This document shows positions 1-64,000 of a stretch of 64,000 nucleotides of DNA, in pieces. Origin of the DNA: a virus. Taxonomy: Duplodnaviria; Caudoviricetes. Positions within the stretch are counted from its first letter, which is position 1. Every line of letters begins with the position of its first letter. The stretch spans positions 742 to 64,741 of IMG/VR virus record IMGVR_UViG_3300012211_000004; one strand, written 5' to 3'. The translations under genes and the position numbers were made by a program. A model generated the notes under the pieces. It saw only the letters and a program-made list of their open reading frames with translations, was not told the DNA's origin and searched no databases.

Positions 1-2
1 CA

Positions 3-188
3 CTGCAACATGGTGCTGACGAATTGGAGTATGGACCTGCGTTCAAAGAGGATGAGGCAAAAGCGTACATTGCTGAAAAATATCCTGACTCTCAATTCAC
101 GGATCTGAACGCATTTTTCGTTGAGTATCGCAGACGTGTCGATGAAAGCGGCTTCTCATTTGAAGACCGAGCGAGGTTCTGGCGATGA
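3..188 (+). CDS. 5'-truncated hypothetical protein (..LQHGADELEY..ERARFWR-like C-terminus)
   Basis: Open frame from the window edge to TGA 186-188; ATGA overlap with the next gene. Confidence 0.7.
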   Translation: MQHGADELEYGPAFKEDEAKAYIAEKYPDSQFTDLNAFFVEYRRRVDESGFSFEDRARFWR

Positions 189-532
189 CGCACCCAGGCG
201 GGAGGCCCGTAACCAAGAATCGCGTCAAACGAACGTATATGGTGGATAGGGTTGTCGCCGAGTTCATCGACAACCTCCCTGACGGGGATCGTAGCGATTT
301 TGTCAGTGCAGTGCTGGTGGAAGGTATCAGACGACGACCTCAGACAAAATATATTGAAATTCGCCTTACCCCTGACCAGCTAGAATTGCAAGAGGAAATC
401 AACGGAAAGTGTAAAGGTGTTTGGCATCCGAATCCAGACCCTTACAGCAACGCATGTATCATAGGCGTGTCGCCTGATACGGACACGGCATTCCTAGACA
501 ATCTAGGCGTTGAGTACAAGCGAGTTCAATAG
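185..532 (+). CDS. Putative ribbon-helix-helix DNA-binding protein
   Basis: N-terminal GGRP..KRTYMVDRVVAEFIDNLPDGDRSDFVSAVL pattern typical of RHH/CopG-like proteins. Confidence 0.55.
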   Translation: MTHPGGRPVTKNRVKRTYMVDRVVAEFIDNLPDGDRSDFVSAVLVEGIRRRPQTKYIEIRLTPDQLELQEEINGKCKGVWHPNPDPYSNACIIGVSPDTDTAFLDNLGVEYKRVQ

Positions 533-548
533 TAATCTAGCCATTCTT

Positions 549-581
549 AGAGCCGTCGCACTCAGCACGGCTCTTCTTTTT
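549..581 (+). terminator. Intrinsic terminator
   Basis: AGAGCCGT/ACGGCTCT stem followed by TCTTTTT. Confidence 0.65.
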
Positions 582-688
582 GCCCAATTTCCCTCCCTTG
601 GTAAAATGAAAGAGAGCCCCATAAGCACAATAGCAATTCAGGATGTAGATGCAACGTAGCATGCAACGTAGCAGAGAGGAGTCCCACC

Positions 689-1249
689 ATGCAAGAAATG
701 CAGCAAGCAGTAGTAACACCACGTGGATTTTTGCAAGATCTAGGAACGAATGATGAAGTAAAAGCGTGGGCAAATGAAATGCTGAGCGAACGGAATAGTA
801 GCGCCACTAGCATAAGTAGAGCAGAAGTCCTTGATGGCATCAAAGGAGAGCAGAGAAGGATAAGGAGAGCAGAGGAAGAGATGCTGAGCACTCTCGACAT
901 TGGAGAAGCTCCCACGCGCTATGATCTACCTGCTATGCCCAAGACAAGTCCCTACACGACAGAGAAGATGCCAGCTCTAGACCTTGCTCAGCAGGAAGAG
1001 ATTGAAGAAGATGAGCCGTGTGTGACAATCACGGCCTCTGCTGAGTACCACACCATCGATCTCATCCACCAGGCGGTCGAGCAGCTCGGTAGCATGCCAA
1101 CCCTCATAGTTGTGTCCAATTTGCGCCACATGGCCTCAGAAAAGCTTCTGAGACGCATACAGTACCATTGCCATGGCGTGCGTATCCCAATCGTCCCTAG
1201 TGATGGCCCGTGTGAATTCGACGTGAAAGTCTTTGGCAGTAAGATATGA
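689..1249 (+). CDS. Hypothetical protein
   Basis: GAGGAG RBS, 186 aa, ATGA coupling to the next ORF. Confidence 0.7.
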   Translation: MQEMQQAVVTPRGFLQDLGTNDEVKAWANEMLSERNSSATSISRAEVLDGIKGEQRRIRRAEEEMLSTLDIGEAPTRYDLPAMPKTSPYTTEKMPALDLAQQEEIEEDEPCVTITASAEYHTIDLIHQAVEQLGSMPTLIVVSNLRHMASEKLLRRIQYHCHGVRIPIVPSDGPCEFDVKVFGSKI

Positions 1250-1467
1250 TAGATGCATTATTATATATTATTCTTATGCTCTGTTTCTTAGGTGCAATGG
1301 CTATTATTATTCTGGTTTATATGTTAGCAGGCGATGAATATGAAAGATGTACAATTCAGGTTTCACGAAGATCTAGACCTCCTGAACGCTCCGACCGACC
1401 GTATCCCTACGGTACGCATGACCTCTATTGTACAGAAGAAGATGCAAAAGGAGACAATATGCACTGA
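1246..1467 (+). CDS. Small membrane protein
   Basis: N-terminal hydrophobic helix. Confidence 0.6.
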   Translation: MIDALLYIILMLCFLGAMAIIILVYMLAGDEYERCTIQVSRRSRPPERSDRPYPYGTHDLYCTEEDAKGDNMH

Positions 1468-1625
1468 GCGGCCTAGAGCTGATTTTCAGGAAGAGCCGAT
1501 CTTAGCGCGTACACCTCTACTCATCTTCTTCTGCATATTCTCGCTCTATCTGCTCTTGCTTCTCAGAGGTGTGAATATGCTCTTGTACATCATGGTGATG
1601 GTTGGGAATAGGCTTGCACGGTAGC

Positions 1626-1973
1626 CTATTGATCGTGTATCCTCGCTATTGTATTGTCCCCCTTGCTATTGCCTATGATAATCAAGTCTCCGTCAATCGT
1701 GATGATAAGCCCCTGCTTCTTGAGAGCTTGGCATATTGTATCTATCGTCTGCTTCATCCGTGTATTATCTTTTGTAGTATCATCTACCTTTCTACGCAAT
1801 CCATCAATCTCATCCTTCATCGTGCTCATTAACCTCTGCTGAGCATTGTTTGCGTCTTCATTGACTTTGCTCCTCAACATGGCCTTTCCTGCAAATATGG
1901 CAGGAATGCATACAATAAGCATGCTGAATAAGCCAGCATACGCATTAAGACCCGCTATAATACTGCCTATCAT
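1626..1973 (-). CDS. Membrane-anchored coiled-coil protein of the lysis cassette
   Basis: One N-terminal TM helix plus coiled coil, directly after the holin. Confidence 0.65.
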   Translation of the reverse strand: MIGSIIAGLNAYAGLFSMLIVCIPAIFAGKAMLRSKVNEDANNAQQRLMSTMKDEIDGLRRKVDDTTKDNTRMKQTIDTICQALKKQGLIITIDGDLIIIGNSKGDNTIARIHDQ

Positions 1974-1975
1974 GG

Positions 1976-2335
1976 CTACCCGCCTGTTTTTGGAGCTTCG
2001 ATCTTTGGCAGATTTTTGCTCTCGACCACCGTCACTCGCGCTAGCAAGTACACAGCAGCCTCTATAGCAATATCCACAGCTATAGCGGGTGGAACTGGCA
2101 ATCCGAACGCTAGAAAGAGCTTGGTGACCGAGGCTATGGCTAGCTCTTTCTTAGATGCCCCGGAGAGCGTGCCATTCTGCTGCTCAACTTGCCATACAGC
2201 TTGCCTTGCGAACTGCTCCAAAGCTACACGGATATGCTCAGGAAGCTTCTGCTTTACGATATAAATGATGTAGAGAGCAGCAAAAACCGCAATAAACACC
2301 CCAAAGATGAATATAATCGTATTGACCGTTTGCAT
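1976..2335 (-). CDS. Holin (LL-H-like)
   Basis: N-terminal TM, then AVWQVEQ..SGASKKELA..IEAAV motif; follows the endolysin; start set at ATG 2335 after GAGGGG. Confidence 0.75.
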   Translation of the reverse strand: MQTVNTIIFIFGVFIAVFAALYIIYIVKQKLPEHIRVALEQFARQAVWQVEQQNGTLSGASKKELAIASVTKLFLAFGLPVPPAIAVDIAIEAAVYLLARVTVVESKNLPKIEAPKTGG

Positions 2336-2343
2336 AATTCCCC

Positions 2344-3153
2344 TCAGATCTTCCCGTTTGGGCCATACCAATTAGGTACCCCGGACACCCACTCACACCG
2401 AGCCCCTGCGAACTGCTGAACCGTGATCTTGTTGCCGTTCCAATCATTGCTGTCGTATTCGTGTGTGATTGGAGGTCCGTACTGTTTTCCATGATTTATC
2501 CAGTCCGACAGCCAAGCTTGATAGATGCCAGTTCCACCGACTGGAATTGGCTGTCCGATAGCCTTGAAGAAGCTATTCCAGCATTCATTAGCTTCTTTGA
2601 GCTGAGAAGCCGTTGGTTGTGTGTTTGCCACTGGTGTTCCTCCCTTTAGATAAGCCCACAGCTCCGACCACGGGTACAGGCCGGGGCACCTACTTCTGTT
2701 CACAGGATCGATAGATGCATGAGATGTTATTCCAGTTGTATCATCAGCATCATGCATGCCAATGCCATTCCGTTGGCATATGTCTTTGATGAGTGCGAAA
2801 GATGCTGATTGTTGAGCAGGTGTAAGAGCGGTTGCGTTCGCGTCATCAGGCTTCACATGCTCGATACTCAGACAGTAGAAGTTAGGGTTCCCAGCCCAAT
2901 TAGGGTTATTTACGACACCTTGCGCATAGGCCCCATTAGATTCTGCTACAGCCTGAATCACATGACCGTCTTGCCCTACAATGTAGTGGCTTGAAACCGG
3001 ATTGCCACTACCCTCAGTACTTCTAAAGTATGCTGCTATTTCCTCAGCACTACTTCCGCCCGCTGTACTATGGAGGATGACAAAGCTTTTCTTCCCGGTG
3101 TTTGCGAAGTAATTATTGTTAGGGGACCACACGGCCCCCGCATAATCTACCAT
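2344..3153 (-). CDS. Endolysin, N-acetylmuramoyl-L-alanine amidase (Amidase_2)
   Basis: ILHSTAG, SSHYIVG, SIEH and H...CPG zinc-amidase motifs. Confidence 0.9.
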   Translation of the reverse strand: MVDYAGAVWSPNNNYFANTGKKSFVILHSTAGGSSAEEIAAYFRSTEGSGNPVSSHYIVGQDGHVIQAVAESNGAYAQGVVNNPNWAGNPNFYCLSIEHVKPDDANATALTPAQQSASFALIKDICQRNGIGMHDADDTTGITSHASIDPVNRSRCPGLYPWSELWAYLKGGTPVANTQPTASQLKEANECWNSFFKAIGQPIPVGGTGIYQAWLSDWINHGKQYGPPITHEYDSNDWNGNKITVQQFAGARCEWVSGVPNWYGPNGKI

Positions 3154-3191
3154 TGAAACCTCCTGGCGTAGTGCCGCTTTGTCGCTTTGTG

Positions 3192-3449
3192 CTATGTCAG
3201 TGGCGGATCATATGTAAAACTCACGCTCCCAAAATTGGGATCGTTGGCCTCGCTGTCAGGCAATGAGAAGCCTTGCTCAGGACACCACAAAAGCTGCACT
3301 TGCGCTGTCCCTGATATTGTATCGGTGTACGTGCATTGCAGCATATTGTCAAGGGACGGCCCTGGCTGGTCAGGGAATTGCAAAGTACCCGATGGATTGG
3401 GCTGATTATTCAGTGACGGGATGGTGACTGCGTAGTTGGTTACTGGCAT
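3192..3449 (-). CDS. Hypothetical protein (possible tail fibre chaperone)
   Basis: GGAG RBS, co-oriented in the tail-lysis operon. Confidence 0.6.
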   Translation of the reverse strand: MPVTNYAVTIPSLNNQPNPSGTLQFPDQPGPSLDNMLQCTYTDTISGTAQVQLLWCPEQGFSLPDSEANDPNFGSVSFTYDPPLT

Positions 3450-3458
3450 GATGTGTTG

Positions 3459-3707
3459 CTACTCCATTTCTTTTAAGTACGCTTGTACTTGTTCTACATT
3501 TGCACACCAATGTGGTATACCTCGCAATATGTTGCCATTATCGTCAGCATATTCATTGATTGTGATATGCCAACAATTCTTATCACCAAAGAGACGTATT
3601 GCCTCTTTTATGACATCGTTATCATCAACAGGTGTCACATCAACTTCTAGAGGAATAGGTTGATGCCCTTTAATAAGTGGTTTCTTGTATGATTTCAGTT
3701 CGTACAT
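3459..3707 (-). CDS. Hypothetical protein, visibly AT-rich
   Basis: AGGAG RBS; composition differs from its neighbours by eye. Confidence 0.6.
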   Translation of the reverse strand: MYELKSYKKPLIKGHQPIPLEVDVTPVDDNDVIKEAIRLFGDKNCWHITINEYADDNGNILRGIPHWCANVEQVQAYLKEME

Positions 3708-3718
3708 TATTTCTCCTA

Positions 3719-5788
3719 TCAGACGACGAACCCATGTACGTTACATGCACATTTTGAGCTTGAAGCCCCAAGAGCGGCAATACTCACACTAATGGCAGTA
3801 TTGACAGCACTTGCAGCACGCGGTGGGTTCCATGTGACAATGAGCGAATTGTCTTGTCCAACTGATTCGGCAAATTCCGCAGTAAGTGTATTCTGCAATC
3901 CTGAGATAGTCACATCTGCTGATGAGAGTGCTGTTGCTGGCAATCCTGTTATCTCGTATCCTGAAATGTAGTTCGTCTTTGCGGATACGGCGGGCATCGT
4001 TGCGGTACACGTTGCATTTGTGGCTGTTGCGGACACATCGATTTGGGCGCCAACGTTCGTAGGCCCCTGGGTGATCATCCATGGAGTGGTATTTTGCGTA
4101 TTGCCGGGCTGAACGGTCCAAGTGCTTAGTTGAGCAGCATTGGCCACGGCTCCATATCGAAGTGGCGATGTATACAGCTCAAGCACACCATTAGCCGTTC
4201 CGCTCGTATAGGATGTCATACGAATACGAAGATATCTATAAGCGATATCTCCTATGGCGATAAGATTTGCAGAAATCGTACTGGACTCACCTGCACTAGA
4301 AGACATCGCTCGATAGGCTGCACTACTGAAATTGACGTTATCATTTGATCCCTGAATTGTTATCGTGCCTACCCATGCACCTGTAACTTGTATCGAGAAG
4401 CTCTTATACGCACTAACATCCATTGACGGCACCAAGTCCACATTGAGTCCGTTGGAACTGAGCGATGCCTGCTCAGTGAAGTCACCGAGAACGTACTGAT
4501 CACCACTGGAATTGACTTTGAGTGCCGTGTCGCCTGCTGTTGTGGACTTGCCGTAGAGTGATGCGCGTAACTCAGTGTTGCTCTGATCAGCAGCAAGAGC
4601 AGTGCCAGCCGCAGCTTGCAAAAGTGCGGTAATACGTCCTGAAGCGTCAAGACCTAGAGGCGTATCGCCTACTGCTACATTTTTACCATAGAGGTTGGCA
4701 TTGACAACTTTGCCGTTATACGGTAACGGTACTGCATGACCTGTTACTGTTACCGTTCCTGCCGATACACCTGATGTACGTGCCTGTATTTGCTGCAAAC
4801 CAGCAATGGGTATCTCATAAAGTGCAATTGATGTCGTTGTGGCCCCTATTGCTGTCTGTGTGATGGTATTGGTGCCAACAAGTACCGCATTCAACGCTTT
4901 GAAGTTTGTCCCATCCTCTTGTCCTTCAAAGTTGACGGTGCCTGTAAAGCCTGTCATGTTGACCGTGAGAACCGCTGATGACATACCAAGCACTGAGAGA
5001 GGCGTACCTACTGCATTACCATTCTGAGCATTCTGGAGAGTAGTTGAGGTACTAGCGGTTGATTGTTGTGAAATGGGAAGCGTTGCATTCAGCAAATCTC
5101 TAATCTTCGTTAAGCGACCCATGAGCGAGTTGACCGTGTTTGCATCGCTGGCCTGTCCTGCTGTGGTATTGATCGCTGCTGTGCTGGTATTGATTGTTGC
5201 CAGATTGTCCCCGTCTGCAAGTAAATCAGCCGTGTTCGCGACTAAACTAGCGAGATTTCCACCTTCCTGAGCAGGGGACGTTGGTATTCTGCCTGTATTC
5301 GTAATAAGCGTGTCTAAATCGGCTACCAAGTCAGCAGTAGCGGTATCAATATTGCCTAGGTGTGTTGAGTTCGTTGCATCAATGTTGGCTGTTATTGTGC
5401 CCGCCACCGTTAATGTTGCACTGAGAAGGTCCCGTATCTTGGTGAGCCTTCCCATCAGAGATGCCACAGTATTTGCATCACCTGCCGCTCCTGCAAGATT
5501 GAGGAGTGTGAGCAGATCAACAATTGATCCGGTCAAGAAGTCGCCTGATTGGGCATTGACACGCTGGTTGGCCGCTGGTGTAACCGTTGCACTCGTCGGT
5601 AGCGGATTGGATGCGCTTACAGCCGTCATTGTGCCCGCGTTGTTATAGACGAGCTCATTGCCGATTGGATGAGCAGGAGCTGCCGCACCATCTGTGTACT
5701 GAGTGCCTGATGTGCCTCCTGATTGAAGCTGAGTAAGCACTTGTTGCTGTGTGCTTTCATATGCTCCTGTACCTGGTGGTACTGTCAT
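3719..5788 (-). CDS. Tail fibre / receptor-binding-like structural protein
   Basis: 689 aa, rich in A/T/G/S, internal duplications (DANTVxSLMGRLTKIRDLLxATL x2), located at the end of the tail module. Confidence 0.75.
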   Translation of the reverse strand: MTVPPGTGAYESTQQQVLTQLQSGGTSGTQYTDGAAAPAHPIGNELVYNNAGTMTAVSASNPLPTSATVTPAANQRVNAQSGDFLTGSIVDLLTLLNLAGAAGDANTVASLMGRLTKIRDLLSATLTVAGTITANIDATNSTHLGNIDTATADLVADLDTLITNTGRIPTSPAQEGGNLASLVANTADLLADGDNLATINTSTAAINTTAGQASDANTVNSLMGRLTKIRDLLNATLPISQQSTASTSTTLQNAQNGNAVGTPLSVLGMSSAVLTVNMTGFTGTVNFEGQEDGTNFKALNAVLVGTNTITQTAIGATTTSIALYEIPIAGLQQIQARTSGVSAGTVTVTGHAVPLPYNGKVVNANLYGKNVAVGDTPLGLDASGRITALLQAAAGTALAADQSNTELRASLYGKSTTAGDTALKVNSSGDQYVLGDFTEQASLSSNGLNVDLVPSMDVSAYKSFSIQVTGAWVGTITIQGSNDNVNFSSAAYRAMSSSAGESSTISANLIAIGDIAYRYLRIRMTSYTSGTANGVLELYTSPLRYGAVANAAQLSTWTVQPGNTQNTTPWMITQGPTNVGAQIDVSATATNATCTATMPAVSAKTNYISGYEITGLPATALSSADVTISGLQNTLTAEFAESVGQDNSLIVTWNPPRAASAVNTAISVSIAALGASSSKCACNVHGFVV

Positions 5789-5796
5789 ATTTTCAC

Positions 5797-6141
5797 TTAT
5801 GCCTTTCTAATCTGTATCTGCATAGGTTGAGCATCGTATACAAGACTGCTAATTGTCGCCTCTGCTAATGCCTCAAAGATCTCAGTGCCTGGATTAGCTG
5901 AGAACACTGCATAAGCGTTAGCAAGATCCGTTGATGATAGGTTGTAGGTGACAATGCCTGTTGCCTGATTCGGGCTTGAGAATGAGCCACCGCCAGCCAC
6001 CTTCTGTCCAGTGCTCATGCTGCGAAACTTCAGCGTGAACGCGCCCGTCGTGAAGCTAGGCGGTATATTCCCGTATGAGTCCACAAATGAGACAGGAATA
6101 GGTGGCGCGTCTGATGTTGTGAAATAGATCGGTATGCTCAT
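5797..6141 (-). CDS. BppU-like baseplate/fibre adaptor
   Basis: Beta-rich, with GIVTYNLSSTD motif like BppU N-terminal domains; start set at ATG 6141. Confidence 0.55.
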   Translation of the reverse strand: MSIPIYFTTSDAPPIPVSFVDSYGNIPPSFTTGAFTLKFRSMSTGQKVAGGGSFSSPNQATGIVTYNLSSTDLANAYAVFSANPGTEIFEALAEATISSLVYDAQPMQIQIRKA

Positions 6142-6212
6142 CTGCAATTCCCTCTTGTATAAGTTACACATCCCTCTCTCACGCGTTTTATATCGAAGAA
6201 AGGAAATATCAT

Positions 6213-6320
6213 ATGCTTCAGCTCATCAAATGTTCCAAAGTCGCTCTAAATGTCCTCTTCATCGCTTTCTTGCTCCTTATCGTTGGTATATCGCTATTCT
6301 TTGCCATACCTTTTAAATGA
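6213..6320 (+). CDS. 35-aa hydrophobic peptide MLQLIKCSKVALNVLFIAFLLLIVGISLFFAIPFK
   Basis: AAGGAA RBS, single TM helix, fills the intergenic gap; below the ORF-track cutoff. Confidence 0.55.
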   Translation: MLQLIKCSKVALNVLFIAFLLLIVGISLFFAIPFK

Positions 6321-6991
6321 CATAAGCGTAGATATACCAGTCTTGCATGACTGTGTTACCTCCGTTCGATTTGGCTGTAAATTGGCCTCCTGCACTGAGC
6401 GGGATAAGGATAGCTGTTTCAAAGAATTGCGATGCAACGGGAGCACTAACCTGTGGATACCCCGTTGCGGAACCTCCAGTAGGGTACAAGTTGAGCGAGG
6501 TAGCAGCCGCGCTACACGTGATAGAGATTGCAACCCAGACTGCCAATGCGCCTGATGGTATGCCACCAACACCCGTACAAGTTTGATCGCGTGTTGCGCC
6601 GCTGTTGACCGTTGGATTGGTTGTAAGATGGTAGGGCGTGATGAAATACGTCATACCCCCAGCTTGTAGCGCATTTTCAACCCCATCAAGAAATGTTTTA
6701 TTTATCAATTTGTTACTCACTCCTAAAGAGTGGACTGCATCATTTCTGTACAGTTCTGCATCTTCTTGCTTAGGTTATTCATGCAGATCGGATCATGTCT
6801 TATCTTTCGATCCCGCGTATGATCTCTACGGTGTCCCTGAATTTTCAGGGTTCCCTCGGCGTTGCGTTCCTCAACGTTTTCGCCGATACAGCGGGTTTTT
6901 CAGTCAAGCAGCTTTAACTACCTGAAAGCGGCATAGATTTACCGGGTGCACCACCTTGATTGAAGGGCCCGATCTTTGTATATTGTCCCGT
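6313..6991 (-). CDS. Intron-split minor tail protein, join(6941..6991,6313..6705), 147 aa, probable ACG start
   Basis: Splicing gives (M)GQYTKIGPFNQGGAPG|INKTFLDGVENAL in frame; AAAGGAGGTG RBS upstream; in-frame TAA just upstream and no ATG/GTG/TTG. Confidence 0.8.
6706..6940 (-). ncRNA. Group I self-splicing intron, 235 nt, no ORF
   Basis: P1 CGGU/GCCG with U.G at the 5' splice site, P3 CCCGC(U)GUAU/AUACGCGGG, P4 CGGCG/CGCCG, P6a CCCUGA/UCAGGG, P7 GAUCA/UGAUC, P9 stems, terminal G at 6706. Confidence 0.9.
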
Positions 6992-7037
6992 ATCACACCT
7001 CCTTTGTGTTTTTTAACATGCCAAAAAGCCCGTAAAC

Positions 7038-7066
7038 TTGCTCTACGGGCGGTTTTGTGGTATACT
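7038..7066 (+). promoter_or_regulatory. Sigma70-type promoter of the HNH gene
   Basis: TTGCTC-17-TATACT with extended TG. Confidence 0.65.
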
Positions 7067-7169
7067 TGAGGTAGAATATTGTTGTGTCCCAGCAATGTCG
7101 TACCGACGCTGATAACATCGATACAAAAGCACCCTGGGACGTGAGCTAGACCTGTAAGGAGGTTTCGCC

Positions 7170-8093
7170 GTGAATACCCTATCACTCTTTGCTCATGAGA
7201 GCAATCCCCCCAAGTTAAAACAGTGTCCCAAATGCCCTGAAGGACAGCAATGGCATCCTGCAACTCCTGAACACTTTTCCAGAAACAAGAACCGTGAAGA
7301 TGGTCTTCAAACGATCTGCAAAACATGCACGAAAGAATACAAGAAGCGACATTATCAAGCCCACAAGGAAGAGATAGACGCGAAAAACAAAGCATATGCA
7401 GAGTCGCATAAAGAACAGATGCGTGAGAAAAAGAAGCAATATGCAGAATCCCATAGGGAGCATTTACAGGAATATCACGCAAGGTATTATGAAGAAAACA
7501 AAGAACAGCTCTTAGAAGAGATGAAGCAATATTATCAGAACAATAGAGAGCAGAAGATTGCTTATCAGAGACAATATGAAGAGACACATAGAGAGCAAGT
7601 AAGAGAGAATAAAAGACAGTATCGAGAGAGAAACAAAGGGCGGATTTATGAACACAGAAAGACGCGTTATAAAGAAAGAATACGTGATTATCATAAGATG
7701 TATTATAAGATGCATAGAGGCCAGCATCTTGAGAATATGAGAAAATATCGTGAGACTCATAGGGAGCGATTGCTTGCACATAAGAGAAACTATTATAAGA
7801 CCCCACAAGGGCGAATGATAGACCGCGCTCATTGGCATAGGCGCAGAGCACAGAAACTGGCTTCTGGTGGCTCTTACACTGCACAGCAGATACGAGATCA
7901 ACTAAAGAGGCAAAAAAGGAAATGCTACTGGTGTAGCTGTAAGTTAGGAGCTTATCATATTGATCATATTGCCCCTCTCTCAAGAGGCGGATCGAATGAT
8001 ATAAGCAATATAGTGCTAGCCTGTGCTGGCTGCAATCTTCGCAAGGGAGCAAAGCTCCCACACGAATGGTCAGGCGGTGGTCGTCTTCTTTAG
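7170..8093 (+). CDS. Free-standing HNH homing endonuclease
   Basis: N-terminal CxxC..CxxC, long Y/K/R/E helical repeats, C-terminal CYWC..HIDHIAPLSRGGSNDISNIVLACAGCN. Confidence 0.92.
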   Translation: MNTLSLFAHESNPPKLKQCPKCPEGQQWHPATPEHFSRNKNREDGLQTICKTCTKEYKKRHYQAHKEEIDAKNKAYAESHKEQMREKKKQYAESHREHLQEYHARYYEENKEQLLEEMKQYYQNNREQKIAYQRQYEETHREQVRENKRQYRERNKGRIYEHRKTRYKERIRDYHKMYYKMHRGQHLENMRKYRETHRERLLAHKRNYYKTPQGRMIDRAHWHRRRAQKLASGGSYTAQQIRDQLKRQKRKCYWCSCKLGAYHIDHIAPLSRGGSNDISNIVLACAGCNLRKGAKLPHEWSGGGRLL

Positions 8094-8102
8094 TTGTCTC
8101 CA

Positions 8103-8129
8103 GAGGGTATATTATCATAGTATGCCCTC
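8103..8129 (+). terminator. Hairpin closing the HNH cassette
   Basis: 12-bp stem GAGGGTATATTA/TAGTATGCCCTC with 2 G.U pairs; no clear U-tract. Confidence 0.5.
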
Positions 8130-8139
8130 ACACCTCCTT

Positions 8140-8529
8140 TCATGTCGTTGAATCTAGCTGCAGCGTTATACTTTCTAAATTGGTCTTGCTTGGGTGACTC
8201 CATAAAGCACGGCCTATCATCTTTCCGCTATTTGCTAAGCTTGTAGCACTATTGCCACCAAAAACAGCTACTTCGGTGATTGAAACGCCTGCAGCATCTG
8301 TGTCGCTTATGAAGCAATTAATGAGTCTTTCTCCTACATTCGCTCCATTGCTAAAACTACTCACTTTCTTCCTGAATATTTCTACATCAAGCTTCGTTTG
8401 TGTCGCTATAGGTGTAGATGCTCCGGTCCCAAGCGCGAAATAGGTAGCTTTTGGATTGTCGGCCCCTGTAATGCCATCAGCTAGGAGACCATGGCCGCTA
8501 TTAACGATTGTAAGAGTTACTACTGGCAT
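8140..8529 (-). CDS. Tail tip/collar protein
   Basis: YFALGTG..TQTKL..EIFRK..ITEVAVF pattern of tail-collar fibre N-terminal domains. Confidence 0.7.
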   Translation of the reverse strand: MPVVTLTIVNSGHGLLADGITGADNPKATYFALGTGASTPIATQTKLDVEIFRKKVSSFSNGANVGERLINCFISDTDAAGVSITEVAVFGGNSATSLANSGKMIGRALWSHPSKTNLESITLQLDSTT

Positions 8530-8537
8530 AAATCACC

Positions 8538-10046
8538 TCAACATGGCCAAAGTGTATCAGATGGATATAAAGTGTTGCTTGGTATGGGACAGGCATTAAC
8601 GGTGATATTCAGATTAGCTGAAGGAGCGAACGTTGCTGCAAGTTGCGTAAGAATATTCACATCTTGGTTTGATCCAACATTAATGCTATTTGCAGGTGGT
8701 GGTGTTTTGAGCAGTTTCGAGAAGAAGTCCACCCACGTCACATCATAGGCACCCAACACTGCTGTTATCGTGTAGTAGATGTTTATACCGTCGCGTTGAT
8801 CGCTAGCTATCACACTCTCGATAAGCAACTGCTGATTATTGAGACCGTGCCATGGAAGATTGACAGGGATGAGCTGACCAGGTGCGAATCCTGCTACCCG
8901 TGTATCGAATGTGAGCACACACCCCTGTTGTCCATAGAGCGTGAGAGCAGACGAAGCCTCTGCAAGTGCGCTATTCATATCATTGAGAGATGGGTCAGTG
9001 ATCAAGTCCTCAATGATGCCACTCGTCCCGTCTATACCAGCCTGATAAGCCACTTGAGCCGCGTTCTGACTAATAATGGTGTTCGGGTATTGACCGATGT
9101 AAGTTACTGCAAGGACATCGGTACCAGTGAGCTTAGTAGCACTGCTATCCTGAGTGATGACTTTTGAGCCTTTATTCCAGTAGAAGTCTTTTCCAGTATC
9201 AACTCCTCCTATGCCTACCGTCTTGCCTGTGCCATTGACTGTGATAGTTGGAACCGTCGCAAGATCAAAGAGCATCGTCCAGGTTGTAGAACTGCCATCC
9301 CCTTTACGCGTTTCAGGTTGCGAGAGCGTCTGAGCTACACCCCCGTTTACTATTTGCTGTGTTCTATAAGACGGGTTAGCCCATTTTACACTAATAGTAT
9401 CTTGCAGCGTACCATCTATCAGTGTGTTATTTACAACTGTAGTATAGGGAACAAACCAGAATTGTTTATTTTGATCTATCATCCAATAATACGGGACACC
9501 AGAGTCAGAAGCCGCTTTTGCAAGTGCGTCTAACGCTTCTGAGACTTTGCAATAGCCAAAGATAGCCTGGGGGATCAAGCCAACATTCCCGCCCGGGTAG
9601 AGGGTATCAGAAGGATAGAGGGTATCAGAGGGGGTTAATCCGTCATAGATCTGTCCTCTTGTGACACCTTCCTGGCTCAAAATGTTGTTGAGAATGTCCT
9701 GAGCGATAAATCCGCAGGTCTTATTGGTGTAAGTGGCTGCTATACGCCTCTTGGAAGCAAGCCAAGACTGATCTGAACAACTGATAGCATTCCTGATGTA
9801 GCCATGAAATCCGAGCGGGTCATTATAGCCGTTGGGCGTCTCCGTTGGATCATTCATGTATCCAGAGAAGGATAGGACGTTATTCTGGTCATAGACACTG
9901 ACTTGAGTTAGTGGTGTGAAATGTACATCACTTCCCGTTTCGAGTGTAAAATTGGCTTGCCCGTGTTTGCCTATTGAGGATTGGGCATTCAATGAGCCTT
10001 GTACTACGAGCTGATCTACTCCATTCACATTGACTCTATAGCTCAT
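8538..10046 (-). CDS. Baseplate hub / distal tail protein
   Basis: Follows the tape measure; hub-like YYWMIDQNKQFWF segment; PSDTLYP repeats. Confidence 0.75.
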   Translation of the reverse strand: MSYRVNVNGVDQLVVQGSLNAQSSIGKHGQANFTLETGSDVHFTPLTQVSVYDQNNVLSFSGYMNDPTETPNGYNDPLGFHGYIRNAISCSDQSWLASKRRIAATYTNKTCGFIAQDILNNILSQEGVTRGQIYDGLTPSDTLYPSDTLYPGGNVGLIPQAIFGYCKVSEALDALAKAASDSGVPYYWMIDQNKQFWFVPYTTVVNNTLIDGTLQDTISVKWANPSYRTQQIVNGGVAQTLSQPETRKGDGSSTTWTMLFDLATVPTITVNGTGKTVGIGGVDTGKDFYWNKGSKVITQDSSATKLTGTDVLAVTYIGQYPNTIISQNAAQVAYQAGIDGTSGIIEDLITDPSLNDMNSALAEASSALTLYGQQGCVLTFDTRVAGFAPGQLIPVNLPWHGLNNQQLLIESVIASDQRDGINIYYTITAVLGAYDVTWVDFFSKLLKTPPPANSINVGSNQDVNILTQLAATFAPSANLNITVNACPIPSNTLYPSDTLWPC

Positions 10047-13000
10047 ATCGTCGCCCCCGTAGCGTACCTTATCAAATCCACCTGATGGGGCATGAGCCCA
10101 CGTGCTAGCGTACGCCCGTCAACCTGGAAGTGAGGCGGGGCATTGTGGACATGGACATGGATAGTAGGAGAGCTTTGCTGTGCAGCGAGGTTAACACCGC
10201 CCGGGACATAAGGTGTTATGAGTTCGGGTCCTCTCTCACCAAAAGCGTAGTTAGTGCCCGTTCTTAGTCCTCTGCCTAAAATAGGTTCCGAGATTGTGCC
10301 GCCTTCAGAGTACCCAACATAGGGCCCGCCTGAAGCAAGCGAAAGTATACCGGGTACATGAAAAACATCACCATATCTTCCTTGAATGTAACGGATAGCA
10401 GAAATTGCTGAATCAATTCCGTTGAGGATATTGGTATGTCCGGGTAGCATATGCGCAGCAAATGTAGACGGTATCATTTGGAAGAGGCCTTGGCTAGGAT
10501 GACCCGCTTGAGCGTTACTATCCGTAAGATTTACAGCCGCCGGGTTGCCACCCGATTCCCTTACTGCTATCACTCCAAGCGGATTAGCCCAACTCGCGGG
10601 AACACCTGTAATCCCCATCGCAGTCGCTATCCAACTCGCTACATTCCCCGGAATATTCGCGGCCTGTCCCCCAAGGCTAAATTTAGGAAGCAGGTTTTCA
10701 ACCCAAGATAAAGCCCAGTCCTTCACTTTGTTAAACATCCCAGTTGCTAAATTTTCCATTCCGGGTAAGTTGGGGGCCGTGATATGAAGGCTGTTCATAA
10801 CCCCGTCGAGAATACTTTTCGCTCCACCGGATATCCATCCTAGGATTTGACTGCCAAGGTCTCCGATTCCACCAGCATAGCCCGGTATCTTGCCGCCTGT
10901 CATGCTCAGGAACAGCTCGGTGATATCATGCGGTGCTACTTTGGATCCTTTTGGCATCCAAGCCAGCTCAGGACCACGCTCACCCATGACCGCAAAACCA
11001 CCTGGATGGTCGTCGGTGCCTTCAGCATAGTGAGCGATCCTGCCAAGATGAGCTACTGGTATGGTGCCTTTCGTGCCCAGGCTGGTAGCGATATCATCAA
11101 GTCCTTTTCCGAAGAAGTTGATGAAGTTCTCAATACCCGATATGCCGTTATTCAATTGATCTATAATTGCGTTAATCAGTCCTTTAAATATATTTGATGC
11201 ATCTGTTTTTATTTCATTCCACTTATCGCTTGTCTTCTTTTTAACATCATCCCACGTATCAGAGAACCATTTACCGATAGGAGCCCATATTTGTGTAACC
11301 TTATTCCAGGCACCTTGGAATAGGTCATGAAACCAGTTACCTACCCCACCTAGGATATTTTGTACGTCATGCCACTTATCACCGAACCACTTGCCTATTG
11401 GTGTCCATATTTCAACTGTCTTATCCCACGCCTCTTTCCAACGATCATGAAACCATTGTCCTATGCCACCGAATATGTTCTGCACATCTTTCCATCTATC
11501 ACCAAACCACTTGCCTAGAGTCGCAAATAGCCAAGTAGTCCCGTTCCAAGCTTCCATCCACCGATCGTGAAACCATTGGCCTACACCCTGGAACCACTTT
11601 GAAACATCTTTCCATCTATCACCGAACCACTGCCCTATAGGCATCCATATCTCAACTACCTTGTTATATGCCTCTGTGAACCTATCATGGAACCATGTAC
11701 TTACTTTCCCCCAAACTGCTACAAGAATATTCCATATCGTCTGAAACACGTCGCCCATATAGTCCCGGAACGGCTTTGTGCTGTTCATGACCTCAGTCCA
11801 ACGGTCAGAGAACCAATGACCTATACCGCCAAAGAAAGCGATTACACCATTCCAGGCCTCTTGCCACTTGTCATGGAACCACTGTCCGATGCTGCCAAAT
11901 ATGGCTTGCGTATCGTGCCATCGGTCCTCAAACCACTTGCCAATACCACCGAAGAAGTGCGTAACGCCGCCCCAGGCTTCTGACCATCGATCATGAAACC
12001 AAGCTCCTATGCCACCCCAGATATTTTGTACACCTACCCACACACCATGAAACCAGTTACCTATGCCACCCCATATGTTCTTGATATCCTGTATAATATC
12101 TCCATGCTTCTGCTTTGAGCTCGCTTTGAGCTTATCCATCTCGCTTTCTGCTGATGTACGAGCTTTTTCATGAACACCTTTTGTGTTCATTGCGTGTTTT
12201 TCATCGGCCGTTACCTGTTGAAGTTGTATTTCGAGAGGATGGCGAGCTGCTTCGTCTTTTGTCTGGCTTAGTTTCTGTATTATGCCTATACGCATATCAT
12301 CAAGCTTTTGTATGGTTTGATTATCCATATCTATCACGCCGCCCAGATACATGTCTTTCATATTGAGCGAATGATACTTGGCCTTGTCCGCAGTGCTCAT
12401 AAGAGAGGTATCAACACCACTTTTTAGCAAGTCTATCTGTTCTTGCGACTTGTAGCGCATATCAACAAATTTCTGACCAGTCTCTTGAGACATTGTTAAT
12501 GCATTATTTACAGCGGCCAATCTCATTTCTAGTGTATGTCTTTGTGTTGCATCCGTTGTCTGTTTTAGTTGATTTTCAATTTCATTTCGCATCTCAATAA
12601 AATGAGTTTGCATGCCTTCATTCGTTTTTTGTGCATTTTCAATTGATTTATCTTTCATTTCAGCGGTATGTATTTGAGCAGCAATAGCCGCTGTTTTTGT
12701 CTTATCATTTACTCCATATACAATATCATTCAAATATCCTATAATGCTCGTAGCTGCACCTTTAAAGCCACCTGTTATCCCCCCAACTATCCCGTCTACT
12801 ATTCCCTTGAGCACGTTTCCGAACCCGCTGAATATCTGGCCTATTCCACCTAAGATAACCTTTAGATCGCCTCCAAGCTTATCAAAATGTCCAGTAAACA
12901 AATCTACGATAAAGGCGACAAATCCTGTAAATATCTGAATGTAGCCTGAAACTATCTGAACGATGCCACCAAAGATCTCAGCGATTCCGTGTGCCATACC

Positions 13001-15187
13001 AGCTATTGAGCCGATTATGCCGCCGAGTGACTCTACCAGCAGGCCGATAGACACAAGCAGTACGCCGCCTATGATCTCCCCTACAATCGTCAGCTCAGGT
13101 TGAAGTTGCTTGAAGGATGCCCACAACTCTTGTAGAGCAGGTTGAAGCTGAGACTTCCATACATCTTGCAGTTGTTCCCAGACAGGGGTAAAGACACCAG
13201 CGATGAAAGAGCCTATTTGCTGTAAGACGAGGCCTGTACTGGTGAGAAAGTTCCTAAAATCAGCACTGGTATTGTAGAAGTGGAGGAAGACAGCAGTGAG
13301 CCCACCTACAGCCACGCCTATTGCCAAGAAGGGCCATGTAGCAGCGATCACACCAGCAGCTAATCCCCACACAGCAGGCACAAGAACGGTCGCTATCACA
13401 GCTCCGATTCCGGCAAAGATGGGAATAGCTGCCTGCCCATGACCTACGAAGTTCTGGAACCAGGCACCAACAGTCTGGAGAGGCTCAAAAAAGTGCTGCA
13501 GCGCGGGTATGCCCTGGGCAATGAACCAATCACTGAAGCTACTGAGGGCTGGCAGCGCACGCTCTGTGAAGAGTCCGATCAACTGCCCAACGGGTGGCGC
13601 TAGCGCGGTTGCTATCTTGATGCCGAAAGCCCCAACAGCGTCTTTTGCCTGATCCATTCGGAAGTTGAAATTCTTTTGAACGTCGCTCCATCCTGCAATA
13701 GAGTTCCCGCCCTTTTTCACAGCATCGTTGATAGCATTCACGTTTGATCTAAACGTGTCCATTTGTGTGCCCGATGTTTCCATAATTGCAGCCATCGAGC
13801 GACTTCCACCGGATATAGCTTTGAGTGCTTCGTTGTATGCTGTTGACCCTTCTGGAAACTTTGCCTTCATTGCCTTTACAATCATATCGATTGCGTCAGG
13901 AAGCGACTTGCGCATCTCATCGGTTACTTGTTGAGTTGTGAGTCCAACAGAATGAAGAGCATCTGCACCAGCCTTGGAAGGCGCTTCAATCGTTTTGATC
14001 ATCATAGCAAGGTGTGTGGCAGATTGCGCAGCATCGTCACCTTGCATAGTCATGGTATCTAATCCACCCACAATATCGGTAAGTGAGATTCCAAATGTTT
14101 TAGCAGTAGGAAGCACGTTAGATATAGCAGTTGATAAATTCTGCATGGTCATCTCACCATGACCAACACCAGCAATTAAGGTATTCATGGCACCAGCAGC
14201 AGTAAGACCTGTATCTTTAAAATTATTGAGGGTGAACATGAGGGCTTTGGTTACGTCGGTTAAGTTTGCATTTTCAGCCTTAGCGCCCATAGCCGCTATC
14301 TTCAGATCCGTCAAAGCTGCCGAACCATGGGCGCTCCCGGATTCCACCCAGTAAGCCGCGTCTCCTAGATCTTTGACAGCGGTCGCAGTAGGGCCTGCCA
14401 TGTTGAGAATGCCGTCACCGACCATCTTGAGGTTGCCTTGGCTCTCGCCTGCCGTGGTGACGAGCTTGGTCATCTGCTGTTGAAAGTCACCGATCATCTT
14501 GCCAGCGGCATCACCCACACCAACGAACGCACGAGTAAGCTGCTCGACTCCGAAGACGGCAAAGCCAAACTTCTGACCAAGCTCCATTAATTTGCCGGGC
14601 GCTTCTGCAAGGCTTGAGAAGAAGCCGCTCACATGCTCTCTTGCGCCACTCATGACAGTAGAGAAGATACTAGATTTTGCCCCAGACGCTCCCATGGCAT
14701 CTGCTAGTCGTGTTGCCTCGCCCTGAACCATGCTCATCGCATCACCAGCGGCTAGCTCTGCTTTCTTCACATTCTCAGCGGCTAGTGTGGCCTTAGACTG
14801 AGCAAGTGCGACTTTTTCAGCAGAAGAGGAGGCATCTGCTGAGACGAGGTTGGCCTTTTCCATAGCAGCAGCTGCTTGGGCCTGGGCTACTCCTAAACGA
14901 GCAGAGGACTCAGCAGCTTGCATTTGGAGAGAAGCAAATTTGGAGACATCAAGACCTGCAGCGTCGGCGCGTTGGGCTAGATCTTGCAATCCGCTTTGAG
15001 CATTCTTCAGCTCAGCAGACATTCTTGAGGAGAGAATCGAGCTGACATCTTTCGCTGCATTTTGGAGTTGAGTAAGGTCGGATTGTGCCGTCTGTGATGC
15101 GGTGCCCACGCTGAGGAGGTCAGCTTTACCCTGGGCTGCGCCCTGAATTGAGATCACGCCTGTTAGCTGAGATGCAACAATTCCCAC
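10043..15187 (-). CDS. Tape measure protein with C-terminal lytic transglycosylase (SLT) domain
   Basis: 1714 aa, TP901-like core, TM region, W/F 11-mer repeats, RESGGNP..SQGLFQMIPSTF..AIRYIQGRYG. Confidence 0.95.
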   Translation of the reverse strand: MGIVASQLTGVISIQGAAQGKADLLSVGTASQTAQSDLTQLQNAAKDVSSILSSRMSAELKNAQSGLQDLAQRADAAGLDVSKFASLQMQAAESSARLGVAQAQAAAAMEKANLVSADASSSAEKVALAQSKATLAAENVKKAELAAGDAMSMVQGEATRLADAMGASGAKSSIFSTVMSGAREHVSGFFSSLAEAPGKLMELGQKFGFAVFGVEQLTRAFVGVGDAAGKMIGDFQQQMTKLVTTAGESQGNLKMVGDGILNMAGPTATAVKDLGDAAYWVESGSAHGSAALTDLKIAAMGAKAENANLTDVTKALMFTLNNFKDTGLTAAGAMNTLIAGVGHGEMTMQNLSTAISNVLPTAKTFGISLTDIVGGLDTMTMQGDDAAQSATHLAMMIKTIEAPSKAGADALHSVGLTTQQVTDEMRKSLPDAIDMIVKAMKAKFPEGSTAYNEALKAISGGSRSMAAIMETSGTQMDTFRSNVNAINDAVKKGGNSIAGWSDVQKNFNFRMDQAKDAVGAFGIKIATALAPPVGQLIGLFTERALPALSSFSDWFIAQGIPALQHFFEPLQTVGAWFQNFVGHGQAAIPIFAGIGAVIATVLVPAVWGLAAGVIAATWPFLAIGVAVGGLTAVFLHFYNTSADFRNFLTSTGLVLQQIGSFIAGVFTPVWEQLQDVWKSQLQPALQELWASFKQLQPELTIVGEIIGGVLLVSIGLLVESLGGIIGSIAGMAHGIAEIFGGIVQIVSGYIQIFTGFVAFIVDLFTGHFDKLGGDLKVILGGIGQIFSGFGNVLKGIVDGIVGGITGGFKGAATSIIGYLNDIVYGVNDKTKTAAIAAQIHTAEMKDKSIENAQKTNEGMQTHFIEMRNEIENQLKQTTDATQRHTLEMRLAAVNNALTMSQETGQKFVDMRYKSQEQIDLLKSGVDTSLMSTADKAKYHSLNMKDMYLGGVIDMDNQTIQKLDDMRIGIIQKLSQTKDEAARHPLEIQLQQVTADEKHAMNTKGVHEKARTSAESEMDKLKASSKQKHGDIIQDIKNIWGGIGNWFHGVWVGVQNIWGGIGAWFHDRWSEAWGGVTHFFGGIGKWFEDRWHDTQAIFGSIGQWFHDKWQEAWNGVIAFFGGIGHWFSDRWTEVMNSTKPFRDYMGDVFQTIWNILVAVWGKVSTWFHDRFTEAYNKVVEIWMPIGQWFGDRWKDVSKWFQGVGQWFHDRWMEAWNGTTWLFATLGKWFGDRWKDVQNIFGGIGQWFHDRWKEAWDKTVEIWTPIGKWFGDKWHDVQNILGGVGNWFHDLFQGAWNKVTQIWAPIGKWFSDTWDDVKKKTSDKWNEIKTDASNIFKGLINAIIDQLNNGISGIENFINFFGKGLDDIATSLGTKGTIPVAHLGRIAHYAEGTDDHPGGFAVMGERGPELAWMPKGSKVAPHDITELFLSMTGGKIPGYAGGIGDLGSQILGWISGGAKSILDGVMNSLHITAPNLPGMENLATGMFNKVKDWALSWVENLLPKFSLGGQAANIPGNVASWIATAMGITGVPASWANPLGVIAVRESGGNPAAVNLTDSNAQAGHPSQGLFQMIPSTFAAHMLPGHTNILNGIDSAISAIRYIQGRYGDVFHVPGILSLASGGPYVGYSEGGTISEPILGRGLRTGTNYAFGERGPELITPYVPGGVNLAAQQSSPTIHVHVHNAPPHFQVDGRTLARGLMPHQVDLIRYATGATI

Positions 15188-15201
15188 AAACTACCCTCCT
15201 C

Positions 15202-15432
15202 TCATTGATGCTTTGCTTTCTCTTCTCTAGCGTAGTTCTCAGCACTAAGCACTATAAGCGCTTTATCCTTCCAATACACTGAAACGTCTTTTAATTCCCA
15301 TGGCTTGCAGTTGCACGCTCTTGCTATCACAAAGTCTGGATAGAAGTCAGGACAGTAGCCGACGAGTCCATCCGTTGCGAGATAGCGCCCCAGTCCGATC
15401 AAGTCGGGATCTGAGGCGTTACCCCTTCCGGG
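15202..15432 (-). CDS. Tail assembly chaperone, -1 frameshift extension (gpGT-like)
   Basis: The -1 frame overlaps the end of the upstream chaperone, has no good start of its own, and directly precedes the tape measure. Confidence 0.7.
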   Translation of the reverse strand, partial: PGRGNASDPDLIGLGRYLATDGLVGYCPDFYPDFVIARACNCKPWELKDVSVYWKDKALIVLSAENYAREEKAKHQ

Positions 15433-15770
15433 CGCATGTGCCTCATGATGGCATAGAGACATTTCATCTTGAGCGGGAACTCAAGTTGAGCAAGCCGATC
15501 CGGTTCTAGAGGCCACATGACCGTCTGGGCGTCATCCTCAAAGTAATCCCATGATTTCATAACATAAATCATAAGTTCGCTAGCTTTGCTTATGCATCTT
15601 TTCGCATCTTCAACGGTCTTAGCGCTAGCAATACTCTCAAGTTCCGAAAAACCTATTAAGAACTCGTCGGTTATCCTAGATGGATAGTAAACAAGTTTAA
15701 GCTGTCCGCCATACGCTTCTGTAGTAGCAGTAGCTTCGTCCTTTTGTGCCTGTGAATGTGATACTGGCAT
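15399..15770 (-). CDS. Tail assembly chaperone (gpG-like)
   Basis: Position between the major tail and tape measure genes. Confidence 0.8.
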   Translation of the reverse strand: MPVSHSQAQKDEATATTEAYGGQLKLVYYPSRITDEFLIGFSELESIASAKTVEDAKRCISKASELMIYVMKSWDYFEDDAQTVMWPLEPDRLAQLEFPLKMKCLYAIMRHMRPEGVTPQIPT

Positions 15771-15777
15771 AGAACTC

Positions 15778-17052
15778 CTAAAGTGCCGTTAATTTATTGG
15801 TTACGGTTATTTTGTGAGCATTTGCCCATGTTGCATCTTCAAAGACTTCACATGAGTATCCGATCGCATAGACCCCGTTTAAATCTTCCCATGGGTCTGG
15901 ATCGCCAATCTTGATACACAGGTCATGCCAAAAAGTGTGGTAAACCTGTGTTGAGGTGATAAGGAAGGTTCCACCTGTGAGGCTGGCACCTGATCCTGTG
16001 AGAGCTGTAGTGTCCAATGCCAGCGTTCCAGTAAACGTGACGGTGTAAGGTCCGCCTGCGCTTCCAGAGACGGTTGCGTTGCCAGTCCCAACAGTAGAGA
16101 GACCAGTAAGAGCAGTTTGAACTACGGTGTTTGTGGCGTTATAAGCAATGCCAGAGGTTGTCTGTCCTTTGTAGGTCAAGGTGAATGTGCCAGCAGAAGG
16201 GGAGCCGAGTGCAACTGTCCAGGTATTGTCAATCACATCTCCAACCGCCTCTATGCGCATGAAGCGGCTAGCACCGGATCGTAGCAAGTCAACCAAACTC
16301 ATGCCAGTTGCATCAGCAGCGAGCTTGAACTTGACCATGGCAGTTGGGTTCGTGTCAACATGAGCAGAAAAGGAGGGATTGGCACGGTTGACGTACCAAG
16401 CAGGATTGTAGATATTGTCCATTGAAAACTCAGCTTCAAGAACTTTGAGAAGCTGAGTTGTTCCAAGTCCTGCAGCGGTCGTGTCGAGATAGAGGTTAAA
16501 CTCCTGGCCCGTCATTGGCACCAGGGGGACCGCTGTAGGGCTACCAGTCATCGTGATGCCATCGGTCGTCTTCTGCGCGATCCATCCACCAGTGACTGAG
16601 GCGTCCGTCTTGCGATTGAACTTGTATCCAAACTTATTGAAGAGCATGTAAGGATACTTGTGCGCACGGGTGACAGCTTCGCCTTTTTCAAGCGTGTATG
16701 TCTGGGGCTGAATTGAACCGCTAAGCGAAGCTGGAAGTATCCAATCTTTAGCGACGGCACTAGACCCGTGTGCTACTGGTGAAATCTTGCCCAGAGCGCT
16801 ACAGGCAGGGTACAGAATACCATTGAAGTCCATAGATCCATCTAGTGACCCCTCAGTCCACTCTGCATTCAACTGTTGCACAGATGGATATTTGCGCCCT
16901 GTACCCGATGTGCTTTTACGTTCAGGCTTAATTCCATCCTTGATAACGAAACAGTCAACTCTTTTGTTACTGGCAACCGCTGTACCCGGATCTACCTCAG
17001 CTCCCCATTGTGCAGTCTGGTTCGCTGAACTCACTTCCGCCGTCCATGTCAT
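15778..17052 (-). CDS. Major tail (tube) protein with an inserted beta-rich accessory domain
   Basis: Position, size, and inserted GTFTLTYKGQTTSGIAYNA..GGPYTVTF segment. Confidence 0.85.
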   Translation of the reverse strand: MTWTAEVSSANQTAQWGAEVDPGTAVASNKRVDCFVIKDGIKPERKSTSGTGRKYPSVQQLNAEWTEGSLDGSMDFNGILYPACSALGKISPVAHGSSAVAKDWILPASLSGSIQPQTYTLEKGEAVTRAHKYPYMLFNKFGYKFNRKTDASVTGGWIAQKTTDGITMTGSPTAVPLVPMTGQEFNLYLDTTAAGLGTTQLLKVLEAEFSMDNIYNPAWYVNRANPSFSAHVDTNPTAMVKFKLAADATGMSLVDLLRSGASRFMRIEAVGDVIDNTWTVALGSPSAGTFTLTYKGQTTSGIAYNATNTVVQTALTGLSTVGTGNATVSGSAGGPYTVTFTGTLALDTTALTGSGASLTGGTFLITSTQVYHTFWHDLCIKIGDPDPWEDLNGVYAIGYSCEVFEDATWANAHKITVTNKLTAL

Positions 17053-17069
17053 GACCTAATCCCTCCTGT

Positions 17070-17099
17070 CTAGCTATTTCTCTGCTGTACTCTAATTCT
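17070..17099 (-). pseudogene. Stranded 3' end of the tail-terminator gene (RIRVQQRNS*)
   Basis: Matches the C-terminus RVRVQQKP* of 17997..18446 at protein level; sits directly before the major tail RBS. Confidence 0.7.
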
Positions 17100-17258
17100 G
17101 TTTCCATAAATTGAGTGCAATAAGCATAGTGAAAATGCCATAAAGCTAGACAGGAAGCACATAGATGAGGTATAATAGAGGCCTAATGAATCGAGGCCAC
17201 AGGCGTTATCAGCACCTATGACCTCTAGGCTACTACATCTGTTAGGAGATGATTCGCC

Positions 17259-17966
17259 ATGACCACATTCTACCATCCTGGGCAACCTCTCTCTGATATT
17301 CCGCCAGCATCCGGCATTTATCGCATTACTTGCATCGTCACTAAAAAGATTTACATTGGCAGCGCTGTCAGTTTGCGCAGACGCTGGAAGGAACATCGCG
17401 GCGAACTTCGCCATGACCGCCATGGCAACCCTTACTTGCAATCCGCATGGAATAAGCATGGTGAAGATACTTTCACCTTTGAAGTTCTTGAGTTTGTGCT
17501 TGCTCCCCTTTTGCTTGAGAGAGAACAATACTGGATGGATAAACTTAAGCCCTATGAAAAAGACAAGGGGTTTAATATTGCTCACTCTGCATGGTCCCCT
17601 TTGGGGGTAAAACGCTCGCCTGAAACCCTTGAGAAAAACCGTATTGCGTCGACTGGTCGCACTCATTCTCCAGAAACCATTGAGCTTATGAGAGCATCTC
17701 ACCGCGCCACACATCGCACGCCTAAAGAGATAGAGAGGGTACGCGCTCTGCAAAAACGTGCTGTTAACGCAAGACGTGGGCGTATCATTGCTATTGACCC
17801 TAATGGGACTGAGTATGAGGTTTTCGGTATTAGGCAGTTCTGTATAGACCATAACCTTATTGATTCCCACCTTATTAGCGTTGCTAAGCGTCCTACCACC
17901 CCTAACGGCAAACTACGTCATCATCAAAGATGGACTGCGCGTTATCCTGAAACAGATACTAAATAA
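17259..17966 (+). CDS. Free-standing GIY-YIG homing endonuclease with NUMOD3-like repeats
   Basis: SGIYRI..KIYIGSA..R..H..E..FNI catalytic motifs; KRSPET and THSPET repeats. Confidence 0.93.
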   Translation: MTTFYHPGQPLSDIPPASGIYRITCIVTKKIYIGSAVSLRRRWKEHRGELRHDRHGNPYLQSAWNKHGEDTFTFEVLEFVLAPLLLEREQYWMDKLKPYEKDKGFNIAHSAWSPLGVKRSPETLEKNRIASTGRTHSPETIELMRASHRATHRTPKEIERVRALQKRAVNARRGRIIAIDPNGTEYEVFGIRQFCIDHNLIDSHLISVAKRPTTPNGKLRHHQRWTARYPETDTK

Positions 17967-17996
17967 CGTATAACTTGTCACTATGTACCGCTCCAT

Positions 17997-18446
17997 TTAC
18001 GGCTTTTGTTGTACGCGGACGCGGTACAGTCCGCCGATATGCGTGTATTGAATACCTGCTGTATCATCATCGTAGGCTAAGGGTGATTGGCGATACGCGG
18101 AGAGCACGTAGCCCCCGGGTACTGGAATATGCTTTAGCCCTTTGTCACCTCCAAACGCGTCGTCAATAGCCGCTGCAAGATCGAATACTGCTTGTGAACT
18201 GCCAAACCCCGGATCTGTTGGACCCGTTGCTTTTATCTGATAAAGAGCGTCAATGAATGCTCTAACGGCATTCGCGTATATAACATCATTTCCGCCCTGG
18301 AATGCGGTTATCGTACACGGAAATACCGTCCCTACAGGAGCTTTCCCTCTATGAATGCCACCAAGGCTAAGAGCTACCCACTGGCTGCTAGCTTTGAGCG
18401 TTGTGACGATAAAAGAGAATCCACTGACGACTTCGTTGGTGCTCAC
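17997..18446 (-). CDS. Tail terminator / completion protein (DUF3168-like)
   Basis: GGIHRGKAP..FP motif; position upstream of the major tail gene. Confidence 0.75.
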   Translation of the reverse strand: MSTNEVVSGFSFIVTTLKASSQWVALSLGGIHRGKAPVGTVFPCTITAFQGGNDVIYANAVRAFIDALYQIKATGPTDPGFGSSQAVFDLAAAIDDAFGGDKGLKHIPVPGGYVLSAYRQSPLAYDDDTAGIQYTHIGGLYRVRVQQKP

Positions 18447-18700
18447 TGCGCAGGCTGAGCCTCTTGAAGCGGCGTGAACAGCACGCTAAACTCTGAGTTG
18501 ATAGGCGCATTCAAGAAAACTTGAGCAGCTGCAGGATTCACAATAAGCATCTCAGCACTTGCTTGTGGTGTGGCAGGTCCGAACGGTTCCCCTTGAACAC
18601 CACTGAACCTAACCTTGGTCGCTTCCTTGGTCTCACCTCCTGTGTAGTAGGGAGTACGTGTTACCTCAACTAAATAAAATCTTGCTAAAACTTGTGACAT
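18443..18700 (-). CDS. Hypothetical protein
   Basis: AAGGAG RBS, coupled to the next gene. Confidence 0.7.
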   Translation of the reverse strand: MSQVLARFYLVEVTRTPYYTGGETKEATKVRFSGVQGEPFGPATPQASAEMLIVNPAAAQVFLNAPINSEFSVLFTPLQEAQPAQ

Positions 18701-18720
18701 ATTCTTGCTCCTTATTCTGT

Positions 18721-19023
18721 CTAGGCAGGCTCTACAGGCGCTTCAGTCTGAGCAGGTGGCTCAGGTGGTACTACAGGCATTTTAGGTTCTGTATGCTCAG
18801 TAGTGATTACATGGTTCCATGAATTTTTTTCATGGCTCGTACTGTAAGGCACGTCTGACACTGGTGTGATTTGCCCGTCCACATTCACATCAAGCTCTGC
18901 ATGGTGATTACCGTCATGGTGCGTTATGCGCTTGATAACGGCATCGAATAATCTACCTGCATGATTGATATAGTGAGCTTTGTCGTTTGAAACCGTTTCG
19001 CGATTGTTTACGATGTCTGACAT
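18721..19023 (-). CDS. Hypothetical protein
   Basis: Co-oriented ORF in the head-tail module. Confidence 0.7.
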   Translation of the reverse strand: MSDIVNNRETVSNDKAHYINHAGRLFDAVIKRITHHDGNHHAELDVNVDGQITPVSDVPYSTSHEKNSWNHVITTEHTEPKMPVVPPEPPAQTEAPVEPA

Positions 19024-19029
19024 ACTTTC

Positions 19030-19434
19030 CTACTTTCCTGCCTCTTCAATCCGCTTGGCAAGATCTTCCATCCCAACTGCAAAATCGATACTCACCTTCT
19101 CCATGCTAGGAGAGAAAAACGGGTGCGGTGCTTGGTGTACTGTACCCATCTCGGGAAATACCGCATAATCCGCTGATACTCCTATGATAGCTTCCTGATT
19201 ATTTTCCGGTTTTACCTCTGGTAGTGACCTCTCAACATCAGATTGATAGTCACTGCTCTCAGGAGTAGAGGCGTACACACTTTTCAGCATGTTCCCTGAG
19301 CGGACTTGCCCATTCGATGCAATTTGGTTTCTCACTTCACCAGCACCATTTCTTGCAACTGAGCTGACTATCTCCGTACATGCAGGCTCAAGAGCATTGG
19401 CTATAGCCGCCCAATTGTTGTATGCGTTACTCAT
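19030..19434 (-). CDS. HK97 gp10-like tail component
   Basis: VRSGNMLKS..YAVFPEMGT..PHPFF motif. Confidence 0.85.
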   Translation of the reverse strand: MSNAYNNWAAIANALEPACTEIVSSVARNGAGEVRNQIASNGQVRSGNMLKSVYASTPESSDYQSDVERSLPEVKPENNQEAIIGVSADYAVFPEMGTVHQAPHPFFSPSMEKVSIDFAVGMEDLAKRIEEAGK

Positions 19435-19805
19435 GTGACAGCTCCTGCGATAACCGTGTCTTCGACGCTAAAAGTATGCGGATCTTGCACAATCTGTACT
19501 ATCATCTTTTGACCGTTAATAGTGAGCAAGTCCCCTTCTGCTGGATTCGTGTTCAGAGGAAAGCCCACATTCCATTTAGAGAATGCTCCAATGCGCTCGT
19601 TATAGTTCTGAAGCAGCACAGGCCTGGGCAAGACTGCTACACGACACTTGACCGTGCGAGTTGTGACCGTGCCTGCAACTTCTGTGCCGTAGGGATCGTC
19701 TACCTTTGCCGTGTGCGTGATCAGGCAGTCATCCTTGTACAGCCCTTCCTCTACGAGATCGCCACTCAGTTCTTGCAGCTCATCGTCATCAATAAATACC
19801 ATCAA
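19431..19805 (-). CDS. Head closure / stopper protein
   Basis: DDPYG..CRV..GDLLTING pattern and synteny. Confidence 0.7.
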   Translation of the reverse strand: MMVFIDDDELQELSGDLVEEGLYKDDCLITHTAKVDDPYGTEVAGTVTTRTVKCRVAVLPRPVLLQNYNERIGAFSKWNVGFPLNTNPAEGDLLTINGQKMIVQIVQDPHTFSVEDTVIAGAVT

Positions 19806-20427
19806 GCCCTCTTGTCAGCAAGTCTCTATTGTTGGTATCATCGCGTCTCATCTTTGCCGTTTTCGGTTTTGCCTGTCGCCGGTAGTATTGAGACATGGTG
19901 AGCTTGGATTGCATAAGTTGCGACCTGGATAACTCATTCCCTCCTACTTTCACATCATATTTGCTCGCTAATCTAGCAGCCCAAAACTCTAGTAAATCGG
20001 CTGCTGCTGCATTGCAATCATATATTTTGCCAGTCGCAAAAACAGGCGGTAGTTGTCCGGGTGACGTGCCATTCACAAAAGGCGTGAGTTGAAATTGAAA
20101 GTGACCTGTGATGTAATCCGATGCAGCAGGAGTAATCACTTTCCAGAAATTACCGGATAGATCACCTTGCAGCGTAACATCGCTTTCCCACCAACCAAAA
20201 TCTGCATAATAGTCTGCAAAGACGAATTGAGCTTGATTATTCGTACTTGCCGTATTTACAATGGATGGTGCCTCTTTTAATCGAAGATACCTTATGTCAT
20301 CACGACTTGCGTCTAGTCTGTCTTGGATTTGTTGTTCCGTGAATTGTGTCACTGTCATCCCCACCGGATCATTAATCATAGTGCGAACAAGGACTATCAG
20401 ATCAGACATACTGCTACGAACAGGCAT
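19789..20427 (-). CDS. Head-tail adaptor
   Basis: VRTMIND..FTEQQI..AAADLLEFWA..SRSQ pattern and synteny. Confidence 0.7.
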   Translation of the reverse strand: MPVRSSMSDLIVLVRTMINDPVGMTVTQFTEQQIQDRLDASRDDIRYLRLKEAPSIVNTASTNNQAQFVFADYYADFGWWESDVTLQGDLSGNFWKVITPAASDYITGHFQFQLTPFVNGTSPGQLPPVFATGKIYDCNAAAADLLEFWAARLASKYDVKVGGNELSRSQLMQSKLTMSQYYRRQAKPKTAKMRRDDTNNRDLLTRGLDGIY

Positions 20428-20436
20428 AGTATCCCC

Positions 20437-20676
20437 CTATTGCGCCTTCTTCGTACCCTGAGCAGGCTTCCCAATCTGCTCAGCAGATTTGTCCTCTTGT
20501 GTCTGCTCGCTACCAGCTTCACCGCTTGGCACTTGCGGTTGCTCCGGTTCTTGTGGTGCTTCCTGTTGTGTAGGATCTGCTATCTCTTGTCCACCTTCAC
20601 TCAGCAGACGCTTGATATGATCCTCATTCACCACTTTTATCTTTTGTCCGTTTGTATGCAATATCCACATAATCAT
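20437..20676 (-). CDS. Small head-associated hypothetical protein
   Basis: ATGA overlap at 20676 with the upstream gene; acidic/Gln-rich tail. Confidence 0.65.
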   Translation of the reverse strand: MIMWILHTNGQKIKVVNEDHIKRLLSEGGQEIADPTQQEAPQEPEQPQVPSGEAGSEQTQEDKSAEQIGKPAQGTKKAQ

Positions 20677-21065
20677 GCGCTCGTTGGTACCATGAATGCC
20701 GTGATAGTTCCGGTAGTTCCTGCGTCCGTGTCTATATTCAGCGACCCGTCGGGCTGTGCAAAACGCGCGATCTCGAATGGCCCTATCCACTTGGTTGTGG
20801 CATTGGTGACAGAGACCACCAGATCTCCAATGCCTGCACGGAATGCCAGTGCCTTATCAGATCCTTTGCCAACTGTCACGTTATGCGGAGCAGCTGCTGT
20901 GTTCGCAACTCGCAGCAGAAGCTTATCCATATGTGGCCCCGATGGAATAGCTGTGGTAGGAATTGCCACATTCATGCCATTGGCCTGATCGATCGCTGTC
21001 CCTGCCGGGTCTGCAAGGCTGCCATTTGCCACAAGGTTCGAGAGAGGTAAATTTGTTCTAGCCAT
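20673..21065 (-). CDS. Putative capsid decoration protein
   Basis: Beta-rich 130 aa directly after the capsid gene; GGAGG RBS. Confidence 0.6.
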   Translation of the reverse strand: MARTNLPLSNLVANGSLADPAGTAIDQANGMNVAIPTTAIPSGPHMDKLLLRVANTAAAPHNVTVGKGSDKALAFRAGIGDLVVSVTNATTKWIGPFEIARFAQPDGSLNIDTDAGTTGTITAFMVPTSA

Positions 21066-21080
21066 GTCTTTCTTTCCTCC

Positions 21081-22007
21081 TTATGGCTTCTGCAGGTAAG
21101 CGACGGCTATAGCATCCGGTCGGATGGTTTTAGCCCCATAGAGCATGAGCCCTTTGACGGCATCTCCAAATCGACGCTCAGGCCGATACGCCACGACTTC
21201 ACGCAAGCCCTCAGCTTTTGTAAGCCCCATGCTGTGACCCGCGAAGAAGACATCCTGCGAACCGGAGGCCCCGACTGTTCCGCCTATATGGGGAGCATTC
21301 AGACTCTCGTAGATGTCCATGTTCTCGATCTTGCCAAGGTATGCATCACTCGCTTGGCCTGCGCTAGCATCAAGCTTTCCAGAAAGGATAGTCAGACGTG
21401 CTTCAGGCGTGTTGAAGCCTGTAAAGCGTGCATCCTGAGTGAGATGTGATTTACCCCAGGGGGGTATCACACACCATCGGCCCTGCTTGGGTATCTTGGC
21501 TTCTGTAAGCTTCTGGGCAAGAGTAACGAGGTTGTCGTAGAGCGTTGTGCCTGCACCAATGTTTGCAGCGGTAGGGACAGCAACAACCGTAGGAGTACCT
21601 GAAGAACCAATGAGATTAGCAGATGGAGCATCGGTATAGAAACCCGCATAGTACTGATCTTGAGTATCTGCCATCTGGTAGCCAGCATCGGACATAGCCT
21701 GCATCATGACCTTTGGCTTGCTCTGTGCCTTGTCCACGTCATCAATAAGGAAGTTGTAAGACTTCGCTTGTGAGATGGTAAGTACCGTTTGTGCATCAGT
21801 TAGGGCTTGAGGAGATGTTATGTCGGTATCTTTGACATAATTCGAGATCGTTACTTGGCTTATGGAGCTAATTCTAACTGTATCGCCGTATGCTTCAATT
21901 TCACCTGAGTAGTCGGAATTGAATAAAGCGCCGAATACTTGGTTTTTGCGCAGGGCGACGATCATAGAATCAGCCCATATCTCGGCTATAAATGAGTTGA
22001 GGCTAAT
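21081..22007 (-). CDS. Major capsid protein (HK97 fold); probable ATT start at 22007 (alternative ATG at 22025)
   Basis: SLNSFIAEIW..GDTVRI..IDDVDKAQ..DAVKGLMLYGAKTIRP motifs; GGGAGGTG RBS is placed for ATT. Confidence 0.9.
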   Translation of the reverse strand: MSLNSFIAEIWADSMIVALRKNQVFGALFNSDYSGEIEAYGDTVRISSISQVTISNYVKDTDITSPQALTDAQTVLTISQAKSYNFLIDDVDKAQSKPKVMMQAMSDAGYQMADTQDQYYAGFYTDAPSANLIGSSGTPTVVAVPTAANIGAGTTLYDNLVTLAQKLTEAKIPKQGRWCVIPPWGKSHLTQDARFTGFNTPEARLTILSGKLDASAGQASDAYLGKIENMDIYESLNAPHIGGTVGASGSQDVFFAGHSMGLTKAEGLREVVAYRPERRFGDAVKGLMLYGAKTIRPDAIAVAYLQKP

Positions 22008-22082
22008 ATCACACCTCCCTATCATCCCCTGTCTAATGTCTCTCGAAAGGCACTAAACACGAGATATAAAGACTATAGAGTG

Positions 22083-22799
22083 TTATCTAGGTCCGGGGTT
22101 ACTTGCCATCCATTGCTGTATTTCAGCACGTCGTGCTCTATATTGAGCGGGATCTTTCATCGACATCTCTGAGATAATCTCCCAGGAAAGCGGCTGTGAA
22201 GCGGTCTGTGACCTGCTCGGGTTAGTAGCGCCTCCGCTCGTTTGAGCTTGCTGTTTACTTACCAGCCAAGTGCGCTCCTTCACCAATGTCTTGAGCAAAG
22301 CTTCAATGTTGGAAGGGTTACCGCTATCGTCATACTCGATCTGAGAGTCATCTAGAAGCCTATCGGCGGCGTCCAAGTCAATGATATTAAGCCTTTGGCC
22401 GTGCTTGAATACTTCGTTCGTGACTCTTAGTTTCTGAGTCTGACGTGTAGCAGCCTCTCTTTCCTTCTGAAGCTCTGCTAGTTGCTTTTCCAAGGCCTGA
22501 CGTTCAAGTTGACGCTTCTCATCGTCTGACATCTTCTCAGCGTCAACTTTTGCCTTGAATGCTTCTAGCTCTTTGAGCTTGGCAGACAGATCATTAGATT
22601 GAAGTCGATGATCCTTGCCGTCCTTATTGGCCTTGCTAAGAGCAGCCTCCATGCGCTGCACTTGTGCTTTTAGATCGTCAATGGATGGTTCGGTGCTTCC
22701 TGACGTCGCGTCATTCTGCTGAGTGACCGTCTCGGTCGTGGGGTCCGCTTCGTTTCGCGTCTCGCTAGTCGAAGTGGATGTTGTGGTTTCGTCTCCCAT
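22083..22799 (-). CDS. Capsid scaffolding protein
   Basis: Acidic N-terminus, coiled coil, SGGATNP C-terminal motif, directly upstream of the capsid gene. Confidence 0.85.
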   Translation of the reverse strand: MGDETTTSTSTSETRNEADPTTETVTQQNDATSGSTEPSIDDLKAQVQRMEAALSKANKDGKDHRLQSNDLSAKLKELEAFKAKVDAEKMSDDEKRQLERQALEKQLAELQKEREAATRQTQKLRVTNEVFKHGQRLNIIDLDAADRLLDDSQIEYDDSGNPSNIEALLKTLVKERTWLVSKQQAQTSGGATNPSRSQTASQPLSWEIISEMSMKDPAQYRARRAEIQQWMASNPGPR

Positions 22800-22856
22800 G
22801 GTACACGATACCTTTCTATATTGTCAAGATACTTCTAGTACATCCAAGGTATTCGA

Positions 22857-23441
22857 TTAGCTGTGAGCTATTCCAGAAATTGTCTTTTCTGTCATGTTCC
22901 TGTCTCTTTGGCGATTGGATTGAATATAGCTCAAGATCTCCTGAGCATAGTTTTGCCAAAGTAACCCTATACAGATCTCATCAGCAAAATTTAGAGCATC
23001 AATGTGCTGTATCGTGACACTTTTGCTCTTATCCCAAGCAAGATGGGCAATATATTCAGTTGGAGTTACCTCACATTCAATGGGGATAAGGTCGGAAAGC
23101 TTCGTTTGCTCTATCCGTTTCTCAGTAGGGCAAAATGCTTCAGCAAGTATCGGATTTTTACGCTTCCAAGCTTCAAACATTCCTCCCAGCAGGGTATCTC
23201 TAAAATCCTTGATGATCGGCAAGATATGAGCCACTTCATCACGATCTGACTGCTTTTCCTGTTCGGATAACTCAGCATAGGGCGTGTCTATCTGTATTTG
23301 CAGTGCTGCTACGTAACCAGCAGGAATAGTGAGCGACCCGTCTGGATTGTGCTCACACTTTGAGAACAGATAGGCCATATACGAAGACCAGCCAGCGTGC
23401 TCTTTGCCTGCTAGTGCCTCTATCAGTTCTTCTTCTGTCAT
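22857..23441 (-). CDS. Hypothetical phage protein
   Basis: EALAGKEHAGW..TPYAELSEQEKQSDR motif (RyR-like phage domain). Confidence 0.7.
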   Translation of the reverse strand: MTEEELIEALAGKEHAGWSSYMAYLFSKCEHNPDGSLTIPAGYVAALQIQIDTPYAELSEQEKQSDRDEVAHILPIIKDFRDTLLGGMFEAWKRKNPILAEAFCPTEKRIEQTKLSDLIPIECEVTPTEYIAHLAWDKSKSVTIQHIDALNFADEICIGLLWQNYAQEILSYIQSNRQRDRNMTEKTISGIAHS

Positions 23442-23498
23442 CTAATACCAGCCTTTCCCTTTCATCGGCTTCCCTTTGCCCTTCTTAGTCTTTTTCAT
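23442..23498 (-). CDS. 18-aa Lys/Gly-rich micropeptide MKKTKKGKGKPMKGKGWY
   Basis: TAAGGAG RBS; the TAG stop abuts the next ATG. Confidence 0.55.
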   Translation of the reverse strand: MKKTKKGKGKPMKGKGWY

Positions 23499-23832
23499 GT
23501 CTCTCCTTATTGCGTATAACAGGCACACCGTCACGAAAGTCCATGGAAGCACCTTCACCTGCATACTGTTCTAACAATGCCTTCCCTTCCGTGCTTTCCC
23601 AATAATCTCTCCATATGGGGCTATCAGAAGTCTCATATGCCTCGTAGATAGATGCTAGAATCTTGACGAGTTGAGGCCCAGAAGCGCCGCTATGGCCTTG
23701 CTTAGCGATCAAATCAACAACTTGCATAGCGCATGTGCCAAGCCATCCATCGTAGTCGCTGTCCTTATCGAATAATCCCTCACGTTCGAGCCATTTCTTT
23801 GCAAATATACGAGAATTCATGTTATCACTCAT
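23485..23832 (-). CDS. Hypothetical phage protein
   Basis: DSDYDG..QGHSGASG motif; ATGA coupling. Confidence 0.75.
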   Translation of the reverse strand: MSDNMNSRIFAKKWLEREGLFDKDSDYDGWLGTCAMQVVDLIAKQGHSGASGPQLVKILASIYEAYETSDSPIWRDYWESTEGKALLEQYAGEGASMDFRDGVPVIRNKERHEKD

Positions 23833-24092
23833 GATGACCTTTCCATATCCTCTCTCAACTGGTCACTGTGAATGCCAGCAGATTTAGCCGCAGCTTCGTT
23901 CAGTGCCGCTGCAAGCTCATAGTTTTGCTGAGCAAGATCCAGGGAGAACGCATATCCCTCCAAAGACGCTTGCTCTGGTGTGATTCCGCTACGGCAAAGA
24001 GCCAACATAAACTCGCTGACCCTGTTACAAAGCAGACGGAAATCAAGCCCGTATTTGTTGAACTGCCTGACAAGTTCGTTATAAGTCTCCAT
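23829..24092 (-). CDS. Hypothetical protein
   Basis: ATG 24092 overlaps the TAA of the exonuclease remnant (TAATG). Confidence 0.65.
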   Translation of the reverse strand: METYNELVRQFNKYGLDFRLLCNRVSEFMLALCRSGITPEQASLEGYAFSLDLAQQNYELAAALNEAAAKSAGIHSDQLREDMERSS

Positions 24093-24322
24093 TACCTTAC
24101 TCCCCATCCTAGAGCATCTTTCAAGACATACTCGCATAACTTCTTGATATGCCTTGCATCATCTAGTGCGTTATGCGCATACCCATATTGCTTAGGAAGA
24201 TCATCATCTGATATACCACGAACGTCTAGCACGTGCTGAAGATCTCGAATGTAGTGGGGATACCCCTTGGGCAAGTCCATCATAGTGCCAAAGAGTTGAC
24301 ACAAAGCAACGAAGTCGTAAGC
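24092..24322 (-). pseudogene. Stranded 3' half of a DEDDh exonuclease gene (AYDFVALCQLFG..HNALDDARH)
   Basis: Clear paralogue of the C-terminal half of 25180..25650; homology starts exactly at the LAGLIDADG stop codon. Confidence 0.85.
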
Positions 24323-25122
24323 TAAAAGCAGCTTCGCAAAACATTCCATTTTCTCTCCAATCTAGGCAGATCTGGCTGCATCAGCTTCTTCCCCATATTA
24401 ATAGCTCGGGTAGCCCCGATACGATAAGCATAGAGATTATGTTGTGGCACAAAACAGACTTCAGACCGCTTATAATTTGTGATGGGAGACCACTTATCAA
24501 AATAGGTTTGTACCCACTTTAATATAGCTTGTGTCCCATAAATCGCAATTCGTGGATAATGACGAATTGCGTCCTTGATTGTTATAGAGCCGTCACCATC
24601 AATTAAACCTACAATGAATGCACATATCATGTCTTCATCAGTAAGAAATGGAGGCTCTAATGTAAAACTCTTTTTAGGAGTAACATTAAAATTCCTCACT
24701 AAATCATCCGCCATCTCTGGACATGCTATTTCTAGGGAAGCATCCTTTTCATACCGATACACCTTACCTGTGTACTCTAGTGCTTCACGGAACTTTTCCA
24801 AATGAGACGCATCCTTTATATGGAGTTTGACACTGATCCTTTTCCGATGAGGCCGTATATTTCCATCCGCAGCCAAAAAACCAGCCCAATAAGAATTGAG
24901 CATGTTAGGAACAGCAAAAAACTCCTTGTTAGCGCAATACTTACGACCTAAATTTGAAGTACTAGTTATATCAAGCGTATTAGCGTGATTTCTTACTGCC
25001 ATCCAAGTCCTCCCCGGAAGTAAGTCTGCCATTTGCTGATAAGTAAGCACTCCATAATTCGCAATCAATATCTGTTCCTCTGCTTGTGTCCACCGGATAG
25101 GAGTATCATATGAATGGGGCAT
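24322..25122 (-). CDS. Free-standing two-motif LAGLIDADG homing endonuclease
   Basis: YWAGFLAADGNI and FIVGLIDGDGSI motifs; N-terminal Myb-like WTQAEEQIL. Confidence 0.92.
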   Translation of the reverse strand: MPHSYDTPIRWTQAEEQILIANYGVLTYQQMADLLPGRTWMAVRNHANTLDITSTSNLGRKYCANKEFFAVPNMLNSYWAGFLAADGNIRPHRKRISVKLHIKDASHLEKFREALEYTGKVYRYEKDASLEIACPEMADDLVRNFNVTPKKSFTLEPPFLTDEDMICAFIVGLIDGDGSITIKDAIRHYPRIAIYGTQAILKWVQTYFDKWSPITNYKRSEVCFVPQHNLYAYRIGATRAINMGKKLMQPDLPRLERKWNVLRSCF

Positions 25123-25154
25123 AATAAGTCATCCTTTCTCAAATTGATGACTTT

Positions 25155-25183
25155 ATTATATAGCCCCAAATTTATAATGTCAA
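25155..25183 (-). promoter_or_regulatory. Consensus sigma70 promoter of the LAGLIDADG gene
   Basis: TTGACA-17-TATAAT; the -35 box overlaps the exonuclease TGA stop. Confidence 0.8.
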
Positions 25184-25650
25184 CCATGAAAGCGCTCCCA
25201 TGTTTGTTTTACCCAACGAGCATCTTCAAGCGCATTGTGAATTGAGTCATCAGGCTGACGAATATCATGCAATCCTTTCATGTCAAGCATCTGGCGTAAG
25301 TCGTAAGTGAGCATTGGATAGCCTTCAGGCAAATCAGCCATCTCTCCAAAGATTTGGCAAAAGACAACGTGGTCATAAGCACTGTAGTATCCCCACAACT
25401 CAGGATTACCATACTCTTCTATATCAAAGAAATCAAGCAATGTAACTTTAATACTTCTCAAAGACCATCGGCATTCGCCGCCCTTCAAATGCGATAAGAC
25501 ATTTTCTCTTACCCATTGATTTGCTTTCCCCTTATCAAAATCAGCAGACTCTAGATATAACTCTCTTCCATCCTCACACACTATTCCTATACTTATAAGA
25601 TCAATTGTCTTACCATCTTCAATAAATTCTGTGTCGTAGAAATATTTCAC
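25180..25650 (-). CDS. 3'-5' exoribonuclease, DEDDh (Rv2179c/DUF5051-like), intact copy
   Basis: FYDTEF..ISIG..AYD..HNALEDARW catalytic motifs. Confidence 0.88.
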   Translation of the reverse strand: MKYFYDTEFIEDGKTIDLISIGIVCEDGRELYLESADFDKGKANQWVRENVLSHLKGGECRWSLRSIKVTLLDFFDIEEYGNPELWGYYSAYDHVVFCQIFGEMADLPEGYPMLTYDLRQMLDMKGLHDIRQPDDSIHNALEDARWVKQTWERFHG

Positions 25651-25703
25651 CGCTTGCTCCTAACCTCTTGCACAACATGACACCATTATGGTATAATATG
25701 TAC

Positions 25704-26237
25704 ATGATATGTTCTATGGAAAATTGCACAAAACAGACCTACGCACGCAACGTCTGTATGGCTCACTATCGTTGGCTTAGACGAAGGGGGATGCTTCCTC
25801 CTCAAGAGGAAGCGACTCAACCTTTTCAAAAATGCACCGTTGATGGGTGCGAAAAGCCCCAGGACGTAAAAGGGTATTGCGTTGCGCACTACAAAAAAGT
25901 TCTTAGGTATGGGGACCCTCTTGCAGGCCCAGGCAAAGGGTCCCCAGGAAAACCAAAACCTTATATGGAAACAGATCGCAGGCGCATGATCAATAATCAC
26001 GGATACGCCTTGATCAGGGTCGCACCAAGCAAGTGGGTGATGGAACATCGTTATGTTATGGAACAGCGTCTTGGGCGTCCTCTGGAAAAGGATGAACGGA
26101 TACATCATAAAGATGGCAATCGACTGAATAATACCCCAGAGAATTTGGAGCTTTGGTTGCATAGCCACCCTAGCGGACAGCGCATGGAGGACATTGTTGC
26201 TTGGGCAAAAGAAATCTTGCAACGTTACGGAGAATAG
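25704..26237 (+). CDS. Free-standing HNH homing endonuclease, probably leaderless
   Basis: Two CxxxxC..CxxHY zinc modules, EHRYVME..IHHKDGNRLNNTPENLEL; ATG 6 nt after TG-TATAAT (25692-25697). Confidence 0.9.
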   Translation: MICSMENCTKQTYARNVCMAHYRWLRRRGMLPPQEEATQPFQKCTVDGCEKPQDVKGYCVAHYKKVLRYGDPLAGPGKGSPGKPKPYMETDRRRMINNHGYALIRVAPSKWVMEHRYVMEQRLGRPLEKDERIHHKDGNRLNNTPENLELWLHSHPSGQRMEDIVAWAKEILQRYGE

Positions 26238-26244
26238 TTTTATT

Positions 26245-26269
26245 AGGGGTTGTCCTTGAGATAGCCCCT
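26245..26269 (+). terminator. Hairpin closing the HNH cassette
   Basis: AGGGGTTGTC/GATAGCCCCT stem with 2 G.U pairs. Confidence 0.5.
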
Positions 26270-26271
26270 TA

Positions 26272-26297
26272 TCCGTGTCGTAGAAAAAACGTGTCAT
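26272..26297 (-). pseudogene. Stranded 5' end of the exonuclease gene (MTRFFYDT)
   Basis: AAAAGGAG RBS plus ATG; 12-bp exact repeat GTGTCGTAGAAA shared with 25631-25642. Confidence 0.8.
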
Positions 26298-26314
26298 ATA
26301 TCTCCTTTTGCATT

Positions 26315-26614
26315 TTATGCATTCAACCACTCAATATACTGCTGAGCATACGTCTGTAGGACACTTCGCACATGGTCATAGTCCAAGTACAGACCCTCGT
26401 CATCGTCGCCTTCTAGGACAAATACACGATCATTAGAGGCAAACCCAAGCTGAACGCTGACTAATTCCTCAGTACTCAACTCTTTGGGGCCTGCTACGAA
26501 TTGCCACGCCTCATGCCTGCCACGGAAGTAGAATGCTGAGTGACCGTCTATTGTGCCAGTAGCTTGCACTGGACAGCTTCCATCAAGCCTGTCAATATGA
26601 ATGTTCGGTGCCAT
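26315..26614 (-). CDS. Hypothetical phage protein
   Basis: GSCPVQATGTIDG..FYFRGRH..W motif. Confidence 0.75.
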   Translation of the reverse strand: MAPNIHIDRLDGSCPVQATGTIDGHSAFYFRGRHEAWQFVAGPKELSTEELVSVQLGFASNDRVFVLEGDDDEGLYLDYDHVRSVLQTYAQQYIEWLNA

Positions 26615-26969
26615 CCTCCGCCTCTTCTAAAAACCTGTACATCATGCTCGTATCAGGCTTCCCAAACTCGAACGGCTCACCAATAGGCCAATCTATCGCA
26701 CTTCTCAGCGATGCTTCCCGTTCTTGCTCTCGTTCCTCCGCTCGTTGCTCCATGGCTGGTAGCAGGTTGGCTTCCTCCATCCTCTTCTCTGCTTCCTCCA
26801 TGACACCATCAGTCAGCGACTTGCCAGTCTTGTGCCTTTCTATCAGCACATCCGCTATAGCCTGTTTATACTCATACCCACCACGATGGGTAAATGTGAT
26901 ATTCACATCTGTAGCAGGATGTCTCAGGTAGTGAAGCCAGTCGAGAAAGCGTTTTAGAAGTCTTTTCAT
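26592..26969 (-). CDS. Hypothetical protein
   Basis: AAGGAG RBS, ATGA coupling. Confidence 0.65.
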   Translation of the reverse strand: MKRLLKRFLDWLHYLRHPATDVNITFTHRGGYEYKQAIADVLIERHKTGKSLTDGVMEEAEKRMEEANLLPAMEQRAEEREQEREASLRSAIDWPIGEPFEFGKPDTSMMYRFLEEAEDGTEHSY

Positions 26970-27340
26970 TGCCCTTGCTCCTTAACACTGCCTGCATAAT
27001 GCAAAATACCCTCAAACGCATCTCCGTTACTCAAAGTAACTTTTATTCTCCTAGGCTGCCTATTGGGATCATCGGGGAAAGCCACCGTTTCAGTCTCGGC
27101 ATTGTACTCACCCATGATTGGTATGCCCTGTAACATCGCTAATCGCTCCAACTCTTCCCGCTCCTGTTCTAGCCACTTAAGTAAATTCAAGGCTTCAGAC
27201 GGCTCTAGGTGGATAGCAGCACACATTCTACTACCGAAGCCAACAACCTTATGCGATTCTCTCTCACTGCCTCTATGGAGCTGAAAATAGTAGACGGCAT
27301 AGCCTTTGCTGAATTTGAGATATCCTTCAGGATCGCTCAC
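26966..27340 (-). CDS. Hypothetical protein
   Basis: Follows the portal; shares an ALNLLKWLEQ-like motif with 44137..44418 (SLNLLKWLQE). Confidence 0.65.
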   Translation of the reverse strand: MSDPEGYLKFSKGYAVYYFQLHRGSERESHKVVGFGSRMCAAIHLEPSEALNLLKWLEQEREELERLAMLQGIPIMGEYNAETETVAFPDDPNRQPRRIKVTLSNGDAFEGILHYAGSVKEQGQ

Positions 27341-27344
27341 GGAT

Positions 27345-28835
27345 CTATCCTTTCTGCCCTACCAGGTCACTTTGCTGCTTCTTGTCATCCTGCTGGTTAG
27401 GCGGTTGCTGCATTTGAGGAGGAACTATACCCATCTTTTGCTGCTGCTCCATCTTCTTCTTGTTTTCCTCTTCCTTCTTCTTAGCCTCTACATCAGCGTT
27501 ATAGCCGATTTCCTGTAGAGATGTGTCCTCACTCACGCCGGCTTGTTGAAGTGCTGAGGCTGTTTGTGCATCTTTCATCTTATCCACTGGCAAGAGATTG
27601 GGCCAATGTATATCAATAGGATAGCTCTCATACTCCTCTACTATGATTTTTCCACCTAATACCAGTGCTGCTCTTGATAGCTCACGTATCATTTTACCGT
27701 ACAATCTACGCTTCTGAGTTGTCTTCTCGATAAGAGGTTGAAACATCAGCTTCATGGTAGTAGCTGGTATGTCGCCTCCACCGGGCAGGTTCTCAAGTCT
27801 GCCTAGCGCCACGGCTGGCACACGGCTCCGCTCATCCATCGTCATGCGGATATCAGCAGAGAAGTTTCGAGAGCTGCCGAGATCGCTGTTCATCTCCAGG
27901 TTGTAGACTTTGCTATCAGGGGATGGCAGAAGGGTGATATCGCCAGGGCTGGTCTTGAGCTCTTGTATGTTTGCTCCTGTGGCTATTGTCTTAGGATGTC
28001 CATGAAAAAAGATGATAGAAGCCGTGTTGCTATCGTTGAAGTTGAGAGACTCATTTTGCCCTATCAAATCCTCTGTAAGGTCAGGGATACCCCACGACTC
28101 GTTAGGATTGGGCAGGTTCTTATTTGTGAAGATAGGAGCAAATGGGTAGAGCCAGTCTTCTTGTGTCCCCACTTGTACCCATGTTGTTGCCGTGATCTTC
28201 TTCTCATAATTCGTGATAGTCCAGTAGTCGTCTAGCGTTGACCCTAGTTTTGTAGTATCAGCATTTGGGTCAACACGCGCTATAATCTGCCTTTTCTGTG
28301 TATCATTATAAATAGGATATTCAATGATATACGCCCAATGCATCTTACAATCTTCAGGATCGGTCACGATACGTACATTTGATGGATCAAGCTCCACAAT
28401 ACGCGGGTATTTCTGGGAGCCCTGTGCAGGTACAAGCTTAGAAAATACTTGACCGCATACGCCGCCGTTCATGCCGATTTCAGAGAGCAGCGTCATTTTG
28501 TCGTCGTCATCGCCCCAGACAGCATCGAGGAATTCCTGATTAGCTTCATCTGGTGTATCTGTTTCGCTCCCTTCCTTCTCACCGGGTTCTATCTTTAGAG
28601 ACTCTCCAAACAGGAACGAGACACCTTTATCGACAATAGGCGCACATCGATTAGAAATGACATTGGGGTCTTCATCACCTTTTTCTACTTTGAGTGGCTT
28701 CTCGAACTCACCTCTATATCTTTTCCACGCTTCAGTCATACATCTTTTGCGCTTGATATCTTCAGGCGGAACGGGAGCCTGTGCAAGCGTCTTTTGCTGA
28801 TTTTGCTGTATTCGGTAGTCAATACTCATCTCCAA
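27345..28835 (-). CDS. Portal protein (SPP1 gp6-like)
   Basis: NRCAPIVDKGVSFLFG, IHWPNLLP motifs; directly after the terminase. Confidence 0.92.
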   Translation of the reverse strand: MEMSIDYRIQQNQQKTLAQAPVPPEDIKRKRCMTEAWKRYRGEFEKPLKVEKGDEDPNVISNRCAPIVDKGVSFLFGESLKIEPGEKEGSETDTPDEANQEFLDAVWGDDDDKMTLLSEIGMNGGVCGQVFSKLVPAQGSQKYPRIVELDPSNVRIVTDPEDCKMHWAYIIEYPIYNDTQKRQIIARVDPNADTTKLGSTLDDYWTITNYEKKITATTWVQVGTQEDWLYPFAPIFTNKNLPNPNESWGIPDLTEDLIGQNESLNFNDSNTASIIFFHGHPKTIATGANIQELKTSPGDITLLPSPDSKVYNLEMNSDLGSSRNFSADIRMTMDERSRVPAVALGRLENLPGGGDIPATTMKLMFQPLIEKTTQKRRLYGKMIRELSRAALVLGGKIIVEEYESYPIDIHWPNLLPVDKMKDAQTASALQQAGVSEDTSLQEIGYNADVEAKKKEEENKKKMEQQQKMGIVPPQMQQPPNQQDDKKQQSDLVGQKG

Positions 28836-30169
28836 AAGCCTTTCACGTAACCTACTTGATTAGGTACAAGATCCATAAAGGCGCACATGTATCTATCGCA
28901 GTCCATGCTATGATCGAACTCTTTCACAGGCTGATCACCTTTCTTGAGCCCTTGACGTGTATCCCAAATGTATACATCAAATTCTTCAATGCCACACTTC
29001 GGTTTCTTCTCTCGCACCAGTTCCGGGTCAGGTTCCACTAGGCAGTTGCTGAAATACATCAGGCGTGGTTTCCCATCGCCCGCTGGCCTAAGTCTGGAAG
29101 CGACGGCCTGTATACCATCCGAGACAGACTTGTGAGCAGGCGTCGTGTAGAGACCAGTGTGTCTAGTAAACGTCTCACGATCTTCTGCATCGTGATCCGC
29201 TATAACCTGTCTTGGTAACGGATCGCCATCTTTTTCGCCCCATCGCGATAAATGCTTAATTTGTTTGGCATGGTCTTCTACAAGCGTTTTAGTCTTGTAT
29301 ATCTCTCTATAACAGTAGAGACGCCCATCGTTATCTTCCGCATACCACTTGCAAACAAATGGATTTGTGAAGCCAAAGTCTAGAACAATCCAACGCGGCC
29401 ATTCCTTTGGGATAGGGAACGGATCTATAACGTTCTTGGCTCTATCGTACGATCCTTCATACACAGTTCCGGACGCGGCGGCCCAAACCCCATACCTTAG
29501 TCTCGCAAGACGTACGCCCGTAAGACCGCCAAGGATCTCAAAAATATACGTATACCCTTCCTTGGTCCAATCGTTTTTGCGGATATCAAAGTAGCGAGGG
29601 TTCTGCTCATGTCGACTAAGTAAGCGTGTCGTTTTTCCCTCAAGCATACGAACATTGACCCAGTGAGTCGGGGCATCAGGATTCGTATCCATGATCAACT
29701 GATGGTATGGTGTTTTACCATGACGAAGACGGGAGCGCACAAACTCTATATCCTCTTCGGTCATTTCGGTTACTTCGTTTAAATAAGCTAAATCAAACTC
29801 GAACGACTTGATTTTTTCGGGTTTGTCGAGGCCGGAAACGATCATAATGGAACCATTCCGATACTGATATGCAGCAGGTTTGACTTTGCTGCCACCATAG
29901 TACGTCGCCTCGCGGGGATCAAGCATCTCACGAAACGTCGCCATAGCAGAGCCAGCTAATGCAATATTCGTCTTTCTGGCAACCAATGCTTTAGAGCCAG
30001 GATAGAGAGTAAGCATTATATGCACTTTAAATAGGCATGCGAACGTCTTGCCGGTCCCTGCCGGGCCATCGAGGCACACCTCCAAGTCCCTGCAAGATCC
30101 TAGTGCGTGGTTCCCGCCCCTAAACTCAGGGGCGGGTATGACTAAAGAAGCGGCAAGGTTAGGCACCAT
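28826..30169 (-). CDS. terL: Terminase large subunit (PBSX-like)
   Basis: Walker A GPAGTGKT, Walker B YLNEVTE, DTNP, nuclease DFGFTNP and DHSMDCDRY. Confidence 0.95.
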   Translation of the reverse strand: MVPNLAASLVIPAPEFRGGNHALGSCRDLEVCLDGPAGTGKTFACLFKVHIMLTLYPGSKALVARKTNIALAGSAMATFREMLDPREATYYGGSKVKPAAYQYRNGSIMIVSGLDKPEKIKSFEFDLAYLNEVTEMTEEDIEFVRSRLRHGKTPYHQLIMDTNPDAPTHWVNVRMLEGKTTRLLSRHEQNPRYFDIRKNDWTKEGYTYIFEILGGLTGVRLARLRYGVWAAASGTVYEGSYDRAKNVIDPFPIPKEWPRWIVLDFGFTNPFVCKWYAEDNDGRLYCYREIYKTKTLVEDHAKQIKHLSRWGEKDGDPLPRQVIADHDAEDRETFTRHTGLYTTPAHKSVSDGIQAVASRLRPAGDGKPRLMYFSNCLVEPDPELVREKKPKCGIEEFDVYIWDTRQGLKKGDQPVKEFDHSMDCDRYMCAFMDLVPNQVGYVKGFWR

Positions 30170-30683
30170 TTACCCCCTCTAAATTTACCTTCGGACCTTC
30201 CAGATAGTTGGCAGGAATTTCACGAATGATCACCTGAGCACCGATGGTATCTTCAGGCTGCACATCCAAATTCAGCAACTTACGTCTATCCCTGGATAAT
30301 TCAAGCAGACGGTCTACGGCCCATAAATTTACCTTATCCTCATTTTTATCATTCTTTTCTCTACTTTCATCTTTTTCTTTGATATTATCTCTATCATCAT
30401 TTTCATTTGAGAAAGCTACTTCCCATACTCTTCTATGTATTTCATCTAATATATCTAATTCTTGTGCTCTATATTCATCTATCTTAGGAACAATACGCCG
30501 CTGCATTTCGCGTTGAATAGCTTTACGTGCTGCACTTCTATCAGAATATCCACATCTCTGAGCTATCTGATCGTATGTCAAGCGCTGCTTCATAAGGTCA
30601 ATTGCCATTGCTGCACGTTCAGCAGCATTAATATCACGGCGTGGTACCCCTTGTGTGGCCGTCTTTTTCTTGCTGCTACCCAT
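30159..30683 (-). CDS. terS: Terminase small subunit
   Basis: HTH (LTYDQIAQRCGY), RRKLLNLD motif, overlaps the terL start. Confidence 0.8.
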   Translation of the reverse strand: MGSSKKKTATQGVPRRDINAAERAAMAIDLMKQRLTYDQIAQRCGYSDRSAARKAIQREMQRRIVPKIDEYRAQELDILDEIHRRVWEVAFSNENDDRDNIKEKDESREKNDKNEDKVNLWAVDRLLELSRDRRKLLNLDVQPEDTIGAQVIIREIPANYLEGPKVNLEGVNGA

Positions 30684-30903
30684 GTGCCACTTCCTCTAAT
30701 AATGCCGATACCTGATACAATTCCTGCTGTGTGAGCTTAGCTCCCATACGGATCTTGAGCGAGAGCAGAGCAGCCATAGCTCGTTCTTGGCTGCCGTATG
30801 ACCTATCGTTGACGAACATGTTCTTAGGCTGCCCTATCTCATGGCCTGGTAGTCCAGACACGACTTGCGGCCCTTTGGCACCCATGGCGAGACGATAGAT
30901 CAT
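30676..30903 (-). CDS. Hypothetical protein
   Basis: Coupled at both ends. Confidence 0.6.
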   Translation of the reverse strand: MIYRLAMGAKGPQVVSGLPGHEIGQPKNMFVNDRSYGSQERAMAALLSLKIRMGAKLTQQELYQVSALLEEVAHG

Positions 30904-31388
30904 GGCGCTATTCCCTCTTCAGCTCCCAACTCTTCCAAGTCAAACAGGACGCCCAAAATCCCGGCAATCTCTTGCAGATACCACTGCTTGTGATGTGATC
31001 CTTCTGCCTGCAAGCCGTCTATAATGAGCTTTTCTAGCCGTATATAATCCTCTTCACTGTACTCAAATGTCAGCTTGATATCGTGGTCTAGATAGCCCTT
31101 GCCCTGACAATTCTCGCACGTCTGGCTTCGCGGTCCTGGCCCACCCACTGCAAAGATGCCAACATTTACAGGACGAGTGAAGATATAGCCTCTTCCTCCA
31201 CATGCATCACACTTCCTAGCTACTGGTGCGCACGTGCAATGGTCAATACACTTATGGCAATCCAAGCAAGGCTTGATCTCTTTGCAATGACACTGAGGCC
31301 CGCGTGTGCATCCTGTTCCCCATTGCTTCCCGCAACATGAACATCTAGGAGTCCCTACTCTGTCATAGCGTGGAATCACCTCTGCCAC
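30900..31388 (-). CDS. Cys-rich protein with DnaJ-like zinc finger
   Basis: CDACGGRG and CENCQGKG motifs. Confidence 0.65.
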   Translation of the reverse strand: MAEVIPRYDRVGTPRCSCCGKQWGTGCTRGPQCHCKEIKPCLDCHKCIDHCTCAPVARKCDACGGRGYIFTRPVNVGIFAVGGPGPRSQTCENCQGKGYLDHDIKLTFEYSEEDYIRLEKLIIDGLQAEGSHHKQWYLQEIAGILGVLFDLEELGAEEGIAP

Positions 31389-31498
31389 CTCTTTTCAATC
31401 AATAGCCCTACAGCGACACCAGCCAAGAACACCAGCAGACCAACAATAGCATCAGTTGAGATACGATCGTCATGCGCATGATATGACCGTGTTGACAT
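31376..31498 (-). CDS. 40-aa membrane peptide
   Basis: AIVGLLVFLAGVAVGLLI helix; fills the gap between ORFs. Confidence 0.5.
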   Translation of the reverse strand: MSTRSYHAHDDRISTDAIVGLLVFLAGVAVGLLIEKRWQR

Positions 31499-31514
31499 AT
31501 CTGACAATCTATCC

Positions 31515-31742
31515 CTATTCATCCATTATCTTCCTATCTACAACTATTCTTGGCAATTTATTCCCTACCTTCACTTCTGCTAGCAATGGATGAGATACCG
31601 TGATCTCTAGCATGTTCCTATCGTCTGCACTTACTTTCATAGACAATGCCTTATGCTCAGTATTCCCATACAAAGCTTTGATGATGCTATCTGCATGTAT
31701 TCTTATGATGCCACGTCTTCTATCATTCTTTCCTTCATCCAT
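31515..31742 (-). CDS. Hypothetical protein
   Basis: First ORF after the long late-operon leader. Confidence 0.55.
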   Translation of the reverse strand: MDEGKNDRRRGIIRIHADSIIKALYGNTEHKALSMKVSADDRNMLEITVSHPLLAEVKVGNKLPRIVVDRKIMDE

Positions 31743-32169
31743 ACTTTCACATTTTCTAATGCCTAATTAAAACAGAAAGGCTCATATGCACGGGTGGAGT
31801 GTATGCATATGAGCCTCCTGCATGGATACTGACCGTTGACTTCCTGAAGAGAGAAAAAGAGCTGCTTAGTGTTGTTAAAGGTTCTAGAAATAGCGTACTA
31901 CATAACGTCAAATTGATGAATATCGATAGTGAGGTCGAGTTTGGGCACGCAAAAGCCTCTCTCGCTGTGTCACTCGAAGCGCTAGACTTCAGAGCGTGTC
32001 AGACTTGAGAGAGGCTAGTTGGATGTTTTGAGGCACTATCCATACCTATATATCTTTTATCGAAATGATATGTTTTCGGGCGAGCTGTTCCCCTGACTCT
32101 CGTCGGATCATCATTTGACCTATCTATCTAGGCACTCGCCACACTCATCTTAGCAGAGGCGTCAATCAG

Positions 32170-32397
32170 CTAGCGCCCTTGCCTCAGTTGCCGACGTAGC
32201 CACCATGTCCGCAATTTGCCATGCTCTTGTGCTCTCATTGCCCATAGCGCATCGTCGGCTAGGCATTGCTCCCAAGCTTGCTGCATAGCTGGCCCAAGAG
32301 TTGCCATAGCATCAGCAGCCTCTTGCATGGTCGGCTTCCAAGCTTCTATTGCCGCTATATTCGCACAGATATTGTTGGCTATTTCTTCAGAGTTCAT
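32170..32397 (-). CDS. Hypothetical protein
   Basis: AAAGGA RBS. Confidence 0.55.
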   Translation of the reverse strand: MNSEEIANNICANIAAIEAWKPTMQEAADAMATLGPAMQQAWEQCLADDALWAMRAQEHGKLRTWWLRRQLRQGR

Positions 32398-32414
32398 CGG
32401 TGTCCTTTCCTTCT

Positions 32415-33311
32415 CTAGAAATTGAGCACATCCACAGCGTTATTATCCAAATTCAGCTTGCGTCTCTGATACCGCTCTGTTGTCCTCGGATCTGCATGCC
32501 CTAGCGCATACTGGACCTGATGTAGAGGTGCTTCTGCCTCAAGAGCCAAGGTTGCGAACGTCGCCCGTAGCCCGTGGGGGGTCAACTCTGTTCCTGCAGG
32601 TGCGTACTTTTTAACCAGCAACTCAACAGACTTATCAGTCATCTGGCAGCTGGTAGGGTGGTCCCCGCGCCTGAACGAGACGAATAAAGCTTCACCCTCG
32701 TTTCCTCTTGCAGATAGATAGTCCTCCAGTGCTCTGAAGACATCCACTCGAAGCTTGACGATCCGTCGCTTATCGCCCTTGCCGTGCTCAATGACTGCCA
32801 CATGGTGTCCATCCATGATCTTGATATCCGCTCGATTCAGCGAGACCAATTCAGCACGTCTTAATCCTGTTTTCATAAGCATCAGGATAAGCGCATAATC
32901 ACGCTTCCCTTGATTGGTACTTCTATTGATAGTATCAAGCATATCCTTTGCTTGGGTCTTAGAAAGTGCTGTATGGGTTGTTTCGTCACTATTTCCGCTA
33001 AATCCTTTTACATCTTGCGTTATATCATCTGTGAGATATCCCGCTCTTTTTCGCTCTTTCATAAGCTTACAGGCAATGCTAAACATACGCTGTTTTGTTG
33101 CCTTAGCATAGGCACTCTCAGCTAGATGTACACGATATGCTATCATGTCAGATCGTGTCATACTTTCTGGCAATATACCTTTTTCTTGCATCCATGCCAC
33201 AAAATGCTTTATATCATTTTCATATACGCGTTTTGAAGACGGAGCAAGTTGACCAGCAATATCAGTAAGTGTCTGATCTAACTGCTGAGGGGTTGGTATC
33301 AGATCGGTCAT
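32415..33311 (-). CDS. Tyrosine recombinase, XerC/D-like (likely dimer resolvase)
   Basis: TGLRRAEL, GKGDKRR, HGLRATF, LGH..TTERY; SAM-like N-terminus and no arm-binding domain. Confidence 0.92.
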   Translation of the reverse strand: MTDLIPTPQQLDQTLTDIAGQLAPSSKRVYENDIKHFVAWMQEKGILPESMTRSDMIAYRVHLAESAYAKATKQRMFSIACKLMKERKRAGYLTDDITQDVKGFSGNSDETTHTALSKTQAKDMLDTINRSTNQGKRDYALILMLMKTGLRRAELVSLNRADIKIMDGHHVAVIEHGKGDKRRIVKLRVDVFRALEDYLSARGNEGEALFVSFRRGDHPTSCQMTDKSVELLVKKYAPAGTELTPHGLRATFATLALEAEAPLHQVQYALGHADPRTTERYQRRKLNLDNNAVDVLNF

Positions 33312-33477
33312 ACATCCTCCAAATTAGGTTCGTTAAATCGGTATTTACAGGAGCTATTCTACCAGATTTGTCAAGGTAGACCGCATTACCTATATCTCAA
33401 CACATCACAATCCCCCATTCTTCCTACTATCATTCTTACTTATCAATCTTACACACTCCATTCAATCCACCTATGCT

Positions 33478-33618
33478 CTATTCGCGTCTCCTGTATCTCC
33501 TAAACAGTACTCTATCAAGCTTAGGTGTTTTGACTCTCTTACTGCTATATCTTCCTGTAACGAACACTATCACGATAAGCAGTGCAAAGCATGCCAGAAA
33601 GATGTAGAGTATATTCAT
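33478..33618 (-). CDS. 46-aa membrane peptide with basic tail
   Basis: MNILYIFLACFALLIVIVFVTGR..RRYRRRE; ATGA coupling. Confidence 0.5.
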   Translation of the reverse strand: MNILYIFLACFALLIVIVFVTGRYSSKRVKTPKLDRVLFRRYRRRE

Positions 33619-33824
33619 TCGCTCTTACCTTCCATCTTCTGAAACGCCTCTATCCATGCGTCAAACACATTTCTCTGCTCATTTGGGTCTGGTTGCGGAC
33701 ATTCCTTGTGCCGTGCCTTTTTCGTAGAAGGATCGTAAATGATCCATGTACCGACTACAATCTTATATCCACAGTCGGTACACTTTCCCTCGTATTTTGC
33801 AGACATGGTAAATTCATGCGCCAT
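33615..33824 (-). CDS. Small zinc-binding protein
   Basis: AKYEGKCTDCG..HKEC. Confidence 0.65.
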   Translation of the reverse strand: MAHEFTMSAKYEGKCTDCGYKIVVGTWIIYDPSTKKARHKECPQPDPNEQRNVFDAWIEAFQKMEGKSE

Positions 33825-33836
33825 ATTCTCTATCTC

Positions 33837-34076
33837 CTAGCCTATAACATCCTTAAACGCATGGATAACTTGTGATGGCATAATGCATTTATTATCGCCA
33901 TCTTCGCCAATGATATCCACCCATTCTTTTGCTTCAAATCCTTCTACGTCACGAGTTGACAATCCAAGAACGATCCCGAAAAACGTGCTGTCCGCAAATT
34001 GCCCACCCGGGTGGTCTTTGAATCGCTTATAGGCAACAATGTCGCATTCTTGCAGTATGCGTGCTCTAGATATCAT
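33837..34076 (-). CDS. Hypothetical protein
   Basis: ATGA coupling. Confidence 0.6.
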   Translation of the reverse strand: MISRARILQECDIVAYKRFKDHPGGQFADSTFFGIVLGLSTRDVEGFEAKEWVDIIGEDGDNKCIMPSQVIHAFKDVIG

Positions 34077-34651
34077 TTGGCACTCTCCAATCCCAATATA
34101 TCCTTCAATTGCTCCATGACATTCTGAGAAGGTTGGGCGCTCCCTCCCTCATATGCCCTAATAGAGCGTTCTGTCAATCTTCCTCCCTTCACCTTCTTGA
34201 TCTTCGCTGCAAGCTCATGTGTACTCATGCCAAGCTTGATCCGTGCCGCTTCGATCTGCTTGCCAAGCTCTGCATCACCTTGTTTTGCACGAGGCAGACG
34301 CGGTGGATGCTGAGCGGGATTTTTATGTCCAGAGGCTTCCCATTCCTCTGCGCATTCTTCCAGATTTGGATATCGCTCTAGAATGTCTCTATAATGCGAT
34401 TCTGGGCGAGTACGGACGCGATGGTACAAACACCGTAGACATCCATGCAAGAGACCTTCTTGACCCCTACAGAAGACTCTACAACCGCAAGAATAGCACG
34501 CGTATTCTTTGCCAACAACGAAGACCGAATCAAAGACAACATCTCGGAGCTGAGCAGCGAACATGTCGAGCTTCTTTCGGTAGAATGCCTCAAAGTTTTC
34601 CGGGCTGGTCATCGATTCAGACTTCCATCGGGAGTCATTATTCTTGATCAT
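34073..34651 (-). CDS. Zinc-finger plus C-terminal XRE HTH protein
   Basis: CYSC..CLRC; IEAARIKLGMSTHELA..IRAYEGGSAQPS. Confidence 0.75.
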   Translation of the reverse strand: MIKNNDSRWKSESMTSPENFEAFYRKKLDMFAAQLRDVVFDSVFVVGKEYACYSCGCRVFCRGQEGLLHGCLRCLYHRVRTRPESHYRDILERYPNLEECAEEWEASGHKNPAQHPPRLPRAKQGDAELGKQIEAARIKLGMSTHELAAKIKKVKGGRLTERSIRAYEGGSAQPSQNVMEQLKDILGLESAK

Positions 34652-35010
34652 TCTGCTTGTCCCTTTTTCAATGTCCCTTGGTAGAGCCTACATCCGCATG
34701 GGACGCTATAGACACATCGTCCCACTTGTTTCTTCTCTTTGATTGGTGTCTCGCAATGTGGGCAGATATCATTTTTGAGATTGTCCAGAAACCTCTGAAG
34801 TATTTGGCTATCCTCTTCCACTTTCGCCGCAACCTCTTCTGGTGTACGAAAGCTTGCTTTCTCGCATCGCTCAGTACATCCCCTATCTTTGAAGCACGGC
34901 AATTGAAGGATATCACCCGCAGGATCTTTTACATCTTTGTAATCCACTCCTGCTCTGCATATTTTGCTATGTAAACCGTTATAGCTCTTACACCATATCT
35001 CGTAGCTCAT
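34648..35010 (-). CDS. Cys-rich hypothetical protein
   Basis: CRAGV, CPHC, PCGCRLYQG. Confidence 0.7.
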   Translation of the reverse strand: MSYEIWCKSYNGLHSKICRAGVDYKDVKDPAGDILQLPCFKDRGCTERCEKASFRTPEEVAAKVEEDSQILQRFLDNLKNDICPHCETPIKEKKQVGRCVYSVPCGCRLYQGTLKKGQAE

Positions 35011-35026
35011 ACCTGTCTTTCCTTTC

Positions 35027-35335
35027 TCAATGCGCCGGGTAGTTCACAGCCACCGGGCGCGTATCCTGTTTCTTCTGTACAGGCCTCGTTTGCACGCCCT
35101 GTGCCCGCTCTTCTGCCATCCTACCTTGCTGAGTCCTTGCAGCATCCTCAAGTTCTGCTTTCTTGCCTGCTACATACTTCCTGGCCTCATCCTCTGATTT
35201 CTCAGGATCGAGCACCAGCGTGCAGCTTTGCACGCGGGCCTCAACTCGGAGCGTGACGACGAAGCGACCTGCATAGCTCAAGTGCAGATTGAGACCAGCG
35301 TCGGCTATGAGCTTTTGGAAGTCCTCAGATTTCAC
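35027..35335 (-). CDS. Hypothetical protein
   Basis: GGAGG RBS, GTGA coupling. Confidence 0.65.
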   Translation of the reverse strand: MKSEDFQKLIADAGLNLHLSYAGRFVVTLRVEARVQSCTLVLDPEKSEDEARKYVAGKKAELEDAARTQQGRMAEERAQGVQTRPVQKKQDTRPVAVNYPAH

Positions 35336-36333
35336 GATGCGTCCTCCAAACTAATCCGCTCTGCCAACGTTGCCTTTTGTCCGGTATGTTGCTCCCATCG
35401 TGCCAGAATAAGATCGCAGTACTCTGGTGAGATCTCGCACCCGTACACTCGGCGCTTCCCCACTACCTGAGCTGCAATGATGGTTGTTCCTGAGCCAAGG
35501 AAAGGATCGTAGATCAAGCTGTCATCGTGCGTGCATAGATTGAGAAGTCTCTGTAAGAGCAAGACTGGCTTGCGAGTTGGATGAAGCTTGATCTTTCCAC
35601 TCTTCTGATTGTGCCCTTCTGGAAGAAAAGACCACACATTCGTGAAATTCACTTGCTCACTCGAGAGACTCGATCCTGCCTTATCCATGTACCAGTAGGT
35701 CTCATCATTGCCTCTAGTTATGGGTGACGCTTGTTTTCCATGCCCTCTTCGCAATTTGAGATGCAAATCACTGATATATCTCTTGATGCTCTCAATTGTT
35801 ATGAGATCGAAAAGAAGTCCCGGAAGTTTCACATCTGTATACGCACCTTTTACCATATAGTAGTCACTATGAGGCGCTGAACTGTACACAAACAAGCTTT
35901 CATGGCTGCGATGAAGCGGGGTTGAATTCGTCGTTGCTACACGTTTCACCCAGGCAATGTGATCTTTGAACCGCAACGACGAATTACGCAACGCTACGAG
36001 CCAGTCTAGTGCGTGTGGTAGTTGGTGAGCCAGGGCAAAGAAGCCGCCGGGCTTAAGGTACTCCGTGATGAGGGCAATGAGCCCTGGGACATTCTCCAGA
36101 GGTTTATCCCACTCATCAAAGCCTATGCCGTAGGGAGGATCAACATAACAGAAATCATAGTGCTCATCTCCAAAGAGACGTGCTACATGCTGCCTGTCAG
36201 TAGCATTGCCACAAAGTAGCTTGTGCCCTCCCATCTGCCAGATATCGCCAACCTGTACCCATTGCGGGATAGTGCTAGGCATTTGTTGCTCGCTAGTGTC
36301 CCCAGACTCTCCAAACAATGACAATTGTTCCAT
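35332..36333 (-). CDS. Orphan DNA methyltransferase (N6A/N4C, beta class)
   Basis: DPPY, HPTRKP, DPFLGSGTT, GCEISPEY. Confidence 0.93.
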   Translation of the reverse strand: MEQLSLFGESGDTSEQQMPSTIPQWVQVGDIWQMGGHKLLCGNATDRQHVARLFGDEHYDFCYVDPPYGIGFDEWDKPLENVPGLIALITEYLKPGGFFALAHQLPHALDWLVALRNSSLRFKDHIAWVKRVATTNSTPLHRSHESLFVYSSAPHSDYYMVKGAYTDVKLPGLLFDLITIESIKRYISDLHLKLRRGHGKQASPITRGNDETYWYMDKAGSSLSSEQVNFTNVWSFLPEGHNQKSGKIKLHPTRKPVLLLQRLLNLCTHDDSLIYDPFLGSGTTIIAAQVVGKRRVYGCEISPEYCDLILARWEQHTGQKATLAERISLEDAS

Positions 36334-36335
36334 AG

Positions 36336-36584
36336 CTACCTTCCCTCCCAATTCCCTATACTCCGCTTCATCACCTCTTCTGCCACCTTCACCCGCTGCA
36401 CATCACCACTTCTCAACAACTGCTCTACCATCGCTTTATGCACCTCTTTTTCAAGTATCATAGTCTTGTGTCCTCTGTCTAGTACTACCCACATGATGGT
36501 ATCTAGCTTGCTTGCTAACGCTGCTGCATAGTCGCCGTACAACTTCTGATATTCGGTGGGTATGGGTTGTTCTACTTGTATCAT
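36336..36584 (-). CDS. Hypothetical protein
   Basis: Tightly packed co-oriented ORF. Confidence 0.6.
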   Translation of the reverse strand: MIQVEQPIPTEYQKLYGDYAAALASKLDTIMWVVLDRGHKTMILEKEVHKAMVEQLLRSGDVQRVKVAEEVMKRSIGNWEGR

Positions 36585-36905
36585 CTATTTCTTCTCAACT
36601 TGTACAATATAGCTCTTCAGTTCAGGATGCATACGAACGCAATCCGGGCCAATAGGCCATTGTCCTAGTTCCTCCCATGCCTGGGGATCTTGCATAGCCT
36701 CTTTGATCGAGAGGAGATGCTCACCGTCGTTTGCCATGTAGACACGATGCTTTATCAAGTCTATATTGACTGACTTGCCGCATATGACGCACGGAAACTT
36801 TCCAAGCTTATATGAGTTCGTACTCCATTCATCATATCTTTTGTGCCTTGGTATTTCTATCATCTCATCTCGCCTTGCTTGCTTCTTCTCTATCATATCG
36901 ATCAT
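36585..36905 (-). CDS. Hypothetical zinc-binding protein
   Basis: CVICG..IGPDC. Confidence 0.65.
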   Translation of the reverse strand: MIDMIEKKQARRDEMIEIPRHKRYDEWSTNSYKLGKFPCVICGKSVNIDLIKHRVYMANDGEHLLSIKEAMQDPQAWEELGQWPIGPDCVRMHPELKSYIVQVEKK

Positions 36906-36920
36906 CTATAGCCGCTTTAC

Positions 36921-37274
36921 TCATTGTGCCTCCATTGCTTCAATCCGAGTCGAGTTGTCCACATCTGCGGATAAGTCACTGTACGGATAGATCAATCCAA
37001 GCGCTAGCCCATTCGGTGACATATCTATTGCTCCCATGCCCTCATTATAGAGTCGAGCTACTTCTAGGGCACTATCAACCCCTTTCTCCCAAAAGACACC
37101 GTTCACAATTCTGTTAAGCAGCCGATCATAGACCACATATCCACCATTGTTGACCTGAAGCACGGCATGCCGGCAGTCTTTGATAGACGGTGCCTTTCTC
37201 TCACGTGTGATATACACATCAATTATGGCTTTTATCTGATCACCTACTTTGTATAGTCTCTCTCCATTTTGCAT
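36921..37274 (-). CDS. Hypothetical protein
   Basis: GAGG RBS before ATG 37274. Confidence 0.6.
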   Translation of the reverse strand: MQNGERLYKVGDQIKAIIDVYITRERKAPSIKDCRHAVLQVNNGGYVVYDRLLNRIVNGVFWEKGVDSALEVARLYNEGMGAIDMSPNGLALGLIYPYSDLSADVDNSTRIEAMEAQ

Positions 37275-37317
37275 TGTCTTGTCCTCTTTCTTACATCCTA
37301 TGACTATGTGAAACACG

Positions 37318-37776
37318 CTACTTCCAAACTCCAGAGACGGCTATGAAGAGCTGATCAGCATCTCTGATAGTTTGCAGAGTCTTCTTCCATGAAGCTTCGT
37401 ACTCTTTAAGCCACCCTTGCATTTCTGCTTTACGCTCTGGGTCTGATGTACGCCTTATATCGTCTTTTAAATCACGCCCGGATGTATCAGGCCCATAGTA
37501 CGCACATGACACCCTGGATCTCTTTAATGTGCCACCTATTTCATAAATCACATGGAGGTGTACATCAGTCTCTTTTTTACACTCAGATGTACAGACATTC
37601 ACCCATCCCCAGATGGTAGCAAGAGGGTTTATGGTTCCATTCTCATCAGTGATAAAGTCACTTCCCTCAACAAGTTGTTGATAGAGGGCCTGCGTTACCT
37701 GCTTGGTTCCTATCGTGAGCACTCTAATCGTGATTTGACGCTCTTCTATTGCCGGTTCATTTGTTGCTCTATTCAT
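37318..37776 (-). CDS. Hypothetical phage protein
   Basis: IRVLTIGTKQVT..WGWVN..QLFIAV. Confidence 0.7.
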   Translation of the reverse strand: MNRATNEPAIEERQITIRVLTIGTKQVTQALYQQLVEGSDFITDENGTINPLATIWGWVNVCTSECKKETDVHLHVIYEIGGTLKRSRVSCAYYGPDTSGRDLKDDIRRTSDPERKAEMQGWLKEYEASWKKTLQTIRDADQLFIAVSGVWK

Positions 37777-37834
37777 CTTGTTTTCTCCTATAGCCAAGTA
37801 CTATACATTGACACTACATTGTTGCTTTACAATT

Positions 37835-38043
37835 CGGTAACGGTAACGGATGTAACGGAGGAAACCAGGGAAGATTTTTCTATGATTTCCAAAAGGCACT
37901 TTACCGATTCTCTCCGTTACATCCGTTACCGTTACCGGGTAACGGATGTAAAAAATAAGTGTTACCCCTGAGTAAATTGGCTCTACATGCTGATTCAAGA
38001 CCTTCCCCCGGTAACGGTAACGGATGTAACGGAGGAAACCAGG
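37835..38043. repeat. Putative replication origin for the primase-helicase
   Basis: 35-bp direct repeat CGGTAACGGTAACGGATGTAACGGAGGAAACCAGG (37835-37869, 38009-38043), 26-bp inverted copy (37912-37937), partial copy 37938-37951. Confidence 0.8.
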
Positions 38044-38069
38044 TTTTTTGCACGCAATTGTCGGTCTTT

Positions 38070-40340
38070 TCACTCAAATTCCCTTTCATCTTTCTTTGGC
38101 TGGCTCTTAGAGTAGATATACAATCCTTCTACTCCTTTTTTGTTCTTTCCCTCGATTTTCTTCTGCACACCAGTGATGTACCCTTTTGACTGCAAGCTAA
38201 GAGAGAGTCCTCTAGGGCTTTTGGGGTGCTGTACATTGTTGTCCTTGCACCATGTGGTATAGCTCTTAGTCACATCTTCGTTGGCTTCCCAGCACCCCTT
38301 GGCCTCTTCTTCTGTTTCGCAGCACTCGTCTAGCCACTGCTGCACATAGTCCAATTCGGCACGCTGCTTTTGCGTTACATTTTTGACGGCATCGGGAGTT
38401 GTAAGCCCCTTAGATCCCAGCGCATACCACTTCTTAGAGCCTTCAATACCCCATGCTAGTACCGCTTCTAATGCATCTGGCTGTTGCAGTCGAGACTTCT
38501 TCGTTTTATCTTCGTTGCCCAGGAAGCTGTTAGGAAATTCGATAACCTTGACTCGTCCCCACAACGCGTCGTCTTCTGGGTCCCCATTAACAGGCCAATT
38601 CGAGAGCATCCACACCTTGAATTGCGGTCTATACTCAAAAAAGTCTTTGTGTTTGAAACACGCGCGTATGCGGTCGCCTCCGGTGAGCTGCTTGATCTTT
38701 GCAGGATTGAGAGACTGCCCTCTCAAACTCTCACTGGCGAAAATCATTCGGCTAGCTTTGAGTGGGGCTAGATCGAAGTTACTAACATCTCCCTCTCGTT
38801 TGGCAGTAAAGCTATTGAAATCCACGCCAGTCGAAAGCGGACTTGGCATGAGGGACATGAATATTTCTGAGATTGTGCCCTTGCCACTTCTAGGAGGTCC
38901 AAATAGGTAGAACAATATTTCTTCTCTCGTATGTCCTGTCATGCTATAGCCTAGGGCTAGCTGCAGGTAGTCGATAACCTCTTGTCCCCCGCCGACAACA
39001 CCAGTCAAGTAGTCAGGCAATTCTTGGGAAAAAGCTTCTGGCCTATAGGCGACTGGTATGCAGTAGGTAAATCGCTGTACTCTACTATGGGGCTGGATAT
39101 CCCCTGTCTCCAGATTGACAACTCCATTTTTGCAATTGAGTAGATCTGGATTATTATCAAATTCCTCGATACTGACATTTACCAGTGTCTTGAAGCGGTT
39201 AATGCAACCATTAACGCGTTTATCCTCTCCTTTTGTGCATTTGACAACATTTTCTTTTTCTAGATCAACCGCCGCGTGCCTGCGGATACGTAGCGTCTTC
39301 ACTGCATTCTTTTTAGCTTCAGCTCCCTCTGGGTCGAGCTTCCAATGGGTCCCTGTATAGTAAAGCCATCCTCTAGAAGGACAGTAGAGGAAGTCCTGAC
39401 CAAAGAGAGCTTCCATGGCATCGCCATTGCCTGAATCATCATCAGTGAAGCTGCATAATCGTTCTTTGGTCGGCTCGCTAGTGCTATGGGGCTTACTCCC
39501 GTTCCCATTTGGAGAATGGGCTTGGCCGGGGCTATACGTGGTGGTACTCCCCCAAGGATCACGCTTTGCATAGGAATAGGCGGATGCTACCTTAGCTCTT
39601 GCGTCCGCTTCTGTGAAGGGTTCATGCTTTCCCTTCGTGTTGTGTGTGGGCGCTCGTCTGGCAAATTCCATGCAGACGGATTCCGCTTCCATCTGGGAAT
39701 AGTTGTTGTCTTGCAACTGCTTGGCGAGTCGGAAGCAAGCATCATCCCTTCCGTTATGAGCTTCTGCTAAGGCCTTTTCAAGTGCGATGTCAGCTATAGA
39801 GCGTGTTCGCTTCTCTTGTGGGGGATAGAGCAAGCCTAGAAAGCTGCGCAAGTCTTTGGGGAGAATATTTAAGCTGTCTAACTCGCCGGGGGTGCGCAGC
39901 CAGACATACTCGCCACTGGTGTTCTTGCCACAAAAGACAGCATAGCCGCCATCGCCACGTATGTCGAGCCCGGGCCAGCGTTCCCCCATCTCTATTTTGG
40001 ATCTACTATTAAGAGTGGGAACAAACCATCCAGGGTGTTCAAAGTCCGCGTGCAAGCCACCTGAGCCAGTCTGCCTATGCGGATCTAGTCCTAAGCTCTC
40101 AAATGTATTTTTTCCTGGCTCCCCATCACCGTCAAGGATAATGAGATTGCTGATAGACCCGGTGATCACCGCCCAGGCTGGCGGATTATACTGTTTCTGC
40201 CATTGGTTTATCTGCTCAACACTAGCGCGTTCTTGCTGGTATTGCTTCCAGGCAAACAGAGGCTTTTTATTGATGCCGACAGGGATAACCGACCAGCCGA
40301 GGCCTGTTACCACATCGGTAATAGAGGAGATGGTATACAT
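38070..40340 (-). CDS. Bifunctional primase-polymerase fused to D5/P4-type SF3 helicase
   Basis: Prim-pol motifs (WSVIPV, ILDGD, TGSGGLH, DIRGDGGY), D5_N (NPDLLNCKNG), Walker A GPPRSGKGT. Confidence 0.93.
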   Translation of the reverse strand: MYTISSITDVVTGLGWSVIPVGINKKPLFAWKQYQQERASVEQINQWQKQYNPPAWAVITGSISNLIILDGDGEPGKNTFESLGLDPHRQTGSGGLHADFEHPGWFVPTLNSRSKIEMGERWPGLDIRGDGGYAVFCGKNTSGEYVWLRTPGELDSLNILPKDLRSFLGLLYPPQEKRTRSIADIALEKALAEAHNGRDDACFRLAKQLQDNNYSQMEAESVCMEFARRAPTHNTKGKHEPFTEADARAKVASAYSYAKRDPWGSTTTYSPGQAHSPNGNGSKPHSTSEPTKERLCSFTDDDSGNGDAMEALFGQDFLYCPSRGWLYYTGTHWKLDPEGAEAKKNAVKTLRIRRHAAVDLEKENVVKCTKGEDKRVNGCINRFKTLVNVSIEEFDNNPDLLNCKNGVVNLETGDIQPHSRVQRFTYCIPVAYRPEAFSQELPDYLTGVVGGGQEVIDYLQLALGYSMTGHTREEILFYLFGPPRSGKGTISEIFMSLMPSPLSTGVDFNSFTAKREGDVSNFDLAPLKASRMIFASESLRGQSLNPAKIKQLTGGDRIRACFKHKDFFEYRPQFKVWMLSNWPVNGDPEDDALWGRVKVIEFPNSFLGNEDKTKKSRLQQPDALEAVLAWGIEGSKKWYALGSKGLTTPDAVKNVTQKQRAELDYVQQWLDECCETEEEAKGCWEANEDVTKSYTTWCKDNNVQHPKSPRGLSLSLQSKGYITGVQKKIEGKNKKGVEGLYIYSKSQPKKDEREFE

Positions 40341-40528
40341 AGACGCGCTCCATTCCTACTGCTACCCAGCACGTCTATATACTGCCTTGATCTTTTTGAG
40401 ATCCAAGGCTATACTAAGAGTGAGTAGCAAGTTCCAAGGGTCATCTCTAGCAGTTTTCCAGACCGGCATATGAGGTGACCTGAATGCTACGAAATTTTCA
40501 ATTGTCGTCGGCCAGCACGTCGCTGGCT

Positions 40529-41038
40529 TTATTTTTTGTCTTCTGGTCGGCTGTCGATGTATTCCTGTAAGTCCTCCGGTTTGACTTTCCAGTGAAAACC
40601 AGCATTGACACTCTTGATAAGGCCATGTTGCAGCATCGACCTGGCCCTGTTTGGATGTACCCCCAGCCTTTTGGCTATATCCTTCGCTGTAAGTAAATGA
40701 TCTGCTGGTTTGTGTTTTGGCGCGTATGGTCTGTATGCAATTCTTTTGTTTTTTAATGGCATTCCAAGCTCTAAGTAATGCATTATATGCAATCGTTCTT
40801 GCTTTGCCGCCTCGTCGCTTGTCAGGTCTGCCATGATGATAATTAAGATAGGCGTGAGTGAATGGTGCTTCAGATCCGTAATCCATCTCTTTTTGTCCTC
40901 GCTTTCCCTTTCCGATGTATTTAGCATATGAACTTGCAATCTGCGTCGAGCATCGCAAGTGCGCCCAATGTAGTGGATGAGATTGTCTCTCGGATCGATT
41001 AATGCATAAACTGAGTGCACTGCCTCTCTTCTTGGCAT
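40529..41038 (-). CDS. GIY-YIG nuclease domain fused to excisionase/Cro-like HTH_17
   Basis: VYALIDPR..YIGRT..R..H..E..N, then LLTAKDIAKRLGV..WKVKPEDLQEYI. Confidence 0.8.
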   Translation of the reverse strand: MPRREAVHSVYALIDPRDNLIHYIGRTCDARRRLQVHMLNTSERESEDKKRWITDLKHHSLTPILIIIMADLTSDEAAKQERLHIMHYLELGMPLKNKRIAYRPYAPKHKPADHLLTAKDIAKRLGVHPNRARSMLQHGLIKSVNAGFHWKVKPEDLQEYIDSRPEDKK

Positions 41039-41231
41039 GAATTAACCTCCTATGTTCTTTTACTTTCCTTTTGCTAATAGCATTGTACCATGGAAGTAAA
41101 AGATTTGCAAGAGTGTAGTAAAATAAAAATGAATGTGTTACAATGGTTTTAGATCTGTGTTGACTTTCTTTCAGAAAGGTTTTACTATTAGAGTAATAAG
41201 ACTTGTCATTGCAACACAGTAGGAGGGGCTT

Positions 41232-41483
41232 ATGAAAGACGAAAAGAATCTGAGGGTTCTGCTGAAATACTGGCGTAAACGTCGCGGATTGTCGATAGAG
41301 AAGCTTGCAAAAGATGCCAAGGTCTCTACGGTTACTATCCAGAGGATTGAGAAAGAAGGGCGCATGCCGCGTCCAGACGTTCTTGAGCGATTGATCAAAA
41401 CTTTGAATATCACCTTGGAAGAGTTGGTTGCTGATACTTCCGAAGATACGGCTGAAGACAGCCATAGTATTGCGGTTGCGTAG
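41232..41483 (+). CDS. XRE-family repressor
   Basis: LKYWRKRRGLSIEKLAKDAKVSTVTIQRIEK; divergent from 41038. Confidence 0.88.
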   Translation: MKDEKNLRVLLKYWRKRRGLSIEKLAKDAKVSTVTIQRIEKEGRMPRPDVLERLIKTLNITLEELVADTSEDTAEDSHSIAVA

Positions 41484-41875
41484 GGACAGATCCCCCTGTC
41501 CCTCTAGTTCGCTTCTATTCACTTCAACACTCCTCTCTCTTATTCATCCCAATATCGTAAAGTACTGTACAGCAGTTTAGTATGTGCCCACTCTTTATAC
41601 GCGTTGTTATAGAGTTTGTCTCTTACACACATGTAGAGACAGAAGCGCATTCTGCTGGTGTAGGCTTTGTTTATGCAAGCGCGAATAATGCTTCTGCTAG
41701 CCATCATATCGCCAGTCCTTCTCTTTCCACTCCCTGAGATGCTTCTGCACTCTCAATTCATAAATGATGATACAGCCGCTTATGGTGAAGAGTACGGCTA
41801 TGCCTGAGATACATATGATCATTGTGTGTTCTCTTTCTGATGGTTATCCACATGTTAATAACTTTTGTTGATAAG

Positions 41876-42232
41876 TTATTGTGATGCTTTGTTCTTACGC
41901 TTTTTCTTGTCTTCGAAGCCCGGGAGGAACTGCTGACCAGCATCTATCTGAGCTTGACGTACCTTGCGTTTCCTAGTCTTGGCATGGGCAGTCCCGTCGT
42001 ATTCCATGTGGCATGCTTGGCAAAGAGCGGCTAGCACGGGCCGTTTGCTCTTGATGTCGTGGTCGAGGTGTGCAGCTGCTAGATTAACTGTGAATGGGCG
42101 TCGGTAGATCTTGCCAGTACGAATCTCTCCATGTTGAGCGCCGCACCGTTCGCACTTCCATCCTGCTAGCTCTTTGCATTTCTTGGCTATCTTTTGCCAG
42201 TTGCGTGGGTAAAGCTTGATGTCATAAGGCAT
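41876..42232 (-). CDS. Small HNH-like zinc protein
   Basis: YPRNW..CERCG..AAHLDHD..LCQACH. Confidence 0.75.
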   Translation of the reverse strand: MPYDIKLYPRNWQKIAKKCKELAGWKCERCGAQHGEIRTGKIYRRPFTVNLAAAHLDHDIKSKRPVLAALCQACHMEYDGTAHAKTRKRKVRQAQIDAGQQFLPGFEDKKKRKNKASQ

Positions 42233-43220
42233 CGCTCGTTACCTCCGAATCGAGGAATGTAGAGGCTTTAGAGCTTTTGAGTTGAGCAACCGCGTCTATA
42301 ATCCGTTGGGCCATGTCTACGGCGTGGTCTATGAGTGCCCAGTTACTCCCTGTAACCACCTGGCTCTCAATGGGAGATGGGAGTTGGCCGAGCAGGGTTA
42401 CTGAACACTTTCCCCACTCTTCCGTTGCTTTCTTCACTCGGTCATTAATCCGGTGCTCATACATCTCTTGCTCATGTCTAGCTTTATTGGCGTCTCTTTG
42501 CTCGTCTAGTTCTTTGCTCAATTTTGCTCTAATTTGCGCAAGATTGTCCCTCTGCTGAGTGCGTTCTTGCAGCTCGGCTTCTAGCCTCTTTAGCCGCTCT
42601 TTGGTTTCCGGGGTATCCTCTGGTATCAGCTTGGTCTCAGATATCTCTTGCTCTAGATCGTCTATCCTTGCGTTTAGTAGCTCTTTCTGCTGTTGTGCAT
42701 CTTGCTTGTAGTAGTCGAACATTGTTTGCAGTTGCTTGTTCTTGGCTTCAAGTTCTGCTAACTCTGCTTTGTGTTTGTCTCTGATTTGCTTAGCTAACTC
42801 TTCACTGACATCTTTACCAGCCTCTAGGAGTGACTTAGCCTCTTGGCGTGCTGACTCAGGAACACGCTTTGAAGAGAGCAGATACATCGCACGATCCTCA
42901 ATTACTGCGATGGTCGCAGTAAAATCCCCCCATCGCAGTGCGGTATTCATCTTGTCAACAATTGTGCGTTCACTCCATCCAAATGTAGCCTGAGCTGACT
43001 CTATGAATTCCTTGTATGGAAGATTTTCAATTCCCCTAGCTTCAAGCAGGTCCTTTCCATCTTCGTATGCCGTAGCTATGTTTCGTATCAGGATACGTTT
43101 GTAAATTCCCTGTAATGTATCTGCTTGTTCTGGCGTCACCTTAGAATAGTCGTAAATTGCTTGTGAAGGGACTTCAGCAGACACATTGAACTCGTTGAAA
43201 AGAGATAGCTCGCTACTCAT
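42222..43220 (-). CDS. Coiled-coil protein (DUF3102-like N-terminus)
   Basis: GKDLLEAR..FGWSERT..MYLLSS..PESAR, then a long coiled coil. Confidence 0.65.
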   Translation of the reverse strand: MSSELSLFNEFNVSAEVPSQAIYDYSKVTPEQADTLQGIYKRILIRNIATAYEDGKDLLEARGIENLPYKEFIESAQATFGWSERTIVDKMNTALRWGDFTATIAVIEDRAMYLLSSKRVPESARQEAKSLLEAGKDVSEELAKQIRDKHKAELAELEAKNKQLQTMFDYYKQDAQQQKELLNARIDDLEQEISETKLIPEDTPETKERLKRLEAELQERTQQRDNLAQIRAKLSKELDEQRDANKARHEQEMYEHRINDRVKKATEEWGKCSVTLLGQLPSPIESQVVTGSNWALIDHAVDMAQRIIDAVAQLKSSKASTFLDSEVTSDAL

Positions 43221-43947
43221 CTGCTTTGCCTCTCTTCTTCTCACCCATTGGTAGCAGCAACGGGACTGAGACACCCGCTGGCAACGGATCAAGAGAGTAA
43301 CCTGGAAGATCTCTAGCCGCCAGCTGCTCTACAATCTCAGCTATCTTGCTCTGTAGTAGGCTGGCTGTTTCCTCTGCTTTCTGGTCATCTTCATTATGCT
43401 TAGCCATATGGTTGGGTGCTTCATGGGCATATCCGCGTATCCTTCTCAGGACAAAGCCAAGATCTGCAAGGGTAGCAGCTCGGTCGTCTACGAAAGCCTC
43501 TTGATCACGCTTGTTCCACCCGATACACTCCGCAATAGCAAATACACAGATATTATTGAGCCAATTGACATCATCTTCTAGTGAGATTAGGTAGTACTTG
43601 GAGTTCTTGTTCTTCTTTCGGTAGTCTGTGCGCAAGTATGCTGCATACTCACCGGCAAGGTTTGGCACACGATATGATGCAACGGTCAAGTTTTGTAGAC
43701 CCTTGGTAGCAAGAAAAGCTCTCACCGTTCTAACATCACAAATAGCGCTAGCCTTTATAGTCACATCTTTACCTTGCTCATCCCTGACTATCAGGACATC
43801 GGGGAATTGTTTCATTTTGATAGCGTGAGAGGTGCTATCAGCACAATTCAGTCTAGCTAATGTCCGCTCTGCATGGCGTTCGATATCTTTGCTGTTATTG
43901 TCTAACTCTAATGCATTAATGGTGTTGAATGATAATTCTAGTGACAT
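43213..43947 (-). CDS. Hypothetical protein
   Basis: GAGGAGG RBS, 244 aa. Confidence 0.7.
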   Translation of the reverse strand: MSLELSFNTINALELDNNSKDIERHAERTLARLNCADSTSHAIKMKQFPDVLIVRDEQGKDVTIKASAICDVRTVRAFLATKGLQNLTVASYRVPNLAGEYAAYLRTDYRKKNKNSKYYLISLEDDVNWLNNICVFAIAECIGWNKRDQEAFVDDRAATLADLGFVLRRIRGYAHEAPNHMAKHNEDDQKAEETASLLQSKIAEIVEQLAARDLPGYSLDPLPAGVSVPLLLPMGEKKRGKADE

Positions 43948-43961
43948 GTGTAATTCCTCCT

Positions 43962-44144
43962 CTACTTGTCTTTTGCCTCTTTTATCAACTTACTGGTGTC
44001 AGTAACATGATCGGTCGTCGGGCCTGCCTCTACTATGTTCGATGGAAGCCCCATGCGCCTCTTCAGCTCTTCAACGTCTTTCTCGAAAAGCTGGCCTTTT
44101 GTCCAATATTGTACCTCTTGTGCTTTAATCGGTTCCTCATTCAT
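43962..44144 (-). CDS. Hypothetical protein
   Basis: Coupled small ORF. Confidence 0.55.
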   Translation of the reverse strand: MNEEPIKAQEVQYWTKGQLFEKDVEELKRRMGLPSNIVEAGPTTDHVTDTSKLIKEAKDK

Positions 44145-44418
44145 GCTTTCTTTCCTTCTCCTCTGCTAATTCTATCAACAACTCTTCATGCTCTTGCAGC
44201 CACTTGAGCAAGTTGAGTGATGTTCCTGGTGTCATACCTACTAAGTAGAGCGCTTCGCAATATGGCACTTTTGGCGATACGAGCGCTACATGGTACTCAT
44301 CTTCCCGCTTGAATGTGTTATCAGTTTGCATCACATGTGGGTGTGTTGTCTTAAACTCCACGATAAGCGGTTTATGCTGCTCAGTACTGATAGAGGTGCT
44401 GTGCTTTTCAAGATCCAT
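44137..44418 (-). CDS. Hypothetical protein
   Basis: GAGG RBS, overlaps its neighbours. Confidence 0.6.
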   Translation of the reverse strand: MDLEKHSTSISTEQHKPLIVEFKTTHPHVMQTDNTFKREDEYHVALVSPKVPYCEALYLVGMTPGTSLNLLKWLQEHEELLIELAEEKERKHE

Positions 44419-44719
44419 GGTTTGCCTCTTCTTCTATATGCTTCTCTTGCTTCTCTCTAATCTGCCTCTCTCGAATAGCGGCACGCCACAAGCAGAGCTG
44501 CATGGTCTGAGCACTCATGTGGTGCTGCTCACCATCTACGCTCTTCCATGTGATGGTCCACCAGTAGCGGGTACTCACGTCTGGTCTGTAGTGGACTCCA
44601 AGCGTAGCTGGCCCCTGTCCGTTAATGGCAATATCCTTGAGAAAATATTCGAGGTCAATTTCTGCCCACTCGACAGCACGACGCGCCTGGTAGACGGTGG
44701 TATCGAAGAGAGAGGTCAT
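44408..44719 (-). CDS. Hypothetical protein
   Basis: ATGA coupling at 44719. Confidence 0.6.
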   Translation of the reverse strand: MTSLFDTTVYQARRAVEWAEIDLEYFLKDIAINGQGPATLGVHYRPDVSTRYWWTITWKSVDGEQHHMSAQTMQLCLWRAAIRERQIREKQEKHIEEEANHGS

Positions 44720-45213
44720 TCCGTCGCCTCTTCTTCTGCAATATGCTTCTGCCAAAACCTAAGAGACTGCCATAAGCGCATCTGTTCCACACACATCAGT
44801 TCTATATCAGAGAGCCTCTTGCACTCTTGGCAGTCGTCTTGATGGAGAGAGATAGCGTCGTTAACACACACCCAAACGCGCCTTGCACGATCTGGTGTGA
44901 TCTCTTCAAAGTTGCTGGTCCTGGTCGTGAGTGCTGGTAGATCTATGGCAGTGTCGCGCTCTGAGATCGGGATGGACATGCCACAGGAGTGCAGTGAGCC
45001 CCGAGCGTTACGATACATGGAGCCTCCGCAGTGTGGACACTGGCCCTCGTAAGTCACTTGGGGCTCTGTACCTGCTGTAGCTTCTGCGGAGTATGCAGAC
45101 ATGGCAGGCCCTGAGCAATTGCAGCTAGGGCACATCCGATCAAAAATGAGGTACATCGGGGCTCCGCATTGTGTGCAGTAGCTGTTTGGCTGCATACCGA
45201 GGTAGGTGCTCAT
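44716..45213 (-). CDS. Multi-zinc-ribbon hypothetical protein
   Basis: CTQC, CPSC, CPHC, CQEC. Confidence 0.6.
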   Translation of the reverse strand: MSTYLGMQPNSYCTQCGAPMYLIFDRMCPSCNCSGPAMSAYSAEATAGTEPQVTYEGQCPHCGGSMYRNARGSLHSCGMSIPISERDTAIDLPALTTRTSNFEEITPDRARRVWVCVNDAISLHQDDCQECKRLSDIELMCVEQMRLWQSLRFWQKHIAEEEATE

Positions 45214-45779
45214 GCAGATGCTCCCTTCTTCACAGGCCATGGTAGCCCAAAATCACGCCGCTTGATCTTGGCATAGCGATAGAGCAGGTTGTCATGCCAG
45301 ACAATGCCTTCAATGGGGTGCGTAGCTAGGAAATCTCGAATACCGTCATAGCTCAACTTGAACGGCTCGGTGATGATCAGAGGATAAAGCACAAAGGCGT
45401 ACAGCATCGGATGTGAGGCTTCTACACCGCCCTGTATCTTAGGTCCTAGTGCCTCACACGACCATGCAACATCAGGCCACGTGAAGAAGTCCGTAGCGTC
45501 TACAGCAGCATAGATATGCTTGTCTGAGGGATCATTGCGACTGGCCTCGACATAGCCAGGCTCAGCACCAGCGGCTTTTTCTTCGCGTGTAGGGTTGCGT
45601 CGCTTCTCGACATGGACGGCATATCCATTGGAGGTAGTCACACGAATGTTTGTCCCGTCCTTCTTGACTGTAGGTATGCCATATCCATCTAGTACCCATG
45701 CTGCTTCAGGATTAACTTCACGGGTGACTAGCTTCATATTCTCAGGATTGCGGATAAACAGAGTTGGTATTTTGATCAT
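45210..45779 (-). CDS. ATP-dependent RNA ligase-like nucleotidyltransferase (DUF5565-like)
   Basis: KIPTLF, motif I TVKKDGTN, EALGPKIQG, EGIVWH, AKIKRRDF. Confidence 0.8.
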   Translation of the reverse strand: MIKIPTLFIRNPENMKLVTREVNPEAAWVLDGYGIPTVKKDGTNIRVTTSNGYAVHVEKRRNPTREEKAAGAEPGYVEASRNDPSDKHIYAAVDATDFFTWPDVAWSCEALGPKIQGGVEASHPMLYAFVLYPLIITEPFKLSYDGIRDFLATHPIEGIVWHDNLLYRYAKIKRRDFGLPWPVKKGASA

Positions 45780-46039
45780 ACGGCAGCCTCCTCGCGCTTT
45801 CCATAGCCGTTCTCGATAGCGTATCTGGCAATGCGAATATAAGTACGTAGACCTATCTTGAGGCTAATATTCTCTACATGCTTCTCTATGGTCCTAATGG
45901 ATATATTGAGGATAGGAGTCATTTCTTCATATGTGTAGCATCTTGCCATGAGATGCAGTATATCTTTCTCTCTGTTCGTCAGCTCCATATTGCGAATACG
46001 ACTCATCCGGTTCTCGTACCCTGTGTTTTCCCTGTCCAT
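45776..46039 (-). CDS. Stand-alone LuxR-type HTH regulator
   Basis: LTNREKDIL..ISIRTIEKHVENI..K; GGAGG RBS. Confidence 0.85.
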   Translation of the reverse strand: MDRENTGYENRMSRIRNMELTNREKDILHLMARCYTYEEMTPILNISIRTIEKHVENISLKIGLRTYIRIARYAIENGYGKREEAAV

Positions 46040-46546
46040 ATGCGTCCTCCGATAAATGCATGAATAATATGACGTGGAATACGTGTAATCACGTAGAAAA
46101 GACAATTCTCTTGATATTATGCCCTATTTTCTGCTGAAAGAGAATTGACGATATTGGATACGTGATACATTGATATATATAATCACGTATGATACCCGAT
46201 AAGTGCCGATATTTCTGTAATCTCGGTCACTGGATTGATGTGGAACGGTTCGCAGCCAGAAAGATATAGCTCTATATGACCGATATGAGGTAGTTCATCG
46301 GCTGAGCCCCGCTTTCTGCTTGTGTAATAAGTTAATGGTTGAGGTTACACTTTTAGTGTAGTTGCAGCTATTGTGTATGAACGGGTACTTTTTGACTATA
46401 GAGAGATGTATAGATGTGGTTGTGATGTGGTAAATTTTCGGTAAAATGGCATGACAAAACCTCGACCAAGCTGTTTTTTTTGGCCGAGTGCTGTAATTAT
46501 GAGAGCCGCGTCCTTCTTTGCCCAGACACCTGCTGCGTGCTCTTTT

Positions 46547-46774
46547 TTATATTCCTCTCAAGATGTCTTCAGGTGCCATCTTGAAGGCGTTTGCTAGCTT
46601 CCTAAGCGTAGCGACCCTGGGCCAGAGTTCTCCATATTCTATCTGCTGGAGATGGCGTGGGTTTAGATCTGCTTCAGCAGCTAATTTCTCTTGCGTCCAC
46701 TTCCTCTCCTCTCGGAGTTGCACTATCCGCTTTCCGAGCAACTGTTCTAATGACACACTACAAGTCCTACACAC
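46547..46774 (-). CDS. XRE HTH regulator
   Basis: LGKRIVQLREERKWTQEKLA..IEYG..TLRKLANAF. Confidence 0.85.
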   Translation of the reverse strand: MCRTCSVSLEQLLGKRIVQLREERKWTQEKLAAEADLNPRHLQQIEYGELWPRVATLRKLANAFKMAPEDILRGI

Positions 46775-46881
46775 TTTTGTGCAAGCATATGCCTGTTATA
46801 GGGCTTTTGCCACGAGTGTAACTCTGGTGCTACAATGAGGCTCTTCTATTTGTGTGCATGTAGATCTAGGAGGTAAGGACT

Positions 46882-47112
46882 ATGCTAGGCAATCAAAGCG
46901 AGCTGGCGTCTATTTTGGAGCGGATCGACTCGGAGAATCAGGCAGCTCAGTGGGCTCTCAGTGCTCCGAATTTGGGCACGGCAAAGCACCTATTCATTAC
47001 GCGTCGTATGGAGCGTATGGGAGCGCTGCATGAAGAGTTAGAAGGGCTGGTAGGGGAGCAGCAAGCGATGGAACTGACGGTGAAGACGATGGAAGGAGGG
47101 ATTATACAATAG
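46882..47112 (+). CDS. Hypothetical protein
   Basis: AGGAGG RBS, upstream TG-TACAAT, downstream hairpin. Confidence 0.7.
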   Translation: MLGNQSELASILERIDSENQAAQWALSAPNLGTAKHLFITRRMERMGALHEELEGLVGEQQAMELTVKTMEGGIIQ

Positions 47113-47170
47113 ATATATCTGAGCACTGAAAGGGCCATACCTGGATAATTAGGTATGGCCCACTTTGTTG

Positions 47171-47377
47171 CTATGACTCAGGTTTTTCTGCTAGTTTGCT
47201 CAGCGCAATGCAATCTGAGCATATAGTGCCTTGCTCTCCTAGATCAAGGAGAATGCCCGATGAGCAATCCTCATGCACAGGCTCATTGCAGCTATCGCAC
47301 AAATGCATTTCACTTGTTTTGCTGTACTTGTGGCAGACCGTACATGCTGCCTCAAAGATGTCTAGAACTTGGTTCAT
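47171..47377 (-). CDS. Small PHD-like zinc protein
   Basis: CTVC..CDSC..HEDC..CSDC. Confidence 0.6.
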   Translation of the reverse strand: MNQVLDIFEAACTVCHKYSKTSEMHLCDSCNEPVHEDCSSGILLDLGEQGTICSDCIALSKLAEKPES

Positions 47378-47417
47378 ACATCCCTTTCTAAGGCTCCCGC
47401 GAGAGAGCCCCTTGCTG

Positions 47418-48344
47418 CTATGAAGCCTGCTGCTTAGGTGTCCTCTTAGAGGCTACGTAGGCTCTCATGGCCTCAACCTGCTCATCAGTGTAATCCTCTG
47501 GGATAGCCCCCTCCGTGATGTCTAGGGCCTTCTTGAGAGCCATTGCTTCCCAATTGTGTATTCTGGCATAGGTGGCTGGTGAGAGGCTGTAGAACTCTTG
47601 CAGAAGCTCTTTCATAGCGATCTGCTGTGATGTTGGTTCTGGCATCGGCTCACCTGCTAACCATAGCTTGATCGTCTCTGCTACCTTCCCATCCGGTAGA
47701 GGGATAGACACATTGTCGAGTCCCGGGCACCTGGAGCCGTCTATGGTCATCGTGTGCGACTTGTCCATCATGGCAGCAATGTCGAACTCGTACTCAGTAT
47801 CGTCTTTCTGGATAGGAGCAAGCCCAATCTTGACGGGTACCTGTTTGCCCTTCTCATTCTGCTCTAGAACGTACTCAACTTTGGTTCTGAGAGTGACTAT
47901 CACATGCATTTTGCAGTGCGTAATCGTGTATATGAGCTTAGTATGCTTGGGGCTTGCCTCTGACCAGGCTGTATAGCTATTCATCCCAGCTTTGCCGCTC
48001 TTGGCTACTTGATCTTTGTACTCGAGCAGACCACCCGGGCCATTCCAGGCATGGGTAAGACTATCGATAACGAGGACATCATAGCCTAGCCGTTCGGCCT
48101 CTTGGATCTCCCTCACGTAGTTGTCAGGATTGAACTGCTCCAATTCAGAGACATCGAACGCGGGAAACAGCTCAGCATACTTTGAAGCTGAAGCGTTCTC
48201 AGTGTCGATCACTGCTACCCTACCATTTTCACCTGCTAGCGCGTGTGCGACCGTCAAAGCTGTAAAGCTCTTGCCAGTCTTAGGGCCTCCCATGATAGCC
48301 ATTCTCAAAAATCTTTGATAATTCTTAGCTGCTTTAAATGCCAT
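47418..48344 (-). CDS. AAA_24 / Sak4-like ATPase (recombination function)
   Basis: GGPKTGKS, VIDTE, VIDSLTHAW, EYEFD. Confidence 0.85.
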   Translation of the reverse strand: MAFKAAKNYQRFLRMAIMGGPKTGKSFTALTVAHALAGENGRVAVIDTENASASKYAELFPAFDVSELEQFNPDNYVREIQEAERLGYDVLVIDSLTHAWNGPGGLLEYKDQVAKSGKAGMNSYTAWSEASPKHTKLIYTITHCKMHVIVTLRTKVEYVLEQNEKGKQVPVKIGLAPIQKDDTEYEFDIAAMMDKSHTMTIDGSRCPGLDNVSIPLPDGKVAETIKLWLAGEPMPEPTSQQIAMKELLQEFYSLSPATYARIHNWEAMALKKALDITEGAIPEDYTDEQVEAMRAYVASKRTPKQQAS

Positions 48345-48459
48345 GATAACCATTCTCACTTTCTAAAACTTATGATACAATCTCAGCGGGCTAGCTTCGA
48401 CAACTAGCCCCTATTCCATCAGGGAAGGCTTGTTCTTGCCGTCCAGGCCTTCCCCCCCA

Positions 48460-48714
48460 CTAGTACGGCTCCTGACCGTCTAGGATGAACTCGAGCCCCT
48501 TCTGGAACTCTGTCCAAGCCTCTTGACCCTGCTCATCTAAGCCATCAGGATTGATTTTGTCATTCAGGAACTCTGCCATCAGCTCATATTTTTCTTTGCT
48601 CACTTCAGGCAGGCTTTCCCATTTCCCCCTTTCGTGTGGCTGAAATCCCCTTCGAGCCGTTGACTCGTTCTCAGCGTATGCCCACCCTGCATGAATATCT
48701 TTTCCTGTCAACAT
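48460..48714 (-). CDS. Hypothetical protein
   Basis: AAAGGA RBS; WESLPE..KEKY motif. Confidence 0.6.
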   Translation of the reverse strand: MLTGKDIHAGWAYAENESTARRGFQPHERGKWESLPEVSKEKYELMAEFLNDKINPDGLDEQGQEAWTEFQKGLEFILDGQEPY

Positions 48715-48754
48715 TTGATAATTCCTTTCAAGCTACTTGAGAGGCCCTTACCTC

Positions 48755-48952
48755 TCAAGATACTTTCCCTTTTCTGGCAACACTCTTAATCCAAGATTTC
48801 TTCGTGGATGCAAACCACTGAGTACAACATCTTGGAATGTCTCTCCATTCCACTTTCGCTTGCTCTATTGCCTCTTCCGAGCAAGAGGCATCTAGAACTT
48901 TCATTCCTGCATAGAGACCTCTACCGTCTGTTGCATGAACGTAAACTTTCAT
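48755..48952 (-). CDS. Hypothetical protein
   Basis: AAAGGA RBS. Confidence 0.55.
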   Translation of the reverse strand: MKVYVHATDGRGLYAGMKVLDASCSEEAIEQAKVEWRDIPRCCTQWFASTKKSWIKSVARKGKVS

Positions 48953-48988
48953 CGTTTATCCTTTCAACTACTGAGAGGCTTTGCCCCT

Positions 48989-49357
48989 CTACGCTATTTT
49001 CAATATTGAGAAGCCGCGATTCGTTGTGAGAGGCGCATTCATGATGTCAGGCACCTCCTTTGGAGCTTCAACCGGAGCAGGCAACTCGACCACCTTCACA
49101 GCCTTAGCAGCAAGCCTAGCTTCAATTCTCGCATTCTCAATACCTTTGCAAACCTTTATGTGGTAGCAAGAGCTTTTGTGGGCAGGACAGCTACAAGAAT
49201 GATTGCCATCTCTCTTCAAGCTCACATAGTAGCGTACGCCTTTGTCATTCTCGACATACAGAACAACATTTTTCGTTGCTTTTATGAAGTACCTGACAAG
49301 GATTTTTACGGTTCGAAGCTCTTTTTTGCTGATCTCTTTAACTTGCTGTTTAGCCAT
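48989..49357 (-). CDS. SWIM zinc-finger protein
   Basis: YYVSL..CSCPA....CYHI. Confidence 0.75.
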   Translation of the reverse strand: MAKQQVKEISKKELRTVKILVRYFIKATKNVVLYVENDKGVRYYVSLKRDGNHSCSCPAHKSSCYHIKVCKGIENARIEARLAAKAVKVVELPAPVEAPKEVPDIMNAPLTTNRGFSILKIA

Positions 49358-49547
49358 TTCAGTGGTCTCCTTAGTGGTTTTCTCTGTCCTCTCGACACTC
49401 TTATAATACCACGATATAATCACGATGTCAAGCATATTTACCCCCAATTTAAGTTAATTTTCAAAATTGATAAAATCTTATTCCGCTTGGATTTAGCACT
49501 TGACATACGTGACTATAGCGTGCATACTAAAGATGAAAGGAGGATAT

Positions 49548-49841
49548 GTGGCAAAACTATATACAGCCAAGGCAAAGCAAGAGGCCCTCCGCTCCCTTGA
49601 GATTAAGCCCATAGATGGGAAGCTGACAGGAAGGGAAGCTGCTCAGGTCCTAGAATGGAGAGCGAAGCAAGAGTTCGGCATAGATCGTAAATACGATGAT
49701 GCCTCTCTTCGCAAGCATGTCCAGCATGGGAACCTGCATGCAGATCCTGATAATCGTGGAAGTCGATACTTAGTTGAGGAAATCTTCGATTTGGGGATCT
49801 ATCCAGCCAGAGGACGACCAAGAAAAGAAGCTACTGTTTGA
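49548..49841 (+). CDS. HTH (MerR/Xis-like) regulator
   Basis: LTGREAAQVL..SLRKHVQHGNL..RGRP; AGGAGG RBS. Confidence 0.7.
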   Translation: MAKLYTAKAKQEALRSLEIKPIDGKLTGREAAQVLEWRAKQEFGIDRKYDDASLRKHVQHGNLHADPDNRGSRYLVEEIFDLGIYPARGRPRKEATV

Positions 49842-49983
49842 ATGCCGTTTTTAGCCTCCCTGTAGCGTTTTTTTTGGCAGAGATGATTTGCTCATCGATG
49901 TCTCGGACGGCTAAATTTTGCTCGCTCAGAAATCGCTATATTGACCCTTCTAGGGCATATCGTAAAAACAAAGGAGAAGAGAA

Positions 49984-50238
49984 TTGACAACCCGACGGAT
50001 TGGAATGGAATGTTGTGCATGTGGGCTCATCTTCAGTGGAGAAGGTGCCTTCAAAAAGCATAGAACGGGCACATATGGCCTGGGCGTCCCTGCTAGCAAC
50101 GGCGTAACAAAATACGCAAAGCATGAAAGAAGATGCCTAACAGAGGAAGAGATAAAAGGAAAGGGTTTATCTCAGAATGAAAAAGGATTGTGGACAACAG
50201 CCACAGAAGAGACCACCGAAGAAGAACAGGAGAACTGA
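49984..50238 (+). CDS. Phage FDXHR-like zinc-binding protein
   Basis: CCACGLIFSGEGAFKKHRTG..RRCL. Confidence 0.75.
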   Translation: MTTRRIGMECCACGLIFSGEGAFKKHRTGTYGLGVPASNGVTKYAKHERRCLTEEEIKGKGLSQNEKGLWTTATEETTEEEQEN

Positions 50239-50427
50239 ATGCAAGAACTCTCAACTGAAGCAAAACAGATGCTTCACATGATTTTGAGGCGATTAACCTA
50301 TACCGAGATACGTATGCATATATTAGACGGCAAGAAGTATCTAGTTGTATGTGATGAATTGGACGCTCTACAGCGACAATTAGAGAAGGATATATTAGAA
50401 GTGGGGAAAGAAGGTAAGAGCGATTGA
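50239..50427 (+). CDS. Hypothetical protein
   Basis: AGGAG RBS. Confidence 0.55.
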   Translation: MQELSTEAKQMLHMILRRLTYTEIRMHILDGKKYLVVCDELDALQRQLEKDILEVGKEGKSD

Positions 50428-50660
50428 ATGAAGAATTGCGAGAGGCTATCGGTAGAGCAGCATATGAAGCTGCTCTAGGCGATGATATGATACTGTCATG
50501 GGCTCAGCTCACCGAAGAGGCCAAAGAGGTCAATCGAAGGTCTGCTGAGGCTGCTGTAGTTGCGGCTAATCAGTGGATGAAGCGAGACCTTGAGCAGCAA
50601 TTAGGCATACGAAACGAGAGTGCTGATGTTGTATCGATTGATGAGCAGAAAGGAAACTGA
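50424..50660 (+). CDS. Hypothetical protein
   Basis: GRAAYEA..WAQLTEEAK motif; coupled to the previous gene. Confidence 0.6.
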   Translation: MNEELREAIGRAAYEAALGDDMILSWAQLTEEAKEVNRRSAEAAVVAANQWMKRDLEQQLGIRNESADVVSIDEQKGN

Positions 50661-50837
50661 GCAAACAAAAAGCAGCTCTGGGTAGCTACTCCCTTTGCTG
50701 CTTCTCGCCCCAAGGTCCGCTGTACATCGGCCAGCCATCCGTCGACGGCTGTTCTCCCTGACAATTCCTAATTTTGGTGATGGGCTGCATTATACCAATA
50801 TCCTCAAGTCCTGGCAAGAGATACGGGCGTGTGTATC

Positions 50838-51278
50838 TTAGATTTTGCGAAGCTTCCTATTCTCCTGGCTATATATCTGTGTCCACTCTATTTGTTCCCC
50901 AAAGTGGACTACCTCGACTATATACCTGTCTAGCAACTCATCTATGATGGTGCTTGCATGGCAGGTATTAAACTTGCGACATTGACAGAGCAATATCAGA
51001 TCATATCCCTCATACAGATACGTCATGAGCCCTTTCAGACCTGTATCAATATCCGCTATTTTGATATAGCCGCTCTTGTACCCGAGATTGCCAAGGAACT
51101 TGCCAGCATAGCGATATTTCTCATTGTAGCGCGATTTGAGTGCTTCGCCTTTCCAGTAATTGTCCCAAGACCAGGGCGTGATCCTAGTGTCGATGAGCAG
51201 CGTCTTAGAGCCTTCTAGCAGCTCGTCTATACGTTCCTTAGCCCCAGGCGTCGAGTATCCAATTGGGTAGACTTTCAC
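50838..51278 (-). CDS. DUF488-family protein
   Basis: VYPIGYS..LIDTRITP..LGN..ILLCQC....CH. Confidence 0.8.
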   Translation of the reverse strand: MKVYPIGYSTPGAKERIDELLEGSKTLLIDTRITPWSWDNYWKGEALKSRYNEKYRYAGKFLGNLGYKSGYIKIADIDTGLKGLMTYLYEGYDLILLCQCRKFNTCHASTIIDELLDRYIVEVVHFGEQIEWTQIYSQENRKLRKI

Positions 51279-51550
51279 GGTGCAGCCTCCTTATCTACGA
51301 TGGTCCAATGATGGGCATGACACATGCCATCAAGAGACACATACATGCTTCCGCCATCAGAGAAACGTGCAACAAGATTGGGGGATTTCCATTCAAAAAC
51401 TTTGTCTTTTTCCTCTTCCATCTTAGCTATTTGCCCCTCATACCTATGGGGTGCCTTGCTGCTAGTAAATGGTACAAACGTACCATTTAGCATAACGCCA
51501 TCTCGAAAACGGACGGTATCTCCTGCCTTAAAAACTGGCTCTTCGTTCAT
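51275..51550 (-). CDS. Hypothetical protein
   Basis: FKAGDTVRF; ATGA coupling. Confidence 0.6.
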   Translation of the reverse strand: MNEEPVFKAGDTVRFRDGVMLNGTFVPFTSSKAPHRYEGQIAKMEEEKDKVFEWKSPNLVARFSDGGSMYVSLDGMCHAHHWTIVDKEAAP

Positions 51551-51993
51551 ACCGTCACTTCCTGAGCATTGCACTCGCAGAGCTGCAACCAGCACTTGCT
51601 GCACCGTTCCGTCTCTGGAATGTCCTCCAGAGTCACCCGCTTTAGCAGCCAGCCAGCATCGGTCTCGTAGCGGAAGCCCTGCAGCACCTCGGTCACGGCA
51701 TCCACACCATACTTGATCTTGGCACATCGTAGCCCTAGCAGCTCCCCATCGAAGATACCTACAGCAATAGGCGTGATGTCATCCCATTTTCGCCTGGGTC
51801 CCGTGAAATCGGGCAAAGGATCATTGTACAGAGGCTCCTCAAATGCTTCCTGCTTTATCCAATCCAGGCAGCTACGACATACATATCCCTTTGGCGGGAA
51901 GGCAGTCCATTCATGCCGACGCCGCCATATCTGCATGAAATTAATTTCTGATGCGGGGCTGTCCATTCTTATCCCACATGCTGCACATCTCAT
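51547..51993 (-). CDS. Zinc-binding hypothetical protein
   Basis: CAAC, CRSC, CSKC. Confidence 0.6.
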   Translation of the reverse strand: MRCAACGIRMDSPASEINFMQIWRRRHEWTAFPPKGYVCRSCLDWIKQEAFEEPLYNDPLPDFTGPRRKWDDITPIAVGIFDGELLGLRCAKIKYGVDAVTEVLQGFRYETDAGWLLKRVTLEDIPETERCSKCWLQLCECNAQEVTV

Positions 51994-52006
51994 CTCTTCA
52001 CCTTTT

Positions 52007-52210
52007 CTACTGTACTACTCCAAACGCTCTAAACGCGCTACGAACTTCTTCTTCACTATGCTGCGGAATACCCGTAACCTCAGCGTGATGCTCCACTGAG
52101 AAGTGACACCAGCAGTCTCTATCGTTGCAATATGGCTCGTCTTGGCTATGACTTGTCATCATGGCAATATCTTGTGTATCATCAGTTATGAGGACTGTCT
52201 GTTTCGACAT
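52007..52210 (-). CDS. Hypothetical protein
   Basis: PYCNDRDCWCH motif; AAGGA RBS. Confidence 0.55.
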   Translation of the reverse strand: MSKQTVLITDDTQDIAMMTSHSQDEPYCNDRDCWCHFSVEHHAEVTGIPQHSEEEVRSAFRAFGVVQ

Positions 52211-52261
52211 TGGGAGTCCTTTCCGGGCCAGCAACTATCTGGCCCTTTCTTCACATTTTAC

Positions 52262-52666
52262 CTACACAGACGCTATAGCCGCTTCAATCGCCCGACGCTC
52301 AGCAGCCTTGTCTTTCGTGTCCCGACCAGCTGCACGCAACTGGAACTTTGCCAGCGTCGCAGCTTCGATCTGAGCTTGGCTATAGTCGAAGCGAGGAAAC
52401 AGATCAAATGCGAACTCTTCAAGCTCATCATGCCGTCCCTGAGAGCTGAGGCAGACGGCATAGTACAGCACGTCTGTCAACTCTTCAGGAGCATATTCCG
52501 TCTCATGCAGCTCTTCAACCTCTGCCTGATACTTTGCTGCAAGAATATCCACATCCTGCAAATGATCCTCTCCACGCTGATGCTTCGCGATTTGAAGTGC
52601 AAGAGCAACAATCTGCTCTTGAAACTCTCTTGAGAATGAAAACATGTATTTGCCTTTCTTGTCCAT
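52262..52666 (-). CDS. MazG/PRA-PH-like nucleotide pyrophosphohydrolase
   Basis: EVEEL..EELTDVLYY acidic motif. Confidence 0.6.
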   Translation of the reverse strand: MDKKGKYMFSFSREFQEQIVALALQIAKHQRGEDHLQDVDILAAKYQAEVEELHETEYAPEELTDVLYYAVCLSSQGRHDELEEFAFDLFPRFDYSQAQIEAATLAKFQLRAAGRDTKDKAAERRAIEAAIASV

Positions 52667-52697
52667 AATTCACTAAAAAGATGCACTACTCTGTCTT

Positions 52698-52928
52698 TCA
52701 ATCATCCCACTCAGGGCCTCGATACTGCTCACGTTCAGCTCTCATTTGCACGAGTCTGTCATTGAGCCAAGAATAATCCTTCTTTGGAGCAGGACCTGGG
52801 ACATAATCCTCTTCAGTTAGGTTCTGGAGAGCTTGTTGTGTCGCAGGAGAGACACAACCATAGTGTGCTATCTCCTGGTCTTGCTGCTCTACGAGACGAT
52901 CAAAGTTACTTAGAGTGTCGTCTGACAT
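52698..52928 (-). CDS. Hypothetical protein
   Basis: AAAGGA RBS before ATG 52928. Confidence 0.55.
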   Translation of the reverse strand: MSDDTLSNFDRLVEQQDQEIAHYGCVSPATQQALQNLTEEDYVPGPAPKKDYSWLNDRLVQMRAEREQYRGPEWDD

Positions 52929-53052
52929 GATTTGTTCCTTTCTGCCCTCTACTACAATGGTAGAGATGCATTGCTTCACACTTCGCACAATATCTACAGT
53001 TACACCACCTACATATGACTTTCAGTGTGCCGCATATCGAACACTTGTACAT
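52906..53052 (-). CDS. 48-aa Cys-rich peptide MYKCSICG..CRWCNCRYCAKC
   Basis: AAAGGAGGTG RBS; below the ORF-track cutoff. Confidence 0.6.
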   Translation of the reverse strand: MYKCSICGTLKVICRWCNCRYCAKCEAMHLYHCSRGQKGTNHVRRHSK

Positions 53053-53151
53053 ATATCACCTCCTTTCATTCCTCTCTATTCAGTTATAAGGCTAAGGTCT
53101 TCCATGCCTCTAAAAGGTCCGTTTAACTTCTTTAGCCTAGAAATAGAGCTA

Positions 53152-54072
53152 TTAGCTCTTTACTGCTCTTTCTAAGCAGTGATAGAAGTACTCCATATCG
53201 CTACCATGCTTCATTGCTTCTCTTGAAGCTTGTGTCACCTTGGATTTGAATATCTCCTCGTCTTCCAGGGGACAATCTAAGTACAGTTGGGCTATCCTCT
53301 GCGTGTGCGCTTTCCTGTTCCAGTACTCACCAGCCGCTTTTAGGAGGTCCTTGACGTATGGCTCTAGGTAGAATGCTCCTATCGGTTTTTTATTTTGAGA
53401 TAAAGATGGATTGACTTCTGTATTTTTTGATAAAGTCTGTAAACTTCTGGAATCTATTGTAGGGGAGTTTGTGCTTAGTCCGCTAACAGTAACGTTAGCG
53501 TCGCTTACAACATCGTTGCCCTCGCTAACGTTACTGTTGCCCTCGCTAACGTCATTGTTAGCGTCGCTTACAGTAGGACTGTTGCCCTCGCTAACAGTAA
53601 CCTCTCTGTAGGTCCCCCATAGTACTGGCTTGTGAGCTGGTTTGTCCCATGACTCAACAAAGCGGGTATTGTCACTCCATATTCTTTCCAGGTGGATATG
53701 GAGATAGGTCTGAGTTCTGCCCTCTTTCCCTGTTGTGGGGTCTATTGGCTTCGCATCGAAGAAGGTCACATAGCCTATAGCCTGTAGTTGGTCTAGGATA
53801 CCCTCACGCGGATCTTTCCCTTCCCTGTTTCTCAACATAGTGTGTTTCACACCAGTGATAGCAGCTATTTCCCTAAGAGAGAGTTTGTATGGTCCCTCTC
53901 GCTCTTTCATCGTTTTGCCAGCTCCTAACCATGTCATTGCTATAAGTGCTGAAAGAGCCCATTTAGCCTGTATAGATATATCTGATAGTCCATAGAGAAC
54001 GATGTGGGGAATTTGCCCAAAGGTCCCGTTCTCAGCTTTCTTTCTTTCATCCATGATCCGCTCTACTACCAC
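53152..54072 (-). CDS. Replication initiator (wHTH N-terminus, internal iterons)
   Basis: FGQIPH..LSLREIAAITGV..LQAIGYV; repeats inside the gene, as in lambda O-type initiators. Confidence 0.7.
   Translation of the reverse strand: MVVERIMDERKKAENGTFGQIPHIVLYGLSDISIQAKWALSALIAMTWLGAGKTMKEREGPYKLSLREIAAITGVKHTMLRNREGKDPREGILDQLQAIGYVTFFDAKPIDPTTGKEGRTQTYLHIHLERIWSDNTRFVESWDKPAHKPVLWGTYREVTVSEGNSPTVSDANNDVSEGNSNVSEGNDVVSDANVTVSGLSTNSPTIDSRSLQTLSKNTEVNPSLSQNKKPIGAFYLEPYVKDLLKAAGEYWNRKAHTQRIAQLYLDCPLEDEEIFKSKVTQASREAMKHGSDMEYFYHCLERAVKS
53473..53595. repeat. Iteron array inside rep
   Basis: 15-mers at 53473 (degenerate), 53494, 53515, 53536, 53557, 53581: GTTGCCCTCGCTAAC x3 and GTTAGCGTCGCTTAC x2; 21-bp period; adjacent AT-rich tract at about 53385-53460. 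Confidence 0.8.
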
Positions 54073-54118
54073 TATGAGGAGGATAAGAGGGAGTCAGGAC
54101 CGTCTGACTCCCTGAATA

Positions 54119-54298
54119 CTACCAGTTACTCTGATGAAAAAATGCTACATATGCCGCTCGCTTCTCAGACTCGCTGAGGTCACAATATCGGACCTGGACC
54201 AGCTTGCCCTGGCGAATAGCATTGACGAGTTCAGTGTCAAATTGGCTGGTAGCAGTGGTCTGTGTAGAGGGTTGCATTTCTTGTGTAAGATGTGTCAT
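54119..54298 (-). CDS. 59-aa ORF in the rep leader
   Basis: MTHLTQEMQPST..AAYVAFFHQSNW; weak RBS. Confidence 0.45.
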   Translation of the reverse strand: MTHLTQEMQPSTQTTATSQFDTELVNAIRQGKLVQVRYCDLSESEKRAAYVAFFHQSNW

Positions 54299-54307
54299 AC
54301 TGTATCT

Positions 54308-54380
54308 GTCTTTCTGAACTAGGAACCCGGAGGTTCCAACTTAGGCCCTTTGCTGTATCAGAGCGAGGGGTCTTTTTTTT
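54308..54380 (+). ncRNA. Candidate antisense (copy-control) RNA
   Basis: TTGCAT-18-(TG)CATACT promoter and a GC stem with T8 terminator, opposite the rep leader. Confidence 0.45.
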
Positions 54381-54419
54381 GTTGTCTTCGAGTACTTTTG
54401 GTTGATTTTCAAAAGCCTC

Positions 54420-54472
54420 TTGACAAACATCGATTGTACAGATATACTAACACATAAGCAGTTAGTTGTCAA
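54420..54472. promoter_or_regulatory. Opposed promoters with overlapping -10 boxes
   Basis: Plus strand TTGACA(54420)-17-TATACT; minus strand TTGACA(54472)-17-TAGTAT. Confidence 0.75.
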
Positions 54473-54596
54473 GACAGTTGTTTAAAGTGAGACATCTCAC
54501 AGAAATGGAGTGATGTATAATTACTGCTAGCTGTCTAGAAGGATGTACAGACATATGATTGGACAGAATCTAATCAACTGGGAGGCCCTAGTGGCT

Positions 54597-54812
54597 ATGA
54601 CGCAACCGAGAAAAGAAGATTGCCTCTCAATCGATGACGCGGCAGCTAGCCTGAAGATGAGTAGGGGGACTCTCTACTCATACATGAACATGATTAGTGC
54701 TCAGAGATTGAGATTTTTCAAGGACAAGCGCACATATATCATGAAAGCGGATATAGAGCGCATACGTTTACTAAAAGGCGGTGAACAACAGAAAGAGAAA
54801 GAAGGTATGTAG
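54597..54812 (+). CDS. Excisionase-like HTH regulator
   Basis: LSIDDAAASLKMSRGTLYSYM; GGGAGG RBS. Confidence 0.8.
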   Translation: MTQPRKEDCLSIDDAAASLKMSRGTLYSYMNMISAQRLRFFKDKRTYIMKADIERIRLLKGGEQQKEKEGM

Positions 54813-54813
54813 G

Positions 54814-55338
54814 ATGAAGTACTGGTACATGGACGCAACAAAACGAACGCATGTTGCAGTATACAAGAACTACAAGTTGATGCAACGTGACGTTGAACGC
54901 GCTGCACAATATCGTTGGGTGCCACAAACATCGGCTGCGCAAGGTGGTCGTGGGAGTGCGCTAGCAGTACTCGGAGGCGCTGCGGTGCTAGGACCTGTTG
55001 GCATGGTTATGGGTGCTGCTCATAGAGGTAAGGGATCAATCACGATGACCTTTATTCGTGAGCAAGGGTGGCAACCTCCGACAGCAGAAGAGATGAAAGC
55101 CCTACGAGACCAGCAACTTGCACTACGTACACAGCAGTCAGAGCAAGCGATGCGGGTGCTAAAGGTGATTGGGTTGGTGCTCTACGTGATCTACATCGGC
55201 TTATGGCTGGCGGGTGTCTGGCTCGTTATCGGTGGCATCCTTGCCCTGTTCAAGCTTCCTGTGGGACACACGATGCTAGCGCAACTGCCGACTGTGCTCT
55301 ACCTGAAGAAGCAAAAGCAGCAGGAAGGGGGTGAGTGA
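54814..55338 (+). CDS. Membrane protein
   Basis: Gly-zipper helix (LGGAAVLGPVGMVMGAA) and C-terminal TM segment. Confidence 0.7.
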   Translation: MKYWYMDATKRTHVAVYKNYKLMQRDVERAAQYRWVPQTSAAQGGRGSALAVLGGAAVLGPVGMVMGAAHRGKGSITMTFIREQGWQPPTAEEMKALRDQQLALRTQQSEQAMRVLKVIGLVLYVIYIGLWLAGVWLVIGGILALFKLPVGHTMLAQLPTVLYLKKQKQQEGGE

Positions 55339-55547
55339 TGAATGATACAGAAGTAGAGCTATTAGAGATCTTGCGCAAGATGAGGTCTCTTGGCTCGTTA
55401 GGCGATGCTGAGCAAGAGTTACGTATGGCAGGATCATATCTTGCAGGAGCGGTAACAGCCCTTGCAGCAGATACGCCGTATGTAGAGTTGTCGCTCAAGA
55501 TTGTAGCGACATATGCGAGTACGTTTGAGCCAGGAGCGATAACATGA
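55335..55547 (+). CDS. Hypothetical protein
   Basis: Coupled at both ends. Confidence 0.6.
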   Translation: MMNDTEVELLEILRKMRSLGSLGDAEQELRMAGSYLAGAVTALAADTPYVELSLKIVATYASTFEPGAIT

Positions 55548-55951
55548 ATGACGCGCTAGGCAGGATTGAGAAGCTCGAAGAAGAAGTTGCCAAGCTGAAA
55601 CAGCAAGTGACTGAGCCTATGAGGGTGACTCGGATAGAGCTTGATCCGGGCGGTATCCAGAACGGGCTAGACGCTCATGCTGAGATCTTGAAAGAGCTTT
55701 CAGCAGAGCAGAAGAGCCAAGGTGAGTTGCTGCAAGTGCTCTTCAATCAGAGCGGCCAGCAGGCTACTGACATAGGTGTGCTCAAGCAAGATGTGAGCAC
55801 CTTGAAGACCGATGTTAGCACGCTCAAGCACACTGTAGCGCGTTTAGAGCAAAAGATGGATGAAGGTTTTCAGGATATGGAGAAGCGCTTCGATGCTATC
55901 GCTGAGGTGCAGAAGCTGATCCTGGAGCGTTTGCCAGAGAAAGGGGAATAG
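55544..55951 (+). CDS. Heptad coiled-coil protein
   Basis: LKQDVSTLKTDVSTLKHTVARLE repeats. Confidence 0.75.
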   Translation: MNDALGRIEKLEEEVAKLKQQVTEPMRVTRIELDPGGIQNGLDAHAEILKELSAEQKSQGELLQVLFNQSGQQATDIGVLKQDVSTLKTDVSTLKHTVARLEQKMDEGFQDMEKRFDAIAEVQKLILERLPEKGE

Positions 55952-56149
55952 ATGAACGAATTCAAGCCTGGCGACAGGGTAGTTGTCGGCCCTGGATGTC
56001 ATGATACGCAATATTGTGGGCATGTGGGCGTTGTGTTGCAGGTCATTCAACCGAATAGTGATGGGCAAGGCAACCGTGTGAGTCTTGATAGTCCAGTAAA
56101 TCATCAATGCCTGTTCTGGTTTCGCGATGACGAGCTGGTTAAACAGTAA
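55952..56149 (+). CDS. Small KOW/SH3-like protein
   Basis: FKPGDRVVV..GHVGVV..FRDDEL. Confidence 0.65.
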   Translation: MNEFKPGDRVVVGPGCHDTQYCGHVGVVLQVIQPNSDGQGNRVSLDSPVNHQCLFWFRDDELVKQ

Positions 56150-56291
56150 TTCGCAAGCTCAGCGCCCGACAGACGGCAAAATCCCGGGCGCTGGCTTTGA
56201 CCCTGAATAGACCAGGGCTAAGACGGATGATACATCAGGTCTAGCCCCGGAGACAATCTGAACGAGAGTTCGAAGGAGGCTAGGATTTTTT

Positions 56292-56489
56292 ATGTCTAGA
56301 ATAGACATAACAAACGAGCAATTAAGCCTAGATGAGGCAGTAGAGCTTATCAATGCTGCTATTGCAGAAGGCGATGCAAGCAAGGCGCGACGGCTAGAGG
56401 TGCTGGTGAGCGCATTAGGATCTGATGAGCCGAATTGGCTCAAAGAGCAATGGCAGGAGTGGCAGCAAGAGCAGGGAGGGGGAGCATGA
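56292..56489 (+). CDS. Hypothetical protein
   Basis: AAGGAGG RBS. Confidence 0.65.
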   Translation: MSRIDITNEQLSLDEAVELINAAIAEGDASKARRLEVLVSALGSDEPNWLKEQWQEWQQEQGGGA

Positions 56490-56719
56490 GTAGCAGGCAG
56501 TATACGTATAGTGAAGTCTCATTCCTCTCTACGCTTGAAGAGGCATATGAGCAACAATTCCATGGCCATGGCGAGCGCTTCATGAGAGAGGATGTTGAGG
56601 AGTTTGCCAGGGGAAGATGTGAGATGACATTATATTGTGATCTTGTCGCGCATGGAGATATTACATTCGCGCTTGATGGAGAGATAGAAGGCATAGCAGT
56701 GCCAGAGGGAGCGTCATGA
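56486..56719 (+). CDS. Hypothetical acidic protein
   Basis: ATGA coupling at both ends. Confidence 0.6.
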   Translation: MSSRQYTYSEVSFLSTLEEAYEQQFHGHGERFMREDVEEFARGRCEMTLYCDLVAHGDITFALDGEIEGIAVPEGAS

Positions 56720-56823
56720 ATAAAGTAGAGATTGCATGGATCGTGCAGGTGGCGATAGTAGTGGTGATGCCATGGGCTTTGGATGCTTTGCGCAGGAAAG
56801 GGAAAAGATTATGGCGACTGTAG
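56716..56823 (+). CDS. 35-aa membrane peptide MNKVEIAWIVQVAIVVVMPWALDALRRKGKRLWRL
   Basis: GAGGGAG RBS, ATGA coupling. Confidence 0.55.
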   Translation: MNKVEIAWIVQVAIVVVMPWALDALRRKGKRLWRL

Positions 56824-57359
56824 AAGCAAATCCTGGTAGTGGGGCACGTGGGCAGAGACACTGGATACCGCCGCTTGCACTAGCAATCATAGGCTGGCTG
56901 GCAATCATATTCGGGGTTGCTTGTATCACCATCCAATTGCAGACGACAGAAGGCAACCTGCAAGGACTGGCCTCAATCGATGCTTATAAGCCGAATATCC
57001 TGATGTTCTTGCAACCGTGGAACATCTTTTTTGGAAGCATGGCCTTCTGGGAACGTGGCGCGGATATCCTCGCTTGGATTATTGAGATTGCTACAGGCAT
57101 CTTCATTGTTGGCTACAGCGATGCTCTTGATGTTTCAGGCTCCAGCGGCTGGGTCATGCAGAGGTTCTGGCTTCTTTCGTCGTGGGCACTATTCGCGTTC
57201 AATTTCTTTTCGGACTACAAGTACGGCAATGTTCCAGGTGCGGCTAATGCGGAATTGGGTCACTTTGAGTTTGCTGTTGGTATATCGGCAGCCGTCTGCT
57301 TCTTCCCGATTATCGGGCTTCATTTGATACGAAAAGCGAATACAACGTCTAGAGGCTAG
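56811..57359 (+). CDS. Four-TM membrane protein (Spd-like accessory, inferred)
   Basis: Four hydrophobic helices; directly upstream of the FtsK-like ATPase. Confidence 0.7.
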   Translation: MATVEANPGSGARGQRHWIPPLALAIIGWLAIIFGVACITIQLQTTEGNLQGLASIDAYKPNILMFLQPWNIFFGSMAFWERGADILAWIIEIATGIFIVGYSDALDVSGSSGWVMQRFWLLSSWALFAFNFFSDYKYGNVPGAANAELGHFEFAVGISAAVCFFPIIGLHLIRKANTTSRG

Positions 57360-57368
57360 GAGAGTGAC

Positions 57369-59075
57369 ATGGATAAGGAATTAACCGCACAGCAAAGCAG
57401 TCAGGTCGCACAAGTTGGAGGGAAGCATAACATCTTCCCTCACACTCGCGCAGGTTGGGTGATTACTGGCGTCACAACGATTGGGAGTATTATCGTTTGC
57501 ACTGTCTCGCAGTTTGATGGCGGGGCCGTGCTCGGCAGTCTCTTTGTCACCCTCACTGTTTCAGGCTTTTCTGATGACGTCATTCATGCTCTGCTTTATG
57601 GGCGTCGTTTTCCTGAGCATCTGGCTATGAATAATGGCAAATCAGCAGGAAAGTGGTTTCAGGAGTCGGCATCCGACTTTGCAGAGCGCTGGCTGGGATT
57701 TGAACGCAATCCTCACAAAGGGGGAAGTTTCAAATCCTGGGCGGCCCGCTGGCTGGGAATGCCTGTGTACGATGAGCCGCCGACGGTAGAGGGGACGATT
57801 GTTGTTGAGGAGGACGGGCAGCCAAAGGATGAGCCTATGGTGGCTGTTCAGAAGATAGTAGAGCAGAATGGGCGTTTTCCTGAGCCTATCGATATGGCAA
57901 TGGTTGTTGAGCAAGGCTTTAAGCCATCCCGTGATGGTATCTTGCTCATGAATACCAATAATGGACATGCAACAGAGAAGATGAGCAAGTTGCATCATAT
58001 TGGACTAGGGGGGTCAAGTGGTAGAGGCAAGACAAACACGACGCGCTTGATTGTGTCTCAGTTGCTCGCATGTGGCGCAAAAGTATATATGGTCAATCCG
58101 AACTTTGCGCCAATCAAACAGAATGGCAATCGTTTGGAAGATTGGCGGCCTATTGCTGAGAGGTTGCAAGAGCCTGTGGCACGCAATGCGGATGATATTA
58201 AGCGATTGCTCAATCATTTCATGAAGATCTTTGAAGAGAGGCGTGAGCGCGAGCAATTGACTCCCAAACGTGGGGCTGATCTCTTCTTAGTCTTGGGCGA
58301 ATGGCCTGTCATTGTTGAGGAATATCCCGATGCTGAAAAGATTATCGGGCGTTTACTAAGGCAATCCCGCCAGTACGGTATCCATATCATCGCAGAATTC
58401 CAGGATGCCCTCATCTCTACTATCAAGGGTAGTGGTGGCACTCGAGCAAACTACGGAACAGCGTTTTTCTTCGGTGGCGACGTGACAACTGCCAAGACGC
58501 TATTAAGCCTGACTGATGGTGTCAAGATCGACAATACGGACCTTGGAGATATGGGAGCTGTCTACCTCAAGAGTTTTTCATCACAGGCTATCCCGGGGCG
58601 TGTGCCATTCTTCAGCAACAAAGCGCTCTACATGCTGTTAGGGTTTCCGAAAGATCCAGTAACAGACGAGCTGGTAGATGAGGACGAATTCTACGAAGAT
58701 GAAGAGGACGAGGAGTCACTCTCGGAACGTGAGCAGTTGTATGAGGATGTCCTCAAAGTCTGGGGAAAGGGAAAAAGATCGCTCTATGAGATACAGGCTG
58801 CTATAGGGCTTGGTTCTCTTGAGACGGAAGCGCTTCTGCAAGAGATGAACGAATGGGGATTGATCGTGTGGCGCAAAGAAGCGGAGTCCGTCCAAACAAA
58901 GGTCTTGCCTGTCATCCCCGAAAAAGGAAGGCGTGCAGAGGAGATTGATATCAATGCGGCAATTGCTGTGTATAATGCAGGCAATACAAGCAGATATCAA
59001 CTTGCAAAGATATTCGATCTTAATGAAAATCAGGGAAGACGGCTAAAGGAGATTATTGAAGCGCGTGCTGAGTAG
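57369..59075 (+). CDS. FtsK/SpoIIIE-family DNA translocase, TraB-like
   Basis: N-terminal TM pair, HIGLGGSSGRGKT Walker A, degenerate Walker B FLVLGEW, RQSRQYGIHIIAEFQ, C-terminal HTH-like segments. Confidence 0.8.
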   Translation: MDKELTAQQSSQVAQVGGKHNIFPHTRAGWVITGVTTIGSIIVCTVSQFDGGAVLGSLFVTLTVSGFSDDVIHALLYGRRFPEHLAMNNGKSAGKWFQESASDFAERWLGFERNPHKGGSFKSWAARWLGMPVYDEPPTVEGTIVVEEDGQPKDEPMVAVQKIVEQNGRFPEPIDMAMVVEQGFKPSRDGILLMNTNNGHATEKMSKLHHIGLGGSSGRGKTNTTRLIVSQLLACGAKVYMVNPNFAPIKQNGNRLEDWRPIAERLQEPVARNADDIKRLLNHFMKIFEERREREQLTPKRGADLFLVLGEWPVIVEEYPDAEKIIGRLLRQSRQYGIHIIAEFQDALISTIKGSGGTRANYGTAFFFGGDVTTAKTLLSLTDGVKIDNTDLGDMGAVYLKSFSSQAIPGRVPFFSNKALYMLLGFPKDPVTDELVDEDEFYEDEEDEESLSEREQLYEDVLKVWGKGKRSLYEIQAAIGLGSLETEALLQEMNEWGLIVWRKEAESVQTKVLPVIPEKGRRAEEIDINAAIAVYNAGNTSRYQLAKIFDLNENQGRRLKEIIEARAE

Positions 59076-59160
59076 GTGGGTAGGCGAGCCCGGCATTTAG
59101 ATTTCAAGCTCAAGATGCCAGCGGATAAGCCACCCGCCCGACCACCTACCCGCCCGCCTA
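59073..59160. repeat. 4-bp-phased C-rich repeats after the translocase gene (candidate clt)
   Basis: CCACCCGCCCGACCACCTACCCGCCCGCCTA (59130-59160) and inverted TAGGTGGGTAGGCG (59073-59086). Confidence 0.5.
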
Positions 59161-59247
59161 TTTGATGGAAAGGACGTTTGATGAATTATACATGGAAAGA
59201 CAGACTAAAAGACTCAAGTTGGGTAACAATCGCCTGGGAATGGCTGT

Positions 59248-59375
59248 TTCTGTACAGTACGGAACCTGACAGTACAGTCAAATTGGCAACAAAATAGCAA
59301 AAATGCAACTTGTCTCTTGACAGGTAACAGAAATGAGAGTATTCTGTACAGTACCAAACTTGACTGTACTGTACA
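59248..59375 (+). promoter_or_regulatory. parC-like centromere: two repeat clusters flanking the parMR promoter
   Basis: TTCTGTACAGTAC..TGACWGTACWGT at 59248 and 59342; TTGACA(59317)-17-TATTCT between them. Confidence 0.75.
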
Positions 59376-59384
59376 TATCTACTA

Positions 59385-60497
59385 GTGAAAGGGAATCCAG
59401 TGAATTATCACACCTATCCGTATGGACATGACTATGGTAACTCTAAAACATGTGGCATCGCCTACATAGGCAGTAGTGTTTGTGCTCAAACTATGCCAAG
59501 TGCGCTTTATGAGGGATCGCAAGAGGAACTAGAGAGCATGTCAATGGGCGGAGACCTACGTCAAACAGGGACGCTTAATGATCGATCGCATATCATCAAA
59601 GTCAATGGCAATGAATTCTATGTTGGAGACCTGGCAATTGAGCAAGCTCCATCAATGAACATTGCAGAGTTGACTAGCCGTGGTGACATCACGCGCTATT
59701 GGAGTGTTCGCAGTCTAGCGATGCTCCTAGCAACGTCAGGAACGGTTATCAAGGATCGTGAGTATGGCTTGATCATTGTGACTGGTCTGCCGATTGCGAC
59801 CCACAACGAAGAGAATATCCAGGCCATTAAAAATGCTCTCGAAGGCGACCATGATTTTATCCTTGATGGCGAAAGACGTATAGCCCATGTCGCCGTTAGG
59901 AAGATCATCATGGAAGGCTCTGGTGCCAACATTGCGCATGGCGCTATCGGCAAAGTAAAAGCTGGCATTATCGACATTGGAGGACGTACAACTGACATTT
60001 ATATGGTCAGCGGTCAGACGCCTATCAAGGATCAATGCAAGTCGTTTGATATGGGCGTTGAGTCTGCAATTGATAGCCTTATTGAAGCTTTTGAAAAAGA
60101 GTTTCGCTATCCGTTATCTGCTGGCGATGCCGCCAAATTGCAAAACTGTTTTGTTGATACAAAGTCCTATGATTTTGTTGCGACTGTCAGGAATGCAGGG
60201 GCTAATCACCAGAGAGTAGACGCACTCTTGAGCAAGTCTTTAGGTGAAGTTGGCAGAAAGATTTCAGGCTTCATTAAACGGTCTTGGTCTAGTTCTCTGC
60301 GCAATGATGTTGTTGCCAGCGATGCTGAATACGTCCTACTTGTCGGGGGTGGTGCATACTACTTTGAGGAAGGTATAAGAGCCCTCTTCCAAAATCGGCT
60401 ATCTCTACCTCACAAGCCAGAATTAGCGAACGCAGCAGGTTACGCCAGACTTGCACTCCATTTCTCTAATCGAGATCTTAAAGAGCAGGTTTCCTAG
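59385..60497 (+). CDS. parM: Actin-like partition ATPase (ParM/StbA family); start may be GTG 59400
   Basis: GHDYGNSKT, VTGLP, MEGSGA, IDIGGRTTD, LVGGGA, ANAAGY actin-fold motifs. Confidence 0.9.
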   Translation: MKGNPVNYHTYPYGHDYGNSKTCGIAYIGSSVCAQTMPSALYEGSQEELESMSMGGDLRQTGTLNDRSHIIKVNGNEFYVGDLAIEQAPSMNIAELTSRGDITRYWSVRSLAMLLATSGTVIKDREYGLIIVTGLPIATHNEENIQAIKNALEGDHDFILDGERRIAHVAVRKIIMEGSGANIAHGAIGKVKAGIIDIGGRTTDIYMVSGQTPIKDQCKSFDMGVESAIDSLIEAFEKEFRYPLSAGDAAKLQNCFVDTKSYDFVATVRNAGANHQRVDALLSKSLGEVGRKISGFIKRSWSSSLRNDVVASDAEYVLLVGGGAYYFEEGIRALFQNRLSLPHKPELANAAGYARLALHFSNRDLKEQVS

Positions 60498-60499
60498 CC

Positions 60500-60781
60500 A
60501 TGCCAAGAGATACAGAAAAGAAGTCGTACATCACGGTAGCTGTCAATAAAGATAGCGATTTGATGAGGCAATTGATCGAAGATGAAAGGCGTAAAGGCAT
60601 CCCAAAAAGCCACTTAATCATCAATTATGCAGATGAGTATGTACGCCTTTTCATCCAAGGAAACACGGCCCCTCCTGTCACCCAAAACGTGACAAAGGGA
60701 CCGCTTCTTAATCAGGAAAATGAAGCCATGATCACCAGTGATATTAGTGACGATGATCTGGCAGACGCCTATGGAGACTAA
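60500..60781 (+). CDS. ParR-like adaptor
   Basis: Small ORF 2 nt after parM; RHH-like N-terminus and acidic disordered tail. Confidence 0.7.
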   Translation: MPRDTEKKSYITVAVNKDSDLMRQLIEDERRKGIPKSHLIINYADEYVRLFIQGNTAPPVTQNVTKGPLLNQENEAMITSDISDDDLADAYGD

Positions 60782-60782
60782 C

Positions 60783-60938
60783 ATGAAACTAGCAACCTTT
60801 GGCTTTCTCATCTCAGCTATCATCTTTGGATTTTGGCTAGCTGGGAGAGCCGATGCCTTCCTAGGTGGAATTGCTCTAGGCGTATGCGGTACGTGCGTGA
60901 TAGCTCAGTTGGCAAGCATGATGAAAGAAAGGAGGTAA
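60783..60938 (+). CDS. Small two-TM membrane protein
   Basis: GGAG RBS; hydrophobic helices. Confidence 0.6.
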   Translation: MKLATFGFLISAIIFGFWLAGRADAFLGGIALGVCGTCVIAQLASMMKERR

Positions 60939-60943
60939 AAGGC

Positions 60944-61123
60944 ATGGGTGAAAGCATAGAAGACAAAATAGCTGAGTGCCGACAGCTTTGCAAGCAAGTG
61001 CAGGAGTATCAAGGGCCTGGAAGCAGTGAAGATTTTTCAGCGAAAGTCTTGCATGCTGCAGAGGCATTGATAGAATTGCAGCATGCAGGAGTAGATACAA
61101 GTGGATTGGTGGAAAATGAGTAG
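60944..61123 (+). CDS. Hypothetical protein
   Basis: AAAGGAGG RBS; terminator at 61131-61154. Confidence 0.6.
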   Translation: MGESIEDKIAECRQLCKQVQEYQGPGSSEDFSAKVLHAAEALIELQHAGVDTSGLVENE

Positions 61124-61240
61124 CGCGGTCGCCCTTCGCAAGAGGGGCTTTTTTGTTGCCTTGAAACTCTTGTTCCTTGACACGGCGTCGGGGTAATGGC
61201 AAGCTTGTCCTAGTCGTGACTAGACAGGACAGGAGTAACC

Positions 61241-61897
61241 ATGCAACGATACTATAATGCATCTCAAGCTGCAAGAGAACTGAATGTCCCTGATAAAACG
61301 ATTAGGAGATGGCTCAAGCAAGGACTGTCAGGCAGATGGCAGCTTACAGCAGTACGAACAGAGTCTGGTCAGCTTGCCATAGCCACTTCAGATATTGAGA
61401 GAATCAAGCGAGAACGTGAACAGGACCGCATGCGCTTTGCAAAGCCAGCAGGACTAGGCATGTCTAATCTGGACGAGGGAGACTTGCCTAAGCAGGTAGA
61501 GTCACTTACACAGAGAGTAGGCGAATTAGAGAAAAGAATTGCAGAACTAGAGAGCACTCTATCGCAACAGAACATGCCTAATCTTGACTACCAGCAACCT
61601 CTAGGCATGCCTAGTCCACAACCATCCTCTCATCCATCCTCTCCAAAGCCACAGCCTCACAAATCGATTGTAGCGCCTGCTGAAGACGACATGCTCTCAG
61701 CTAGAGACTTTGCTACCAAGATCGGCATCGAATACACACTCCTGGACGGCTATGCACGACGCGGTATAGCTGGTGAAAAGATGGATGTTACTGAGGTGCC
61801 TACGACGAGAAAGGGATACTCACGTAAGTATTTCAACCCCACTCAGCAGGAACGAGCGATAGAGCTACTTCGAAGACACGGCAAGCTACCATCCTGA
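61241..61897 (+). CDS. MerR-like HTH / coiled-coil / second HTH DNA-binding protein
   Basis: YNASQAARELNVPDKTIRRWLK; VESLTQRVGELEKRIAELE; LSARDFATKIGI. Confidence 0.8.
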   Translation: MQRYYNASQAARELNVPDKTIRRWLKQGLSGRWQLTAVRTESGQLAIATSDIERIKREREQDRMRFAKPAGLGMSNLDEGDLPKQVESLTQRVGELEKRIAELESTLSQQNMPNLDYQQPLGMPSPQPSSHPSSPKPQPHKSIVAPAEDDMLSARDFATKIGIEYTLLDGYARRGIAGEKMDVTEVPTTRKGYSRKYFNPTQQERAIELLRRHGKLPS

Positions 61898-61940
61898 TCT
61901 GCTGTGGTATACTGGATAAAAATTCCAGGAGGACCAAGAA

Positions 61941-62120
61941 ATGGAAGACAATGGCTTTGATGAACGCGAGTTGACCGATGAGGAGCTGCAGGCTGTCTAT
62001 GGTGGTCTCAGCGTCTCAGATCTGCTGAATGTTGGGGACGTGACTACTGTGCTCGATAGGGTAGCTGTAGGCAATGTCGTGGCACCCATCAGCATTGCAG
62101 GGAACGATCTTTCCCTTTAG
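61941..62120 (+). CDS. 59-aa double-glycine-leader peptide precursor
   Basis: MEDNGFDERELTDEELQAVYGG|LSVSDLLNVGDVTTVLDRVAVGNVVAPISIAGNDLSL; AGGAGG RBS, upstream TGTGGTATACT. Confidence 0.85.
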   Translation: MEDNGFDERELTDEELQAVYGGLSVSDLLNVGDVTTVLDRVAVGNVVAPISIAGNDLSL

Positions 62121-62133
62121 CTTCATCTGCACG

Positions 62134-62168
62134 AAAAGAGGACTCCAAATAGCGGAGTCCTCTTTTTT
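62134..62168 (+). terminator. Intrinsic terminator
   Basis: AAAAGAGGACTCC/GGAGTCCTCTTTT stem plus T-run. Confidence 0.85.
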
Positions 62169-62184
62169 ATGAGGAGGGATACCT

Positions 62185-62454
62185 TTGAACGATCAACATC
62201 ACACCTGGAATGATGGCCCGGCAATTCGCACAAGAAAGCGTCCTTGTGGATGCTACATCACGAAACGGACGTTCATCTTATGCAAGAGAGGGCAAGATCT
62301 CAAGAAAAGCGTAGATGGCTGCTACGGGCTATGGCAGTCGCACAAGGATAAGCCTGTAGATAAAGCAATCATCCGTGCTCTATTCGATAATTTTGGCATA
62401 CATAAGAACGCGTACAGAGGTCATGTGATGAGAGGAGATGAATGGGCGGGATAA
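62185..62454 (+). CDS. Hypothetical protein
   Basis: GAGGAGG RBS, TTG start, PCGC motif. Confidence 0.55.
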   Translation: MNDQHHTWNDGPAIRTRKRPCGCYITKRTFILCKRGQDLKKSVDGCYGLWQSHKDKPVDKAIIRALFDNFGIHKNAYRGHVMRGDEWAG

Positions 62455-63061
62455 CGAGAAACGCCGCTTCCTCTGCCAATCAATGAAAGCGGCGTCTCTC
62501 GAACATGATTTGAACGTGTCGTGACAAATATCCGCCGGTCTCACACGGTTGCTATACACATCTACACAACCCTATCATCAATACCGCATGGCCTTTAGAT
62601 CATGGCTCTATTATATCTATATCAATCATACATGTCTATAGTTTCCTGATGTATTTTCCATGTTACACAAACATTGACAACCGTGAATGATGTGGTATAG
62701 TGTGATACATGCATTTGATTTTGTTCTCAATTAGAAGGGGCATCCTAACAGTGATCGCATACATACTCCAACGTGGTGATATGCATGCGAATCGAACACT
62801 TTCACCACGAGGATCGATAGGACGGGGACGCAAGTCTTTGCGCGATCCGCAAAAAGGCAGCGTAACTGCGCCACGCCAGCATACTGCTGGTTTTATGGAA
62901 CATATGCAGCAATGCGGTTCCTTGCCCGGCTAGGGCCATACACAGAGCAATCTGTGCGATGTATTGCAGGGATGTGTGGGTAGTAGAGCCGCTGAGGCTC
63001 ATTCACACTGAAGTGCAGAAATTAACACGTTTGAACACGTTTTGAAAGGCAGAGATATACC

Positions 63062-63298
63062 ATGTCCAATCATACAGGCCATTTAGGCCATGCACACCAT
63101 ACTGCGGAAGATAGGCTGTTGACAGTGGCTGAAATTGCAGCAAAGCTTCGTGTTGATCAAACAACTGTACGAAGATGGATCAAGCATGGCACGCTAGAAG
63201 CCGTTTCTCTGCCACATGTGGGCAAGCGACAATCCTATAGGGTAAAAACATCTACCTTTGGCAAGATCGTAGATGCACCTGCAGAAGTGGCTGTATAG
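63062..63298 (+). CDS. Excisionase-like HTH_17 protein
   Basis: LLTVAEIAAKLRVDQTTVRRWIKHGTLEA. Confidence 0.88.
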   Translation: MSNHTGHLGHAHHTAEDRLLTVAEIAAKLRVDQTTVRRWIKHGTLEAVSLPHVGKRQSYRVKTSTFGKIVDAPAEVAV

Positions 63299-63310
63299 CA
63301 AAAGGGGCAC

Positions 63311-63348
63311 AAAGAAGGACGAATCACTGAAAGATTCGTCCTTCTTTT
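63311..63348 (+). terminator. Intrinsic terminator
   Basis: AAAGAAGGACGAATC/GATTCGTCCTTCTTT stem plus T-run. Confidence 0.85.
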
Positions 63349-63471
63349 TATGCTATAACCTTGCTCTACAGGCCAATCTATGCTATAATTAGCTCATCTA
63401 AATATTGGTTTGCCAGCGCGTTGGTGAGACAACCGCTGGCGTGATGATACGTGACTTAGAGGAGACGTACC

Positions 63472-63993
63472 ATGAGCGATACTATACCTGAATCTGCCAC
63501 ACAATACAATGCCTCTCATACCAAACAATGCTCAAGGTGTAGAGATTGGTTGCCTTTTAGTGCCTTTAGCGGGCATCATACAAAAAAGGATGGACTAAAC
63601 TGTTACTGCAGAAAGTGTAAAGTTAAGAATCAAAGAGAATCAAGAACACCGGAGAGAAGCAGACAATACAAGCTACGATCAGAGTTTGGTATAACTCTGA
63701 AGCAATACGATCGGATGCTTGAAGCTCAGGGTGGTGTTTGTGCAGTTTGTCATCAGCCTGAAACCCATCCAGATAATCACTCAAAAGCAAAACAAGCGAG
63801 ACGTTTATCAATAGACCATGACCATCGCACCGGAGACGTGAGAGCCCTTCTGTGTTCATCATGCAATGTAGCTCTAGGCAGAATGAACGAAGATCCTGAA
63901 CGAATACGGGCGCTCGCAGAATACGCGGAATGGTGCCAGACACGGGAACCATCTAGTAAGATCATTCAGCTTCCCTTGTTCTCGCAAGGCTAG
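63472..63993 (+). CDS. Endonuclease VII-family homing endonuclease
   Basis: FGITLKQYDRMLEAQGGVCAVC..IDHDHRTGDVRALLCSSCNVALG; own promoter TTGCTC-17-TATAAT at 63361-63389. Confidence 0.9.
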   Translation: MSDTIPESATQYNASHTKQCSRCRDWLPFSAFSGHHTKKDGLNCYCRKCKVKNQRESRTPERSRQYKLRSEFGITLKQYDRMLEAQGGVCAVCHQPETHPDNHSKAKQARRLSIDHDHRTGDVRALLCSSCNVALGRMNEDPERIRALAEYAEWCQTREPSSKIIQLPLFSQG

Positions 63994-64000
63994 CACAAGC

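What the first reader, a model, noticed from the sequence alone, without database searches (positions are those of the whole stretch)
6993..26297. Recurrent 'insert and replace the gene end' architecture at four unrelated homing endonucleases
Seen: all four free-standing endonuclease cassettes in the late operon are flanked by a duplicated piece of the neighbouring gene. HNH 7170 has a duplicated RBS, GIY-YIG 17259 a duplicated C-terminus, LAGLIDADG 24322 a duplicated C-terminal half, and HNH 25704 a duplicated N-terminus. One copy completes an intact gene. The other is a stranded remnant still correctly spaced or coupled to the next or previous operon gene. Established: homing endonucleases usually avoid disrupting a gene by living in introns or inteins or by sitting between genes, and integrative elements restore target genes by carrying a replacement end. 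Inference: these cassettes insert into conserved coding sites without splicing and rescue the gene with a diverged, possibly cleavage-resistant terminus. Seeing this for three nuclease families in one genome suggests a general strategy, similar to a natural rescue-type gene drive. I cannot establish novelty without a literature search.
Basis: partly seen in the sequence, partly recalled or inferred. Interest (0 to 1): 0.88.

Follow-up and report, generated by a model that had tools for sequence, protein, structure and literature searches.

The report
Homing endonucleases that replace gene ends
Four selfish DNA-cutting-enzyme genes in an uncultured soil phage each lie beside a leftover piece of the gene they invaded, because each seems to have brought a foreign substitute for that piece; the layout is real and recurs in other phages, but it matches a trick already described in fungal mitochondria.

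Summary
All four duplications exist. HNH 7170 is bounded by a 13-nt RBS repeat. GIY-YIG lies beside at least 9 codons of the 149-aa gene's C-terminus. LAGLIDADG lies beside 64 aa (48% identical) of an Rv2179c-like exonuclease, and HNH 25704 beside 9 codons of that gene's N-terminus.

Relatives support the polarity. 19 of 20 have no nuclease at the GIY site, and the remnant plus spacer matches two of them. The exonuclease remnant is 69-76% identical to uninterrupted alleles elsewhere but 48-50% to the copy beside it.

The layout recurs: the same N-terminal junction in L104, a different HNH with C-terminal remnants in L083 and L085-87, and 7 of 75 LAGLIDADG loci in IMG/VR.

Best reading: homing from diverged donors copied the donor's gene end, and illegitimate joining at the break stranded the native end. 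Cleavage resistance is untested; left of the HNH 25704 junction the two copies barely differ. HNH 7170 differs, because its neighbour gene holds a 235-nt group-I-like insert.

This is the kind known as fungal mitochondrial mORF gene hybrids and as remnants in phage HEG-islands. This scan has 45 similar notes on other genomes. New member of a known kind.

The parts
6313..6705 (-). Body (exon 2) of the 135-aa tail-region gene, beginning INKTFLDG; the ORF list starts it at GTG 6720, and TTG 6708 is an alternative start
   Evidence: Homologues L030 and L032 (53% identical) read straight from the N-terminal motif into this part.
6706..6940 (-). 235-nt structured insert (group-I-like) between codons 17 and 18 of that gene
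   Evidence: Absent from 2 of 2 homologues. It follows a T and ends in G. MFE z = -4.72, 0 of 200 shuffles as stable. No Rfam hit.
6941..6991 (-). 17 codons (ACG, then GQYTKIGPFNQGGAPG): the N-terminus of the same gene, with no canonical start codon in frame
6993..7005 (-). RBS repeat, copy 2
7170..8093 (+). HNH endonuclease gene, antisense to the operon
   Evidence: Pfam HNH, 3.5e-12. No such gene lies between the two neighbour genes in L030 or L032.
8128..8140 (-). RBS repeat, copy 1, starting in the stop codon of gene 8140-8529 (stranded copy)
17070..17116 (-). Decayed remnant of the 149-aa gene's 3' end: RIRVQQR at 17099-17079, in-frame stop at 17072-17070, and a possible TQFM at 17116-17105 in another frame
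17147..17176 (+). Promoter-like site (TAGACA, 18 nt, TATAAT; 11/12) upstream of GIY-YIG
17259..17966 (+). GIY-YIG endonuclease gene, antisense to the operon
   Evidence: Pfam GIY-YIG, 1.3e-10. Absent at this junction in 19 of 20 relatives.
17997..18446 (-). Intact 149-aa gene with the replacement C-terminus (ends RVRVQQKP)
24092..24349 (-). Open 85-aa ORF. Residues 10-85 are the native C-terminal half of the exonuclease. The first 9 codons overlap the LAGLIDADG 3' end. It ends in TAATG with the next gene.
24322..25122 (-). LAGLIDADG endonuclease gene, same strand as the operon
   Evidence: Pfam LAGLIDADG_3, 3.9e-07; homologues
25155..25183 (-). Consensus promoter-like site (TTGACA, 17 nt, TATAAT; 12/12) whose -35 overlaps the exonuclease stop codon
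25180..25650 (-). Intact Rv2179c-like 3'-5' exonuclease gene (live, foreign-type copy)
   Evidence: Pfam 3e-12. Closest is L051: 76/89 over residues 1-89 but 17/40 over residues 113-156.
25668..26237 (+). HNH_3 endonuclease gene, divergent from the exonuclease gene (ATG 25704 is an alternative start), with a promoter-like site at 25669-25697
   Evidence: Pfam HNH_3, 1.4e-09. L104 has a 59-60% identical homologue in the same position.
26271..26297 (-). Native 9-codon N-terminal remnant of the exonuclease gene, behind its own RBS
   Evidence: parallel in L104

Best explanation
These are four autonomous free-standing homing endonuclease cassettes that entered a soil phage's late operon from diverged donor phages by break repair.

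Inferred sequence of events: the nuclease cut the resident neighbour gene, in or next to conserved codons. The broken end that still had homology invaded the donor's version of that gene. Copying then ran through the donor's gene end and the nuclease gene. On the far side, where homology was lacking or too diverged, the copy was joined illegitimately at or near the break. This is 'one-sided' homing.

The result is a live gene finished by a foreign end, then the nuclease gene, then the native end as a stump that still carries the operon's RBS or stop-start coupling.

The exonuclease gene was hit on both sides, so it is now a cargo gene bracketed by an HNH and a LAGLIDADG gene.

The HNH 7170 cassette left only a 13-nt RBS duplicate. 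It lies 230 nt from a group-I-like insert in the neighbour gene and may move together with it.

Shown: the anatomy, the sporadic distribution, the native-versus-foreign polarity and the recurrence. Inferred: the cleavage sites, the repair route and any benefit.
For: Nuclease domains are confirmed.

Sporadic distribution: 19 of 20 relatives have 3-133 nt between the 149-aa gene and the tail gene, and 1 of 20 (L013) has a GIY-YIG homologue there. L030 and L032 have no HNH and no 235-nt insert. Five complete or near-complete relatives have no exonuclease gene at all.

Polarity: the exonuclease remnant is 49/69, 50/66, 48/67, 47/68 and 47/66 identical to uninterrupted or other alleles in L079, L080, L081, L082 and L085-87. 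It is 31/64 identical to the copy beside it. Several of those alleles lie between portal and scaffold genes, as here. The 149-aa-gene remnant with its spacer matches L014 and L003, while the live end resembles the L004/L007 type.

Read-through: in run X3, two contigs fit the remnant up to 24319 and continue with sequence that, in the remnant's frame, reads as an exonuclease-like GFELW... stretch where the window has LAGLIDADG (table 7; translated by hand).

Recurrence: L104 has MRYFLDTD, then a reverse HNH_3 (99/164 identical), then an intact gene, broken after the same D-T-D. L083 and L085-87 have an intact exonuclease gene, then an unrelated HNH-type ORF (it gave no tblastn hit to any of the window's four nucleases), then a C-terminal remnant. 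L085's remnant is 38/49 identical to L083's live copy but 22/42 to its own.

Wider scan: 7 of 75 LAGLIDADG loci have flanking translated duplications above the mismatched-pair maximum of 21.2 bits, at both N- and C-ends.

L081 carries an internal deletion (MRYFID|AYDYV) whose ends fall within 0-2 codons of the window's two junctions.

One-sided homing with illegitimate junctions was shown in T4, as summarised in PMC2988022 (passage read).
Against: No cleavage site is known for any of the four enzymes.

The HNH 7170 duplicate is a perfect 13-mer rather than a diverged gene end, which one-sided repair does not obviously predict.

The GIY remnant is short. Only about 35 nt are significant at DNA level, and 6 of 8 relatives compared give no signal.

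L013 holds the GIY-YIG homologue with no coding remnant found, so a remnant is not obligatory.

The window and L104, and L083 and L085, could each share a junction by descent rather than by repeated cutting. The DNA at the L083/L085 junction is visibly similar by eye.

No donor and no cassette-free haplotype of this phage was found.

The generic scan recovered only 1 of the window's own 4 cases, so its 7 of 75 is neither a full census nor a test of short remnants.
Confidence: 0.65

Rival explanations
1. One reading: each cassette is an evolved unit (nuclease plus a recoded, cleavage-resistant gene end) that works as a natural cleave-and-rescue drive. It cuts the native allele and supplies an immune replacement.
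For: The duplicates are diverged: 118/207 nt identical, and about 6 of the first 22 nt after the LAGLIDADG junction differ by my count on the aligned sequences. Nuclease and adjoining end appear together in several phages with different remnants. Junctions sit on catalytic-motif codons, D-T-E and A-Y-D. The remnants stay open and coupled.
Against: Left of the HNH 25704 junction the live copy keeps the native sequence: 11 consecutive identical bases and 1 difference in the last 14. The divergence equals what a foreign lineage gives. L013 shows the same nuclease family at the same junction without a replacement end. No cleavage data exist.
Confidence: 0.3
2. Ordinary phage mosaicism: illegitimate recombination between diverged phages left duplicated scars, and the endonuclease genes settled later in these dispensable scars or merely hitch-hiked.
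For: The relatives are strongly mosaic. The exonuclease gene itself sits in different contexts, for example between baseplate-region genes in L146. The live exonuclease is itself mosaic against L051: 76/89, then 17/40.
Against: All four nuclease genes of this stretch have such a duplicate. Junctions abut the nuclease ORFs within 0-60 nt. The same junction recurs with homologous nucleases. Apart from the 141-nt gap at 6172-6312, the stretch has no long non-coding gap on the operon strand outside the cassettes.
Confidence: 0.12
3. Local tandem duplication of the gene end, followed by divergence in place and later insertion of a nuclease gene between the copies.
For: HE-dependent segmental amplification is documented for SegB in phage T6 (PMC13096335, passages read).
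Against: The remnant is far closer to alleles in other phages (69-76%) than to its neighbour copy (48-50%). The same holds for L085.
Confidence: 0.03
4. The nuclease genes lie in self-splicing elements and the 'remnants' are real exons that are spliced onto the gene.
For: The gene next to HNH 7170 does contain a group-I-like insert with an in-frame exon junction.
Against: That HNH lies outside the insert. No Rfam family hits 5500-27500. The live exonuclease and the 149-aa gene are complete with their own stops. The 149-aa-gene remnant is out of register with the L014 allele.
Confidence: 0.03

Closest known systems
Mobile endonuclease ORFs (mORFs) that make 'gene hybrids' in fungal mitochondria: Allomyces macrogynus atp6; Glomus atp6, atp9, cox2 and nad3 (PMC3630166, passages read). 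Also C-terminal duplications of cob and atp6 beside HEGs in Endoconidiophora resinifera (PMC6279837, passages read).
   Same: The order is inserted foreign gene end, then endonuclease ORF, then native end retained. The native end is closer to relatives than the inserted one. LAGLIDADG and GIY-YIG families are involved.
   Different: Here the host is a phage late operon. Two cassettes are antisense to the target gene. One replaces the 5' end (RBS, start and 8 codons) rather than the 3' end. The nucleases are free-standing with promoter-like sites of their own rather than fused in frame. No enzyme has been tested.
Phage 'HEG-islands' (Barth, Dunham and Seed preprint, PMC10055350; section 22 read, passages)
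   Same: A cargo gene is bracketed by two HEGs of different classes (here HNH_3, exonuclease, LAGLIDADG). Small ORFs that are fragments of the cargo are noted as remnants. HEG classes are interchangeable at cognate sites.
   Different: Those islands are reported as more than 90% identical in DNA between unrelated phages. I found no near-identical copy, and the closest exonuclease is 74% identical in protein. Their figures and supplements were not seen.
[quoted passage not shown]
   Same: Homology on one side only supports acquisition, with junctions at microhomology. It was proposed as the route to ectopic sites.
   Different: That was an experimental intron system. Here it is inferred from end products.
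Collaborative homing of a free-standing endonuclease with an ORF-less intron (F-CphI and psbA; Zeng, Bonocora and Shub 2009; seen only as reference-list entries, content recalled)
   Same: HNH 7170 lies 230 nt from an ORF-less group-I-like insert in the adjacent gene.
   Different: Neither splicing nor cleavage at the insertion site has been shown.
mobE insertion that splits nrdA in phage Aeh1 (Friedrich et al. 2007; seen only as a reference entry, content recalled)
   Same: A free-standing HEG sits inside a coding region without an intron or intein.
   Different: There the gene is split into two working pieces. Here it is completed by a substitute end and the old end is stranded.

Membership tests
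Free-standing homing endonuclease gene | Encodes a nuclease domain of a homing-endonuclease family | tested here: met
   Pfam HNH, GIY-YIG, LAGLIDADG_3 and HNH_3, all above the curated cut-offs
Free-standing homing endonuclease gene | Sporadic presence between conserved genes of related genomes | tested here: met
   19 of 20 relatives are empty at the GIY site. L030 and L032 are empty at the HNH 7170 site. Homologues sit elsewhere in G001, L005, L018, L021 and L117.
Free-standing homing endonuclease gene | Site-specific cleavage of the allele that lacks it, and biased inheritance | not testable with these tools
   Needs enzyme assays and crosses
mORF-type gene hybrid (end replacement) | A substitute gene end completes the gene next to the endonuclease ORF | tested here: met
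   Met for 3 of 4 cassettes: the intact exonuclease has a full Pfam domain, and the 149-aa gene is full length against 20 homologues. Not shown for HNH 7170, where the start codon is ACG.
mORF-type gene hybrid (end replacement) | The native end is retained beyond the ORF and is closer to relatives than the substitute | tested here: met
   69-76% against 48-50% for the exonuclease C-half. 16/16 and 18/19 nt for the 149-aa-gene remnant with its spacer. Too short to test for the 9-codon N-terminal remnant.
mORF-type gene hybrid (end replacement) | The endonuclease cuts the uninterrupted gene at the insertion point | not testable with these tools
   Indirect only: the same junction recurs in L104 and the L081 deletion ends lie at both junctions
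HEG-island | Cargo gene flanked on both sides by HEGs | tested here: met
   HNH_3, exonuclease, LAGLIDADG
HEG-island | Island nearly identical in DNA between otherwise unrelated phages | tested here: not met
   No megablast match among 50,697 phage records. The best exonuclease relative in IMG/VR is 74% identical in protein. A single 214-nt contig in run X4 fits 25189-25395 with 3 changes, which is too little to count.
Group I intron (the insert at 6706-6940, beside cassette 1) | Removal restores a conserved reading frame; T before the 5' junction; G as last base | tested here: met
Group I intron (the insert at 6706-6940, beside cassette 1) | Conserved catalytic core recognised by a family model | tested here: inconclusive
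   No Rfam hit even at E up to 10 on 551 nt. The fold is unusually stable (z = -4.72). Helices were assigned by eye only, and no homologue was found for covariation.
Group I intron (the insert at 6706-6940, beside cassette 1) | Splicing | not testable with these tools
   No RNA run listed

The most novel reading that the evidence does not exclude
Nuclease-plus-gene-end cassettes are a common, self-sustaining class of phage element that behaves as a natural cleave-and-rescue drive on either end of a gene. The stranded native stump marks the enzyme's cut site to within a codon and is kept open because the operon's translational coupling runs through it. If so, remnant boundaries would give target sites for many uncharacterised homing endonucleases from sequence alone, and the exonuclease gene would be a shuttle cargo passed between phages by at least four nuclease families.
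Probability: 0.3. Interest if true: 0.7.

Novelty: new member of a known kind. Interest (0 to 1): 0.5.

Why it matters
The finding gives junction-level anatomy for how free-standing homing endonucleases invade coding sequence in phages without an intron or intein, at both 3' and 5' gene ends. It also shows by a simple scan that this is not rare (7 of 75 LAGLIDADG loci).

In practice, remnants give a sequence-only way to guess the target sites of uncharacterised nucleases. They also flag chimeric gene ends that would mislead phylogenies and annotation.

Conceptually it links phage HEG-islands to the mitochondrial mORF literature. It is not a new principle.

Tried and rejected
Searches that found nothing:
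- Megablast of 6000-27000 against 50,697 phage records gave no match.
- tblastn with the tail protein found only a shared Ig-like stretch in actinophages.
- Rfam on 5500-27500 (E up to 1) and on 6650-7200 (E up to 10) gave no relevant family.
- blastn of the 235-nt insert against phages gave one chance-level hit.
- Single-protein scans for relatives of gene 8140-8529 and gene 26315-26614 gave one locus each.
- The single-protein scan with LAGLIDADG gave none.

The direct-repeat finder on 6000-27000 did not report any of the four duplications. Its output showed only the 20 largest of 39 families, mostly tape-measure repeats.

L013 was examined for a coding remnant beside its GIY-YIG homologue. 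None was found above noise, and the cassette sits in the spacer.

A possible longer GIY remnant (PLLY, TQFM) is collinear but not significant.

The HNH_3 flank scan gave 1 of 25 loci above the null maximum of 26.2 bits (L266, 151 aa at 34%). It looks like two paralogous genes, not an end replacement. In the same call the window served as positive control: only the LAGLIDADG case scored above the null (63.2 bits). The other three scored 13.5, 20.4 and 19.6 bits, so the scan is blind to remnants under about 20 codons.

In the LAGLIDADG scan two high scorers (L159, L187) are low-complexity alignments and were dropped. L161, L163 and L164 are one gene family.

No RNA holder was listed. Laid contigs of four runs showed no joint across any cassette, so no cassette-free haplotype was seen. 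Contigs drop rare variants.

The 404-aa ORF at 6904-8118, antisense to HNH 7170, was rejected as a composition artefact from its Ser/Leu/Cys/His-rich translation.

Papers: five searches found no phage paper that describes the flanking-duplicate layout beyond the HEG-island remark. PMC2248197 and PMC5871332 were checked by passages and do not describe it. Supplements are closed, so the figures and supplementary figures of PMC10055350 and PMC3630166 were not seen and may hold closer examples.


Full report
**What the window is.** The window is nearly all of a 64.7-kb IMG/VR virus record that CheckV rates complete. Two soil-metagenome runs hold the stretch searched (24000-26400) in full, and their contigs cover 6600-26500 almost without change. 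Bases 3,700-30,700 are a tightly packed late operon on the minus strand: small and large terminase-like genes, portal-like, capsid, major-tail-like, a 1,714-aa tape-measure gene and baseplate-region genes. No close relative exists among 50,697 deposited phages. IMG/VR holds relatives at 46-71% protein identity for the tail gene.

**The four nuclease genes.** Pfam confirms HNH at 7170-8093(+), GIY-YIG at 17259-17966(+), LAGLIDADG at 24322-25122(-) and HNH_3 at 25668-26237(+). Three of them have a strong promoter-like site just upstream: 12/12 for LAGLIDADG, 11/12 for GIY-YIG, and 10/12 with a TG for HNH_3. The number of such sites per region is not above shuffles, so only the individual quality counts. 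For HNH 7170 the scan lists none directly upstream. By eye an extended -10-like TGGTATACT lies there.

**Cassette at GIY-YIG.**
- In 19 of 20 related loci the homologue of the 149-aa gene ends 3-133 nt before the tail gene. Only L013 has a 1,360-nt gap, and it holds a GIY-YIG homologue.
- In the window, the 206 nt between the GIY-YIG start and the tail gene end with ...RIRVQQRNS, a stop, an RBS and the tail ATG.
- The last 35 nt or so align to L014 and L003 across the end of the coding sequence, the stop and the spacer: 16/16 and 18/19 nt. The alignment scores are reached by 0 of 200 shuffles. The other 6 of 8 relatives compared give nothing.
- Against L014 the remnant is out of register. By my count on the printed sequences, one base is missing just before the old stop and about 13-14 nt further up. 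It is therefore a decaying stump, not an exon.
- The live C-terminus (GIQYTHIGGLYRVRVQQKP) resembles the L004/L007 type, while the stump and spacer are of the L014/L003 type.
- L013's cassette lies in the spacer and I found no coding remnant there.

**Cassettes around the exonuclease gene.**
- The intact 156-aa gene (Pfam Rv2179c-like, 3e-12) is followed by LAGLIDADG. Then comes an open 85-aa ORF whose residues 10-73 match residues 91-152 of the intact protein: 31/64 identical, E 7e-19, and 118/207 nt identical.
- The LAGLIDADG stop codon lies on the codon just before the Y-D of the A-Y-D motif. The stump ends in TAATG with the next gene.
- On the other side, 17 nt after the stop of gene 26315-26614, an RBS and ATG open MTRFFYDTD. 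The sequence then runs into a 33-nt hairpin-like spacer and the end of the antisense HNH_3 gene. The live gene starts (V/M)KYFYDTEF.
- The two 5' ends share 11 consecutive bases and part ways inside the Glu codon of the D-T-E motif.
- That N-terminal motif occurs once in the window's six frames; the shuffle mean is 0.03.

**Polarity at the exonuclease gene.**
- The stump is 49/69, 50/66, 48/67, 47/68 and 47/66 identical to alleles in L079, L080, L081, L082 and L085-87.
- In L079, L082, L085-87, L122 and L132 an exonuclease gene lies after the portal gene, as here. In L085-87 and L122 a scaffold-like gene follows it as well.
- The live copy belongs to another group. Its best match is L051, at 76/89 over residues 1-89 and 18/23 over 90-112.
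- Its last 44 residues match nothing well (17/40 to L051). The copy is therefore itself mosaic, with a break near G-Y-P-M.
- Five long relatives of the tail module have no exonuclease gene at all. In L146 the gene sits between baseplate-region genes. It behaves as movable cargo.

**Read-through.** In run X3, from a study other than the two likely source runs, two contigs fit the stump up to 24319. They then continue for about 250 letters with sequence that, read by hand on the minus strand in the stump's frame, gives an exonuclease-like G-F-E-L-W... stretch (table 7; agreement 0.82). This is like the residues before the Y-D in L083. These contigs come from related phages, not from this phage without its cassette. 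They place the junction within one codon.

**Recurrence elsewhere.**
- L104 has MRYFLDTD, then the end of a reverse HNH_3 gene (99/164 identical to the window's), then an intact gene starting MRYYIDTEF. The break follows the same D-T-D. Among 108 exonuclease loci only L104 shows such an upstream motif. A second regex hit, in L075, appears to be that gene's own start.
- L083 and L085-87 have an intact gene, then a same-strand HNH-type ORF of 248-255 aa that gave no hit to any of the window's four nucleases, then an open C-terminal stump. L085's stump is 38/49 identical to L083's live copy, 22/42 to its own live copy and 21/43 to L083's stump. The two HNH proteins are 135/246 identical. The same site has therefore seen different alleles displaced. 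However, the DNA right at the junction looks similar between the two by eye, so part of the layout may be inherited.
- L117 has a GIY-YIG homologue (52% identical) behind its exonuclease gene.
- L081 has an exonuclease gene with an internal deletion reading MRYFID|AYDYV. Its ends lie within two codons and zero codons of the window's two junctions. Cutting at both sites followed by rejoining would give this.

- From 80 IMG/VR loci with LAGLIDADG homologues, 75 had both flanks.
- I compared the translated 900 nt upstream with the 900 nt downstream. As a null I used 75 mismatched locus pairs, whose maximum was 21.2 bits.
- Nine loci scored 29 bits or more. Two are low-complexity and were dropped. 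That leaves 7 of 75, or 5 independent gene families.
- They include N-terminal duplicates: 20-22 codons of a DnaE-like gene in L161, L163 and L164; 36 codons in L203; and one in L229.
- They also include a C-terminal duplicate (L200) and a whole 200-aa gene in two copies between two LAGLIDADG genes (L222).
- The same scan on 25 HNH_3-like loci gave one hit that looks like paralogues.
- On the window itself the scan recovered only the LAGLIDADG case. It misses short stumps.

**Cassette at HNH 7170.**
- The 13-mer repeat is real and unique.
- After copy 2 come 17 codons that match the N-terminus of the neighbour gene's homologues: MGNYTPVGPFNQGSSPP in L030 and MGQYTQVGPFVDGSSPG in L032. Their first codon is ACG, and no canonical start lies in frame.
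- Then come 235 nt that both homologues lack. After those the frame resumes at INKTFLDG with exactly the homologues' length.
- The insert follows a T and ends in G. It folds far better than shuffles (z = -4.72). By eye it offers a short splice-site helix with a U-G pair.
- No Rfam model hits it, and I found no homologue with which to test covariation.
- This cassette is therefore not a clear 'replace the gene end' case. It may move together with the insert, as in collaborative homing. That is a lead, not a result.

**Mechanism.** The simplest account uses known parts. Free-standing nucleases cut HEG-less alleles, and the break is repaired from the donor with co-conversion of flanks. When only one flank is homologous, repair still occurs, with an illegitimate junction on the other side (T4 work as summarised in PMC2988022). 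That yields exactly a donor gene end, then a nuclease gene, then a native stump that begins at or near the cut. Nothing here shows that the substitute ends are cleavage-resistant.

**Comparison and verdict.**
- The layout equals the mORF gene hybrids of fungal mitochondria (PMC3630166; PMC6279837). For one of these the review passage says the endonuclease was shown biochemically to drive mobility.
- In phages, fragments of cargo genes inside HEG-islands have been noted in one paragraph (PMC10055350).
- Five literature searches found no fuller phage description.
- Earlier notes of this scan report the same layout on other DNA: 45 findings in at least 45 genomes.
- I rate it a clean, multi-case new member of a known kind, of moderate interest. 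Its main value is as a sequence-only pointer to nuclease target sites.

Noticed in passing
window 6706-6940 (-), with 6941-6991: A 235-nt highly structured insert splits the tail-region gene after codon 17, and removing it restores the homologues' frame and length. The upstream 17 codons start with ACG, not a canonical start. A TTG at 6708 behind an AGGAG could start a truncated protein from unspliced RNA.
   Followed up: partly
L081 3641-3680: An exonuclease gene with an internal deletion (MRYFID joined to AYDYV). Its end points nearly coincide with the window's HNH_3 and LAGLIDADG junctions. A TnpB-like ORF lies 900 nt upstream.
   Followed up: partly
window 25180-25650 (-): The live exonuclease is mosaic relative to its closest relative L051: 76/89 and 18/23 identical up to about residue 112, then 17/40. 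The break lies near G-Y-P-M, close to where the HNH cassettes of L083 and L085 join.
   Followed up: partly
L146 3737-4186; L117 1162-2977: The exonuclease gene turns up in other contexts: between baseplate-region genes in L146, and followed by a GIY-YIG homologue in L117. This suggests it is a shuttled cargo gene.
   Followed up: no
window about 17065-17076 and about 17143-17154: A 12-nt inverted repeat (AGCTAGACAGGA) brackets the GIY-side stump. One arm is the tail gene's RBS region and the other overlaps the -35 of the GIY-YIG promoter-like site. The coordinates are my conversion from the alignment.
   Followed up: no
window 7028-7050: A hairpin flanked by T-runs on both strands (terminator-like in both directions) lies between the HNH 7170 upstream region and RBS copy 2. 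It would face operon transcription coming through the antisense HNH gene.
   Followed up: no
L222 277-3852: Two LAGLIDADG genes alternate with two full copies (57% identical over 182 aa) of a roughly 200-aa gene.
   Followed up: no
window 25189-25395: A 214-nt contig from a freshwater metagenome run (X4) fits the 3' half of the live exonuclease gene with 3 changes in 207 nt. The rest of the stretch is barely covered in that run.
   Followed up: no
window 11244-12088 (-): Tandem 120-nt (40-codon) Trp-rich repeats in the tape-measure gene. One 736-nt contig in runs X1 and X2 joins 11473 to 13392, probably a repeat artefact.
   Followed up: no
G001 4343-5221: A homologue (33% identical) of HNH 7170 sits next to the tape-measure gene in a related phage, so the same nuclease family occupies another junction of the tail module.
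   Followed up: no
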